Below are positions 1 to 64,000 of a DNA stretch of 64,000 nucleotides, one piece after another. Under the pieces are notes generated by a model, which was not told the origin of the DNA, searched no databases, and worked only from the letters and a program-made list of their open reading frames with translations. The DNA is from Heterodontus francisci (taxonomy: Eukaryota), in NCBI RefSeq assembly GCF_036365525.1, contig NC_090387.1, positions 76,197,300 through 76,261,299 on the forward strand. Direction: 5' to 3'. Position numbers and translations under genes: made by a program. The stretch's first letter is position 1, and every line of letters begins with the position of its first letter.

Positions 1-121
1 GATAGTAAGTCGGCAGCCCATTTTACATCTCCCCCCATTTTTATTCCCATTGACCTGTACACCCATTGAAATAAAACTCGGGAGAGATGTAAAAAGTGAT
101 GCCAACACACTGTCACCTATT

Positions 122-411
122 TTACATTATCTCACAAAGTAGAAATCTACCCCATCTTACATTGAAACTCATAACCTGCAGAGAAAACAATTTCCTTGGA
201 GACAAAGGAATCTTCCGCACAGTATGTCATATTCTGTCAGCTGTTTCCTGCATGACCTGCTAAAGAAGGGCAACATTCAATACTGACTGTTGTTTGAATT
301 ATTGATTACGTTGATAAATTGCTACTGGCCCCCACTCCCACCAGTCTTACCCGTCCTCTTCCTTCAATACGCGCAGTACACTCTCCGAGTAGATAACTTT
401 CAAGTGCAAGT
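122..411 (-). pseudogene. Candidate gene B cytoplasmic exons (351-411 and 122-175)
   Basis: A 61-nt AG/GTAAGA exon and a terminal exon after TTTTCTCTGCAG are phase-compatible with the TM exon, giving a short ITIM-less tail (RLALESYLLGECTARIEGRGR/VMSFNVRWGRFLLCEIM*); speculative. Confidence 0.3.
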
Positions 412-1274
412 CTAGACAGCAATGCGTATAAATTCCTCCTGGGCGGTAGTGCAAAACTGACGATAGCGAATTAATTTTGAATTCTGCCTGATTCGCTTTC
501 CCACACTGAAAATAGCACATCGGACAGAGCGTAAAACGCGCCGCCGATTCACGATGGCTCGTATCATGCTGCTGTCCCTATGTCCGGAGGATTTTGGACT
601 CAAGGGAGGGAGACATCACAGCCAAAGACTAAACTAAACTCCACACATGAAGTCTTTCCGAAGGAATCACTGATAACGATCGGGAGTTTGACCTGGCTGA
701 TTCCACCCTTCCGAGTCAAGAACTACGGAACAGGAATCTACTGCCCCACCTGCAAAATCAGCTCATTCAGCAAATCCTAGGATGGAATCTGAGAATTTCT
801 TACTCTGTACATACAGCCTTTGACAACAAGACCATTGGTTATTGGCTATGTTTAACCAGAAACAGATTGGGAAATGTATTTGTTTCAACCCTTAACGAGT
901 TTATCAGGTTATTCCCTGTCTAATAACAGCAGGATCATCAGCGCAATTCATTTTGTTGGTAAGCATGGATAAATCAGACTCCAATCCAACTTATAGGTGA
1001 TCAATAAACAAACATCTGGTAAATTGATTCTATTGATCTTTGCGGACACATTTTCTGGGCACCATGGCCTAAACGTAAAATCTGGTTCTGAATATTTTAC
1101 TGAATTGCTCAATGTGCATTGAAAGCTGAAGAGTCCGGATAACACACAGTGCGGAGGGAGGTATCTGCTCTGGCTTGGTGCAGCCAAATCGCGAACATTA
1201 TTTAACAAAAATGCATTTAGAATACCCCCAAACAAGCATCAGAAAAATTCTTCCTCATTTGAAGCAGCTTGAGT

Positions 1275-1800
1275 GCCAGCCGTGGCTCAGTTGGCCGTAC
1301 TTTGTTTCTATGATACAAGATTGTGGGTTCGCATCACACTCTGGGACTGGAGTGCACAAATCTAGACTGACATTCCATGCAATACTGAGGGCTGCTGCAC
1401 TATCTGAGGTGCCGTCTTTCGGATGAGACATTAAATCGAGGCCCTTCTTCTCCCTAAGGTGGCTGTAACAGATCCCATGGCACTATCTTGAAGAAGAGCA
1501 GGGGGTTTATCCCTTGGTGTCCTGCCCCATATCCATCCCACAAAACAGATTGCCTGACCATTATCACATTGCTGTTTGTGGGATCTTACTCCGCTCAAAT
1601 TGGATCCAGCCTTTCCCGCATTAGGAAAGTGACTAGACTTTAGATGCACCTCTGGAATTAAAACAAGAAATGCCTTTCTTGTTTTTATTTCAGATTTCCA
1701 GCATCCGCAGTATTTTGCTTTTACTTTAGATGTACCTCATTGGCTGTAAACGCTTTAGGAAGTCCCGTGGTCGTGAGAGGCGCTATATAAATATGCAATA
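1275..1800 (+). mobile_element. Deu-domain tRNA-derived SINE (SacSINE1-like)
   Basis: GTGGCTCAGTTGG head, TTGCTGTTTGTGGGATCTT core, GGCGCTATATAAAT tail; related copies at ~17995-18430, 21350-21620 (-), 40770-40960 (-), 45400-45790, 46220-46435, 47150-47500 (-). Confidence 0.7.
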
Positions 1801-2208
1801 ATTGGCCCGATAACCAGGCGGTTGGATATTTACTCTCGTTTAATAACTGGGGGAAATTACCTCTGGTTGCTATTTCTAGTGAAATCTTAAATAGCTTCTT
1901 TTAAAACACTGCAACTATTTTCCTAGAACATGGAAATCCTCCAAATATCGTCGCAACGTTGCTAACTCACAGTGACCAGATGAGATCAGTGTCCTTTGTG
2001 AGCAGATATAAATGACAGAACTTTAGACCAGCTATTGTTCCGAGATAATATGCGATTGCTTTCAATGTCTAAATTGTGGACAAATGTCCACCTTCAAAGA
2101 ACATTCATTTTCATCTCCTCTCGGTTAACACGACGTTATTTGCTGATTAACAATAACGATTTGATCTGTAAAGCGGCGATGCACTCTGGTAACAATCGTA
2201 TTTCTTAC

Positions 2209-2323
2209 CTTTGACAGTACCTCCGCTTAAAATAATTTCCAACGATAACTATCAGCACCATTATGATCAATATGCCCACTAACTGCCGAGACACCAAAAA
2301 GGGAGTAGCGACGATAGCAGCAC
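2209..2323 (-). pseudogene. Gene B transmembrane exon with Arg at the TM start
   Basis: Acceptor CTCTGTTTGTAG, donor GTAAGA, 115 nt; AAIVATPFLVSRQLVGILIIMVLIVIVGNYFKRRYCQ. Confidence 0.8.
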
Positions 2324-2634
2324 CTACAAACAGAGAATAACGGAGATTTAAGAGCGACGGGCGTTGATGTCAATTAACTAGTAAGAAAACCTAGGGATAC
2401 ACGGGATCAATACTAATCGTGTAAAGGCCATTTAATATAGATACAGATTATGTTTTAAAAAATATATTCAAATAAAATGTCAACAAATGAAACAATTCAC
2501 AATCTGACCAATAAATCCTCTATGCAATAAACGAATGCATTAACATCAAATGCTAACCCGTGTTCACAAACGTGTGCTTGTATTAAGAAAAACGATAAAC
2601 GAGCGAACGTTTCTGAAAAATGAATTGACCATAC

Positions 2635-2934
2635 CTTCAAAGTTGTAATTGACATTGTTTGGAGTCTGAAGAGAGACATGAGACACTTGGCAGCTGTCAG
2701 TAGCTCCACTGTGGGATGGCGCCGTATCATTTAAAGTGCTGGATATCTCATACAGTCCCACTTTGGTTTGCTGTTTAGTAGTATTGATCCCGGTTCCAAT
2801 TTTTGTGTTATTCTTATACCAAGTCACATTGAGATCTTTCGGGTAAAATTTAGCTGTTTTACACAGGAGAATCGGAGAAGAGGATGGACGGAATTCAGAC
2901 TCAACTAAGTCGATCCTCAGAGGAGTGGGCGGAA
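2635..2934 (-). pseudogene. Gene B C1-set exon (frame open)
   Basis: 300 nt, phase 1-1; PPTPLRI...LLCKTAKFYPKDLNVTWYK...GLYEISS...DSCQVSHVSL, clearly paralogous to gene A exon 3; the conserved Tyr of YxC is replaced by Asp. Confidence 0.9.
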
Positions 2935-3109
2935 CTTGGGAGGAAAAGAAAATTACTTTATGTTTGAAATATTAATTAATATTTTATTTCTGTAGTCTAT
3001 AATTTAGAACACGAGTTAGGGACGGGTCCCTTTAACATTGTGTTCCGTTGGAACATTTCTAATTTCTTCCTTTGTAAATATTATTAAACATGAAGCTGGA
3101 AATTACATG

Positions 3110-3992
3110 TGTTATGATCCTGTAGTTTTTTCTTTTTCGGAAAGTATGAGATGTGCCTTTAAGGCTGTAACAGAATCAGTACTGCTTTAAGGCAGCGAGC
3201 CCCAGATACCTAGTCAAAGGATGCATTTTCTTTGCCATTGGATAAAACCAGCTTCAAATATGGATTCTCATTGCAGCCACTCAGGACCATTGTTGCTGAT
3301 TGACATTTGAAACTAGCTGAAAAACTGGTTTTTGATACACACACAGACAGCTGGGCCAACACATACTGAAGCAAATAGAGCTCTCTCTCAGTTTATTTAA
3401 ACCCTATTTATTATAGTCTCAGAATTCTGATGTCAAGCCAGAATAATTTCTTAAAAGAAAGTAACCAAATTTCTTTAACTACTGACTGTCATTGCTGAAA
3501 TTCATCGCTGGATAAGAAGCACATCAACTGAACTGCTGAATTAGATTACGGACTGTTCTACTGTTGAAGAACCTTTCCACCCACCGCCACCCTCCCCCCC
3601 CCCACCCCCCATCGGATGGTTGTGAGGACTTCAAGCAACCTTGGACTCTTCCACATTGGAAGATTTCACCAGCAGGAGCGTAAATATGCAAGGACACTAA
3701 TCCTTTTTTTTCTGTTTTAAATGTTATTTATATCTTAGTAGTGTTTAAGGATTTAGCTTTTCTAATTAAACAGTTAATTTGTTGATCTAAAGACACCTGG
3801 TTTGGTTAGCCTCAGTCGGGGGTTAATAGATGGCACAATTTGGCTTGGTCTTTCTTTAATTTAGAAATGTTAAATATGATATGTTAGGCGATCTGTGGAG
3901 GGACGGGACTGAATCAACAGTGCATTTCTCCAACCACAATCAGAATAGTATATTTTGATAGGGGACTTTAACTTGAGTGGTCGGTCGTAACG
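3110..3992 (+). mobile_element. Solo LTR of the Gmr1-like Gypsy family in gene B intron
   Basis: Starts TGTTATGATCCTGTAG, ends GTCGTAACG; homologous to the LTRs at 10048-12046, 15774-16740, 50968 and 55103; flanks CATG/CACA fit a CpG-decayed CACG TSD. Confidence 0.85.
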
Positions 3993-4203
3993 CACAGAAT
4001 CCGTAATGAAGAAAGGATAGTGTAGTGTTTGGTAGAATCATAGAGCCATCGAGCGTAGAAGGAGGCCATTGGTCCATCATGCCTTTTTTTTGGCTCTTTG
4101 AAAGAGCTATGCAGTTAGTCCCACTCCCCTACTCTTTCACCTTAGCCCTGTAAAATTTCCTTTCCAAGTACATATCCAGATTCTGGCAAGATTCTATGAG
4201 ATT

Positions 4204-4676
4204 GGACTCCTGGGTAGGTATTTTCCTTAAAGGTGCGGAGCTCCGTGGACTCGGCCTCATTTCCCGGCGGAGCAGCAGGAGAAGGTAGCGACTCTTCGTT
4301 GGGTGAGTGAAGGCATCAGGAGCTGTGTTTTCAAAGTAAGTACTTACTGTTTTACTTACTGTTTTCCTTGTCTTTGAGTTTCTTTTGGCGCCGGAGGAAC
4401 CGGAAGCTGGTCGGCAGCGAGGACTCCTGGGTAGGTATTTTCCTTAAAGGTGCGGAGCTCCGTGGACTCGGCCTCATTTCCCGGCGGAGCAGCAGGAGAA
4501 GGTAGCGACTCTTCGTTGGGTGAGTGAAGGCATCAGGAGCTGTGTTTTCAAAGTAAGTACTTACTGTTTTACTTACTGTTTTCCTTGTCTTTGAGTTTCT
4601 TTTGGCGCCGGAGGAACCGGAAGCTGGTCGGCAGCGAGGACTCCTGGGTAGGTATTTTCCTTAAAGGTGCGGAGCT
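4204..4676 (+). repeat. 217-bp tandem repeat, 2 full copies plus a 39-bp partial
   Basis: GGACTCCTGGGTAGG recurs at 4204, 4421 and 4638; the units appear identical. Confidence 0.95.
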
Positions 4677-6929
4677 GAGTGATCACAATTCTGTAGCATT
4701 CACTGTGGTAATGGAGAGGGATAGGTATGTGCAACAGGGCAAGGTTTACAATTGGGGGAAGGGTAGATATGATGCTGTCAGGCAGGAACTGAGGAGCATA
4801 AGTTGGGAGCATATGCTGGCAGGGAAGGGCACGGTCGAAATGTGGAACTTTTTCAAGGAGCAGATAGTAGGGGCCATTGATAAGCATGTCCCTGTCAGAC
4901 AGGGAAGGGATGGTCATGTGAGGGAACCGTGGTTGACAAGAGAGGTTGAGAGTCTTGTTAGGAAGAAGAAGGATGCGTATATAAAGTTGAGGAAAAAGGG
5001 CACAGGCATAGCTCTGGAGGGATACAAGATGGCCAGGAAGGATCTGAAGAAAGGGATTAGGAGAGCTAAGAGAGGGCATGAAAAATGCTTGGCGGGTAGG
5101 CTAAAAGAAAACCCCAAGGCCTTTTACGCGTATGTCAGAAATATGAGGATGACTAGGGGGACCATAGGTCCGGTCAAGGACAATAGCGGGAGACTGTGTG
5201 TTGAGCCGGAAGAGATAAGTGAGGTTTTGAATGAGTACTTCTCTTCGGTATTTACGAATGAGAAGGGGTGTATTACTGAAGAGGACGGTGGGAAGCAGAC
5301 TGGTAAGCTCGAGGAAGTGCTCGTTAGGAGGGAAGATGTGTTGGGGTTTTTGAATAACTTGAAGATAGACAAGTCTCCCGGGCCTGACGGGGTATATCCA
5401 AGGATGTTATGGGAAGCAAGGGATGAAATTGCAGAGCCGCTGGCAATGATCTTTTCATCTTCTCTGCTGACGGGGGTGGTACCAGGTGATTGGAGGGTGG
5501 CAAATGTTGTGCCCCTGTTCAAGAAAGGGAATAGGAACAACCCTGGGAATTACAGGCCAGTTAGTCTTACTTCGGTGGTAGGCAAGTTGATGGAAAAGGT
5601 GCTGAGGGATAGGATTTCTGAGCATCTGGAAAGACACTGCTTGATTCGGGACAGTCAGCACGGTTTTGTGAGGGGTAGGTCTTGCCTCACAAGCCTGATT
5701 GAATTCTTTGAGCAGGTGACCAAGCAAGTGGATGAGGGTAAACCAGTGGATGTGGTGTACATGGATTTTAGTAAGGCATTTGATAAGGTCCCCCATGGTA
5801 GACTTATGGAGAAAGTCAGGAGGCATGGGATAGTGGGGAATGTGGCCAGTTGGATTAAGAATTGGCTAACTGATAGAAGGCAGAGAGTGGTCTTAGATGG
5901 TAAATACTCAGCCTGGAGCCCAGTTACCAGTGGCGTGCCGCAGGGATCAGTTCTGGGTCCTCTCCTGTTTGTGATTTTTATTAACGACTTGGATGAGGAA
6001 GTCGAAGGGTGGGTCAGTAAATTTGCAGATGATACAAAGGTTGGTGGAGTTGTGGATACCGAGGAGGGCTATTGTCGTCTGCAAAGGGACTTGGATAGGT
6101 TGCAGTGCTGGGCTGAAAAGTGGCAGATGGAGTTTAACCCTGAAAAGTGTGAGGTCGTCCATTTTGGAAGGACAAACATGAATGCAAAATACTGGGTTAA
6201 CGGTAGGGTTCTTGGGCATGTGGAGGAGCAGAGAGACCTTGGGGTCTATGTGCATAGATCATTGAAAGTTGCAACTCAAGTGGATAGGGCTGTGAAGAAG
6301 GCATATGGGGTGTTAGCGTTCATTAGCAGAGGGATTGAATTTAAGAGCCGTGAGGTGATGATGCAGCTGTACAGGACCTTGGTAAGGCCTCATTTGGAGT
6401 ACTGTGTGCAGTTCTGGTCGCCTCATTTTAGGAAGGATGTGGAAGCCTTGGAGAGGGTGCAGAGGAGATTTACCAGGATGTTGCCTGGAATGGAGAATAA
6501 GTCTTACGAGGAAAGGCTGAACATTCTAGGCCTCTTCTCATTAGAAAGGAGAAGGATGAGGGGTGACATGATAGAGGTTTATAAGATGATCAGGGGAATA
6601 GATAGGGTAGACAGTCAGAAACTTTTTCCCCGGGTGGAGCAAAGCGTTACAAGGGGTCATAAATTTAAGGTGAAGGGTGGGAGATATAAGGGGGATGTCA
6701 GGGGAAGGTTCTTTACCCAGAGAGTGGTCGAGGCATGGAATGCCTTGCCCGGGGAAGTTGTTGAGTCAGAAACTTTAGGGACTTTCAAAAGGCTTTTGGA
6801 TAGGTATATGGATAAAGGAGAATGATGGGGTATAGATTAAATTGTCCTTGACAGAGGACAAAGGATCGGCACAACATCGTGGGCCGAAGGGCCTGTTCTG
6901 TGCTGTATGTTCTATATGTTCTATGTTCT
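4207..6929 (+). mobile_element. Young CR1 (HER1-like) LINE: tandem 5' monomers plus intact RT part of ORF2, endonuclease absent
   Basis: Open frame 4585-6825 with KSPGPDG, NYRPVSL, DFSKAFD, GVPQGSVLGP and KFADD motifs; 3' tail GGGCCGAAGGGCCTGT...(TATGTTC)n; ATTGGA on both sides (4201-4206, 6930-6935). Confidence 0.95.
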
Positions 6930-6935
6930 ATTGGA

Positions 6936-8362
6936 AAATAGCATATGTAACTCCTTTATTCAATAAGGGAGGGAGACAGAAAGCAGAACACTACAGGCCA
7001 GTTATCTTAACGTCTGTCTTAGGGAAAATGTTAGAAGCTGTTATTAAAGACGTTATAGCAGGGCACTTCGAAAAATTCAAAGTAATAAGGCAGAGTCAAC
7101 ATGGTTTTGTGAATGGGAAATCATGTTTACCCAATTCATTGGAGCTCTTTGAAGAAGTAACATGTGCTGCGGATAAAGGGGAACCGATGGATGCACTCTG
7201 CTTGGATTTCCAGAAGGCATTTGATAAGGTGCCACATCAAAGGTTATTGCGGAAAATGAAAGCTGATGGTCTAGGGGGTAACATATTGGCATGGATAGAA
7301 GATTGGCTAGCTAACAGGAAACAGAGAGTAAGCATAAATGGGGCATTTTCTGGTTGGCAAGATGTAATGAGTGGTCTGCCACAGAGACCAATGCTGGGGC
7401 CTCAAATTTTGCAAGTTATATAAATGACTTGGATGAAGGGACTAAAGGTATGGTTGCTATATTTACTGATGTCACAAAGATAGGTAAGAAAGTAAAAAGT
7501 GAAGAGGACATAAGGTGGCTACAAACGGACATAGATAGGTTAAATGAGTGGACAAAGATCTGGCAAATATCGTATAATGTAGGAAAATGTGAAATTGCCC
7601 ATTTTGGCAGGAAGAATAGAAGAGAATCATATCATCTAAATTGCCGAGCTCTGAGATGCCGAAGGATCTGGATGTGCTAGTGCATGAATTTTCAAAAGGT
7701 TAGTATGCAAGTTCAGCAAGTAATTAGGAGAGCTAATAGAATGTTATTGATAATTGTGAAAGAATTGAATACAAATGTAAGGTGGTTATGCTTCGGTTAT
7801 ACAGGGCATTGGTGAGACCACATCTGGAGTACTGTGTACAGTATTGGCCTCCTTATTTAAGAAAGGATTTAAATATGTTGGAAGCAGTTCAGAGAAGGTT
7901 TAATTAGATGAATACCTGGAATGGGCGGGTTGTCTTATGAGGAAAGGTTGGACAGGCTAGGCTTGTATCCGCTGGAGTTTAGAAGAGTAAGAGGTGACTT
8001 GATTGAAACTCAGAATAAGATGCTGAGGGGTCTTGACAGGGTCCATGTGGAAAGGATGTTTCCCCTTGTGGGAGAATATAGAAAATAAATTAGGGCTCAC
8101 CCATTTAAGACAGAGATGAGGAGTTTTTTTTCTCTGAGGGTCAGGAACTCTCTTCCTCAAAAGGCAGTGGAAGCAGAGTCTTTAAATATTTTTTATCGTA
8201 GAGGTACATGGATTCTTGATAAGCAAGGGGGTGAAAGGTTATCGGGGGTGTGGAGTCGAGGTTACAATAGGATCAGCCATTATCTTTTTGAAAAGCGGAG
8301 CAGGCTCGAGGGGCCTAGTGGCCTACACCTGCTCCTAATTTGTATGTTCGCATGTATGTTCG
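6936..8362 (+). mobile_element. Older degenerate CR1 3' portion, interrupted by the young CR1
   Basis: RT remnants (DFQKAFDKVPH) with frameshifts; continues from 4175-4206 (DSGKIL*DWKIA) across the insertion; TATGTTCG tail. Confidence 0.88.
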
Positions 8363-9530
8363 TCGATCCAATTTCCCCTTGAAAATTACTATTGAATCTG
8401 CTTATTTCCAGTTAGTAGGTTCCAGATCACAGCAGCCTGCCGTGCAAAATAATTTCTCCTCCCCTCCCCTCTTGTTCTTTTGCCAATTATCTTAAATCTG
8501 GTGCCTCTGGTTACCAAATCATAGCTATCTGGTTATGTGACTTCACAGAACAGGAATCCAGTTGGCTCAGTGTGTGATGAAAGAGCAATCCAATTAGTCT
8601 CATTCACATATTTGTGCTCCCTTCAGCCCTTTAGGTATTCCTGTCAGAAGTTAAGCTTCTTATTTCTGTTCTAATATATTCCATTCGTTTCCAAACATCA
8701 TCTCCCGATGGTTCGCTGTAACCTCGAAGAAAAACGAAATTCCTGAGGGTTTTCAGAGAATCCCCCATGTAAGTTGTGAGGAACATGTGGCTGTTTTGCG
8801 CAGGGTCATGGTAAATATATTCACAAATGTTTCTTGTAGTTTTGTTTCTAGTGAAATCACAAAGTTGTTTCAAAACACTTACCATCTCGAGAATAAAATT
8901 TCATGCTTATTTTAGCAAAGTTGTAGTGACCAGTCCAACGTTCTTCCATAGTCGGAATTCCCCATTTTCTATTTCCGGTAAAATTGTAGGAGTTTTCTAA
9001 AGAGTTTTCGGCACAGACTCGGTGGGCCGAAGGGCCTGTTTCAGTGCTGTATCTCTAAACTAAACAAAAGTAAATATTTGGCCAGCGATAAGAGAAAATA
9101 TTCCATCGAGAAACCAGCCCATAATTAGCAAATATTGGGCCAGGTTTTGACTTTGTGCGACAATGGAAACCGAGCTAGAGTCAGTCGGCAGTCCCTCTTA
9201 CATATCCTTTATTTTTATTCCCATTGAAGTTGGAACCACCAACTTGCTATCAATTGTCCTACATTATCTACACATCGCCACTGAAGGGGGAAGGTTTCCT
9301 CCCTTGCACTATGCAAGGGAATTGTAATTAAAAAAAAACTGATTACATTGCACAAAACATACGCAGAAAAGCTTCCCCTTAAACTGACAATCTTAGCTCT
9401 CGAGTGGCTTGATTCTGACACTGGATACAAAAACCTGGGCCGGTGTCTCACTCCCGCACGTTTCTTTTCGGTATTTTGCGAAATATCTATTGCACAACTG
9501 ACACTTGTAACATCAGCACCGGCAATTTAC

Positions 9531-9850
9531 CAGCCACAAAGAGCTCTGAGCCGGTTCCATTCCCAAACATTACTCCCCGACAGTACACGGAGCAGTAATA
9601 GCGGCCAGAATCTTTGAAGCTGACATTCCAGAGATGGATGGCGGCTCCTCCTTTTTTTTAACAGAAGTTTATACTGTCCCTTGCTCGCTTTTCCGTCGTC
9701 CAAGAATTCGGCTTCACCATGTCGCCACCGCTGAACCTTTACATCTGATTCCTCTTGAAAGATGGGGAATGTGCAGTAGAAGGTGATGTTTTGCTCCTCT
9801 GAGCGCAACTTTGAGTGGAGGGATGTGGCCGACTGTGGATTCCCCAACAA
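9531..9850 (-). pseudogene. Gene B V-set exon (VJ-like), doubly frameshifted
   Basis: AG/GT-bounded 320 nt (318+2); VGESTVGHIPPLKVAL / QNITFYCTFPIFQEESDVKVQRWR.../ GGAAIHLWNVSFKDSGRYYCSVYCRGVMFGNGTGSELFVA lie in three different frames; the spliced frame reaches TGA early. Confidence 0.88.
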
Positions 9851-9986
9851 CTATCAGAAAGCCAATGGAAACATAGCAATAAACATCTCATTGTACTTAT
9901 AAATAAAGATAGAAACAAGATTAAAAAGAATAATGAAATATAACAACGATAAACCGCGAATGGCGATAATTTCACAAATCACTCAC

Positions 9987-10043
9987 CACACATAGTTCTT
10001 ATCTCTATCTTGTAAATACCGATGTGTGTAATCCCCACCATCA
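9987..10043 (-). pseudogene. Gene B leader exon, 3' half
   Basis: TG ATG GTG GGG ATT ACA CAC ATC G...TGT G then GTGAGT phase-1 donor, 136 bp before the V acceptor; an alternative phase-1 donor GTATTT follows THI. Confidence 0.55.
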
Positions 10044-10570
10044 GTATTGTTACGACCGATCGCTCCAGTCAAAGCCCCCAATCAAAATATACGATACTGA
10101 TAGTGGTGGGAGAAATGCACTGTTAATTCAATCCCATCCCTCCACAGATCGCCTACCATATCATTTGAAGCTTTCCAAATTAAAGAAAGACCCAAATTGT
10201 CCCTTATATTAACCCCCAAATGCGGCTAACCAAACCAGCTATCTTTAAATCAACAAATTAATTGTTTAATTCGAGAAACGGAATTCCAAAACGCTACAAA
10301 GATATAAATAACATTTAAAACATATAAAAAAAGAGTCCTTGCAGATTTACGTTCCTGCCGGATGTGGAACAGAGCAAGGTTGTTGAAGTCCTCACAGCCG
10401 TCCGATGGGGAAATAAAGGTTCTTCAACAGTAGAACAGTCTGTAGTCTAATTCAGAAGTCGAAATAGTTGTTCCTTCGCCAGCGATGAATTTCAACAAGT
10501 AACAATTTGCAAACACCATTTTAATGAATCAATTTGGCTTTAGAATTTTTTTAATGGATAAAAGATTATC

Positions 10571-11592
10571 CAGTGGTGTTCCACAGGGATCCGTGCTGGG
10601 ACCACTGTTGTTTGTGATATACATTAATGATTTGGAGGAAAGTATAGGTGGACTGATTAGCAAGTTTGCAGACGACACTAAGATTGGTGGAGTAGCAGAT
10701 AGTGAAGGGGACTGTCAGAGAATACAGCAGAATATAGATAGATTGGAGAGTTGGGCAGAGAAATGGCAGATGGAGTTCAATCAGGGCAAATGCGAGGTGA
10801 TGCATTTTGGAAGATCCAATTCAAGAGTGAACTATACAGTAAATGGAAAAGTCCTGGGGAAAATTGATGTCCAGAGAGATTTGGGTGTTCAGGTCCACTG
10901 TTCCCTGAAGGTGGCAACGCAGGTAAATAGAGAGGTCAAGAAGGCATACGGCATGCTTTCCTTCATCGGACGGGGTATTGAGTACAAGAGTTGGCAGGTC
11001 ATGTTACAGTTGTATAGGACTTTGGTTCGGCCACATTTGGAATACTGCGTGCAGTTCTGGTCGCCACATTACCAAAAGGATGTGGATGCTTTGGAGAGGG
11101 TGCAGAGGAGGTTCACCAGGATGTTGCCTGGTATGGAGGGCGCTAGCTTTGAAGAGAGGTTGAGTATATTAGGATTATTTTCGTTAGAAAGACGGAGGTT
11201 GAGGGGGGACCTGATTGAGGTGTACAAAATCATGAGAGGTATAGACAGGGTGGATAGCAAGAGGCTTTTTCTCCAGAGTGGGGGATTCAATTACTAGAGG
11301 ACACGAGTTCAAAGTGAAAGGGGAAAAGTTTAGGGGGGATATGCATGGAAAGTTCTTTACGCAGAGGGTGTTGGGTGCCTGGAACGCGTTGCCAGCGGAG
11401 GTGGTAGATGCGGGCACGATGGCGTCTTTTAAGATGTATCTAGACAGATACATGAATGGGCAGGAAGAAAAGAGATACAGACCCTTAGAAAATAGGCGAC
11501 ATGTTTAGATAGAGGATTTGGATCGGCGCAGGCTTGGAGGGCCGAAGGGCCTGTTCCTGTGCTGTAATTTTCTTTGTTCTTTGTTCTTGTTC
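10571..11592 (+). mobile_element. 5'-truncated CR1 nested in the Gypsy LTR
   Basis: SGVPQGSVLGP...KFADD ORF; (TTGTTC)n tail; TATC duplicated at 10567-10570 and 11593-11596; absent from the other LTR. Confidence 0.92.
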
Positions 11593-14500
11593 TATCACAG
11601 TTTAAGTGCTCTTCCTTCAGTTTATATTATCAGAGATCTCTGTTTTGGCTTGACCTTTTAGAATTTTGAGAGAGAATAATAATTAAACAGACTCAAAGAC
11701 TCTTCCTTCAGTTTAAATGGTTTGAGAGCTATCATTTCAGGTGCTAACACACAGATGTCTGTCTGTTGCCCTGTTAGAAAAGACTGTTTAAACTAAAAAG
11801 CCAATTCAAAAGATAATTGCAATATTCTATATCTGGTCCTTGGTTTCTGAATGGCTGTTGCCAGGTAACCAGGACGCATTCTTTGAAGCTGGTTGGTTCC
11901 CTCTTCATATGGATGTATCCAACGGCAACCAAAATGTACTTTCTCCAACACCCGAGGCTTGCTGGTTCTTAAATCAGTATGGCTCCTTTTCCAACCTTAA
12001 AGGCACACCCCATTCTTCCCTCCCAAGAAACTACAGGATCATAAAACCTCTGCTGCTGCCGGAATGAAGTGCCATTCCTGGAATGCGTTTCATTACATTG
12101 GGTAAAAAAATACAATTTGAAAAAATAACCGTACACTTTTTTTTAAAATTAAAGGGCATACACTTTTCTAAAATGTTAAGACTACAGCAACAATTCCACC
12201 AGAACGTTTCGGCTTTAAATTTTCAAAAGGTTGTCCCAATTAACCCATGTCAAATTTAAAAACACAGTCTTCCAATTGATTTTTGTTTCCCTCCCAAGTG
12301 TCTCGTTTATTCATCACCTCAGCCAGGTGAACTGCACAGCTCGGAGCACTGACCATGACTGGGTTCATTACTCTCTGAGAAGTTTCTCGAGTACCCCTTA
12401 ACCTATGTGGCTTCACTTCACACTGGAAAACCCTGTCTCATGTAACAGTAGCTAATTTATTCTTACTCTGGGGTGTCAAATGAATTTGACAGTATCCCCC
12501 CAACACATATGTCTTTTAAGACACATTGTGTTGCCCACTCTGTCCACACAGTCCTTTAAATCAGAATTTGGGTAGGAATTTGCCTTCTTTACTGCAGTGA
12601 CTTTTCTAGAGTTTATGCAAGTTTGAGCCATCCCACCAGGTTTAGACATCAAGACCATCTGCGAATTCCAGCTGTCCTGACTAGGTTCAACTAAGCTGCA
12701 CTTCAGCATGCATTGTACCTTTGCTTCCACTTGGGCCTGTCTGTCTGGACCTAAGTGATAAGGACGTTGTTTTAAAGAAATGGTTCCCCCTATATCCACA
12801 TCATGTGTGGTTAAGGTTGTCCATCCTGGCTTATCCCTACAAACGTTTTGAAACATTGTGAAAACCCTGGTTAGGACTTCTCGCTGTTTTGCCTGTAAGT
12901 GTCAAATCCGATTGTTTAATATTCCTGTGTTTGCTAATTGGATAGTTTGACGTTCAATCCGAGAATTTCCTAGGCCTACCTCTGCCTCATCCTCTTCCTT
13001 CTCAACAGTCCCGATTACCTGACATACCTGTACTGGCTTATCCTCCTCCCTGCAGTAATATTGTTTGAGCATTTTAATGTGACACAACCGGTTCTTCATC
13101 TGGCGATCAGGGGTGTCAGTCAAGTAATCTACTTTACCCACTCTTTTGACCACTCTATATGGGCTACTGAACCGTGCTTTTAAAGGTTCTCCCTGTAATG
13201 GTAACAACGCTAATACTTCATCCCCTGGTTTAATAGTAGGTTGTAAGACGTGGCCAGTAACAATGTTGGCTTATGTGCAATTTGGTCTTCCGAATTCCCC
13301 TATGTCCTGCAAAAGTAATGTCAATGTAATGTGCTAACTCTAATAATCCTTTTCGATATTTAGGTGGTATCACTACCTTTTCAACAACTGTCCAGTCTTC
13401 ATCTGCAGGCCTTTGAGGCGGTCTCCATTCCCTCCTCAAAACCCCGTTTGCCATAAAATAGCCTTCTGTAACTCCTCTCACCTCAGCTTCTGAAAGAGCC
13501 GCCTGTGCTATTCGGTATATCTCTGGATCAGTTTGCTGTGCTGCAATGATAGATGATCTGTTAAACATCTCATTTGAATTATCTAAATCTTCAAATAAGG
13601 TTTCAGATGCTTGGCTATCTATTTGTGATGCTCCTTTTACCTACAGCAATGGATCCTGTTTAGCCATTGCTCAGGTAACTACACACACAGCAAATATTCC
13701 TGGAATTGTTTCTGAAATTGCTCCATTTCCTTAATTTCGCTGGGTTCCTCTGTAACTGTAGGAGAAACTGATATTTTTGATCCTGCCAAATAATTTCCTA
13801 GGAGTAGATCAATACCCTTCACTGGTAAACTGTGGATAACACCTATGGTAACTACCCAGATATCAAGTTACCCTCTCGGCGTACTTTATGCAAAGGTACG
13901 GGTATACACACTCCGCCAATTCCAGGAACTAAAACTTTAACATTCAAGGCGCTCTCTGGTGGAAACCTCATATCTTTTCCCAGCAAGTGTGTTTGGGTTG
14001 CTCTTGAGTCCCGAAGTATAATGATAGGTTTTTCTGCCTCACTTACAGGATACGGAGTTACTGTTCCCTTTGACAAAAATTCATCATAATGCTGGTATTT
14101 TATTCTTAACATCTACACTTCTTCCAGTTTTAGTATCTGGTTTCACATTCACAGCTGTTGTTAAAGCTAAAGCCTGGTCTGCTATACTGTCACTCAGAGT
14201 GTTTTCCTCTGCACTAACTTTACATACTTGAACAAGTCCTATGGGTTTACCTCGCAATTTCCAGCACTCTGAACGATGATGACCCATTTTGTTGAATGAT
14301 AACACTTTGGCTTGTGAACCTCACTTCTACCCTCAGCACCTTCTTTTCTGACCTGATGAGGTGATCCTGGACCATTCCCATATGTTCCTTCTTGTGCCCG
14401 GCTACTTGCCTTCCTTTTACTCTCCCACTTTCTATCCTTCTCGGGTTTATGGGGGTGACGGACAAAATAAATTGGCTTATTCACAAGCTCAAAATTCAGC

Positions 14501-15524
14501 AACCTCTGCTGCCTGCCTAGCTTTTAAAACTTTCAGGTTATCTATATTAGTTCTCACTACTGAAGGAATGGAGTTTTTAAACTCTTCTAAGAGAATCAAT
14601 TCTCAAAGTTCTCATATGTGGTTTCTATCTTTGATGCCTGTATCCAATGGTCAAAATTAATTGACTTCACCCTGTCAAATTCAATATATGTCTGCCCAGC
14701 CAATCTCTGTAAGTTCCTAAACTTCTGACGGTAAGCTTCAGGGACTAATTCATGCTGTGAGAATAGCATTTTTTGTCATCTCATAATCTGCAGAGGCCTC
14801 TTCAGGAAGCATGGCATAAGCTTCATGAGATCTGCCTACTAGCCTGCCCTGAATAAGCAATGCCCAGCTTTCTTTCAGCCATTTCATCTGTTTGGCTTTT
14901 TTCAAAAGGTATGAAAAATGGCTCTACGTCCCTTTCCTCGAACGTAGGAAGAGCCTGTTTAAATTTAAAGAACTTTTCGCTGGGTCCTGATCTAAATTCA
15001 TATTCTTCCTGCCCCGGATTTTCCCTGGATTCAAGACTAGCCCTTTGTCTTTGTTCCATCTCTTTTAATTTAAATTCCCTCTCTTCTCTTTCACTTTCTC
15101 TCCGAAATGCTCTATCTTTCCCCCAATTCAATTTATTTCCTTTCTATCTGAGCCCTAGCCAATACCACTGCATCACTCTCGGACCTACTACCTTCTTGTC
15201 TCTTGTATTCCCTTTCTTGTTCCTCGTATTCCTCTTCAGCTTCTTCATCATCATCATCATCTTCATCGCCTACTAATTCCAGATGTTCGGCTATTATGTC
15301 AATTATCCCTGCTCTTTTGTCACCTGATTTTAATTCCAACCACAATTTCGCTGGCAATTCTTTTAATTTGTTCTTGGTTAAAATTACCAAGTCACTCAGG
15401 GAAACATTTTGATTTTCCAAAAACTCTGCTACAACGACTAATGCCATTACAATGTTATAGATTGTACCTTATCATGCAAGACTCCTGGTTCTTTTAATTT
15501 CTTTGTAATTGGCATTAGATTTAG

Positions 15525-15766
15525 ATCCCCAAAATCGAGTTTCCAATTGATTTATTCCCAGATTCGGGAGATGTTAAACATGATGCCAAACGCAAGACCC
15601 CAATTTAAATATGTCATCTCAGAAATGAGTGATTAATATCATTCCAAATGTGAGCCATCCAGATTAGTTTGATCCTGATCCCAGATGCGAGCCACAGAAT
15701 GAAATATGATTCAACTGCAAGTGAGCCCCCAGTTAAGATATGATTCAAATCCTGGACAAACTGCCA
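15525..15766 (-). repeat. Array of degenerate tRNA-Pro PBS-like units in the Gypsy 5' leader
   Basis: About 6-8 units resembling ATCCCGGACGAGCCCCCA (plus strand) at ~30-36-bp spacing between the LTR and gag. Confidence 0.55.
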
Positions 15767-16740
15767 ATTAATATGTTATGACAGACCGTTCCAGTCAAAG
15801 TCTCTAATCGAAATATACGATTCTGATTGTGGTGGGAGAAACACACTGTTAATTCAATCCTGCCCCTCCACAGATCGCCTAACATATCATTTGAAATTTT
15901 CCAAATTAAAGGAAGACCCAGCCAAATTGTACCATCTATTCACCCCCGAATGAGGCTAACCAAACCAGGTGTCTTTAAATCAACAAATTAACTGTTTAAT
16001 TAGAAACACGAAATTCCAAAATGCGACAAAGAAATAAGCAATATTTAAAATAGAGAAAATTAAAGTCCTTGCAGACTTATGCTCCTGCCGGATATGGAAC
16101 TGTCCAAGGTTGCTTGAAATCCTCACAGCCATCCGATAGGGGAAAAAAGGTTCTTCAACAGTAGAACTGTCCGTAGTCTAATTCAGAAGTCGAAACAGTT
16201 GCTCCTTCTCTAGTGATGAATTTCAACAAGTAACAAGTTGCAAACTCTTTTTTAATGAATCCATTTGGCTTTAGAATTTTTAAGGGATAAAAGATTGTCA
16301 CCGTCGAACTTCCCTTCCTTCAGTTTAAATTATCAGCAATCTCTGTTTTGGCTTGAATTTTTAGAATTTTGAGAGAGAATAATAATTAAATAGACTAAAT
16401 TCTCTTCCTTCAGTTTAAATGGCCCGAGAGCTATCATTTCAGGTGCTAACACAAAGTCTGTGTCCCCGTTAGAACAGACTGTTTCAACTAAACAGCCAGT
16501 TCAAAAGATAATTGGAATATTGTACATCCAGTCCATGGTCTCTGAAAGGCTGTTGCCGGGTAACCAGGATGCATTCTTTGATGCTGGTTTGTTCCCTCTC
16601 AGTATGGTTGCATTCAACGGCAACCAAAATGCACTTTATCTAACTCCTGAGTCTTGCCAATTCTTAAAGCAGTACTGCTCCTTTTCCAGCCTTAAAGGCA
16701 CACCGCATTCTTCCCAAAAATAAATTACAGGATCATAACA

Positions 16741-16756
16741 GTACACATGGAAGCAT
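16741..16756 (-). pseudogene. Gene B leader exon, 5' half (MLPCV), separated from its 3' half by a Gypsy insertion
   Basis: ATG CTT CCA TGT GTA C abuts the LTR end; removing the element and one TSD copy restores MLPCVLMVGITHIG in frame; ETS motif CGGAAGT at 16766-16772 lies just upstream. Confidence 0.6.
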
Positions 16757-19721
16757 TTCAGACAACGGAAGTTGAATGATTGCACGTAAATAAGGGACCT
16801 CCAATAGTTTGGAGTGAGTGGGGTTACAGTAGAGCTGACAAGAAATATATAAGTGGTTGGTAATATCACGTGTAGAGCAGTGGCTTCAGTAAACCTGTGT
16901 ATTTCCTTTAACGATGGTGTCAATTACGGTTCCAAACCCTAAATCCTTATCTCTAACCACGAACTGTAACATTGGGCTCGATCAATCTCACCCCTCACCC
17001 GAAACTATGATGCTAAGCCTATCCTTAACTCTAAACCGTGAGGTGTCATTGTCACCATGCATGGCCGGGTACTCGTCGTCAATGCAGTTTGGCTGAGGTC
17101 AACGGTAATTATGACGTCACTATCGACAGAGGTTTGCTGCTTTATCAACAGTTAATTCTTAAACGGATGTTGGTAGAGGTCTGCGCCGGCATAACATTTT
17201 GGGATACTGTGTATGAGTACTTTGAAACATGATATGTGGCGAGTGTAGCATGGTTGGGAGGAATAGATGACTTTGGATCTATGGTTCCCAAACATTCTCC
17301 ACCACTGGAGTTTTAATCCTGTCATTTCTGGGTCTGTTGTAGACTATTTAATGGAGATTGATTGCTCTGATTAGTCAACAACATCATTATGGTATGACCA
17401 CCAGGATGGTAGAAGGGGAACTAGATGGATTTTTAAAAATCTAAAAGTTCTCTGCTCCTACGTGAAGTGCTGGCTAGTGAAATAGAGTCCAGATAAAACA
17501 GGCCTGTTGGCTCTGTGTGCCACTGTTGGCAGATTTGAGTCTCATATTGGTACTTGAAACCTAGCTGCTCCACTTGTCTCACTTAGTATTGCTTCTAAAT
17601 GCAACTAACAATGATAGGTCCTCAGTTCAGACCTTCACATTCTGGTTAAGTTGCTTTCATGATCTGGTTTCAACGGAGCTACAAGAATCAGTTTAACTAA
17701 AGAAGATAGAGTTTAAATTAAATACAACACTGTTATCAAGAGGGACACAGTGGGAAATGCAATGAGATAGAAAATTGTACATTTATTGTTGATACCTGAG
17801 TACTCTTAATTGCAGGATTAAATTCTCCTTTGTCTGGTGAAAGTAATTTTTGCCGGTATCATTCAGAAATGTTGCAGGGGAACTAGGAATGTTGTCTTTC
17901 AAGGACGTTCCATTAAGTATAGAACTGTGAAACTTTGATGGGTCAGATTTGAGGAATCTTTACTTTGCATCTAACTGCTGTGCAAGCATTTCAGCTGTGG
18001 CTCAGTTGGTAGCACTCTTATTTTGAATTGTTCAGTTCTGACTTCAAGTCCCGCTTCAGTGCAAAGGTCAAGGCTGATACTTCAGTGCAGTAGTGAGAGA
18101 ACACTACACTGTTGGTGGTGTTGAGTTTGGGGTGAGAAGTTAAACTAAAACCTCATGTGCTTAGGTGGATGTTACAAAAGTCCTATAGCACTGTTTCAAA
18201 GGTGAGCAATTTTCCCAGTGTTGTGGTCAATATTTCGCCTTCAATCATCATCGCAAAAAGCAGATTATATCATCATTATCACATTGCTATTTGTAGGAGT
18301 TTTCCAAGTGTGTACAGACTGCTGTAATTCCAGTGACTGCACTTCAAAAAGTACTTTATTGGCTGTAACGTTATTTGAGATGCCTAGTGGTCATGACAGG
18401 TGCTTTATAAATGCAAGTTTTCTTTCTCTTTTGCATGACCTACCAGTTGTTATCATTTTATAGGGAGCTTCTTTGCTTCAGTTTTGTATCGGAGTTGAGA
18501 GTGTTCAGAACCCATGATAAAAAGTCATCGACCTGAAACGTTAACTCTGTTTCTCTCTCCACAGATGCTGCCAGACCTGCTGTGTATTTCCAGCACTTTC
18601 TGTTTTTTCTCCTTAAAATCTACCTCTTTGACCAAATTTCGGTCACCTGTCCTATTATCTCCTATGTGGCTCCGTGTCACATTTACTTGATAACACTACT
18701 GTGATGCGCCTTGAGCTGTTTTACTAAGTTAAATCACTATATATTTGCAAGTTGTTGTTGTCTATATACATAAAAATTCACTCCAATTAGTCATGTTATT
18801 CAAAAAACTGCCACTTCTAAGCAGCTGATTGTTTGGCGATTGGAACTTTTTTGGATAAGTCGTATAATCAGGCTAATTTCAAGTTTCCATGATGACGTAC
18901 AATAGGCAATATTGGATTAGCAGTCTATTATAAACCCCATTCATGTTTCCTGTTCATTGAAGACATTGGCATGGAAAACCGGGTGAGATATATAATGGAT
19001 GACCAATGTGATATTGCCCATTTTACATCATTGCTGAAAGTTAAAATTACTACAAATGAGTGTTGCCTTCTAGCTAGTTCATTGGTCACTGTATACAACC
19101 ATCAATTATCCAATGGATATAACAATCATGTTGCCATGGATGATTTCACAAAGCTGGCTTGTGGTCAGAGTGATCGTTTTTTAACAATTTTTATATTAAT
19201 TATTAAATTATTTTAGTTACCCTCCTGTGTCATTGCATATTGGTAGTATGGAGTTTGGGGCACATTTGTGATGTTTATCTGGTAGCCTGATATCCCCTTA
19301 GGTCCGTTGCTCAGGTATTCCATAGAAGAGGTTTAATTAGGTTCTGAGGTTAATCTGTTTAACTGTTGTTTGATGAAAAGAGGCTGCAAATTATCAATCA
19401 TTTGTAACTTTCTAGCTACAGGTCAAAAGAACAGTATAGAGTGAAATTCTACTTTAGGACAGGTGCAAAACGGGTGATAGTAGATCAACTGCCTGTTACA
19501 CACCCTGCTCAAACATCAGGTGGGATGTGGATGATCAGCTGTCGCCTCCTTTGCGCCTAGCTGAAGTTGACTTTTACCATTTTTCCATGTCATCCTTTAG
19601 CTATTTTATATAACTTTAACACTTTAATGTCTTTTGTGTGATGGATCCTCTCAATGCTTCAACATTTTCCAGAGTGCAAGGAATGTCAGCATCCTTAAAA
19701 GATTTTACTGTTGGTCAACAT

Positions 19722-20675
19722 AATAAGAACATCCAATATAGGAGCAGAAGTAGGCCAGAGAGCTCCTCGAACCTGCTCTGCGATTCAACAATATAACAGC
19801 TGATCTTCTACATCAATTCCACTTTCCTGCCCTATCCCTTTGATTCCCTTTGTCCCCCAAAATCTATCAATCTCGGTCTTAAATATACTTAATGCCTAAG
19901 CATCCACAGCCCTCTGGAGTAGAGGATTCCAAAGATTTACAACCCTTTGAGTGAAGAAATTTCTCACCCCAAATGACTGACCCCTTATCCTGAGACAATG
20001 ACCTCGAGTTCTAGATTCTCCAGTCAGGAGAAACAGCCTGTCAGCATCTATCCTGTCCCTTCATTCACTCTAAGAATTTGATTAGTTTCAATGAGTTCAC
20101 CTCTCATGCGTCTAAACTCCAGAGAATATAGGTCCAGTCTACTCTATCTCTCCTCATAGGGCAAACCTCTCATCCCAGGAATCAATCTAGTGAACCTTCA
20201 TTGCATCCTTCCAACACAAGTATGTTCTTCCTTAGGTAAGGAGATCAAAACTGTACACAGTACTCCTGGTGTGGTCTCACCAAAGCCCAATATAATTGCT
20301 GCAAAAGATCCTACTCTTATACTCCAATTCCCTTGCAATAAAGGCTAGCATACAATTCGCTTTCCAAATTGCTTGTAAAACCTGCATCTTAACTTTCTGT
20401 GATTCATTAACAAAAGCATCCAAATCCCTTTGAATATCAACATTTACTAATTTCTCACCTTTTAATAAATATTCTGCTTTTCTATTCTTCGTACCAAAGT
20501 CGATACTTTATTATACTCCATCTGCCATGTTCTTGCCCAATCACTTAACTGGTATATATCCTTTTGCAGCTTCTTTTCATCGTCCTCACACTTACTGTGC
20601 TACCTAGCTTTTTATCATAAATAAAATAAGATCTATTACACATAGTCCCCGCATCTAAGTAACTAATACAGATTG
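19722..20675 (-). mobile_element. Old CR1 3' fragment
   Basis: Reverse-complement CR1 tail (ATAAGAACAT...GGAGCAGAAGTAGGCC) and CTGTACACAGTACTCC ORF2 motif; degenerate. Confidence 0.8.
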
Positions 20676-21085
20676 TGGCATGTAATTTCCCCATATGATG
20701 GTAAGATGCTTGTGGGGAAAATTCTCTGGCTGCTGTTTTAACTCTTGGTGTTAATCTTCTATTTTAATACATTGCAGTGTAATTTCACCCATTAGTGTTG
20801 AGCAGAATTATTTTCCTCAGAACGATTCTGCTATTCCCGCTATCAATAAAATGGTACTTGACATCTTGGTGAGATTTTTGCTACAAACCAGACTGAGATG
20901 ACTGATTAGTATAACAGCAGCTTATGCTGACTTAGTTTTGGCATCATTGAAAGTGCATTTTTATCCAATAGTGATGTAGGGTATTAGTTGAAGTATACTC
21001 TTGCATAATCAATGGATAATATAGCTGAACACTCCTGAATTAGCCTCTGTGGGGAACCTTTTCCGGAGAGAAATATCTTGCCTAA

Positions 21086-21214
<129 letters not shown>

Positions 21215-22845
21215 TAAGACGGACAGACTATGTGTGTGTGTGCCTGGACATGTGATTGCATTCACACAAGCTCTGGAGTAGTTTAACTAAAGGTACTCTT
21301 AAGACGAAGACTGCATTTCAAAGAAGAGTTTGCAATAATGTCGTACTATTCACTTGCTTTGGATTTCTGAAAGCACTTCACAGCGAATTAATAATTAATA
21401 ATGTGAGCAAGCGCAACAGTCAATTTGTGCACAGCAAGGTCCAATGAGCAGCAACGACATAAGTGTGTTTGTGTCATTGGTTGAAAGATAAATATTCGCC
21501 TTGACACTGGAAGATTCTTGCTATTCTTCAATTAATGCCACAAGATCTTTCGAGCAGGAGACAGCGCCTGGGTCAATGTCTTATCTGAAAGACTGCATTT
21601 CTGACAGTGAGGTGCTGCCTCAGTATTGCATTAAAGTCAGCCCAGGTTATTTGCGCAAAACTTACTTGGTAAAGAAGCTGAAATACCGAACTGAGGCATG
21701 AGTGCTTCCATAGCTGATGTCTGAATGAACAAAGTGATGGTAAAGTCCATCTGAAATAATCTAATTGAGTAGGTATGATATGGGGGATAGTTTGGTGTTG
21801 TATTAATGATCCAAATGGGTTCTTTCTGGTACTTTCCTGAGCTGACATACAAGTTGAACTCCATTTTCATTTTTAAAAAAACTGCTTAAAATAGTTTTTC
21901 TCTTCCCCTAAATGCTTTGGCCACACAATACCCTCACCTCAGGTTTTGTTTTACAGACACTCTCTGACACTTCCCTTAAAGTGGCGAACATTTGATGTAT
22001 GTGACTGTCTGAAGGCTGACTTGCGGAACAACATAGCCAAACCCAATCCTGCTCTCTTTTGTCGTGCACACGCATTTTTCATAAAGGTCACTGGGTTGGA
22101 AGTGATGGAGTCCTGGTTTTTTCTCCTATCAGCTTCCTATCCCATGGAGTCTGCCTTAGTTGGGGTCATGCAACTCAACACTGTTTGAATGTGGGATTTG
22201 CCGGGTTTTTGTGGTTGAAGGATGAATGCTGTACTTGTGTTTCAGAACTTTGTGTAACAGAGCTGGAGGGATTGATTGCCATTGCATTAACAATTATCCC
22301 ATGTTAAAAGAATACTTGCGCTGTTAAGCATGAGCCCTAACTTTCTGCGGCAAGGTTAATGTGCAATTATAGCAAATTGTGAAGAATAACGCGATGTTGA
22401 GGGTGACTTGTGAAAGGTAAACGGCTCCGCGGTCTGAAGTGACCAGCTCGTGTCTTTTTGCCTTTAATTTCCTGGCAGATTTGCGCATTAAGATAATAAA
22501 GTTTGATAGGATAGACATAAGAGAGTTGTTTCCACTGAGTGGGGGTGGAAAACTAGGGCCCACTTTAAATGTACTCAATAGACAATTGGGGGAAACATCT
22601 TTACCCAGAAATTTATTAGAATGTGGAACCCTACCACAAGGAATTGTTAAGGCAAATAACACAAATGCATTTAAGGAGAAGGTAGATAAACATGAGCGAG
22701 AAAGGAATAGAGGCTTTTGGTATCATTTTAGATAGAGTGGTGGGAGGGAGGCTTGTGTGGAGCATAAATATCAGTATGAACCAGTTGTGCAGAATGGCCT
22801 GTTCCTGTGCTGTACATTCTATGTAATAAAGGCATTTTGTTGTGA

Positions 22846-23100
<255 letters not shown>

Positions 23101-24144
23101 TAATTCGATAATACATGCACATGCTACTGCTTCATTGAAACCTCCAGATTGTTTAAAGCTTAATGGTTTGGGAGAGGAATTAACACTGATTTTATTTTTA
23201 TATGGATTGGGAACGTCTAAAACAGCTTCATATGGAAATGGGCTTAACAGGCCTGTGGATAATAAATGTGCCAGTCATGAATCTGATCCGTACTGACTAG
23301 TGTTCCGAATGTTCGCTTATCTTGCCCATTAAAAGTAAGACTTGCAGAGGGTGTACTGAATGCTTACCTGGAAAATAGAGCGACATGTTGCAGTTTTGTC
23401 TCTTTGACATCCATTCCTTGTTTATGGCTTAACAGTTTTCTTGGGCAAACTGAAAACACTCTTTATTCTTTGCCCTCCTTGGATGAGTAACAGTAGGACG
23501 CCATTTAGCCCCTTGAGCCAATTCTGTCATTGTAATATAATGGCTGATCGACACCTTTGCTCCAGATATCTGCCTTTGCTGTATATCTCATAATGCCTTT
23601 GGTTAAAAGAAATCTTATCCATCTCTGATTCTAAATGTAAAAATTTAACGATCTGGCATCAATTGCTATTTGCAAAAGAGAGTTCCAAACACCTTTTTTG
23701 TATTGAAATGTTACCTAACTTCATTCCTGATTCCTGGTTCTAATTTCTGGACGATGGCCCCTTGTCCCAGACTCGACAACTGGTGGAAATAGTTTTTCTC
23801 TCAGCTCTTTGTTACACTCATCTCGCAAGCCTTGAGCAAATTACCCCTTAATGGTCTAATTTCAGGAATACAAACCTATTTTGTGCAATTTAACCCGCAG
23901 AGTCCAGGTGCTTTGGGAAATCTACACTGCAGTCCCTCCAAGGCCATTCTATCCTTCCTAAGGGGAGCTGCTCAGCACTGCTCTCAGAAGTCCATGTGTG
24001 GTCTATACCGGGCTTTATATAGCTGTAGCATAACTTCTGCCTTCTTGTTTTTCTAGTTGTAGATATAAAGACCACTATCCCATTATCCTCTTTGAATATT
24101 TTCTGTACCTGTTCATGGAGAATTGATTTATATATTGTACTAAT

Positions 24145-27100
24145 TTGGCAGTGGGATGGGATACGAGTGGAGGTAAAGTACGGGGTGATGCACAGCCAAA
24201 TATAGAAGAGAAACAGAGTCTCTCTAGAAGGCAGAGCAAACATAGACCTGTTAACGCACAAACGAATAATGCAAGGCTTGATTGCATCTATTATAGTCTT
24301 ACAAGTAAGGCAGATGAATTGAGGGCATTGATTAACTTGATTAACACATGGGAAAATGATATTGCTATCACAGGGATATGGTTGAGGGAAGGGCAGGACT
24401 GGCAGCTTAATATTTCAGGGTATAGAATCTTCAGGCATGATGCTGGGGGTTGGTGGGGGGGGGGGGGGGCGGGGGGGTGGTGGGGGGCGGGTGCGGGAAT
24501 AGGTGGGTGTGGGGGAGTACAATAGAGGAACTGGCATTGCACTATTGATCAAGGAGTCAATTACTGCAGTAAGGAGGGATGATATCTTAGAGGGTTCCTC
24601 AAATTAGGCGATATGGGTAGAACTTAAAAAGAAAAAGTGGGCAATCACTGTGCTGGGAGTGTACTACAAGCCTCCAAACAGTCAGGGAGAGATAGAGGAG
24701 CAGATAAGTAGGCAAATCTCAGAGAAGTGTAAAAATAAAAGTGTAATAATAGTAGGGAATTTCAACTTCCCCAATATTAACTGGGATAGTCTTAGTGCAA
24801 AAGTCTTAAAGAGGGCGGAATTTTTAAAGTGCATAGAGGACAGCTTTTTGAGCCTGCACGTAGAAAGTCCTACAAGAGATGGGGCAGTACTGGATCTAAT
24901 CCTAACGAATGAAGCCGAACACGTGGTAGAAGTATCAATGGGGGAGCATTTCGGGGATAGTGACCACAACTCTGTAAGATTTAAGGTAGTAATGGAAAAG
25001 GACAATGATGGACTGGAAATAAAGGTAATGAATTGGGGGATGGCCGATTTCAATATGATAAAACGGGATCTGGCCAGAATGGACTGGGAGCAGCTACTTG
25101 TAGGAAAGTCTACATCAGACCAGTGGGAGTCATTCAGAAAGGAAATAGTGAGAGTTCGGGGCCAACATGATCCCGTAAAGGTGAAGGGCAGGCCCAATAA
25201 GTCCAGGGAACCTTGGATGTGAAGGAATATAGAGGATTGGTTAAGGAAACAAAAGGAGGTTTAAGGCAGATTCAGAGGGCTGAACACAGTGGAGGTCTGA
25301 GAGGAATATAGAAAGTATGCGGGGGGTGGAGGGAGGGGGGGTGTACTTAAAAAAGAAATTAGGAGAGCGAAGGTGGCGGAGGTGGGGGGGGGGGGGGGCG
25401 GGGATGAAAAAACACTGGAGGGCGTGATAAAGGTAAATCCCAAGGCGTTTTCTAAATATATTAAGGGTAAGAGGATAACCAAGGAAAGAGTAGGGCTATT
25501 AAGGACCAAAGTGGCAATCTGTGTGTGGAGTTGGAGGATGTAGGTGAGGTTTTAAATGATTAATTTTCACCTGTGTTCACTATGGTAAAGGACGATTTAG
25601 GTGTAGAGATCACGGAGGGGGATTGTGGTATACTTGAACAAATTAGCATTGAAAGGGAGGAAGTATTAGTGGTTTTAGTGCGCTCAAAAGTGATAAATCC
25701 CCAGGCCCAGATCAAATATATACCAGACTGCTATGTGAGGCAAGGGGGGAAATTGGAGGGGCTCTGACACAAATTTTCAAATCCTCTCTGGCCACAGGAG
25801 ACAGAGGACTGGAGGGCAACGAATATGGAATACCATTATTGAAGACGGGTAGTGGGGATAAGCCAGGTAATTACAGGCCGGTGAGTCTAACACCATTGGT
25901 TGGGAAACCTTTGGAAAACAATTCTGAGGGACAGGATAAATCTCCACTTGGAGAGGCAGGGATTAATCAAGGATAGTCAGCAAGGCTTTGTCGGGGGGAC
26001 ATTGTGTCTAACAAATTTGTTTAATTTTTCGAGGAGGTGACTAGGTGTGTAGATTAGGGTAAGGGAGTTGATGTAGTCTACATGGACTTCAGTAAGGCTT
26101 TTGATAAGATCCCGCATGGGAGATTGGTTAAGAAAGTAAGAGCCCATGGGATCCAGGGCAATTTGCCAATTGGATCCAAAATTGCCTTAGTGGCATGAGG
26201 CAGAGGGTGATGGTCAAGGGTTGTTTTTGCAATTGGAAGCCTGTGACCAGTGGTGTACCTGCTGGTGCTGGGAGCCTTGCTTTTTGTAGTGTACATTAAT
26301 GATTTAGACATTAATGTATAGGAGGTATGATCAGCAAGTTCGTGGATGACAGGAAATTTGGTGGTGTCATAAGTTGTGAGGAGGAAAGCCTTAGATAACA
26401 GGACGATAAAGATGGGCTGGAAAGATGTGCAGAGCAGAGGCAAGTAGAATTTAATCCTGAGAAGTGTGAGGTGATGCATTTTGGGAGGACTAACAAGGCA
26501 AGGGAATATACAATGGATAGTAGGGCCCTTGGAAGTACAGAGGGTCAGAGGGAACTTGGTGTCATTGTCCATATATCACTGAAGGCAGCAGCACAGATAG
26601 ATAAGGTGGTTAGGAAGGCATATGGGATCCTTGCCTTTATTAGCCGAGGCATTGAATGTAAGAGCAAGGAGGTCATGATGGAGCTGTATAAAACGCTAGT
26701 TAGGCCACAGCTGGAGTACTGTGTACAGTTCTGGTCACTGCACTCTCGGAAGGATGTGATTGCACTGGAGAGGGTGCAGAGGAGATTCACCAGGTCGTGG
26801 CATGGGCTTGAGCATTTCAGCTATGAAGAGAGACTGGATAGGCTCGGATTGTTTTCCTTAGAGCAGAGAAGGCTGAGGGGGACCTGATTCAGGTATACAA
26901 AATTATGAGGGGTATTGATAGGATAGATAGGAAGAAACTTTTTCCTTAGTGGAGGGATCAATAACCAGGGGGCATAGATTTAAGGTGAAGGGCAGCAGGT
27001 TTAGAGGGGATTTGAGGAACACATTTTTCACCCAGAGGGTTGTTGGAATCTAGAACACTCTGCCTGAAGGGGTGGCAGAGGCAGGAACACTCACATCATT

Positions 27101-27263
27101 TAACACGTATTTAGATGAGCACTTGAAACGTCATAGCATACAAGGCTATGGGCCAAGTGCTATAAAATGGGATTAGAATAGATAGGCTTGATGGCCGGAG
27201 TGGACATGGTTGGCCAAAGGGCCTCTTCCTGTGCTGGATAACTCGATGACTCTATGACTCTAT
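24145..27263 (+). mobile_element. Degenerate CR1 with endonuclease and RT remnants
   Basis: GVYYKPPN, GNFNFPNINW, SDHNSV and PQLEYCVQFW fragments in broken frames; (ACTCTATG)n tail; adjoins an older minus-strand CR1 fragment at ~23490-24140. Confidence 0.9.
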
Positions 27264-28327
27264 CTCAATGCCTTGAAAATGACTTGAGTTCTTAGCAAGA
27301 TCCACGTGATGAGTTAGAATATGGGAATGTTAAGATCATTGTAGTGCTGCACTTTATTGTACAGTAACATGTGCTAGAACGTTACCTGTGGCAGATGCTG
27401 GGTTTAGACGGGCTTTCACTTGGATTGCTGTGGGCATGTATAATTCATACTGTGTCTGTGTTGCATGCAACTATACAGTAATGTATTTGCCTTCCAAAGC
27501 TCGTCGGTGCTTGGAGAGAGCTGTATGAACAATCAAGTGGCAACGTGTGAATGAGTCTGTCACTGCTGAGTGATGAGAAAATGAGCTTGTATTGCCTAAG
27601 TAGTGCAAAGCACTTGGCTTAAATAGGGTGCCTTTGGCATTCCATGATGCGATCACTAGTCTCTCGCTGTAACTTTGGCAACCCATGAGATATGATAAAT
27701 GGTTCCTTATACTCTGTGGTTCCAAAATTCTTGATAGCCTTGTGCTTGCACTACATTGCACCAAACTGTAGACCGTTGGTATGGATACTATACCAGCTGA
27801 CAAGTTTATATAAATGTTGGTCAGACTTTATATCCTATTCATATAGTAAAGCTTACCATTTTCTTCCAAATGTGTTCCTGACCAGAAGTACAAATATTTG
27901 TTGAAAAACCTCTGATTAAACCCCTCTACTCTTCATGGGGCCATTAAAACCTGGGTATAGATCTTGCGACTTTTCTCCTTCTGAGCATTTGTGTTCCTGA
28001 AACTCCCTTTTTAGACACAGTCGTGCTAACCTGTAAATAAATTGATTTACAATGGTGAAACCATGGGTCTTCCTTCGAATTGTGTCTTGTTCTGCTAGTG
28101 TCCTTTATCTATCTTCAGCTTATGCTTAAACCTTACTGGGTTCAGCCAGCAGGCACATTTTGCAACACCACAATGAAAACTGCACAATATGGGAATGAGG
28201 GCTTCTGTCTTTCAATAGTTGCTGTCTTTACTGTACTCAACTCAAGGTTCGAAGAAATGAGTCTCTATTCATTTTTGATACTATATTGCTTTTAATTTTA
28301 TTTAAAATGGTATATTTTAGTCATATT

Positions 28328-28605
28328 TTTAGTTTAGAGATACAGCACTGAAACAGGCCCTTCGGCCCACCGAGTCTGTGCCGACCATCAACCACCCATT
28401 TATACTAATCCTACACTAATCCCATATTCTTACCACATCCCCACCTGTCCCTATATATTTCCCTACCACCTACCTATACTAGGGGCAATTTATAATGGCC
28501 AATTAACCTATCAACCTGCAAGTCTTTGGCATGTGGGAAGAAACCGGAGCACCCGGAGGAAACCCACGCAGACACAGGGAGAACACAGGCGCCACTGTGC
28601 CGCCC
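28328..28605 (-). mobile_element. HE1-type V-SINE (tRNA head, V-core, CR1-like tail), internally deleted
   Basis: Reverse complement of GGGTTTCCTCCGGGTGCTCCGGTTT V-core and GGGCCGAAGGGCCTGTTTCAGTGCTGTATCTCTAA tail; close relative at 33333-33583 and tail-only copy at ~9008-9066. Confidence 0.85.
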
Positions 28606-28736
28606 TATCTTCAGGATATAACTTATTATTGTCCTGTGCGTGTTAAGCTAGTCTGACCCTCATTTGAAACTGGGCTACTTTAAAATAGGATTCTAGAATA
28701 GTTTACAGAGTTCGGTGCATTGCGTGGGGTTATGGG

Positions 28737-28742
28737 TTTATT
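28737..28742 (-). terminator. Candidate polyadenylation signal for gene A
   Basis: AATAAA on the minus strand about 600 nt downstream of the stop codon; no transcript support. Confidence 0.35.
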
Positions 28743-29335
28743 GTCTTTCCCCTCCTTCTCTCTCTTGTAACCGAAAAGACCGCAATTCAGCTAGTATTTA
28801 CAGCGAATAATGTTAGAATTTGTTGAACCAAAATAAATATTCATTTTTTAAAGTTGGATAATTGGCACTTTTTTTTACTTCAAGGGACTCCTTTTGATTT
28901 GACCATTCAGGCTTAATTTTAAGAACCATCACAATCTGCCAGGGCAATTTTTTGATGACATTTGGTTGATGTCGCGGCAAAAATCACCGCATATGTTTGA
29001 AATCCAGAACATACTGACCGGAAGAGATTTTCAACATGCCGCCCGCGTAAATCTGGCTTTGCAAACCCTGCTCTCGGCTGTTTCTATAATGGGCGGACGA
29101 CCAATTTCACCAGCTTACCGCCTCATAATTGAAGGTGAAAATTAACATTTCACCCACCTCATCCAACACACACACACACACACACACACGAGATGCGTGT
29201 GGTGTTCCAGAATGTTACTCCTTATTCCAGCTGCAATAAATGAAAACAATGACAGAGCACGTTTAATGGCGTATAATCAAATACCCTAGAGTTACACACA
29301 TAAATAGCCCAGTTCTTCGGACTGTGTTTAGATTC

Positions 29336-29470
29336 TCAGCTTCTCTCTTTCTTTATCACGGTTACTTCAGCATAGACTGCGCTCTTGTCTTTAGATTTTG
29401 ATCTTTTCTTGGAACCAGCAAGCTGCAGAGCTGCGTAAGTCAACTTGTTATCACCGCCTCTTTGTTTAGT
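29336..29470 (-). CDS. Gene A exon 7: terminal coding exon with ITIM (LTYAAL) and ITIM/ITSM-like (AVYAEV) motifs
   Basis: Acceptor TTACTTTTGCAG, phase 0; TKQRGGDNKLTYAALQLAGSKKRSKSKDKSAVYAEVTVIKKERS then TGA; the seven exons sum to 1056 nt (351 aa plus stop) with no internal stop. Confidence 0.88.
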   Translation of the reverse strand, partial: TKQRGGDNKLTYAALQLAGSKKRSKSKDKSAVYAEVTVIKKERS

Positions 29471-29723
29471 CTGCAAAAGTAATATTTCGTATCACCCGTT
29501 AGTCTGTTGCCCACTCATTGCTTGATGCAAACGAGGTTTGAAAAAGGCTGCAGTGAAATTTCTTCTCATCAATTACCAACTTCAGATTGTAACCGGATTT
29601 TGTTTTGGTTTACTTCTCTCCGGTTTCTCCCCTCTCTGAAAACTGTTCAGGTTGCGTTTCAATTCTAGGCCCTCCCCAAAATTTTATTGGTATTCCGCTT
29701 TATCCTTCATATAAAATTAGTTC

Positions 29724-29852
29724 TGATGAAAGGTCACAGACCTGAACGTTAACTCTGTTTCTCTCTCCATAGATGCTGGCAGACCTGCTGAGTATTTCCA
29801 GCACTTTCTGTTTTTGTTTTCCAGATTTCCAGCATCCGCAGTATTATGCTTT
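29724..29852 (+). repeat. Short interspersed shark repeat (Penelope-like terminus)
   Basis: TGATGAAAGGTCACAGACCTGAACGTTAACTCTGTTTCTCTCTCC...TTTCCAGCATCCGCAGT; other copies at ~18515, 31245 (-), 41085 and 49370. Confidence 0.65.
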
Positions 29853-30683
29853 TATAAAATTAGTTCTCCTGCTGATGTAGCCCATTTAAAGGAGCAGATT
29901 GATACTTCAATTAAAATAGACAAATGAATTTCATACAGCCTGTTAAGGGTATTTGGAATGCTGATACTGTAAAGCACCGTTTTTAAGGCTCTGTTGCTTG
30001 AGCCTCGACAGCCAATGTGACCCTTACCCCAAGAATGAGGTTTCAAGAACACATTTTCAGCCGCCTTTCCCCTAGCCCCCGCCGATCTCTGAGACACGAA
30101 GGTCAAATATGATGAACCTTGGCTGAGATCAGCTGACATAGCACAGTGGTAGATGCAACCTGGGATCTTTGCATTTCCTGCGGTCCAGTGTCGCACCAAT
30201 TAACATTGCTTATGTATCAATGAATGATTTGAGCTGTACCTGGGCATACACCGTACTCTGCTCCTTCTGTTGGTGTTTCGGATTGCTCTTGGTCCTGGCT
30301 TCGACAGTGGCGTCAGGCAATTCTTGCTTCGTCTGTAAAATAGATATTTACCAGTCTTATCAGGTGAGTTTGTTATTTTTTAATTTGTAATCGTTGTTAC
30401 AGCCAGATCCGAAAATGAAAGGGGCTAATTTTGATTGACTGCTGCCGTGTAAAACGGATGGATAGACTCCGCAACCCGTTTTACATCTCTCATGATTTCT
30501 ATTTCCAACCAAGTCAGCGGGAGAGATGCGGAATCGCCTGCACTCGTTTTATACTGTCCCATAAAGTCAACACTACCTCGGTAAAATCTGTATAACTTGT
30601 TAGAGTTGACTCTGTTATCACAGAGTGTTGATTTTGTGTAGAAATGGTTTGGATATCATTCGCGCACCAATCGCTCGCCCTAC

Positions 30684-30794
30684 CTGGGAGTAGACGGTGT
30701 GCTCTATCTCTTGTCCAGTTTTGGGGGGTCCTTTGCCGTCTCTCAAGTTTCGGGTAGCGTCGGCGGCAAGTTGTTCACTTGGTCCTTGTGTAAC
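30684..30794 (-). CDS. Gene A exon 6: cytoplasmic exon ending in HTVYSQ
   Basis: Acceptor TCTTATTTTTACAG, donor GTAGGG, 111 nt, phase 0-0; VTQGPSEQLAADATRNLRDGKGPPKTGQEIEHTVYSQ. Confidence 0.8.
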
Positions 30795-31549
30795 CTGTAA
30801 AAATAAGATATGAAATACTGATAGCTGAGAGCCTAATACAGAAGCCAGCTATCATCAATTGGAACGGAGTCTTAAAGTGTAAATATGGAGACAGTAACCA
30901 ATAAAATTAGGGCTTAATTGCATTGTGTCCACTCACAATTATTTTATTCAATATCTCAATCATAGGGTGAGGAATAATGTTCCAAATATGAAATCCAGAG
31001 CGTTCAAATGTTCTTAATCCCCAGTCATCCCAGCCTATTGGAAGACCTTGCAGGCGGAGCCTGAAATTGTCCTCGTTCCACTTCCAGCCATTTCCATCCC
31101 CGGCTGGAAATCAGCCCTGAGACCCTGGCCATTCACCCCCTCCCCCGCAACTGCCTAACCCAGGGTTTCAGGGTGCAGGCCAATTAGGTACCGGTAGCAC
31201 TGTCCAGAGGTGGGGACGGCACCGGGACCTTCCGAAACTAAACGCAAAATACTGCGGTTGCTGGAAATCTGAAATAAAAACTGAACATGCTGGAAGTACT
31301 TAGCAGGTCTGGTAATCACTGTGGAGAGAGAAGCAGAGTTCACTTTTCAGGTCTTTGACCTCTCATGAAGGTCACAGGTCTGAAACGTTGCCTCCGTTTC
31401 TCTCACCTTCCTAATCTGTCTGGTTGTGCTGCACAACGTCTCAATTAAGCAACTGGGCATGTCCGATTTTTAAAATAATTTGAATTATGAAAGAGGACGT
31501 TGTCAGACCTATATGTTACAGAAAATACAAATATTTATCTACGCCTTAA

Positions 31550-32170
31550 AATCAAGACATAGAGTACGGAAACAGGGAATTTATAAAGAAAGAAGGAATT
31601 TATGCAAAACCTTTATAAATCACTGGCGATGTCACAGCCAGAGCATTGTATTGAATTCTGGACACCACACTTTAGGTAAAATGTCAAGGCCTTCGAGAGG
31701 GTGCAAAGGAGATTTACTGAAATGGTATCAGGAATGAGCGACTTCAGTTATGTTGGGCAGACTAGAGAATCTACGATTGTCCTCCTTATAACAGAGAACG
31801 TTAAGGAGAGATTTAATAGAGGTGTTCAAAATTATGAGAGGTTTTGATAGAGTAAATAAGGCGAAACTGATTTCACTGGTGGTTGGGTCAGTATCCAGGG
31901 GACAGAGATTTAAAATAATTGTCAAAATAATCAGGGAAGATGAGGATATTTTTAATGCAGCCCGCTGTTGTGATCTGAAATGCACTGCGTGAAAGGGTGG
32001 TGTAAGCAGATTCAGTAGAAACTTTCAAAAAGGATATATACTTGAAATTAAACAAAAATGTAGGGCTATTGGTAAAGAGTCAGTGAGTGGGCCTAATTGG
32101 ATAGTTATTTCAAAGAGCCGGCACAGGCACCATGCCCTCTTTCCTTGCTCTAGGAGTCCATGATTCTATG
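31550..32170 (+). mobile_element. Old CR1 3' fragment in gene A intron 5
   Basis: Degenerate ORF2 C-terminus (GGAGATTTAATAGAGGTGTTCAAAATTATG) and CATGATTCTATG tail. Confidence 0.75.
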
Positions 32171-32255
32171 AAATTTAATATCTTCTGGACTGAATGTAAA
32201 ATTTCTTGCTGTTCTCCCGCCTGTTTTTGGAACATGAAGAACATTGTCATCGTAC

Positions 32256-32299
32256 CGGCTTTTCAGCATGACCCACTTCCTCAGAATTTTTCTTGCTGC
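32256..32299 (-). CDS. Gene A exon 5: short cytoplasmic exon
   Basis: Acceptor CTTCTCTTTCCCTCAG, donor GTACGA, 44 nt converting phase 1 to phase 0 exactly as the flanking exons require; GSKKNSEEVGHAEKP. Confidence 0.75.
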
Positions 32300-32539
32300 C
32301 TGAGGGAAAGAGAAGTCCACATTGAACAGCTTAATCGGTATATAAGCAAAACAACTTCATGCTTTCGATGCTAAACACAGGTACTGTGTAAAGTAAGGAG
32401 ACTTGAAGGTACATATCTCTCTGAAGATGTTAAGCAGTACCAGCCATTACAGTGCAGCATGCTGTGCATTACTTTCTCATACCCTGCAGTGTCGCTGCAT
32501 CCAATGGAGTAGACCTTGCATTTGTGCGATAGTGTACAA

Positions 32540-33907
32540 CAGGGTTGTCAAATCTTTTCGCGTAGGTGCGGGGGGTGGGGGGTGGAGGGGGGGGGGGGGG
32601 GTGGGTGGTGGTTGGTGGGGGTGGCACGATACAATTTTTGTCTTACATAGAGGGCCAGTGAGACAATTTCGGAAAGATAAAGGCATTAAAAAATTATCTC
32701 ACTATTCATCAAAACAACAACAAATGTGCATTTTTGTGAGGAAGCTTTAAATAAGATGATTAATTTATTGACTTACTTTGTCATCACTATGTTGGACACT
32801 GATTTAGTGAGATACCTGACATTTTCTGCTTGCACAAGTAGTCAATATTTGCCCACTCACTAGTTGTAGTGATGTGGAATATTCTGGATAGATCTCCATC
32901 TGCCAGGAGTGATCTTGATCACTGTTTCTCCCTCTCTCTCCCTGTGTCCCTCTCCCTGTCTTACCCTGCTCTGTGTTGCCCCCCTCCTCTGTGTTGTTCT
33001 TGCTGTCTGTGTCCCCCGCTTCTCTCTCATCTCTCTCTCTCTGCCACCTTCTCAGTCACCCCGCCACCCCCCCGCCCCCCTCCCGCCCTTCTCTCTCTGA
33101 CAGGCAGCAGGAATGCTCAGCAGAGCAACTTTGTGGTTAGTCAGTTTTTAACCAAATCACAAGTTAGAGATACGAAATTTTTCATTGGCTTCTACTTCCA
33201 GACCGGCTTTTTAAAAAAATCGCGTCAGCTTCACGGCTGACAGGTGTTGGGCGCAGGCATAATCTAATTTGCATCTGTAATAGTCAAGAAATTCGAATTA
33301 TTAGAATCACTTTAAAAAAAAAGAAAAAAAAGTGGGTTTTCTCCGGGTGCTCCGGTTTCCTCCCACAAGCCAAAAGACTTGCAGGTTGATAGGTAAATTG
33401 GCCATTATAAATTGTCACTAGTATAGGTAGGTGGTAGGGAAATATAGGGACAGGGGGGGGATGTTTGGTAGGAATATGGGATTAGTGTAGGATTAGTATA
33501 AATGGGTGGTTGATGTTCGGCACAGACTCGGTGGGCCGAAGGGCCTGTTTCAGTGCTGTATCTCTAATCTAATCTAATCTAATAGCAGTTTCCTAGCTTC
33601 GGACTAATTCAGAGTTTTCCGGTGGGATCCGATTATTTTTATAAAGCTGCCGGAAAACCCTAAATCTGTCCTCATTCGGAAACTGCTATTCCGCCAGGCA
33701 GCACCTGTCAGCTGTGAAACTGATGCGATTAAAAAAAAAGCCAGTCTGGAAGAAGAATCCAATGAGAAGTTTCTTATCTCCGAAATTACCAATCATAGAC
33801 CCCTGGCGAGGATGAGGAACGGTCCGGTACAGTTTACATCCGTGGGCCGGATGGAAACCTTTGGCGGGCCGGATACTCGCCAGCCGGCTGTCCGTTGGAT
33901 AACCCCG
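32540..33907. mobile_element. Non-autonomous hAT-type DNA transposon containing a V-SINE
   Basis: Imperfect TIRs CAGGGTTGTCAAA / TTGGATAACCCCG; 8-bp flanks GTGTACAA / GTGTGAAA; the left ~600 bp is homologous to 62994 onward. Confidence 0.7.
33333..33583 (+). mobile_element. 5'-truncated HE1-type V-SINE
   Basis: V-core plus CR1-like tail ending in (CTAAT)n. Confidence 0.85.
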
Positions 33908-34392
33908 GTGTGAAACATGTAATAGAGAGTCAGCAGGCCATTTTACATCTCAAAATTACAATGGAAATAAAATCCAGACGAGATGTAAAATAGGTTGCCC
34001 CTACCAATTCGATATCACCCGTTTTATGTTATGGCAGAAAGTCAAATTTTACTTCAAAGTGCTTGCACTTCAGGATCTGGACTCGCACGGATAGCAAAAA
34101 AAAGTGTAAAACATTAAGGATTCCGGGTGTTGCAAAATAGAAGTGAAAAAGTCGAATGAATAGTTGGAATAGGAAGGTGAAATGTTTGCCTTTCAAAATC
34201 AGGTATATATGGTCATATTCAACCACCAATCATATAAAGAACTTGTGCTATCAGCTTCTTTCTTTAAAGATGCAGTAAGGTGCTCTTTATTCTTCTACAA
34301 TGAATGACGATTTACCTGACCTTTCTGTATTGTAAAAATACAACTGGGTCTTAGAAAATAAAAGTATTCGGTGGAATAAGAAATATTCTTAC

Positions 34393-34497
34393 CATTTGAT
34401 ACCTTTAATTTGAGTCTGGTCAAAATTATTATTAATAGTAAAATTGCCAGTATGCCTCCGGCACATCCAAAACTCAGCTGAAATTTATTATCAGTAC
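34393..34497 (-). CDS. Gene A exon 4: transmembrane exon (uncharged)
   Basis: Acceptor GATCCTGCAG, donor GTAAGA, 105 nt, phase 1-1; TDNKFQLSFGCAGGILAILLLIIILTRLKLKVSN, a hydrophobic stretch followed by basic stop-transfer residues. Confidence 0.88.
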
Positions 34498-34624
34498 CTG
34501 CAGGATCAACAGATAATTGAAATCAGAAACTGTAGAGCACAGCGAGATATACACACAGAGAATCGTGGGTCAGGCAAGGGAGAATGAGTTGCAAAGGTGT
34601 CTCTCGGGATAACGGCGTCTACTG

Positions 34625-37600
34625 TCATACAAATTAGGAGCAGGAACAGGCCACTCGGCCTTTCCAGTCTTCTCCACCAGTCAATAAGTTCATGGATGAA
34701 CTGATTACTGCACATTTCCACCTACCTGCGATAACCTTTCACGCCCTTGCTTAAGAAGAATCCATCTACATTTGCTTAAAAATATTCAAAGACTCTGCTT
34801 CCACTGCCTTTTGAGGAAGAGAGTTCCAAATACTCACGACCCCCTAAGAGAAAAAAAACCTCTCATCTCTGTCTTAAATGGGAGACCTCTTATTTTTAAA
34901 CAGTGACCCCTAGTTCAAGATTGTCCCACAAGGGGAAACATCCTTTTCACATCCACCCTGTCAAGAGCCGTCAGGATCATATATGTTTCAAGCAAGTCGC
35001 CTCTTACTCCTCTAAATTTCAGTGGATACAAGCCTTGCCTGTCCAATCTTTCCTCGGAAGACAGCCCGCCCAGTCCAGGTATTAGTCACCGAAACCTTCC
35101 CTGTACTGCCTCCAAATAAGGAGACCAGTACTGTACACAGTACTCCAGATGTGGTCTCACCAATGCCCTCTATAGCTGAAACATAACTCCCTACTTTTGT
35201 ATTCAATTCCGCTCACGATAAATGGTAACATTCTATTTGGCTTTCCTATTTACGTGCTGTACCTGCATACTCACCTTTTGCGATTTATGCACTAGGACAT
35301 CCAGATCCTTCTGCATCTCAGAGCTCTGCAATCTCTCACCATTTAGATAATATGCTTTTTTAAATTCTTCCTGCCAAAGTGGACAATTCCCCACTTTCCC
35401 ACATTATACTCCATTTGCTAGGTCTTTTCCCACTCACTAAACCTATCTATATCCCTTTGAAGCCCCCATATGTCCTCTTCACAAGTTACTTTCCTAACTA
35501 TCTTTGTGTCAACAGCAAATTTAGCAACCATACCTTCGGTCCCTTCATCTAAGTCATTTATATAAATAGGTATACCGTTTTGGATACTGTTGGGGGGGAT
35601 GGCCTATCAGGGGAAAACAACAGCAGCAGCCAGAGCATGGCACCTTGGCAGGGAGGGACAAAGCGCAGAAGAGCAATAGTTATAGGGGACTCTATAGTCA
35701 GGGGTACAGATAGGCGCTTCTGTGCAGGGTTGGCAGCTAAATGTTCCGGGATTTAGAAGCTTCAGGCGGGATCGAGGGGGATGTAAAAGGGGTGGGGGAG
35801 TTGCATTACTGGTTAAGGAGAATATCACAGCTGTACTGCGGGAGGACACCTCGAAAAGGTCATGCAGCAAGGCAATATGGGTGGAGCTCAGGAATAGGAA
35901 GGGTGCAGTCACGATGTTGGGGGTATTGTACAGGCCTCCCAACAGCCAGCAGGAGGTAGAGGAGCAGATATGTAGACAGATTTTGGGAAGATGTAAAGGT
36001 AACAGGGTTGTAGTGGTGGGTGATTTTAACTTCCCCTGGGACTCACTTAGTGCTAGGGGCTTGGATGGGGCAGAATTTGTAAGGAGCATCCAGCAGGGCT
36101 TCTTGAAACAATATGTAGATAGTCCAACTAGGGATGGGGCCGTACTGGACCTGGTATTGAGGGGTGAGCCCGGCCAGGTAGTCGAAGTTTCAGCAGGGGA
36201 GCATTTCGGGAACAGTGACCATGATTCCATAAATTTGAAGGTACTTGTGGATAAGGATAAGAGTAGTCCTCGGGTGCAGGTGCTAAATTGGGGGAAGGCT
36301 AATTATAACAATATTAGGCAGGAACTGAAGAATTTAGATTGAGGGTGGCTGTTTGAGGGTAAATCAACATCTGACATGTGGGAGTCTTTCAAACGTCAGT
36401 TGATTAGAATCCAGGACCAGCATGTTCCTGTGAGGAAGAGGGATAAGTTTGGCAAGTTTCGGGAACCTTGGATAACGAGGGATATTGTGAGCCTCGTCAA
36501 AAAAAAGGAAGCATTCATAAGGGCTGGAAGGCTGGGAACAGACGAAGCCTTTGAGGAATACAAAGACTGTAGGAAGGAACTTAAGCAAGGAGTCAGGAGG
36601 GCTAAAAGGGGTCATGAAATGTCATTGGCAAACAGGATTAAGGAAAATCCCAAGGCTTTTTATACATATATAAAGAGCAAGAGGGTAACCAGGGAAAGGG
36701 TTGGCCCACTCAAGGACAGAGGAGGGAATCTATGTGTGGAACCAGAGGAAATGGGTGAGGAACTAAATGAGTACCTTGCATCAGTATTCACCAAAGTGAA
36801 GCACTTGGTGGATGATGAGTCGAGGAAAGGGAGTGTAGATAGTCTCGGTCATGTCGTTATCAAAAAGGAGGAGGTGTTGGGCGTCCTGCAAAGCATTAAG
36901 GTAGATAGGTCCCCAGGGCCTGATGGGATCTACCCCAGAATACTGATGGAGGCAAGGGAAGAAATTGCTGGGGCCTTGACAGAAATCTTTGTATCCTCAT
37001 TGGCTACAGGGGAGGTCCCAGAGGACTGGAGAATAGCCAATGTTGTTCCTTTGTTTAAGGAGGGTAGCAAGGATAATCCAGGAAATTATAGGCCGGTGAG
37101 CCTTACGTCAGTGGTCGGGAAATTATTAGAGAGGATTCTTCGGGACAGGCTTTACTCCCATTTGGAAACAAATGGACTTATTAGCGAGAGGCAGCATGGT
37201 TTTGTGAAGGGGAGGTCGTGTCTCACTAACTTGATTGAGTTTTTTGAGAAAGTGACGAAGATGATTGATGAAGTAAGGGCAGTGGATGTTGTCTATGTGG
37301 ACTTCAGTAAAGCCTTTGACAAGGTCCCTTATGGCAGACTGGTACAAAAGGTGAAGTCACACGGGATCAGAGGTGAGCTGGCAAGATGGATACCGAACTG
37401 GCTCTGTCATAGAAGACAGAGGGTAGCAGTGGAAGGGTGCTTTTCTGAATGGAGGGCTGTGACTAGTGGTGTTCCGCAGAGATCAGTGTGGGGACCTTTG
37501 CTGTTTGTAGTATCTATAAATGATTTGGAGGAAAATGTAGCTGGTCTGATTGGTAAGTTTGCAGATGACACAAAGGTTGGTGGAGTTGCGGATAGTGATG

Positions 37601-40440
37601 GGGATTGTCAGAGGATACAGCAGGATATCGATCTGGAGACTTGGGTGGAGAAATGGCAGATGGAGTTTAATCCAGACAAATGTGAGGTAATGCATTTTTG
37701 GAAGGTCTAATGCCTGTGGGAAGTACACAGTAAATGGCAGAACTCTTAGGAATATTGATAGGTAGAGAGATCTGGGCGTACAGGTCCACAGATCACTGAA
37801 AGTAACAACGCAGGTGGATAAGGTTGTCAAGAAGGCATACGGCATGCTTGCCTTCATTGGTCGGGGCATAGAGTATAAAAATTGGCACGTCATGCTGCAG
37901 CTGTACAGAACTTTAGTTAGGCCACACTTAGAATATTGCATGCAATACTGGTCGCCACACTACCAGAAGGACGTGGAGGCTTTGGAGAGGGTACAGAAGA
38001 GGTTTACCAGGATGTCACCTGGTCTGGGGGGCATTAGCTATGAGGAGAGGTTGGATAAGCTCGGATTGTTTTCACTGGAACAACAGAGGTGGAGGGGCGA
38101 TATGATAGAGGTTTACAAAGTTATGAGCGGCATGGACAGAGTGGATAGTCAGAAGCTTTTTCCCAGGGTGGAAGAGTCAGTTACTAGGGGACATAGGATT
38201 AAGGTGCGAGGGGCAAGGTTTAGAGGGGATGTGCGAGGCAAGTTCTTTACACAGAGGGTGGTGAGTGCCTGGAACTTGCTGCCGGGGGAGGTGGTGGAAG
38301 CAGGCACGATAGAGATGTTTAAAAGGCATCTTGACAAATACATGAATAGGAAGGGAATAGAGGGATACGGTCCCCGGAAGTGCAGAAGGTGTTAGTTTAG
38401 ACAGGCTTCGTGATCAGCGCAGGCTTGGAGGGCCGAATGACCTGTTCCTGTGCTGTACTGTTCTTTGTTCTTTGCTCTTGTTCTGTGTAAAAAGTTGAGG
38501 TCCCAGCACAGATCCCTGTGACACACCACTCGTTACATTTTGCCAACCAGAAAATGACCCATTTATGTCTATTCACTGTTTCCTGCTAGCTAGCCAATCT
38601 TCTATCCATGCCAATATGTTACCCCCTACATTATGAGCTTTTATTTTCTGCAATACTCTTTGATGTGGCAGCTTATCAAATGCCTTCTGGAAATCTAAGT
38701 ACAATACATCGACCGGTTCACCTTTCTCCACAGCACATGTAACTCCCTCAAAGAACTTCAATAAATTGGTTAAACATGATTTCCCTTTCACAAAACCATG
38801 TTGACTCTGCCTGATTACCTTGATTTTTCTTTCTAAATGCCCTGCTATAGCATCTTTAATAATAGCTACTAACATTTTCCCTAAAACAGATGTTAAGCTA
38901 ACTGGCCTGTCGTTTCCTGTTTTCTGTCTCCCTTCCTTTTTGAATAAAGGAGTTACATTTGCTATTTTCCAATCTAACAGAACCTTGCCCGATTCTAGGA
39001 AATTTTAGAAAATTAAAATGAACACATCAACTCTCTCACTAGCCGCGTCTTTTAACACCGTAGGGTGAAGTCCATCAGGACCCGGGGACTTGTCAGCCCG
39101 CAGCTCCAACAGTTTGTTAGGTACAACTTCCCTGGTGATTGTAATTTTCTTGAATTCCTCTCTCCCTTCCAGTTCCCGATTTACAGCTAATACTCCTCCA
39201 CCTTTTCCTCAATAGTGAAGACAGTTGCAAAATATCTGTTCAATTCACATGGCATCTCCTTATTATTCATTATTCATTCCCCAGACTCACTTACTATAGG
39301 ACCATCGTGCACTTTGTTAACTCTTCTCTTTTTAAAATATTTATAGAAACTCGTACTCTCTGTCTTTATATTGGTAGCTAGCTTTCTCTGGAACTCTAAT
39401 TTTACCTTTCTTATTATGTTTCTAGTCATTCTTTGCTGTGTTTTATATTCTGTCCAATCTTCTGACCTGCCTCCCATCTTGGTGCAATTATAGGCTTTTT
39501 CCTTAAGTTTGAAACTATCTTTCACTGTTTTAGTTAACCACGGATGGTGGCTCTCACCTTTGGAATGTTTCTTTCTCGTTGAAATGTATCTATTCCGTGT
39601 ATTCTGAAATATCCCCTTAAATGTCTGCCGCTGCATCTCTATTGACCTATCTCTTAATCTAATTTGCCAGTTCACTTTAGCTAGCTCTACTTTCATGCTC
39701 TCATAATTGCCCTTATTTAAGTTTAACTCTTCTCTCCAGTCCACTCTTTTCTCCTTCAAACTGAATGTAAATTTGGATCGCTACTACCTAGGGGTGCCTT
39801 AACTATGAGGTCATTCATTAATCCTATCACGTTGCACAATACCAGGTCTAGTGTAGCCTGCTCTCTGGTTGGCTCCAGACCATATTGTTCCAAGAAATTA
39901 TCCCGAAAACATTCTATGTACTTCTCATCTATGCTACCTCTCCACATCTGATTTTTCCAGTCTATATGTAGGTTAACCGTGCCCCCCCCCCCCCCACCAT
40001 TGTTATCGCTGTACCTTTCTGACAAGCTGCCGTTAGTTCTTTTATACCCCGTCCCACTGTGTGGTTAATGTTAGGTGGCCTGTACACCACTACTAGAAGT
40101 GACTTCTTGCCTTTATGATTTCTCATTCCTACCCAAACTGCTTCTACATCCTGGTCTCCTGAACTTAGGTCATCACTCTCTATTGTGCTAATACCATCAT
40201 TAGTTAACAGAGCTACCCCTCTACCTTTTCCTAGCTTCCTGTCTTCCTAAATGCCATGTACCTTCAAGATTCAGGTCCCAATCTATGTCGCCCTGCATCG
40301 TGTCTCTGTACTGGCTGTCAGATCGTACTTATTTATTTCTATTTGCGCTCTCAGTTCATCTGTTTTGTTTTGAATGCGACATGCATTCAGATAGTGCTTT
40401 TAGTTTTGTCCTTTTATTAGTTTTGTAACCTCTGGCCTTA
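34625..40440 (-). mobile_element. Older CR1 (endonuclease and RT remnants) split by a younger CR1
   Basis: Minus-strand ORF2 remnants (38573-38875, 39274-40025) and 3' tail near 34630; the sequence is continuous across the 35568-38485 insertion. Confidence 0.88.
35568..38485 (+). mobile_element. CR1 with ORF1 esterase remnant and near-complete, disrupted ORF2
   Basis: AIVIGDSIVRGTDRRFC (GDS esterase motif) joined by a deletion to the endonuclease; ORFs 35722-36342, 36376-37710 and 37814-38395; (TTGTTC)n tail. Confidence 0.93.
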
Positions 40441-41507
40441 TCTGTTGATTTAGTTTTACATTTGTACGCGATCAGTGGGACTGGACTCCTTTTATTTCTA
40501 AAGTCAGTATATTATAATATGTACCAAACAATGGCAACTGTAATTCAGTAATGCAATTTATAGAGAAAACAAATCCTATTCCGTAAAGGCAGAGGAAGCT
40601 TCTCTCTGCACGTGATGGTTGTTTATTAAGAGTAAAGAGAGTTACACTTTTTTACCTAGCTGTGCGACACCAGACTGATGCGCAACGGCTGCAAAGGTGG
40701 CAAAGTCATTCATTCTTCAGCGCTGACATGCCTCCGCAGTCAGAGAATACCCGCTGCAACTTTCAGTAGGTAACAAGCAACTTGCATTTATACAGCGCCT
40801 TTAACATCGTAAAACGTCAAAAGGCACTTCACAGATATGCAACAAACAAAATTTTAAACCGAGCCACATAAGGGGATATGAGGACAGCTGGAGATAGAGT
40901 TCAAGGAGCGTCTTAAACGAGAGAGAAATAGAGCGCCGGGGAGGTCGGGAATTTTAAAGTTTAGGATGTAGACAAATGAAGGCATGGTGCTCAGAGAACA
41001 GATTAACATAATGATATTTCCATATATTCAATTTAAATTCAAGGGATGTAAAGTGACTCTGATAGAACCGATCCATTTTAAGTTCCGAAGAAGGGTCACT
41101 GACCCGAAACGTTAATCTGTTTCTCTTTCCACAGATGCTGCCAGACCTGCTGAGTGGTTCCAGCATTTCTTGTTTTTATTTCAGATATCCAGCATCCGCT
41201 GGATTTTGCTTCCATTTTATGTGTAATTTCATTTTATTTGGCAAGAATTTGACGAGGATTAATCTTTCAAGTTTTAAGCAGCTCGCACATCAACCTCCCG
41301 TTTCAGATCGCTTCAGGGAAATACTTTCCTTCCTTCACCTACTTGGAATATTTTATTTCGTTCTCATTAATGTGGCATTGAGAGTAAATACAGTCCACAT
41401 TCACTCCGTATCTTCGAGCTTGAGCAGTGTTCCAGTTACATGTCTAATCAGTAAATACAGATTGAAGTAATTACCACGTTCCCCGCTGTATATATTTTCA
41501 AACGTAC

Positions 41508-41804
41508 CTCGATTGACGGTGTAGTTGACACTGGCAGGTACCACAAGAGAGACATGAGATGCCAGGCAGGTGTAAACAACTTCATTCGGGGCAGGTTGTA
41601 CTTCTTCCAAAAAACTGGAAACCTCATAAAGTCCTTCCGCGCTCTTGTTTTTCACAGTTTCTATTCCGCTCAAAATTTCGACACCATCCCTTAACCAGGA
41701 GATTTCTAAATGCTCCGGGTAAAAGGCAGCCGTTTTACACTCGAGTTTCAGAGAAGTCGAAGAAATTCCTTCAAGAGGAGCGATTTTCAGGGGGGTCGGG
41801 GGAG
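41508..41804 (-). CDS. Gene A exon 3: C1-set Ig domain
   Basis: Acceptor TTTTATCTGTTAAAG, donor GTACGT, 297 nt, phase 1-1; PPTPLKI...LECKTAAFYPEHLEISW...GLYEVSS...YTCLASHVSL, with C1 hallmarks CxxxxFYP and YxCxxxHxSL. Confidence 0.92.
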
Positions 41805-44800
41805 CTTTAACAGATAAAATAAGATTTTTTTAATTTAAAGAAACACATTCTAATTTTCTACCCTCCTTATGCTGTTACACCCTACGGTTACCATACTTAT
41901 CGGTGCTGTCGTTCTTTAAATTTCATGTTTACACTTATTTTATAAATTGTTGTACGGCACACAGCAAAATGACCGGATGCAAACGATGCACAAAGAGGAT
42001 GAATCCCAAGGGCTGGTTACAATCAGGGAAGCAGACGCCACTGCTCTGAATGGAAGTATCAGATCCTGGCCCGGGATTGGGGTTGGCAGTAGTGACCCCA
42101 AGTGAAATTCCTGTCCGACTATATCGGAGTGAGCGCAAACCAGTTCATACGAACAGCGGAATCGTCTCTCGTTATTCTGTAAGAATCATTGCTGTACTAA
42201 ATAGTTGTGTGTTTATTTCAAAACTGGTTGCTTTTCGAATATTTCATGTATTTCAAAATATTGAGAAGATGATGTGTGTAATCAAAATATCTCTGATGTC
42301 GATATTGAATACAGACAGGATGTTGTTATATGTACAGATTAGAATCCGTGCATTACAACATTTCAGCGTCTGTGGTGGAGATTTCAGATCGTGCAGCTTT
42401 CACCTTAGGAACTTTCTCTAGAGGGGGAACTGAGGGCTGAAACATTTTTCACCTTATGAAAGGGTTATATTGGTAATTATATATTAATGTGTAGAACGCA
42501 ACATCCATACAGAAGAGGGAAACGGAATGGGAAATCCTAACTCAAAGTGAATGTATTATATAATTCCAGGGTTTTCGCCTTTCTCCAAGTTCATTCGGTC
42601 TGTTGAACACGTTTAACACGGAGAAGATTCTGCTTATATCAGTCCTACATTTACCATTTACTAATACGAACTTGTGTCCGCTCGATCTACAGTCACTGTT
42701 TAGCTGGAAGCACAGGCCCTTTATTAGCTTTGCGTTGTTTTGCCAATTTATTACGATCTCCTTAACATTTTTTCTTTCCACATTTACTTTTCCGACGTTG
42801 TAGTATTAGAAAATTATAAAATTAGGGACATTATTAACTTGCAAAATTATATTTACCGTTATTCCAAACAAAGGCTTAGAATTCCTCCATTCATTTCCCA
42901 TGGATTTGCTTTAGAGATAATGTGCAATGCGGTAGAATTTCAGTGGAGGACCCGGTGTTTTTTTGATCTCTTGCCGTAATTTCGTGTGGGGTTTGGGGAG
43001 TGTAAATGGAAATCATGAATGACAAATACGGAGCCCAGGCGTTTATACAAATGTTTAGTAACATCCTTCCAGTACTTGACGGGTTGCGAGTGTATAAAAG
43101 AAAATCCAATTGGCGTACGACAAAGGTTCAAACACAGGCATTGGGTCGCATCACTGTTCAGCAAGCTGGAGGACTTGGGCTGGAATCCAGCATTTTGGGC
43201 AAGATCAACATTTCCCTTCTCACTAGGTTGTAGGAATCTTTTGTGAAAAGAGTTTGGTAGCTCAAGCAAGTTATCAATGGACACAAGTGCATAGCATAAA
43301 TTACGGACATAGGAACAGGAGTAGGCCATGCAGCCCCTCGAGATCCATTTTCCCAACTTAATTCATTTCTCTTGATACGCATACCTAACACAATCTATCC
43401 ACCTCAAATATCGGACAATTCGGGATAGAAAGTATTACGTAGGCAATTTTGAGCAGTGGATAGTTATCTGGTGCGAGAAATATTCACGGCGGTAGTAGGA
43501 AAGTATTCACCTGGGTTTGTAACGAGTCACATTATTGGGGCGGATTCGATGACCTTGGAGGTGTTAACATTGTTCCCATTGTTGCGCTTTGGCAACGTTA
43601 TATCGTGAGAAGGAACCTGGCCACCTTATCTTATTGATTAATTTCAAACTAAGGTTTAAACATTTTTCACTATCTTGGCTTAATAACAATTGTACCTGCA
43701 TCAAAATCACTCATTGGGTGAAAAGCATTTTGGAATGTTATGAGGACAATGAGCGGGTGAAATTGGTCTCAGGCGGTAGCGCAAAACTGCCGATAGCGAA
43801 TCGGAGAAACACAATATCTAATTTTTCAATGCATAACAGTTGTAGAATCTTCTAAAATATGATCTAAGTTATTCTGAAACGGTAGCGTATACCGCCTAAA
43901 GGTACCTGGCGAAACCGTGCCCAAATAGCCATGTACTGATCTGAAGCTCTCACTGCCATGTTGCAAACAACACGTTAGTTAGCCACTTTCTGTAAATGAG
44001 AATGGTAACCTAAATGGTTTGGCAAGAAATGGATTTCATCGATTATTATATGAAACATGTAACCATGACATGAAGTATCACATGACTCCGACGGCGTATT
44101 GAGTCCGGTTATATATATCTTCTGCGTGGGAGTCTGGGAAGTAGGAGGTCACCTGCTGGCAGAAAAATTTCCATCGAAAAAACAATGCTTTTACAACTGC
44201 TCCCGACCCTTCGATCCAACAATCTTCCATTCCAATACCTGTCTTTGATTATCTTCTCAATCCTGAAAGTGACGATTCAGGCCGCAGGCGTGGCAGTCCA
44301 CCCACAGCTCATCTCAGGGAATCTTCTTCATGCAGGAGCATGGACAGTGAGAGTACAAATATTTAGTTCTGGGCGCTCAAAGTCTAGTGCGATCGTGATC
44401 TCTCCCAGCCTCCATGCAACCGGACTTCCAGCGGAAGTCACTAGAGTAGCAATTAGAATTATTAACCCTGCTCATCGCTCTTTCTCCACTCCAAAGTTGG
44501 TGAGGCCTATTTTAGCTTCGTTCAAGCCAGAAATGAAATTTTGGACCTATATCCACGTGGTTCAATGTTACAGTTATTCTTTCCCCCGAAATATACTTTA
44601 TGTATAAAAAATTGCGAAAATACACTACAAAACAGTTCACATTTCACATTTCGGGAGGCACAACCGAGATCAGATTTATTTGATACAGAAAACATGAAGT
44701 GCCTCACAATTTTTGCCATTCCATTTTAAATGCAATGTTCATTGGCATTACATAGCAAAGAACATTTTGTTGCATTCAGCCGGAGGGGTTTAACACAGGT

Positions 44801-47519
44801 TCCAGACCCTCAGTTTACTATACTATGCTTTTCTACAGTGAAAGGTCATGAACGGCGCTATGCAAACTTGCTTTCTTTTGTTCAAATGATGCCTTTTCAC
44901 CTTCCAGATACGATGGGTATTTTTCAATGATGTTGATCTGCAACGCACATACCGCCATGTTAACTATAGCGGCCATTAGTGAAAGGTTGGGCAATTTGCT
45001 GACTGTGAGGGATTAGATCGGACATATCTATCAGAAGCACCGCAAATGCTGAATTACTGAATTTTTTTAGGTGAGAGAAATGATTGGGGGTTATAAGGAT
45101 AGAGACGGATTTTCTGTAAACTTTGGGACAGACTCAATATTCTCTTCCTTTCCTCTATATTGGTATGTTTTTAAATCCAATATACACAATTAACTAACAG
45201 GATATGCAAATCGATCACATCAATCATAAATAAATAGTTTTGCCTTTAATTTTAATGTAAGTAATTATTTTGATAGTTTAGGGATGTTATTGCAGCAATA
45301 AAGCTACTGCTGAGTAGTTTTATCCCGAAGTACTGATGAAGCTCTCCATTGCAGAGGTGTTTTATTTTTTTACCAAGAGATAATGAACTTCTGTGTCTCT
45401 TCAGGTGGACATAAAAGATCCCATGCCACATAGAGTTCTCCTGCTGTTCTGACCAACATTGCTATCTACAGATTATCTTGTTTTTTATCTCATTGCTATT
45501 TGTGTGACCTTTCAGTTTGCTGATTGCCGTTTTCTCTCTACATTACAACAGTGAGAACACTTCAAAAGTAAAACATTTGGAACACCTTGATGTGAAAAAC
45601 GCTTTACATGTACTGTTTTGCTTTTATTTACATATACTGTTTATCTGTTTTATGCTGCTGTTAGTGTGATCTTGCTGTGTGCAAATTTGCTTCTAGTTTT
45701 GCCTATTTCAAAAGTAATCAGTATGAGGCGCTTTGGGACATTTCATAAGCGAGGCAATGAGGTGTTATAAATGAATGTAAGTCATTCTTTCTCTCATCGT
45801 AGTGGCATATCGGAAACCCTGCAAACTTGATGGGAATTTGGGATTTACCAAGCATTCCTGGAAGTTAGAGAATGAAATATTATACATATTATTAGGATGG
45901 GTGAGTCACGGGGTATCGTTAGTGTTACAGGATTAAGCTGCAAAGTTATTTTTCACGGAAAACTATTTCCACTTCACAATGTAAATCTAGAGCCAGGACT
46001 CAACAGGAATCCAGAACAATGGATGGGAGTTCCACTTCTGAGTTCCAGGCGATTTGACATCACTACCCTTTACACAGCGTCTCCTGGGCTGTGGCAGCCA
46101 GCTATGGTACATGACGACATTGGTAGTGGCCCGTTGTTTGCCTTCTTTTTACAGAAAGTAACTAAGTGAACAGGAGAGATACGTACCTTATAGCACGACC
46201 CCGCATCATATTGCTGGTGCTTTGGTCAATATTCACCCCTCAACCAACTTCACCAAAACAAGTGATTTGGTCATTATAATGTTGCTGTTTGTGGAACGTT
46301 GCTGTGCGCAATATGGCTACATTTCCTACATGACAACAGTGACAACACATCAAAAATACTTAATTGGCTGTAAAGCGCTTTGGGACTTCAAACGGTCGTG
46401 AAATGAGCTATATCAATACAAGTTCTTTTTTTCTTTCGCTAATTTTGCCAGTGCTATTTCAATATGATTTCTCCGGACCTTATTGATTTTATAGTGATTA
46501 TCGCCAAAAGTCATAAACTCTACGACGTTCTCACCGAAAGAGCTCCATATCTCTGAAGTTAATTACATTTAACATTGACATTTAGCTGATACCGTAATGA
46601 TTGCTTAGCATTTTATTTGTCAGAATCAGCAAGCCCGGGAATCGCTAAACATAGACATTGCAGAACAACTATAGAAATGTTTGGTTGCGAGATTTTAAAT
46701 ATATTTCTTAAATTATACTTTTTTTGAACGTCGAACCAGGTAATGCAAGCACTGTGCAACTTGCATGGCCTGAGACGAGCACAGCCGCTGCCACAAAATA
46801 TTTCCATTATGCCACGAGCAGAATCGCCTTGCAGCTCTAGTCTGCCAGTGATTGCAATTTCGCATTAGCTCAAACTACGATTGTACTTTGTGGTAAGTGA
46901 TTGGCTAAATGAAAAAAACTTCAAGATGAGATTTTTTTCATATAAGAGATGCAAAAGTTCACACTTGAGCAACTGCAAACGCGTATTACAAATAGAAATC
47001 TAAAATAGATGTCTCTGTGGCGAGAACGCTTCATCAGAATGGAAGATGTTACAGATAGGAAGCATTTAAAAAGGAGCAGAACAAATGGTAATTAGAGGCA
47101 AACCCACACATAAAGACACCCACATAGACACACAAATGCACACCGTGCAACAAGTCGCTTTTGTATAGCGCTTTCAAAGTCGTAAGCTAGTAAAAAGCGC
47201 TTCATAGCGAACATTAACAAACAGATTTTAACACTGAACACCGTAAGGTCCTGGTGAGCAACAGCTTTTAACGGAGGAAGGAGAGGCAGAGATATTTCAG
47301 GTTGGAATTCCAGAGCCTAGGGCCTCGGCAGCTGAAGACACGGCCACCAATGGGGCAGCGATGTAAGTTGGGGATGGAAAAGAAGCGAGAATTCGAGGAG
47401 GTCCAAGGCCCTGGGGGGATTTGAAAATAAAGATGAGAATTTCAAACTAAAGGCGTTACAGGACCCGGGGGCAGTGTAGGTCACCAAGCATAAGGAATGA
47501 ATGCTATTTGGCGTGAATT

Positions 47520-47845
47520 ATACATACACACATACATACAAATACACGTAATCACACGGAGACACACATATATACATGCACACACATTCACATATACACA
47601 CAGACGCACACATACACGTACAAACTCATACATGCACCTATTAAAAAAGACTTGTAGTTATATAGCACCTTTAATGATCCAGGAATCCCAAAGCACTTAA
47701 CAGCCAATGAAGTGTAGTCACTGTTGTAATGCAAGAATACACACACACACTCGCACACACACCCATATACACCCACAAACACCAAAACACATGCACACAC
47801 ATGCATACACATGCACGTATATGCACACATACACATACACACACA
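47520..47845. repeat. Degenerate (CA/TA)n microsatellite region
   Basis: CACACA/CATACA-rich tracts flanking a SINE tail; a perfect (CA)n also occurs at 29166-29189 in the gene A 3' UTR. Confidence 0.85.
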
Positions 47846-48519
47846 GATGGGAGAATGGTGAAGTCTTGAAATGGAAATGGGATCATTTTCCTTCCTCGCT
47901 CATGCAATATATTTATTTTCCCTTCACTCTTCCCTTCGTTCCATTCCCATTTTATCTGCAACATCCTGTTTGAATATGTCCAATCAGATTCCCACCCTAC
48001 CACAGCTCCGAAACAGCCCTAATCAAGTTCGCAAATGACATTTTGTGATGGCAACCTCATTACAAATAACACTTCATTACAAATACTGTCTACTTCTACC
48101 TCTGTAACATTACCTGACTTCACCCTACTTCAACCCTCTGCAGCAGAATCAGTTATCGATGCCTTGCTGACCTATATTGTTGATCAATGGAAGCTAATGG
48201 GAATAAAAATCCGAAGAAACGTAAAACAGGCTGCTGATCCACTTACACCATTGCATATAGTCCTGATCTACCTAATTACACAAATGAACACCAACATCCA
48301 ATTTGCATAAACTTTAGCTCATCCAAAACACTGCTGACCATATCCTATCCCATACCAAGTTGTGCTCACCCATCATGCCTATCCTGGCTGACCGACATTG
48401 GTTTCTCACTGCCCCCCATCTGCCCGCATCCTCTCCACATCCCTCAGTGTCTCAAATTTAAGATTCCCATCCTCATTTACATTCTTTCATGGCTCTGTTC
48501 TTCTCTATCTAGAACCAAC

Positions 48520-49070
48520 GAACCATAAATAAATTACGGCATAGAAAGAGGCCATTCAGCCCATCGAGTCTGCTCCCGCTGAAAAAACTAGCCACACAAT
48601 CTAATCCCCCCTTCCAGCACCTGGCCCGTAGCCTTGCAGGTTACAGCACTTCAGGTGCATGTCCAGGTATGTTTTAAAAGAATTGAGGGTTTCTGCCTCC
48701 GCTACCATTCCTGGCAGTGAATTCCAGACACCCACCACCCTCTGGGTGAAAAAGCTTTTCCTCATGTCCCCTCTAATCCTTCTGCCAGTCAGCTTAAATC
48801 TGTGCCCCCTGGTAATTGACTTCTCCTCATAATCTTGGACACCTCCATTAATTCATCCCCTCAGCCTCCTCGGTTCTAAGAAAAACAACTCTCGCCCATC
48901 CAATCTTTCCTCATAGCTGCAACTTTCAAGCCCTGGCAACATTCTTGTAAATCTCCTCTGTACTCTCTCCAGAGCAACAATGTCCTTCATGTAATGTGGT
49001 GACCAGAACTGTACGCAATACTCCAACTGTGACCTAACCAGCATTTTATACAGTTCCAGTATTACATCTC
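48520..49070 (-). mobile_element. CR1 3' fragment
   Basis: LVRSQLEYCVQFWSPHY ORF at 48853-49044 and reverse CR1 tail; embedded in L2-like remnants (~47990-49330); another old CR1 lies at ~49460-50350. Confidence 0.8.
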
Positions 49071-50967
49071 AGCAACTGCTCCAGCCAACAACTCCCCCAT
49101 CTCTCCACCATTTCCCCAACCGTGGAATGTAGTGCATTTCCTGTTTCTTTGCCCACCATGCACTAACATTCTCTCTGTAAATGTCTCTGCTTCTGCATTC
49201 TCCCTTCCATAAAACTTTTGGTTTCTCCTTCCTAATACATCTTTTTTTGACTGGATGTATTTTTCTTTTCGGTTAGGTCTTTGGAAAACTCTTTAGGAGG
49301 TCTTTCGACTTTAAAGGCCTTATATAAATGTAAGTTGTCATTTGTGTCCTCCTCTTTATTTTTCCAGTCCTGATGAAGGGATATGGCCAAACTATTAACT
49401 TATTTGTTCCCTTGGGAGATGTTGATCGACACTGAGTATTTCCAACATGTTCTGTTTTACATTACATAGAATTACATGGAGAACATTCGCCCCAACTGGT
49501 CTATGCTGCTATTTATGCTCACATGAGCTTCCTCCCACCCCTTTTCATCAATCCCTATCAGCATATTCTTCCATTTCTTTTTCCCTCATATGCATATCCC
49601 GCTCCCCTTTTAAATACATCTCTGCCATTCACCTCAACTACTCAATTTTCTACTCATTCGGTAAAAGTTTCCCCTGAATTCCATCTTGGATATATTTATG
49701 ACTATCTTATATGTCTACCCTCTAGTGCTGGACTCCCTCACAAGTTGAAACATTTTCTCTTGGCCTACTCTATCAAACCCGCTCATAATTTCAAAGACCT
49801 CGATCAGGTCACCCCTCAGCTTTCCCTTTTCTAGAGAAAAGAACCTCAGACTGTTCAACCTTTCCTGATAAGTCTATCTTCTCAGTTCTGGTATTATCCT
49901 TGTGGATAGTTTTGCACCTGTTCCAGTGCTTGTATATCCCTTTTTTAATATGGGAAGTAGAAATGTGCACAGTGCTTCAAGTATAGTCTAATCAAGATGC
50001 AACACAAGTTTAACATAACTTTGCTGCTTTTTAATTCTATCCATTTAGAAATTAACCCAATACTTGTCTTACTTTTTCTGGCCTTATTAATCTGCGTTAC
50101 CTGCTTTTAGTGATTCATGGAGTTGCACCACTAACTCGTTTCTTCCCTCTGCCCCAATTAGACTCTTATTATCCAAGCAGTATGTGGCCTCCTTACTCTT
50201 CCTACCAAAATGCATCGCCTCACGCTTATCTATATTGAAATTCAATTGCTAATTACACACCCACTCTGCAAGTTTATTACTGTCTTCTTGTATTTTGCTG
50301 CATTCTTCCTTAGTATTAATCATAGCCCCCTTTTTAGTGTCACCACAAATTTTGGTTGTGCTACCGATTTCTGAGCTTTGGCTTCAGATTTCCAGCAGTT
50401 TATATATTTTTTCTTTTTTGCATGGTCATGCTGCTGAGTTGGTGCGAGGCCAGGCTGACAAAGGCCTGTAGTGTTTCTGTGAAGCCTAAAGAGGCACCCT
50501 TGCTCTTTTCAGCAGTTGAACGCTGCAACAAGGTGACATAAATTTAAAATTAAAGCCAGGCCATTCAGGAGTGAAACCAGGAAACACCCTTTCCCACAAA
50601 GACTCACAGAAAGCTGGAACCATCTTTCCAAAAGGCTGTGAATATTTGGAAAATTGGAGCCTTCAAGACAGAGATGGTAGATTTATGTTAGTTAACAGTA
50701 TCAAGGGATACAGAACGAAGGTAGCTAAATGGAGTTGAGGTGCAGACCAGCCATGACCTAATTAAATGACGGATCAGGGTCTAGAGGTTGAATAATCAAT
50801 TCCTGTTCTTATGGCATGGCTACAGAAACTATTTAAAACCCTTCCACCCCATTAATCCCACTTTTCCAAAGGAAAAATGTACCTTTGTTTCTCCAGGTTT
50901 CACAGCTCTCTCACAGATGTTACATGGGAGATGGCAGAACACTGCTCGAATTATTGGCTGTACATCT

Positions 50968-53900
50968 TGTTATGATCCTGTAGTTTTTCCCCCCAGGAGG
51001 AATGTGGTGTACCTTTAAGGCTGACAAAGTAGCTGTACTGCTTTAAGGCAACAAGTCCCAGAAACTGAGTCAAAGAATGCATTCTCCTTGCCCCGGGATA
51101 CAGCCATTCGGGGACGGTGATTGCAAGAGGGCTTTCTGGTTGCCTGAGATACAGCCATTCAGACTGAGCATCAAGAGATACATTGTTGCCGGATCTGAAT
51201 TTAGATCAGGACCCAGTGAGAGCTTATTTAAATTTATTTCGGCTCTTCCTAATTTTGAGGAAAGGGACGTAGAGGCATTTTTCATATGTTTTGAAAAAAT
51301 AGCCAAACAGGTGAAATGGCTGAAAGAAAGCAGGATACTGCTTATTCAGGTCAGGTTGGTCGGCAGAGCTCATGAAGCTTATGTCATGCTTTCTGAAGAG
51401 GCTTCTTCAGATTATGAGATAGCAAAAAAGGCTATTCTCCCTGCGTAAGAGTTAGTCCCCGAAGCTTACTACCAGAGGTTTAGGCAAATACGGAGATTGG
51501 CTGGGCAGACATATATAGAATTTGAGAGGGTGAAGCAAATGAAGTTTGACCATTGGATACGGACATTAAAGATAGAAACCACATTCTTTCAGTAGTGAGA
51601 ATTCATATAGATACCTGAAAGTTTTGAAAGCTAGGAAAGCAGCAGAGATTTCTGATGATTTTGAGCTTGTGAATAAGCCAACCTATTTTGTCCATCACCC
51701 CCATAAAGGATAGAAAGTATGAGAGTGAAAGGAAGGCAAGTAGCCAGGGACAAGAAGGAACAGCTGGGAAGGCCCCAGGATCACCTCATCAGGTCAGAAA
51801 AGAAGGTGCTGAAGGTAGATGTGAGATTTGCAAGCAATGTTACCAGTGCAACAAAACGGGTCATCTTCGTTCAGAATGCTGGAAATTGCGAGGTAAACCC
51901 ATAGGACTTGTTCGGGTACGCAAAGTTAGTGCAGAGGAAAAGACTCTGACTGAGATTATAGCAGACCAGACTATGGCTTAAATGACAGCTGTGAATGTGA
52001 AACCAGATACTAAAACTGGAAGGTGTGTAGAGGTTAAGAATAAAATGCCTGCGGGTTATAATGAATTTTTGTCAAAGGCAGAAGAACACCATATCATGTA
52101 AGTGAGGCAGGAAAACCTATCATTATACTCAGAGCCACAGGAGCAAACCAAACACTCTTGCTGGGGAAAGATATAAGGTTTCCACCAGAGAGTGCCTTGA
52201 ATGCTAAAGTTTTAGTCCCTGGAATTGGCGGGGTGTGTATAAAGTACGCGTAGAGAGTGACTTACTATCTGGGATAGTTACTGTTGGTGTTGCCCACAGT
52301 TTACCAGTAAAGGGAATTGATCCACCCCTAGGAAGTGATTTGGTAAGATCAAAAGCATCAGTTTCTCCTATCGTTACCAAGTGAAATTAAGGAAATGGAG
52401 CAGTTACAGGAAAAGGCCCTCTAATTATATGGGGTGCTGGTGGATTCGTGGTAATGCCACTGGACTAGTAATCCAGAGGCCCTGGTTAATGCTCTGGGGA
52501 CATGGGTTCGATTCCTACCATGGCAGATGGTGAAATTTGAATTCAATTAATAAAAAAATCTGGAATTAGATGTTAGTCTAATGGTGACCATGAAACCATT
52601 GTCGATTGTTATAAAACCCATCTGTTTCACTAATGTCCTTCAGGGAAGGAAACTACCATCCTTGCTGATCTGGTCTATATGTGACTCCAGACCCACAGCA
52701 AAGTGGCTGACTCTTAACTGCCTTCTGAAATGGCGTAACAAGCCACTCAGTTCAAGGGCAATTAGAGTTCAAGGGCAATTAGGGATGGCCTAGGATCCCA
52801 CGAAAAAAAAACATTCCCGAGCAATGGCTAAACAGGATCCATTGTTGGAGATAAAAGTGGCATATTTGGGGATTTAGATAATCCAAATGAGTTGTGTAAC
52901 AGATTGTCTATCCTTGCAGCCCAGCAAGCTGATCCAGAGATATACCGAATAACACAGATGGTTCTGTCAGAAACTGAGGCAAAAGGAGTTCTGGAAGGCT
53001 ATTATATGCTAAAAGGAGTTTTGAGGAGGAAATGGAGACCACCTCATAGACCTGCCAACCAAGACTGGAATATCGACAAGGATTATTAAGGTTAGCACAA
53101 GACATTCCTTTTGCAGGACATAGGGGAATTCGGAAGACCAAACCATGCATAATTATTACTGGCCAGGTCTTACAAAGGATGTGAAACAATTTTGTAGGAC
53201 ATGCCATACCTGTCAAATGGTGGGAAAACTACAACCTACCATAAAACCAGCACGACTAGTTCCCATACTCCCAGCGACTGAGAAACCATTTAGCAGGGTA
53301 TTAGTAGGCTGTGTAGGACCCTTGCCGAAATCAAAAGTGGATCATCAGTGCATACTTACTATCATGGATATGGCTACTTGATTTCCAGAGGCCATTACTT
53401 TGACGATAATTACTGCTGGAGTAGTAGTAGTACGGTTAACCCAATTCTTTATGAGATATGGGATGCCACTTGAAATTCAATCAGATAAAGTTTCTAATTT
53501 CATGGCTGGGATATTTCAAGAAGTCATGGATAATTTGGGGATTAGACAGTTGAAATCTTCAGCCTATCACCCACTGTCACAGGGAGCTTTGGAGAGATTT
53601 CACCAGACTCTCAAAACGATGATTAGAACATGCTGTTACGAATATCCACCTGACTGGGATAAAGGATTATACTTTTATTTGCCAACAGAGACTCAGCGAA
53701 TGAATTTTATGGACATGAAGTCAGAGATCCTCTAAAACTTATAAAGGACATATTCTTGGAACAGAAGAATGAATCGTCGCTACTAGACTGTGCTCCAGGA
53801 AAGGCTCATAAAAGCTTGTTGTGTAGCTCAGGAACACCTTAAATCATTCCAAGCCAATATGAAAAATTGGGCAGAAAAGAATACAAAAGCCTGTGATTTT

Positions 53901-55360
53901 CAACCAGAAGATGACGTATTAGCGTTGTTACCATTGCAGGGAGAACCATTAAAAGTACGGTTCAGTGGCCCATATATAGTGGTCAAAAGAGTGGGTCAGG
54001 TAGATTACATCATTTAAACCCCTGATCGCCAGAAGAAGAACCGGTTGTGTCACATTAATATGCTCAAACAATATTACTGCAGGGAGGAGAATAAGCCAGT
54101 ACAGGTATGTTAGGTAAGCGGGGCTGTTCAGAAGGAAAATGACAGTGAGGATGAGGCAGAAGTTGGCCTAGGAAATTCTCAGATTGAACCTCCAACTATT
54201 TGATTAGCAAATACAGAATGGCGAGGAAAATTAAACAATCGGCTTTTATACTTAGAGGCAAAACAGTGAGAAGTCCTAACCAGGGTTTTCACAACGTTTC
54301 AAACAGTTTGTAGGGATAAGCTAGGATGTACAACCTTAGCCATAGATGATGTGGGTATAGGGGGAACCATTCCTTTAAAACAACATCCTTGCTGCTTAGG
54401 TCCAGACAGACAGGCCCAAGTGGAAGCAGAGTACAATGCATGCTGAAGGTCAGCTAGTTGAACCCAGTCAGGACAGCTGGAATTCGCAGATGGTCTTGAT
54501 GTCTAAACCTGGTGGGATGGCTCAAACTTGCATAAACTCTAGAAAAGTCACTGTGGTAAAAAGGCAGACTCCTATCCAAATTCTTATCCAAAGGACTGAA
54601 TGGGCAGCGTGGGCAACATAATGTACCTTAGAGAGGCAACCGTGTAGGAGGGATACTGCTAAATTCCTTTGACACACCAGGGTGACAAAAAATCAGCTTC
54701 TGTTACACCGGACAGGGTTTTCCAGTGTCAAGTGATGCCACATAGGTTAAGGGGTACTCGAGAAATTTCTCAGAGAATAATGAACCCAGTAGTGGCGAGT
54801 GCTCCTAGCTGTGCAGTTCACCTGGTTGAGGTGATGGACAATAGGGAGATTTGGAAGGAAAACACAAAACAATTGGTAGACAATGCTTGGAAATTTGACA
54901 TGGGTTAATTGGGACAATCTTTTGAAAATTTAAAGCCGAAATGTTCTGGTGGAGCTTGTTGCTGTAGTCTTAACATTTTAGAAAAGTGCGTGCCTACAAA
55001 TGTGAAGTAATGTTTTTGCGTTTTTTCTTTCACGTTGTATTTTTTACCCATTGTAATGAAATGCATTTCAAAAATGGCGTTTCATTATGCCAGGGGCGAA
55101 GGTGTTATGATCCTGTAGTTTTTTTTCTGGAAAGAATGCGGTGTGCCTTTAAGGCTGGAAAAGGAGCCATACTGCTTAAAAGCAACAAGCTCCAGGAACT
55201 GAGTCAAAGAATACATTCTCGTTGCCCCATGATACAGCCATTCGGGGACTATGATTCAAAGAGTCCATCCTCGTTGCCCAGGAGGCAGCTATTCGGACTA
55301 AGCATCGAGAGATATATTGTTGCTGAATGACCTTTAAAACTAATTGAAAAGCTGGCTTTT
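50968..55360 (+). mobile_element. Second Gmr1-like Gypsy element with both LTRs truncated
   Basis: LTR starts TGTTATGATCCTGTAG at 50968 and 55103 with purine tract at 55091-55102; gag CYQCNKTGHLRSEC, protease, integrase (HHCC, EIQSDKVSNF, GALERFHQTLK, FSGPY), then RT; SINE inserted at ~52430-52810. Confidence 0.92.
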
Positions 55361-55363
55361 GTG

Positions 55364-56236
55364 AGCCGTAGTGCAAAACTGGCGACAGCGAAATATTTTT
55401 GAATTCTGCCTAATTCGCTTTCCCACAATGAAAATAACAAATCGGACAGAGCGTAAAACGCGCTGCAGATTCGCGATGGCCCGAATCATGCTGCTGTCCT
55501 TATGTTAGGAGGCTTTTGGACTCAAGGGAGGGGGACATCACAGCCAAACACTATCCTAAACTCCACACATGAAATCTTTCTGAAGGAATCACTGATAGTG
55601 ATCGGGAGATTGGCCTGGTTGATTCCACCCTTCCGAGGAAATAATTACGTAACACGAATCTACTGCCCCACCTGCAAAATCAGCTCATTCAGCAAGTCGT
55701 AGGATGGAATCTGAGATCTTCCTACACTGTGCATACATAACAACAAGACCATTGGTTATTGGCTATGTTAAACCAGAAACAGATTGGGAAGTGCACTTGT
55801 TTCAACCTTTATCGAGTTTATCGGGTTATCCCCAGTCTAATAATAGCAGGATCATCAGCAATTCATTTTGTTGGTAAGCATGGTTAAATCAGACTCCAAT
55901 CTAACTTACAGGTTATCAATAAACAAACATCTGGTAGATTGATTCTATTGATCTTTGCGGACACGTTTTCTGGTCACCCTGGCCTAAACATAAAATATGG
56001 TTCTGAATATTTTACTGAATTGCTCAATATGTATTGACCAAGCTGAACAGTCCGGAAAACAAAGTGCGGAGGGAGGTATCTGCTCTCGCTTGGTGTAGCC
56101 AAATCACTATATAACAACAATGCATTTACAATATCCCCAAACATACATCAGAACAATTCTTCCTCATTTGAAGCAACCTGAGTGCCAGTCGTTGCTCAGT
56201 TGGTAGGACTCTGCTTCTGTGATGCAAGGCTGTGGG
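55364..56236 (+). repeat. Local segmental duplicate of ~444-1328
   Basis: Colinear, diverged copy over ~0.85 kb; ORFs 580-780 and 55502-55702 are near-identical translations of the non-coding copies. Confidence 0.9.
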
Positions 56237-59200
56237 TAGTTAACTTACCTCCCGATCCATCAGAACTGCTGAAAGTGAAGGGACGAGAATGATATTTAAC
56301 TCTGAATAATATGGGAGCTGATACCCAGTATATTAATGTCGCTGTTTCTACATAAACCCCCCACTATCCCCTTCTGAGCAGGATCACTGCCAGGGTTCTA
56401 TACACGGGAGGGGAATTCATGCAGAAATAGAGAGGAGGTTTAGGACAGAGAAGCGCTCACTGGGGTACTAACCTGTGGAAAGAATGGGTTTATTGGGCCG
56501 AATAGGCTTCTTGTTTTTATGTTTATTCACACTGCTCTTTCAGGCTGTGTATTTCATGTACAAGTCCTTGTTGGGTGTTGTTGAACACTGGTACTAGGTT
56601 CTTCCTGTTTGTGGGCACACATTGTATGGTTTGCTCTAAAATGTGCTCCAATGCGATGTGTCTAATAAATGTTTGTTAACTCAAATTGTTGTAATTAATT
56701 TACTGTTTTACTCCGATGTGATCGGTTGTTGGGGCAGAGAAGGATGTCGAGGGACAGATATGGCATCGGTAACGAGCACCTCCCTCCCCCCATTCCTCGA
56801 AATCACACTGTGAGATTCTAGTGAATGAATCCTTGGCATGTTCTTCTGAAGTACCTTCCTTTACTATCTTGGCAGGTTTTCCACTGCTTAGAGGCAACTA
56901 ATTTTTTTTTGTGCCTTTCTTGGCCCTGTCATTTTCTCCAACTACCGCTCATCACTAACTTGTTTTTTCTCTCTGAGACGCTGCCAATCGTTGCCATTTC
57001 CACTGCTATCTCTTCCACTATTCCCAGCCTGAAACCCTGCATCCAGGCTTCGACAACATAAATCACACTGGTCGGAGTAACTTATAAAGTTGGTTGTAAC
57101 AGACCACGGCTGGCTGTCCCGCAACCTCCCCATTGTCTTCAGCACTATTAACTGCACCACTCCCTAACAGTGTCTATATCCATGGCATTGTTCTCACAGG
57201 ATTCCAATCTACTTGTCACTTCATTCAGTTTATATTACCACCAGTCGCGCGTCTATTCGCATGTCGGCGCAGTCACTGCTGTATATCCCTATGCTACATG
57301 TTTGGTACCATTACCTTCATTGATTTTCAATCCTTTTGTTACATCAGCATGTGGACCGATGATTCTCTGCTCTAACTATCGCTTCTCTTGATCTCAAAGG
57401 TGTCAGTCACCACTTCTGCAGATGGCTTTCTGATCTTTAGATATGGATCTGTCAAAATTACCTCCAGCTAAATGTCGCTAAAACTGAAGAAGCTATCTTC
57501 ACTTTTTATGAACCCCTACATATCATCAAACTGGCCAGCGGCCTCGGATCAAGGCTTGAAATGTGGATCCTTGGTGTACTGCTCAAATCCAGACTCAGTC
57601 TTCTTGGCCACCCTTTCATCCCCCTGGACCTCTCTCTCCGGCACCTACAACATTTTATCAATTCATCCTCGCCTTCAAATGCCTCCTCTATCCTTGGTTT
57701 TCTCATTCCCTCTCTTTGACCGGTGCTCTGCAAAGAGCCTTGGGACGTTTCTTTGCATATAGCGAGCGCTACAGAAATGGAAGTTCTGTTACTAAAATAG
57801 CAGAAGGAATTTGAGAAATTCCCAGTAATCCCGTAATGATTTCAAAGCCTCGACTGGTCTAACGCGTGTGGGATATGGGATACAATTAACAGGTTGAATA
57901 CATTTTACAAGTGGGTTCCTGCCAGTACTGCAACAGTTCAAGTCGTTCACCAGGCTGCTCTCTGTTTTCAGTAATAAACTCCATTGCCTATTCAAGTTGC
58001 ACCGTTACATTTCAAGCACTCAGTAGCAGTAAGGAGCAGCCCCGCTGATCGCCATTCTTGTTACTGATGAAATCTTGCATCCAAACCCAAAAAACGTCAT
58101 GAATAACTTCAAAGTATCATAACACTGACCAGTTTCTGCTCTTTGGGTAAAGGGTAAAGCACAGTTCAGCCAGGTTACTGAGTTGGATAATTAGCCATGA
58201 TCATAATGAATGGCGGAGCAGGCTCGAAGGGCCGAATGGCCTACTCCTGCTCCTATTTTCTATGTTTTTATGTTTCTATGTAATATAGCCTGCTTTTTTC
58301 GTCGTTTAATAGCCAGATAGCGAACAGACCTTTTATCCTCTGCACTTACAAGGCGAGGCAAGAAATCCTGAGAGAAACGTGTGAGCTGTGTATAGGTGGC
58401 AATCTGAGGGATGAAAAATGCAGCTCAAATGTCCACATTGCCACATGAAAGATGGATTCACAGTTTCATTCCCTTATACCAGTGATCATGTTAAAAGTAC
58501 CTGAAGATTAACTGTCTTCCCTCGCAGAGGCGGCGCGAATACTAACTAATGCTCAACACCAGATTTCAACACCTGGAACTGCGAATGAGACTAACTGCTT
58601 GCAGAAAAATGTTGAATCTTTCCATCCAATGAGACGCGAATTATTTCCTCCTGTACTTGCTGAGGCAGACCTTTGTTTGCAAATTATTTCATTTAATATT
58701 CTTGGAATGTTTCCGATTGCATTGACATTAAATCCAGTTCAAAATTAGGAGCAACGCTCTTGACAGATTAATGGAGCGGAAAGCGGCGCTCAAACCTCAT
58801 TCGTTGTATGAGAAAACAAGTTAATAGCTCCGATAAAATGACAGAGAGGAAGTGAATATAAACGTCCAAGTGTTGGTGTAATATTACAAACGCACACACG
58901 TGTTAAAAACTATTAATTATTGAGATATTATAACATAAAACAAACGAGTTAACTCATCCATTAAATAATTGTTAGAGGAATTTTAATATACACCATAGTA
59001 TGTAATTTTCAGGCTGAAGTGTTTTTAAAAAAAAACTCAACAGACGCTTGCAGATTTATTCACTTTTGTTGATTATATGAGTTTTTTCATTCGGGATTTT
59101 TAAAATTGATTTTGATTTAGTTTGTGCATTTTGCCTGAATGTTTGGTGGTCAGCTGGGGAGGAGAGCAAACACACTGGGTGTCCAAATATTAAATACAAA

Positions 59201-59997
59201 TCAAGGAATGGGGAGTGTGTGGGAAGGGGTGGAAGAATCCGTTCATGCTCGGATACAAATAATTACAAACTGACTGGCAATATTTGAAAAGAGATGAATT
59301 TATTAGCGAAAGCAGGTAAGAATTGAGGGGAAATAATGCAGACATTCCATGGGATAGTTCAGCCGGGACAGCTTTCACCCTGAAGAGAAAGTGCCCTCTC
59401 CGCTGTGGGGAAAACGTTCAGTGGGAGCTGCAGTTACTGGTCTGGGAATTGAATACACACTGACTCGTCATCAGGTGGCAGCTCCCAGAGGTGGCAACCG
59501 GAGCTCGGACCTTATACAAACATTTCATAAAATCCTGGGTTTCTTTTACTGTAGACAGACACCGGCCTTTCTCCAACGGGTAATCGATTTTTGTGGAGTT
59601 TTCTAGCCCAGGAGATGTCTGTAACAACTCAGTAACATAGTTTCTAACTCCCTCCCCTCTTTCTCCTCACAGCTATACTCCGTGAGTGAAATGATCCTGG
59701 TCTCAATAACAGAAACCAATGGATCTTAGCTCTGGATCCCGGCTCTATCGGTCTGAATTCACTCCTGTGAGAGCCACTATGCCTGGTGCCAGCACTGGCT
59801 TAGTGATTTCAGCGTAAATCTTTAGATCATTGCGAAGGCTCCAATCTATCACCCTCTCACTAACTTGCAACATGGCTAAGAATTGAAAAGCATAACAAGC
59901 ATCCAATGGCGGGAAGAGCTGCGGCTACATTTCCGGATCTCTCCCACTGCGCGAGATCTTTCCAGCAGGGGGTTTTAAATTCAATGTGATTTCTTAC

Positions 59998-60315
59998 CGG
60001 TTACCTGGAGCCTTGTGCCGGTGCCATTCCCCACTTTGTCCGCTATCTTCACTTTGCAGTAATACGTGCCGGAGTCCGAGACATCCACATTGAAAAGGCG
60101 AAAGACGGCGCTAGCTCGATTTCGAATTTCAAACTGATACCTGCTGTCCTTTTTCGACTTGAGGAAGCTTTTCTCACCGTCCTTCCACCAGTGCACTCGG
60201 ACACTGAATATATCTTTAGCAAACGGGAAGCTGCAGTAGAAGGTCACATTGGCACCTATGCTATCGTTCAGATAAGGGGGGTACTGTTGCACATTGAGCC
60301 TGGGAGCACCGGTAA
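59998..60315 (-). CDS. Gene A exon 2: V-set Ig domain with germline-joined J-like segment
   Basis: Acceptor TTTCTTTCTCGACAG, donor GTAAGA, 318 nt, phase 1-1; VTGAPRLNVQQYPPYLNDSIGANVTFYC...VHWWK...DSGTYYCKVKIADKVGNGTGTRLQVT with canonical Cys/Trp/DxGxYxC and GxGT motifs. Confidence 0.93.
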
Positions 60316-60647
60316 CTGTCGAGAAAGAAACAGTTCAATTTATATAGAAAACAACAGAAAGGCTGCAAATACTCAGGCAGAATGAGGGCATTGACATTGA
60401 CAATAGTAACATTTCATGCTATTAATCTTTTATCAGAACTGGCAAAGGTTAAAGATTTACATCGCGCCTTCCGACCATCTAAATGATTGGGGCAGCATTA
60501 AGAGAGAATGGAGAAGGGAAGAAACTTTCAAACAGAGAAGAGGGAATAAACAGAAGTAGAGGCGGAGCAAAACAGGGTAAAATACATTCGTAAAATCTCT
60601 TTATGCAAAGAATAAGGGTTCTATTCTGGTGAAGCAGCTTGACTCAC

Positions 60648-60693
60648 CTGCAGAGACGATTGCTAGGATGAGCAGGAGAATACAGCTGGACAT
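60648..60693 (-). CDS. Gene A exon 1: signal peptide of V-C1-TM-ITIM Ig-superfamily receptor (SIRP/NCR3-like)
   Basis: ATG at 60693, MSSCILLLILAIVSA plus 1 nt, then GTGAGT donor; 46 nt, phase 1; hydrophobic leader 332 bp upstream of the V exon. Confidence 0.88.
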
Positions 60694-60759
60694 GTTGAGA
60701 GGTAGCAGTTAGACTGCTGCAGCTGATACTAGGGACGAGAGAGCCCCGGAGTCAAGCTC

Positions 60760-60965
60760 ACTTCAAGTTGCGGTTTGTACACAGCGCCTGGCTTCTCTCA
60801 CTGGCTGCCTGCACTGCAGATGGAGCATTGGTTACACATACACAGAGAGTGCGCTGACAAACTGCTAAATCCCCCTGAAAGATAAAAGCGGAAGTATTAT
60901 TAGAGGTTAGGTCACCAACTACCCCTCCCCAACCTCCTCCCAACCCCAAACCTGCCCGCCCGCTA
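60760..60965 (-). promoter_or_regulatory. Putative gene A proximal promoter with ETS, GATA and RUNX motifs
   Basis: CGGAAGT (60889-60895) next to AGATAA (60880-60885), TGCGGTT (60769-60775) and a GC-rich tract near 60950, all within ~270 bp of the ATG; motif matches only. Confidence 0.4.
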
Positions 60966-61322
60966 TGTCCACACAGCCCACTTGCCAATACCTGCTAATC
61001 GTCAGAGGGAAACCGCTACTTTCCGTGATTCTTTACCGGTCCGAATCCCATTCCGTGTGATATTGTCCCGGTCCTGGGAGACCGGTACCTCCCCAGCAGG
61101 GAGATGTCCCAAGGTCTCTCTGAGTGAGCAGCGAGGCAGAGTAACCCCGGAGCTTTCCTTCTGCATGTAACAGGCAACAGGGACAGATCCCAGAGACTCC
61201 CTGTGTCTATAACCTGTCCCCCTCCAGCCAGCTCCATGACTAGCTCCAGCAAAATCCCAACCAGCTCCAGATACTGAAGCCATCCTCTCACCCCACTAAG
61301 CTCCTGGGCTCCGATCCCGAAA

Positions 61323-62002
61323 TGTGACAATCCCCATTCCCGAACATTGTGGAACTGTTGTCCTTATTTGGGGAACTGACCATTAAACCAGAACATGGAA
61401 CAAAACATTAAACCACTGCGCTCCAATCCCAAAATGGTCGCAACCTTTGCCCACTCACACAATTACACACACATGCATACACAAGAATAGATGGATAGAG
61501 AGAAAGGGTAGGATGCAATTGAAATCCAAGGCAATCTAAGAGTTCATGATTTACAAAATACTGTTGAATCTTCTCAGAAGAAAAGTCTTTTTTAAAGGTG
61601 CATGCCTGAATTTTGCAGTCTTGAATTTGTTGAGGTATTGTAGAGTTCTAATGGTTAAAACCCAGCCAAAGTTGGCAGTGTTAATTTGGTTTGCCTTCAT
61701 GGATGGAGAGTCTCAAAATCAGTTTGTAATTTCTCTGCTGTAGTGGTTGTTCAGTTCTTGTTCAGCAGGGTTCTTCTGTTTAGCTGTGTGTCTCAGCCTC
61801 TGCAGTCTTGGCCTGATCTCACACTCTCTCTCTCTGTCTCTCCGTCTCTCTCCAGAGGGTTACCTTTTAAGGTCAACATCCATCACATTTGAGTTTCTGT
61901 TAGGTGACACATGGCCCTCTGCCCTTGTCTGAGCACACAATGGATCAGGATATGAAAACCATGGCTATCTATTGATGCCTGAATGGGGACCATTCTGTTA
62001 TA
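61323..62002. mobile_element. Possible solo LTR of a different family, just upstream of gene A
   Basis: Begins TGTGACAATCC, has LTR-like composition, ends near CTGTTATA; boundaries uncertain. Confidence 0.3.
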
Positions 62003-62993
62003 ATAGTGCTACTTCACTCCTATTCATTTTGATTTGGGCTATGAGTCAGTCTGTCTCCAAAACCTTTTGTTAGTTCATTCATGTAGATAGGAGTCATAAT
62101 ATGCAATGGTGCTCCTTTAAATTTCAATTGGTTCTCCTCAGAGCTATTTCAGATGAGGTGAACACGTTTCATCCTCAACAGAGGTGCATATTTCTAGTAC
62201 AGGGAGAGTCACTTGGATAGGAACCGACATATTGCACCACGGACATTTGACAAAATTATTGACTCAGCAACGGACATGGGGGCAATTAATCTGTATATAA
62301 AGTGTATAGCCAACCTAATTCCATCAAAACACATTCCGATTTAAAACACATTTCTCCTTATAAATAAAGTAGCTAAGCATGCAAACATCAATGGAGAGCA
62401 GAACAACTGTATGAGCTAGTTAGCAAGCAAAACAGTATGCAATGCCAATGCGAATTACTTTTGTTAACAGAATAGAGTGAACTACACCATGTCACACGGT
62501 GGCAGATGCACCTTATCGGATGACCTCGGATGAATCTCTCAGGGACAAAATGAAATATGCTCACCAAAGCTAGTGACAAAATTAGATAAACACAATTACA
62601 AATAAAGAACACCCATTCAGTTCCTCTAATAAAGCAATTCCCTTAAATTCACATATATCTACATCAGTGCTGTATCTCTACAATAAAAAGTTCATCACAG
62701 ATAAAAGCTGCATTGAATTTACCAACTGTTGTATTTGAGTCAGCAGCATCCTGTTTTTGCCAATATCTCTCAGCAGAATTGTCATAGTTATATCGAAATA
62801 AAGTCTAGTAACTTTCAACATGTTACTGAGCTTGTATCCCAAGTGAAAGTAATGCGTGCCAGAGCATAGAAATCGAGACATTCCCCAAGTGACTTTAGCC
62901 ATTTTAAAATGAGTTTACATAACATAGGACTTTACACTTGTGTTTTAAAATAGCCTAGTTGCTAAGTTAAAACACAAGGTTAAAGGTTTCGAA

Positions 62994-64000
62994 CAGGGGT
63001 GTCCAACCTTTTTGCATGGGGGGCACATTATAATTTTGTCTTAAATAGGGTGCCGGTGAGATAAAGGAAAGATAAAGGCATTAAAAACTTATGTTACTAT
63101 TAATAAAAACAATAAAAAATGTGCATTATTATGAAGAAGATTTAAATGAGAAAACTAATTTATTGATTTACCTTCTTGTCACTATGTTGGACACACTTAT
63201 TTAGTGACATACCTGGGAGTTTTTTGCTTGCACAAGTAGTCAATGCCTGGCCGCACTCTCGTGTAGTGATGCGGAGTATTCCAGATATATGTCCATCCAC
63301 CAGGAATGATCTTGATTGCTCTCTCTCCCCCTCAGTCTGTCTGTCTATGTGTCTCTCTCTCCCACTCTGTGCCCCCTCTTTGTGTGCCCCCATCTGTGCT
63401 GTCCCCTGCTTTGTGTTGTCCTCCCCCAGGTTTCTCCCCCTCCGTGCTGTCCGCCCCGTGTTGTCCCCCCTCCTGTGTTGCTCCCCCCTCTCTGTGTTGC
63501 TACCCTCCCATGTTGATTCCCCCCCCCCCCCACAACCCGCCATGTCGGATCCGTCCTCTCTGTTCCTCCCTCTCTCTTTCTGTCTCTCTCTGTCTCCCTC
63601 TCTGTGCCCCTGTCTCTGTGTCCCATCCTCTCGGTGTCCCCACTCTGTGCTGTTCCCCCCGTGTTCTCCTCCCTCTGTTGTCTCCTCCCCGCCATCTTGT
63701 CTGCCCACTGTGTTGTCCCCCCCTCAGGCATTGCACACTCCCCTCTCTGTGTTGCTTCCCTCCCGTGTCGTTCCCCACTTCCCCAAACCATGTCGAAGCA
63801 CTCTCTCTGTTCATCCCTTTCTCTCGCTGTCTCTCTCTGTCTCTCTCTGTCCCTCTTCTCACTCTCTGTTCCCTATCGCTCTTTCTCTGTCCCCCACTCG
63901 CTCTGTCCCCCTCTCTCTCTGTTTCCCCCTCTGTCCCCCTCTCTCTGTCTCCCACTCTCTCTCTCCTCATTCTTTCTCTTTACATTTTCTCTCTCTCTCT
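62994..64000. mobile_element. Second copy of the hAT-type MITE with expanded CT-rich low-complexity interior, running off the window
   Basis: CAGGGGTGTCCAACCTTTT terminus; 63060-63360 matches 32670-32960. Confidence 0.7.

Follow-up and report, generated by a model that had tools for sequence, protein, structure and literature searches.

A predicted inhibitory receptor gene of the horn shark Heterodontus francisci, here called gene A, adjoins an old and broken relative, gene B, which has retained an arginine in its membrane segment. On the full account, which we consider probable, gene A is an intact inhibitory member and gene B an old, dead, activating-type relative of a receptor family that does hold inhibitory/activating pairs, although A and B are not matched to one another. 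The window analysed is a stretch of 64,000 nucleotides (contig NC_090387.1, positions 76,197,300 to 76,261,299), and all coordinates below are positions within it. The first-pass annotation had read the two genes as a paired-receptor system in sharks. Given that the C1 domains of A and B are only 44% identical (42/96) and that the intact paralog of B is modelled without a transmembrane (TM) segment, this interpretation is only partly supported.

Two tandem genes with a common exon plan

The window holds two tandem genes, both on the minus strand and both built as leader / VJ-type V / C1 / TM. Across the window, tblastn detects two V exons and two C1 exons and no others. The reported exon sizes are confirmed (V, 318 nt in A vs 320 nt in B; C1, 297 vs 300 nt), and the proposed same-strand paralogy is borne out, both genes belonging to one receptor family with a common exon plan. 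The strong divergence described for the V domains is found as well, the V pieces being 40-44% identical.

Gene A is a predicted inhibitory-type receptor

Gene A is already present in RefSeq (XP_067905821/22) under the automatic label 'NCR3LG1-like', as a protein with a V domain and a single C1 domain. The translations of all eight of its exons are those of RefSeq XP_067905822.1 (P0163):

60648..60693, minus strand: leader exon, coding part (MSSCILLLILAIVSA); phase 1 donor; residues 1-15 of XP_067905822 (P0163)
59998..60315, minus strand: V exon, 318 nt; VJ-type V-set (Pfam V-set 39.7 bits, cut-off 26), J-like end GNGTGTRLQV; 100% match to P0163
41508..41804, minus strand: C1-set exon, 297 nt; Pfam C1-set 34.7 bits (cut-off 21)
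34393..34497, minus strand: stalk and TM exon with uncharged hydrophobic core (FGCAGGILAILLLIIIL); phase 1 end; matches P0163
32256..32299, minus strand: small cytoplasmic exon (SKKNSEEVGHAEKP), overlooked in the first-pass annotation
30684..30794, minus strand: tail exon, ending in TVYSQ
30240..30332, minus strand: tail exon, with STVYAQ at its end
29336..29470, minus strand: last coding exon; canonical ITIM LTYAAL, ITIM-like AVYAEV, then stop

The earlier exon list was thus incomplete: it lacked the exon at 32299-32256, and the donor of the TM exon lies 9 nt beyond the point that an initial reading would give. The last exon, 29336..29470, belongs to RefSeq isoform X2 (P0163), and isoform X1 (P0182) has a different last exon, which lies outside the window. 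In exon 30684..30794 the first tyrosine motif has been lost (LAADATRNL vs LTAYATLNL in paralogs). Gene A had been described as having an uncharged TM and ITIMs; the TM core is indeed uncharged, but only LTYAAL fits the ITIM consensus, while AVYAEV and two TVY[S/A]QT motifs depart from it. Given this uncharged TM and a tyrosine-motif tail with one canonical ITIM, gene A is classed by its predicted protein as an inhibitory-type receptor. Were it to act like SIRP-alpha, its tyrosines, once phosphorylated, would recruit SH2 phosphatases.

Over its full length, the gene A V domain comes closest, among solved chains, to amphioxus VJ-C2, TCR alpha and Ig light chains; the PDB neighbours of its C1 domain are Ig CH, UrIg2 and MHC-I alpha3. 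A derivation of the gene A V exon from the B lineage was considered and rejected, as this V is 41% identical to that of the intact B paralog and 35-49% identical to other V domains of the family, with P0129 nearest (49%). Searching the introns of gene A by tblastn with nine C-termini yielded no convincing alternative Arg-type TM exon or last exon belonging to one.

Gene B is an old pseudogene

The remains of gene B, and the element that interrupts it, are arranged as follows, with B' denoting the intact paralog:

16739..16756, minus strand: leader exon, first part (MLPCVL); compare the B' leader, MLPSILILLITHN
10047..16738, minus strand: LTR retroelement of 6.7 kb within the leader exon, flanked on both sides by the 5-bp repeat TACTG
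10020..10041, minus strand: leader exon, second part (MVGITHI plus one base); donor g/gtattt, phase 1
9531..9850, minus strand: V exon, 320 nt, in three reading frames by tblastn against intact B' (P0151)
2635..2934, minus strand: C1 exon, 300 nt, open; Pfam C1-set 47.2 bits (cut-off 21); 86% identical to B'
2209..2323, minus strand: TM exon; Arg codon at 2288-2286; tail KRRYCQR

Gene B is dead, as had been claimed: the LTR element splits its leader, the V frame is broken twice relative to B', and a core Tyr has been lost. The two leader parts, when joined, are identical to the B' leader at 7/13 residues. One LTR of the intervening element spans about 10048-12044, interrupted by a nested insert at about 10551-11580, and the other spans 15774-16738; Pfam finds integrase domains within the element, Integrase_H2C2 exceeding its cut-off. 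Given that the LTRs are only 85.3% identical over 958 positions (K2P 0.165) and that one carries a nested insertion, the lesion is old. Hence gene B is an old pseudogene, and its proposed death 'in this haplotype' only is unlikely.

In the V exon, the three tblastn segments against B' (P0151) lie at 9887-9792, 9790-9638 and 9657-9478, and the assembly has a +1 change in an A run near 9792 and another in the A8 run at 9659-9652. The '+2' formerly assigned to this exon is therefore correct as a length of 320 nt, but in reality it consists of two separate +1 changes, each within an A run. In the C1 domain, Asp stands in place of the conserved Tyr that precedes the second Cys (ATDSC; ATYSC in B'), and in the tree the branch of B measures 0.13 vs 0.036 for B'. 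In the sequence of events that we envisage, gene B would first have been killed by the LTR retroelement in its signal-peptide exon, and the two frameshifts, the loss of the core Tyr and the long branch would reflect the decay that followed. That B is alive, with frameshifts that are homopolymer assembly errors, is suggested by each frame change being a single extra A in an A run; we find this hardly credible, since the LTR element in the leader exon is independent of homopolymer calls, the change of Tyr to Asp and the long branch also suggest decay, and protein look-ups and searches returned no protein model of B. Nor does any B exon have an exact match among the RNA-type contigs.

The membrane arginine of gene B

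The Arg that the first-pass annotation noticed in the TM exon of gene B lies, by hydropathy alone, within the membrane in the outer part of the TM, where it occupies positions 4-8 in the 19-23-residue segments of highest hydrophobicity. Its alignment column also holds Arg in eight family proteins of class II, all short-tailed and drawn from five species, as well as in three further TMs. The reading frame ends 10 residues beyond the membrane, at a TAA (2207-2205) that overlaps a gtaaga donor. Gene B has, in this respect, an activating-type layout, with a basic residue in the predicted TM helix and a 10-residue tail free of signalling motifs; as its Arg falls within the helix's outer third, its TM exon would represent the build of the family's short-tailed members. 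On the other hand, the alignment scores of this exon overlap between neutral ITIM-type and Arg-type TMs (best 53, P0050, vs 46, P0091), it does not have the D-H of Arg-type TMs, and, given its long drift, the Arg of B could in principle postdate the death of the gene.

Could gene B instead have been inhibitory, with ITIM exons lying just left of the window? The window holds only 2.2 kb past the B TM exon, whereas the tail exons of gene A start 2.1 kb and end 5 kb after theirs. Nevertheless, the two candidate donors of the B TM exon are both phase 2, while the TM donor of gene A is phase 1. As the next exon of gene A needs phase 1, a tail exon of A type could not be read in frame in B; together with the in-frame TAA at the donor, this leaves no phase-compatible route to an A-type tail. 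Furthermore, positions 1-2208 contain no tail-like relic, and the earlier statement that no ITIM exon for B is detectable in the window holds, as the 2.2 kb downstream of the TM exon yield no tail-like exon by tblastn. We therefore regard an inhibitory past for B as very improbable. The same stretch, searched by tblastn with nine C-termini, gave nothing convincing for an Arg-type TM exon or last exon.

Before its death, gene B most likely encoded a receptor of activating type, non-inhibitory and dependent on an adaptor, as far as its exons allow this to be predicted. A 2014 survey (PMC4016189) traces the FcR gamma chain back to an origin in bony fish, so the adaptor of a shark Arg-TM receptor cannot be presumed to be FcR gamma.

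B' and the B lineage

The intact paralog B' is XP_067906047/48 (P0151), labelled 'tapasin-related protein-like'. In the tree, B and B' form a separate lineage (support 100/100), apart from the group of gene A, and B' is the sole intact B-type gene. A word search with B' for orthologs elsewhere returned its own isoform and relatives at most 43% identical; this search needs shared 5-residue words, and distant orthologs may escape it. So far, then, the B lineage is a divergent, horn-shark-only branch of the receptor family.

Both RefSeq models of B' stop seven codons past C1, without a TM. Contigs of a B'-like copy in run X5 (RNA by guess only), which differ from the window by 8-10%, cover C1 and the next 260 nt, passing the C1 donor, and none falls on the TM exon; there are further TM-less models in the family, such as P0164. 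All this would fit a lineage of secreted V-C1 proteins (decoys or soluble binders), in which the TM exon of B survives as a relic out of use, its Arg being without meaning for signalling. We think this unlikely. Despite long neutral drift, the TM exon of B retains a phase 1 AG acceptor, an open frame and a GT donor; part of it is still covered by a paralogous DNA contig; and its Arg falls in the conserved Arg column of the family. Moreover, Logan contigs are informative on presence but not on absence, and TM-less models are common among fragments (32 of the 106 sequences classified below).

The wider VJ-C1 receptor family

At E<=1e-10, a C1 profile built from A and B retrieved 316 proteins. 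Sharks, rays and a chimaera (Callorhinchus) are represented among the named members, and the family's names are automatic only: SIRP-alpha-like, tapasin-related-like, NCR3LG1-like and, for many members, NCBI's 'tyrosine-protein phosphatase non-receptor type substrate 1-like'. Gene A is an intact, annotated member of this large family, whose proteins are membrane receptors of cartilaginous fish with a non-rearranging VJ-C1 build. No literature on the family was found, including in passages of PMC12227049, PMC10751288, PMC8455134 and PMC4016189, although supplementary gene lists (shark MHC, UrIg) might name its genes.

We classified 106 single-C1 sequences, comprising 104 database proteins (all of at most 520 residues) and the C1 exons of A and B from the window. 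A neutral TM with an ITIM tail occurs in 39, gene A among them; 12 show the pattern of R, 15-18 residues, D/E-H and a short tail; 22 have other TMs, the TM-less models number 32, and gene B completes the count. A basic residue, Arg in 13/13, lies in the outer part of 13 of the 62 distinct predicted TM segments, and none of these 13 is followed by more than 56 residues. Of the 49 segments without a basic residue, 30 have ITIM tails of at least 40 residues. Counter to a clean split, an ITIM-regex match in a tail of at least 40 residues is also found in 2 of the 13 basic-TM proteins (P0018, P0050). Intact Arg-TM members include XP_067905015 of the horn shark and XP_038661933 of the catshark. The horn shark also has an A-like, short-tailed relative, XP_067906052, whose ectodomain is 88% identical to that of A' and whose model skips the TM. 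The possibility that the sequence directly following each C1 donor is a relic of an Arg-type TM, a single gene having formerly produced both forms by read-through, was rejected as unsupported: in local alignments, the read-through peptides gave z of -1.2 to 1.7 against eight Arg-type tails.

Within the family, the catshark Arg-TM protein P0166 is 93.1% and 94.4% identical to P0165 and P0185, respectively, over 216 ectodomain residues, and P0185 has an ITIM tail; Heptranchias P0018 and P0024 are 91.8% identical over 98 residues. Judged from these predicted proteins, true inhibitory / Arg-TM pairs occur in the family, with near-identical ectodomains and opposite signalling parts.

The idea of a paired-receptor system in sharks therefore survives at the level of the family, which holds true pairs at 92-94% identity, but not for A and B, whose ectodomains, at ~40-44%, are unmatched. 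To be sure, A and B stand in tandem on the same strand with a like exon plan, A has an ITIM tail, and B has a TM Arg with no tail exons in the window, as would be expected of a matched inhibitory/activating pair for the same ligand in which B is broken only in the sequenced haplotype. We nonetheless deem such a pair quite improbable. Identities of 44% in C1 and ~40-44% in V are far from those of the family's true pairs; B clusters solely with B' (100/100), outside the group of A; the V of A, 41% identical to B-type V, lies no nearer to it than to V domains elsewhere in the family (35-49%); and a loss confined to one haplotype is at odds with disrupting LTRs that are 14.7% diverged and carry a nested insert. 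In terms of their sequences, A and B are thus best described as neighbours from different sub-lineages and not as mutual counterparts.

Comparison with known receptor systems

In the SIRP system of mammals, the ITIM-tailed member binds SHP-1/2, and the activating member pairs a TM Lys with DAP12. Like the SIRPs, members of the shark family start at the N terminus with a V domain of VJ type and continue with a C1-set domain, and the whole-family profile, which counts SIRP-alpha and SIRP-gamma among its best non-antibody PDB matches, runs collinear with SIRP-alpha (2wng, 114 bits) and with SIRP-gamma (102 bits) across V and their first C1. The shark tails repeat tyrosine motifs of the LTYAxL / TEYAxL type, and inhibitory members coexist with short-tailed ones that have a charged TM. 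The two systems differ in that the shark family has a single C1, while the SIRPs have a pair of C1-set domains next to the membrane and so three Ig domains altogether, and in that the charged TM residue is Lys in SIRP-beta but in the shark family an Arg close to the outer edge, mostly accompanied by D/E-H at the inner one.

The classical paired Ig-like receptors include KIR, LILR/PIR, the NITRs of bony fish and the Arg receptors of NKp30/OSCAR type. The shark family resembles them in its multigene clusters, its birth-and-death turnover and its ITIM-tailed inhibitory members, as well as in counterparts with near-identical ectodomains, a basic TM residue and short tails. Unlike these receptors, which are known to use only C2, I or V domains, it has a membrane-proximal C1-set domain.

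UrIg and UrIg2, as described in passages of PMC12227049, are likewise cartilaginous-fish proteins in which a non-rearranging VJ domain is followed by C1-set domains, and UrIg2 is the second-best PDB match of the C1 profile and the whole-family profile alike. UrIg2, however, carries nine C1-type domains besides its VJ one according to the same passages, where the shark receptor family has one C1; the main text of that paper mentions neither ITIM nor SIRP nor arginine. B7-H6 (NCR3LG1) and tapasin-related protein share the V + C1 ectodomain, but in the shark family the V domain bears a GxGTxL motif of J-like kind and the tail resembles that of the SIRPs, and neither protein is among the best 60 PDB matches of the C1 and whole-family profiles. 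The NCR3LG1-like and tapasin-related labels appear to reflect generic V-C1 similarity.

Significance

The locus itself is of modest interest, gene A being already annotated and gene B a relic; the lead lies in the intact Arg-TM members (XP_067905015, XP_038661933). To our knowledge, paired inhibitory/activating receptors have been described mainly in mammals, birds and bony fish, with C2, I or V domains. We tentatively propose, at somewhat less than even confidence, that sharks, rays and chimaeras possess a large, unnamed, SIRP-like family of non-rearranging VJ-C1 receptors with a single C1, which repeatedly spawns activating-type twins by way of a swapped-in TM (outer Arg, inner Asp/Glu-His) and whose V exons are exchanged, or diversify very fast, between near-identical genes. 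If this is true, a C1-bearing paired-receptor system made of the same kind of VJ-C1 chain as the antigen receptors dates to the base of the jawed vertebrates. In cartilaginous fish, the on/off receptor logic appears on a chain whose two domains, VJ and C1, are the pair that T-cell receptors and antibodies also use, and the family bears both on the age of on/off receptor systems and on the role of the non-rearranging relatives of antigen receptors.

Organization of the locus

The locus consists of an annotated inhibitory gene, gene A, and an old pseudogene, gene B, a broken relative.

Exons of genes A and B and the insertion in gene B (gene A exons were read directly in the sequence)
60693-60648, minus strand, gene A leader exon
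60315-59998, minus strand, gene A V exon, 318 nt
41804-41508, minus strand, gene A C1 exon, 297 nt
34497-34393, minus strand, gene A stalk/transmembrane (TM) exon
32299-32256, minus strand, gene A small exon
30794-30684, 30332-30240 and 29470-29336, minus strand, three gene A tail exons
16756-16739 and 10041-10020, minus strand, gene B leader exon in two pieces
10047-16738, minus strand, decayed Ty3/gypsy-type LTR element in the gene B leader exon, with two LTRs and integrase domains
9850-9531, minus strand, gene B V exon, 320 nt
2934-2635, minus strand, gene B C1 exon, open, 300 nt
2323-2209, minus strand, gene B TM exon

Pfam assigns the gene A V exon to the V-set (39.7 bits) and the C1 exons of A and B to the C1-set (34.7 and 47.2 bits), and tblastn matched two V exons and two C1 exons, with no others, within the 64-kb window. 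The exon sizes, common C1 motifs and diverged V domains described in the first-pass annotation are borne out, as are, on reading the sequence, its uncharged TM in gene A and TM Arg in gene B. In the tail exon at 30684-30794, the first tyrosine motif of gene A is gone (LAADATRNL versus LTAYATLNL in paralogs). EERTVYAQTKQ recurs in many family tails and lies outside both the ITIM and the ITSM consensus.

Exon translations were searched singly rather than concatenated. P0163 (XP_067905822.1, Heterodontus francisci), found by a word search with a family protein, matches gene A exon by exon; hence, gene A is already publicly annotated, with 'NCR3LG1-like' as its automatic name. Isoform X1 of gene A (P0182, XP_067905821) has its terminal exon outside the window. 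Given that this exon is also the last exon of XP_067905823 (P0162), the next paralog to the left, the P0182 transcript model spans pseudogene B into that paralog. The isoform numbers X1-X3 at NCBI cover products of two genes.

Elsewhere, LINE-type reverse-transcriptase/endonuclease ORFs occupy introns and intergenic space on both strands (4585-8400, including a 746-aa ORF at 4585-6825; 24145-26900; 35700-38400; 38570-40030). A TG/CA-rich simple repeat at 47588-48003 yields long artificial CVCVC-type ORFs on both strands. A very high-copy short repeat lies at 1350-1770, its core recurring near 29800-29850; its contig depth, when summed, climbs to 1.9 million for the DNA run and to several hundred thousand for those guessed to be RNA, and many contig joints and loose ends begin within it.

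Age and decay of pseudogene B

B has its nearest protein relative in B' (XP_067906047/48; P0151, P0004). This intact paralog lies on the same chromosome, and its accessions come right after those of an A-type gene, XP_067906043-46. Aligning the B V exon with B' requires three reading frames (9887-9792, 9790-9638 and 9657-9478; tblastn), both frame shifts being a single extra A within an A run. The C1 exon of B is 86% identical to B', with the Tyr before the second Cys lost in B. In the B leader, 6.7 kb of foreign DNA separates MLPCVL from MVGITHI; B' has MLPSILILLITHN as its leader. The insert is flanked on either side by the 5 bp TACTG, and a non-LTR reverse-transcriptase fragment is nested within one of its LTRs (~10551-11580). 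Since these LTRs are only 85.3% identical over 958 positions (K2P 0.165), the leader-exon lesion is old. Thus, the claim that B is dead in this haplotype holds as to death, given the insert and the frameshifts relative to B'; judging by the diverged LTRs, however, the lesion is probably not a private defect of a single haplotype.

B and B' group together on the C1 tree (support 100/100), and the longer branch of B (0.13 versus 0.036 for B') is expected of a drifting copy. No protein of gene B appeared among the results of our protein look-ups and searches. Contigs from three runs guessed to be RNA included no exact match on B exons, which is weak evidence.

The transmembrane arginine of gene B

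The first-pass annotation had asked whether the B Arg is intramembrane; by hydropathy only, it falls inside the most hydrophobic windows, at positions 4, 5 and 8 of those of 19, 21 and 23 residues, and Arg-type family members have theirs at similar positions (2-8). When 23 post-C1 segments were aligned with MAFFT, the B Arg fell in line with that of eight Arg-type proteins and of three further TMs with SRC or LRC, in a column mostly occupied by Gly among neutral TMs. B lacks the inner Asp-His, however; its Gly-Asn at that place is closer to the Gly-Lys seen in neutral TMs, and alignment scores did not separate the Arg-type from the neutral class for its TM exon. The donor of this exon is phase 2 and holds an in-frame stop; the TM exon of gene A ends in phase 1, so that an A-type tail would be out of frame. 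The remaining 2.2 kb of window beyond it hold no tail relic, in agreement with the earlier statement that B has no ITIM exon in the window. Most likely, B formerly encoded a V-C1 receptor that had an Arg in the membrane and a tail of 10 residues.

An activating B lineage is counted against by both B' RefSeq models, which end seven codons past C1. Contigs of run X5 (RNA by guess; 8-10% off the window) cover C1 at 2634-2915 and the adjoining 2376-2657, and carry the B'-type Tyr codon over C1; none lies on the B TM exon, although contigs prove presence, not absence. This pattern fits a B' message ending after C1. One paralogous DNA contig covers the 3' end of the B TM exon. A protein word search with B' found no B-type ortholog in other species.

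Inhibitory and arginine-type receptors in the family

A profile of the A and B C1 exons, searched against 1.84 billion representatives, retrieved 316 proteins at E<=1e-10. Family members occur in horn shark, catshark, Heptranchias, Chiloscyllium, Carcharodon, Mustelus, Pristis, Mobula, Hypanus, Narcine and Callorhinchus, and bear automatic names only (SIRP-alpha-like, SIRP-beta-like, tapasin-related-like, NCR3LG1-like, TCR- or Ig-like). For classification, we used 106 single-C1 sequences: 104 database proteins of <=520 residues and the C1 exons of A and B. Gene A is counted among the 39 that combine a neutral GCAGG-type TM with a long, ITIM-matching tail. Twelve have a TM with Arg, 15-18 residues and then Asp/Glu-His, followed by a short tail; other TMs occur in 22, mostly truncated models, 32 lack a TM, and gene B is the one left over.

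A basic residue occupies the outer TM part in 13 of the 62 distinct predicted TM segments, all 13 having <=56 residues beyond the TM, whereas 30 of the 49 without it have ITIM tails of at least 40 residues. Two basic-TM proteins (P0018 and P0050) still contain an ITIM-pattern match. P0016, P0166, P0167, P0175, P0018, P0046, P0050 and P0143 have Arg close to the outer end and, 17 residues on, Asp/Glu-His close to the inner end, a double polar signature kept across five species. With at least six changes of the Arg-type label over eight rows of the C1 tree, the Arg type arose or was exchanged repeatedly.

True inhibitory/Arg-TM pairs occur in the family. Over 216 ectodomain residues, the Arg-TM protein P0166 of catshark matches P0165 at 93.1% identity and P0185, which has an ITIM tail, at 94.4%; for P0018 and P0024 of Heptranchias the figure is 91.8% over 98 residues, and horn shark P0164 (Arg-type last exon) shares 87.9% over 214 residues with A' (P0152), an inhibitory paralog. 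Hence, the proposed paired-receptor system in sharks probably stands for the family, on the catshark and Heptranchias pairs, but not for A and B as a pair. These two are 44% identical in C1 and about 40-44% in V; A groups with horn shark paralogs (24 rows, support 100/97), and B and B' stand apart. Gene A and P0162 are 92% identical in C1 and only 43% in V, and the nearest V to that of A within the compared set is 49% identical, which points to exchange or very fast evolution of the gene A V exon.

Comparison with known receptor systems

A profile built from 50 family proteins was searched against solved structures. Antibody chains matched best, together with UrIg2 at 126 bits, SIRP-alpha at 114 bits, aligned collinearly through V and its first C1, and SIRP-gamma at 102 bits; this is in agreement with a C1-only profile. 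The family would work in the manner of SIRPs and other paired receptors. It departs from SIRPs in two features, having a single C1 domain where they have two, and Arg in place of the TM Lys of SIRP-beta. It also differs from UrIg, which has many C1 domains (PMC12227049).

A literature search covering main-text passages found no description of the family. Taken together, our results confirm what the first-pass annotation observed and partly support its interpretation. The wider family is probably a SIRP-like paired-receptor system of cartilaginous fish, and an apparently undescribed one.

Follow-up and report, generated by a model that had tools for sequence, protein, structure and literature searches.

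A probable mosaic V(J)-C1 receptor gene of a SIRP-like family, with a tail of tyrosine modules, in Heterodontus francisci

Among living genes, those of the non-rearranging VJ-C1 kind offer the nearest models for the gene whose splitting by the RAG transposon gave rise to antibodies and T cell receptors; their discussion has so far been based on SIRP, NKp30, UrIg/UrIg2 and PRARP. We asked what is encoded by a series of immunoglobulin-like exons on the minus strand of a 64,000-nucleotide stretch of the Heterodontus francisci genome (NC_090387.1, positions 76,197,300 to 76,261,299; hereafter the window). The reading that we prefer, and to which we assign a probability of roughly 0.7, is that one eight-exon gene encodes a mosaic type I V(J)-C1 receptor of a SIRP-like family, with a tail of tyrosine modules that would act through inhibition.

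A preliminary description of the locus had joined seven exons into a stop-free protein of 351 amino acids and had noted that a list of open reading frames largely missed the gene. Joining the same exons reproduced this product: 1056 nt were obtained, with a terminal stop only and splice phases of 1,1,1,1,0,0. All seven exons are real, but a further exon (30332-30240) had been missed, and when it is included the eight-exon join encodes 382 amino acids that are letter for letter those of P0162, the H. francisci protein XP_067905822.1 in RefSeq, where it carries the automatic name "NCR3 ligand 1-like isoform X2". The gene is not an unannotated one, its exact product being in RefSeq already; it is one more member of its family rather than a new kind of receptor. 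Specifically, exon 1 (60693-60648) begins with the ATG at 60693 and carries the first part of a split leader (MSSCILLLILAIVSA plus 1 nt), ending in phase 1 at the donor GTGAGT; it matched residues 1-15 of P0162 at 100%. Exon 2 (60315-59998, phase 1/1) supplies the end of the leader, a complete V-set domain and a J-like G strand, and exon 3 (41804-41508, phase 1/1) the C1-set domain, which runs from LECKTAAFYPEHLEISW to YTCLASHVSL. A short stalk, the transmembrane helix and the stop-transfer sequence KLKVSN are encoded by exon 4 (34497-34393, phase 1/1), followed by a 44-nt cytoplasmic exon 5 (32299-32256, phase 1/0) reading (G)SKKNSEEVGHAEKP. The tail is then built from three modules: exon 6 (30794-30684), exon 7, which is the 93-nt exon missed previously (TKQELPDATVEARTKSNPKHQQKEQSTVYAQ, phase 0/0), and exon 8 (29470-29336), which ends in the stop codon at 29338-29336. 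As read from the sequence, AG and GT flank every internal boundary of the eight exons. Exon 7 is included in both RefSeq isoforms that use exons of the window (X1 and X2); the 351-residue form is in frame, yet no annotated RefSeq isoform matches it. An end of the transmembrane exon at 34403, in phase 0, was considered and dropped, the paralogue P0074 showing a KxSxG extension and the 44-nt exon.

The domain layout that had been proposed, with VJ in one exon, a single C1 domain, a transmembrane segment and a tyrosine-motif tail, was borne out; in the searches, single exons or the database protein P0162 served as queries. Exon 2 matched the Pfam V-set family above the cut-off (E 5.9e-10), and the canonical V residues C43, W58, D96, Y100 and C102 are present. 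Direct reading of the sequence places the J-like motif GNGTGTRLQVT, of the form GxGTxLxV and with an NGT sequon, at 60031-59999; its positions G113, G115, L118 and V120 are nearly invariant across the V-C1 family. J is contiguous with V in exon 2, and there is therefore no V-J gap and no room for a recombination signal; the germline separation of V and J, with flanking recombination signals, that defines Ig and TCR genes is absent here. Exon 3 matched Pfam C1-set with E 2.3e-8, scoring 34.7 bits where the cut-off is 21, and no further C1 match that might provide a second C1 domain was found between 29336 and 60693. The transmembrane core, LSFGCAGGILAILLLIIILT (34477-34418, also read directly), is uncharged and so offers no charge for adaptor pairing. 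In the AlphaFold model, most of the two Ig domains has a pLDDT of 95-98, with a few blocks at 82-94, the transmembrane helix lies at residues 225-253 and the tail is disordered. The V and C1 folds held up in fold searches, although all families were tied at Z 13.6-15.7. Residues 21-121 matched V domains, among them NKp30 (27% structure-based identity and Z 13.8, tied with many others), and the best structural matches of residues 119-220 were MHC class II membrane-proximal, Ig CL and IgNAR C domains (Z 14.3-15.7). Both NKp30 and SIRP fell outside the best 60 PDB hits for the V exon and for a V-only profile, the matches being to generic Ig domains.

The preliminary description had also posited a family of V-C1 receptors in a cartilaginous fish, related to SIRP and NCR3. 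The family was recovered: at least 112 of the proteins retrieved carry both V and C1, and all members for which the species was looked up belong to chimaeras, sharks or rays. It is a large multigene family, so far seen in cartilaginous fish only. P0162 matched members from H. francisci, Heptranchias, Scyliorhinus, Mobula and Callorhinchus with E values from 3.6e-146 to 1e-50, and the gene has the family plan of leader, VJ, C1, transmembrane segment and tail, with one exon per domain and phase-1 introns between. Within the family the automatic names conflict: many members are SIRP-alpha-like, others NCR3LG1-like or tapasin-related, and several Ig lambda-like ("Ig lambda-1 light chain-like"), and P0217, a C1-less isoform of a Callorhinchus member, is automatically named NCR3-like. 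Cartilaginous fish possess a large and fast-evolving VJ-C1 family with a SIRP-like inhibitory tail, which goes by contradictory automatic names only. The relation to SIRP and NCR3 held up, with a qualification. Searched with the family profile, SIRP-alpha (2wng) scored E 2.9e-30 and SIRP-gamma E 5.5e-26, and SIRP-alpha clusters were among the nearest named in the ESM Atlas (score 0.96). However, a lambda-containing chain was the best match (E 7.8e-39; single lambda chains reached about 92 bits over V and C1), and UrIg2 was the second-best PDB match (E 2.7e-36). By profile the family thus lies about equally close to Ig lambda chains, UrIg2 and SIRP-alpha, and since the first two match it at least as well as SIRP-alpha does, we do not claim membership of SIRP or NKp30; on these scores we call the family SIRP-like V(J)-C1 receptors, and not an orthologue of either.

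Set beside known systems, the gene resembles the SIRP family in its N-terminal V with a J-like G strand, its C1-set domain beginning (V/A)PPT and its single transmembrane segment. The tail of SIRP-alpha has four tyrosines, in pairs, and the family tail mirrors this arrangement with xTYAxL, about 23 residues and xEYAx[VIL], repeated. SIRPs have two membrane-proximal C1 domains (V-C1-C1) whereas the gene has one, and the gene keeps one canonical ITIM only. A 2026 survey places the origin of the SIRP family in tetrapods (PMC13262535). The gene has in common with NKp30/NCR3 a non-rearranging VJ-type V whose J motif includes an NGT sequon. Mammalian NKp30, however, is V-only and signals through a transmembrane arginine and CD3-zeta/FcR-gamma, whereas our gene model includes a C1 exon, an uncharged transmembrane segment and an ITIM tail of its own. 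Kinlein et al. are said to have published a shark NCR3 family in 2021. Like the gene, the elasmobranch UrIg and UrIg2 are non-rearranging, with VJ in one exon, a split leader and C1-type domains, and UrIg2 was the second-best PDB match of the C1 exon (E 1e-10). In UrIg and UrIg2, VJ is followed by several C domains in place of one C1, nine of them in nurse shark UrIg2 (PMC12227049), and neither is known to have an ITIM tail. The genes of our family also differ from UrIg/UrIg2 in that they form a multicopy array in which the V domains have diversified. Ig lambda light chains and TCR chains share with the gene the V-J-C1 order and fold, a C1-set domain following VJ, but the gene has VJ in one exon, its own transmembrane segment and signalling tail, and no sign of a partner chain. 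By description, PRARP and teleost NITRs are also alike in coupling a germline-joined VJ domain to an inhibitory tail. Chicken PRARP consists of a single V and is not known to have a C1, and the second domains of NITRs are of I type; both differ in this from the C1 of our gene. PRARP, NITR, SIRP and NKp30 have been grouped as VJ-type IgSF genes (PMC11599192).

The tail had been described as inhibitory, a claim that has one canonical ITIM behind it. Across the family, from Callorhinchus to rays, the tail follows a recurrent pattern: an ITIM, about 23 residues, TVYxQT, about 14 residues, LTYAAL, 21-23 residues and xxYAE[VIL]. Measured against this pattern, the last module of the gene is complete, and the first tyrosine is gone from both modules upstream of it. 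Exon 8 carries the sole canonical ITIM tyrosine of the tail, in LTYAAL (Y350; 29443-29426), and, 21 residues further on, AVYAEV (Y371; 29380-29363). In exon 6 the ITIM tyrosine is replaced by Asp (LAADATRNL, against LTAYATLNL in the paralogue P0151) and is followed by TVYSQ (Y305); in exon 7 the leading tyrosine is likewise Asp (LPDATV, against FPYTTV in P0151) and is followed by TVYAQ (Y336). The ligand, the cell type and the phosphatase binding in the following scheme are all inferred. The V domain would bind a cell-surface or pathogen ligand, whereupon a Src-family kinase would phosphorylate Y350 and Y371. By analogy with the paired tyrosines of SIRP-alpha, this pair may dock the tandem SH2 domains of SHP-1 or SHP-2, and such docking would damp activation of the leukocyte bearing the receptor. 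Since both upstream modules are without the leading tyrosine, the receptor is expected to inhibit less strongly than relatives with two or three full modules.

The ancestry of the gene differs along its length. Its V is 75% identical to that of P0200 (XP_067905725) and 41-45% identical to those of P0151, P0160, P0161 and P0163, whereas its C1 is 85-91% identical to those of the latter four and 34% identical to that of P0200. V and C1 trees conflict on the placement of P0162. When V was constrained to its C1 partners in an AU test, for which the groups had been chosen after the trees had been seen, the cost was 87.6 log-likelihood units (p-AU 1e-53). The reverse test, in which the C1 of P0162 was kept together with those of its V partners, gave no rejection (p 0.40), probably because that C1 clade sits on a long branch. 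In the V lineage (P0200, P0203, P0004), V is usually followed by another C domain, a membrane anchor of PWWIY type and another, non-ITIM tail; the C1, transmembrane and tail lineage is the young H. francisci clade of P0151, P0160, P0161 and P0163. The gene appears from these comparisons to be a mosaic, with leader and V from the P0200 lineage and C1, transmembrane segment and tail from the P0151 clade. The hybrid would likely have arisen by recombination in intron 2, an event expected to be harmless because IgSF exons follow the phase-1 rule.

The splice that would bring the two parts together, from V to C1, is predicted from the automatic RefSeq model and from the family architecture, and it spans an intron 2 of 18.2 kb (59997-41805) in which pieces of LTR-retrotransposon gag and integrase lie. 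A computational artefact might look much the same: an orphaned 5' end of P0200 type and a 5'-truncated paralogue of P0151 type would have been joined, and the locus would be a decaying pseudogene or a source of partial transcripts that makes no V-C1 receptor. Misjoined gene remnants would appear mosaic too, with just such discordant ancestries of V and C1, and the length and content of the intron that parts V from C1 suit this account. So do the loss of the leading tyrosine from two of the three tail modules and the state of the neighbouring paralogue in the window (gene B), which is a pseudogene with two frameshifts. RefSeq isoform X1 combines exons 1-7 of the gene with the last exon of another paralogue, downstream and outside the window, a sign that paralogy affects the gene models at this locus; in addition, words from the V region were next to absent in three sequencing runs of uncertain type. 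Against decay, none of the eight exons is interrupted, their splice sites are canonical and their phases match. Gene B, too, has V followed by C1. The V exon is unlike gene B, the local example of decay: all residues invariant in the family are retained and its donor is intact, although its amino acid sequence has diverged by 25% from that of its nearest relative. Nor did a hidden-exon search of the window, intron 2 included, detect any V or C1 exon, or a relic of a second one, beyond those of the gene and gene B, so that the V at 60315-59998 is the only upstream V available there to the C1 exon. We consider the artefact improbable, if well short of negligible. The same window contained no MHC markers.

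That the product is a B7-type ligand, as "NCR3 ligand 1-like" would imply, we regard as very unlikely. It would then be a V-C1 surface protein presented to NKp30-type receptors of other cells. The name itself carries no weight because the automatic names of close paralogues contradict each other. The best two-domain superpositions were indeed on B7-H6 and on another B7-type checkpoint protein (24% identity and Z 14.8, with an rmsd of 3.5 over 193-202 residues), although these Z values are tied with those of dozens of other Ig chains. Pfam also gave weak matches to CD80-like and butyrophilin C domains, but the match to C1-set is far ahead of that to C2-set_2 (E 2.3e-8 and 0.008, respectively). 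B7-H6, too, has a tyrosine motif in its tail; the paired-tyrosine tail of the gene fits the plan of SIRP-alpha. Finally, the V of the gene has the full GxGTxLxV J motif, which B7 V domains are not known to have.

Under the preferred reading, that of a mosaic V(J)-C1 receptor, the gene clearly illustrates how a V exon has been exchanged between two family branches and how ITIM tyrosines have been lost step by step, processes that bear on how diversity and graded signalling may be had without rearrangement. A tentative extension, which we think possible but would not expect, is that the exchange was a functional domain swap, in which recombination in intron 2 joined a P0200-type leader and V to a C1-TM-ITIM cassette from another lineage. 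If so, two receptors whose binding domains are related (75% identity) would differ in their signalling, and the shuffling of V exons between constant cassettes would diversify germline-joined, antigen-receptor-like genes in cartilaginous fish. Such shuffling would do in the germline what combinatorial joining does by rearrangement, and paired receptors could arise from it by a path different from the usual mutation of the transmembrane segment. In the V tree, the V of the gene adjoins the slowly evolving P0011/P0187 lineage.

The gene on the minus strand at 29336-60693 had been read in the preliminary description as seven exons: the ATG with the leader (60693-60648), the remainder of the leader with the V domain, which ends in GNGTGTRLQVT (60315-59998), a C1 domain (41804-41508), the stalk and transmembrane segment (34497-34393), two tail exons (32299-32256 and 30794-30684) and the last part of the tail with the stop codon (29470-29336). 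The boundaries of these minus-strand exons are canonical AG/GT. When the seven were joined by script from the window, they gave 1056 nt, that is, 351 codons with a single terminal stop, and reproduced the proposed splice phases of 1,1,1,1,0,0. Pfam likewise recognized the V exon as V-set (E 5.9e-10) and the C1 exon as C1-set (E 2.3e-8; 34.7 bits, where the cut-off is 21). All seven exons thus stood, but the set was incomplete. An equivalent segment in a close paralogue drew attention to an additional, overlooked exon of 93 nt and phase 0/0 at 30332-30240 on the same strand. The eight-exon translation is letter-for-letter that of P0162 (XP_067905822.1 of the horn shark Heterodontus francisci, 382 aa, automatically named "NCR3 ligand 1-like isoform X2"), and the gene is therefore already annotated in RefSeq. 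P0162 was found through a word search with one of the V-exon relatives as query; searches were run exon by exon or with this database protein.

RefSeq isoform X1 (P0222, XP_067905821.1, 383 aa) comprises exons 1-7 of the gene followed by another last exon, which is identical to that of XP_067905823.1 (P0161, "isoform X3"), a complete V-C1-TM-tail paralogue encoded outside the window. The annotated locus is therefore tied to its downstream neighbour, and X1 reflects read-through splicing into the paralogue or, alternatively, an artefact of gene modelling. Read along the minus strand, the X1 last exon comes after 29336 and falls outside the window.

The V-to-C1 splice is a predicted join. It crosses 18.2 kb that hold LTR-retrotransposon pieces (region 51688-53735, with a gag zinc knuckle at 51688-51981 and an integrase zinc-binding domain at 53145-53381), while intron 3 contains a plus-strand LINE with an endonuclease (35722-36342) and a reverse transcriptase (36376-37710); a minus-strand reverse transcriptase fragment lies at 39004-38576. 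We consider it unlikely that two gene remnants have been fused in the model, given that all eight exons and their splice sites are intact and that every invariant V residue is kept despite 25% divergence. The intact gene also contrasts with its decayed neighbour, gene B, a second paralogue on the minus strand at 2645-9851. The V exon of gene B (~9851-9532) is frameshifted twice (near 9795 and near 9660) and has Arg in place of the first Trp of its invariant WW; its C1 exon (2932-2645) remains open, although Asp replaces the conserved Tyr of YxC. Gene B is most likely a pseudogene. Its closest RefSeq entries, XP_067906047/48 ("tapasin-related protein-like", V-C1 without a transmembrane segment), share 73-86% identity with it, and it is therefore a different copy. 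The gene at 29336-60693, read as one gene, is a real, annotated member of a large cartilaginous-fish family of V(J)-C1 inhibitory-type receptors. The gene merits interest as an antigen-receptor relative that does not rearrange, and what is added here is a corrected eight-exon model, evidence for exchange of a V exon between two branches, and a graded loss of ITIM tyrosines.

The protein begins with a split leader (residues 1-16), followed by a V domain with canonical Cys43, Trp58, Asp96, Tyr100 and Cys102 and a GxGTxLxV G strand. Because this strand is contiguous with V, rearrangement is neither needed nor possible. The C1 domain carries the motifs FYPxxLxIxW and YTCxxxH, the transmembrane segment is uncharged (LSFGCAGGILAILLLIIILT) and the tail comprises 126 residues. 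An AlphaFold2 model, built from a family alignment of 45 sequences, gave pLDDT values of 95-98 across most of both Ig domains (82-94 in a few blocks), with a transmembrane helix spanning 225-253; the tail is modelled as disordered. In a fold search against representatives, whose matches of all types were statistically tied, residues 119-220 best matched C1-set domains (Z 14.3-15.7), namely MHC class II membrane-proximal domains, Ig CL and IgNAR C domains; for residues 21-121 the matches were V domains, human NKp30 among them (Z 13.8, 27% identity); and the top two-domain superpositions (Z 14.8, rmsd 3.5) were with B7-H6 and a related checkpoint protein.

Against 1.8 billion representatives, the V exon retrieved many single-V proteins of 260-400 aa. 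Cluster look-up identified its relatives as RefSeq models of cartilaginous fish (Heterodontus francisci, Heptranchias perlo, Callorhinchus milii, Mobula, Narcine, Mustelus and Hemiscyllium/Chiloscyllium), whose automatic names conflict: SIRP-alpha-like, NCR3LG1-like, tapasin-related and Ig lambda-like. A local phmmer search of all fetched proteins found 112 in which both V and C1 are related to the gene. When a profile from 45 family sequences was compared with solved structures, its best matches were a chain that contains Ig lambda (E 7.8e-39), shark UrIg2 V-C1-C2-C3 (E 2.7e-36), SIRP-alpha across V and the first C1 (E 2.9e-30), SIRP-gamma (E 5.5e-26) and single lambda light chains (~92 bits). 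SIRP-alpha clusters were among the nearest named clusters in the ESM Atlas (0.96), and neither NKp30 nor SIRP appeared among the best 60 matches when the single V exon or a V-only profile served as query.

The gene had been proposed as SIRP/NCR3-related. The likeness to SIRP holds in design, although the SIRP family is V-C1-C1 and P0162 has only one C1; NKp30 is V-only with a charged transmembrane segment, whereas P0162 has a C1 and an uncharged one. We conclude that P0162 is built like, and would work like, a one-C1 SIRP; its receptor design is thus SIRP-like, and within its family the gene is an ordinary one. Its V-C1 branch may already be named in the paper by Kinlein (2021), which is reported to describe a shark NCR3 family. 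In Callorhinchus, P0217 ("NCR3-like isoform X2") is a V-TM-tail isoform of a family member and lacks the C1, which shows that automatic "NCR3-like" names in chondrichthyans can come from exon-skipped V-C1 genes. UrIg and UrIg2, published non-rearranging VJ-C genes of sharks, encode several C domains, of which the UrIg2 of the nurse shark has nine (PMC12227049); they are not known to carry an ITIM tail.

Two sets of proteins bear on the ancestry of P0162: the H. francisci clade P0151, P0160, P0161 and P0163, and the lineage of P0200 (H. francisci), P0203 (Scyliorhinus torazame) and P0004 (Heptranchias). Its V domain is 75%, 67% and 57% identical to those of P0200, P0203 and P0004, respectively, and just 41-45% to those of the H. 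francisci clade; its C1 domain is 85-91% identical to the clade and 34-43% to the P0200 lineage. In the V tree P0162 is sister to P0200 (SH-aLRT 97), the other members of its clade all having another C domain, a PWWIY-type anchor and a tail of another type, and its lineage adjoins the P0187/P0011 group. In the C1 tree it falls within the H. francisci-specific clade, and a Heptranchias sequence branches immediately outside that clade. Using groups named after the trees had been seen, forcing V to join the C1 partners cost 87.6 log-likelihood units (p-AU 1e-53); the opposite constraint, applied to the C1 tree, was not rejected (p 0.40), an outcome that we ascribe to the length of the branch that carries the P0200-type C clade. 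V and C1 are thus discordant in ancestry, an apparent mosaic that we report as new, and the hybrid arrangement is clearly the derived state. Most simply, it would have arisen by recombination or unequal crossing-over within intron 2, an exchange that would stay in frame because all these introns are in phase 1. Apart from gene B, a six-frame profile scan of the whole window showed no remnant of a further V or C1 exon. Separately, a minus-strand segment at 34623-34691, ~130 bp upstream of the transmembrane exon used, shows weak and non-significant similarity (E 0.34; 10/~24 residues, ...DWW...SGLFLLL..T) to the PWWIY-type transmembrane exon of the P0200 lineage, and may be what is left of an earlier anchor exon.

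Tails across the family, from chimaera to rays, repeat one pattern: an ITIM (xxYAxL), ~23 residues, TVYxQT, ~14 residues, LTYAAL, 21-23 residues and xxYAE[V/I/L]. The SIRP-alpha tail follows the same plan, with two ITIM-type tyrosine pairs. Only the last module of P0162 is complete, LTYAAL (Y350) with AVYAEV (Y371). In both upstream modules the leading Tyr is replaced by Asp (LAADATRNL and LPDATV), whereas the paralogue P0151 keeps Tyr at both positions (LTAYATLNL and FPYTTV); the two upstream modules, the second in exon 30332-30240, are thus decayed. Y305 and Y336 are retained inside the conserved TVY(S/A)QT motif. Its longer form, (S/H)TVY(S/A)QTKQ, occupies residues 301-308 and 332-339 (30684-30707 and 30240-30263 in the window, each ending in the next exon), is kept from Callorhinchus to rays, and matches neither ITIM nor ITSM. 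A phase-0 intron splits the motif after Gln; reading through this intron would place Val next and so create TxYxxV.
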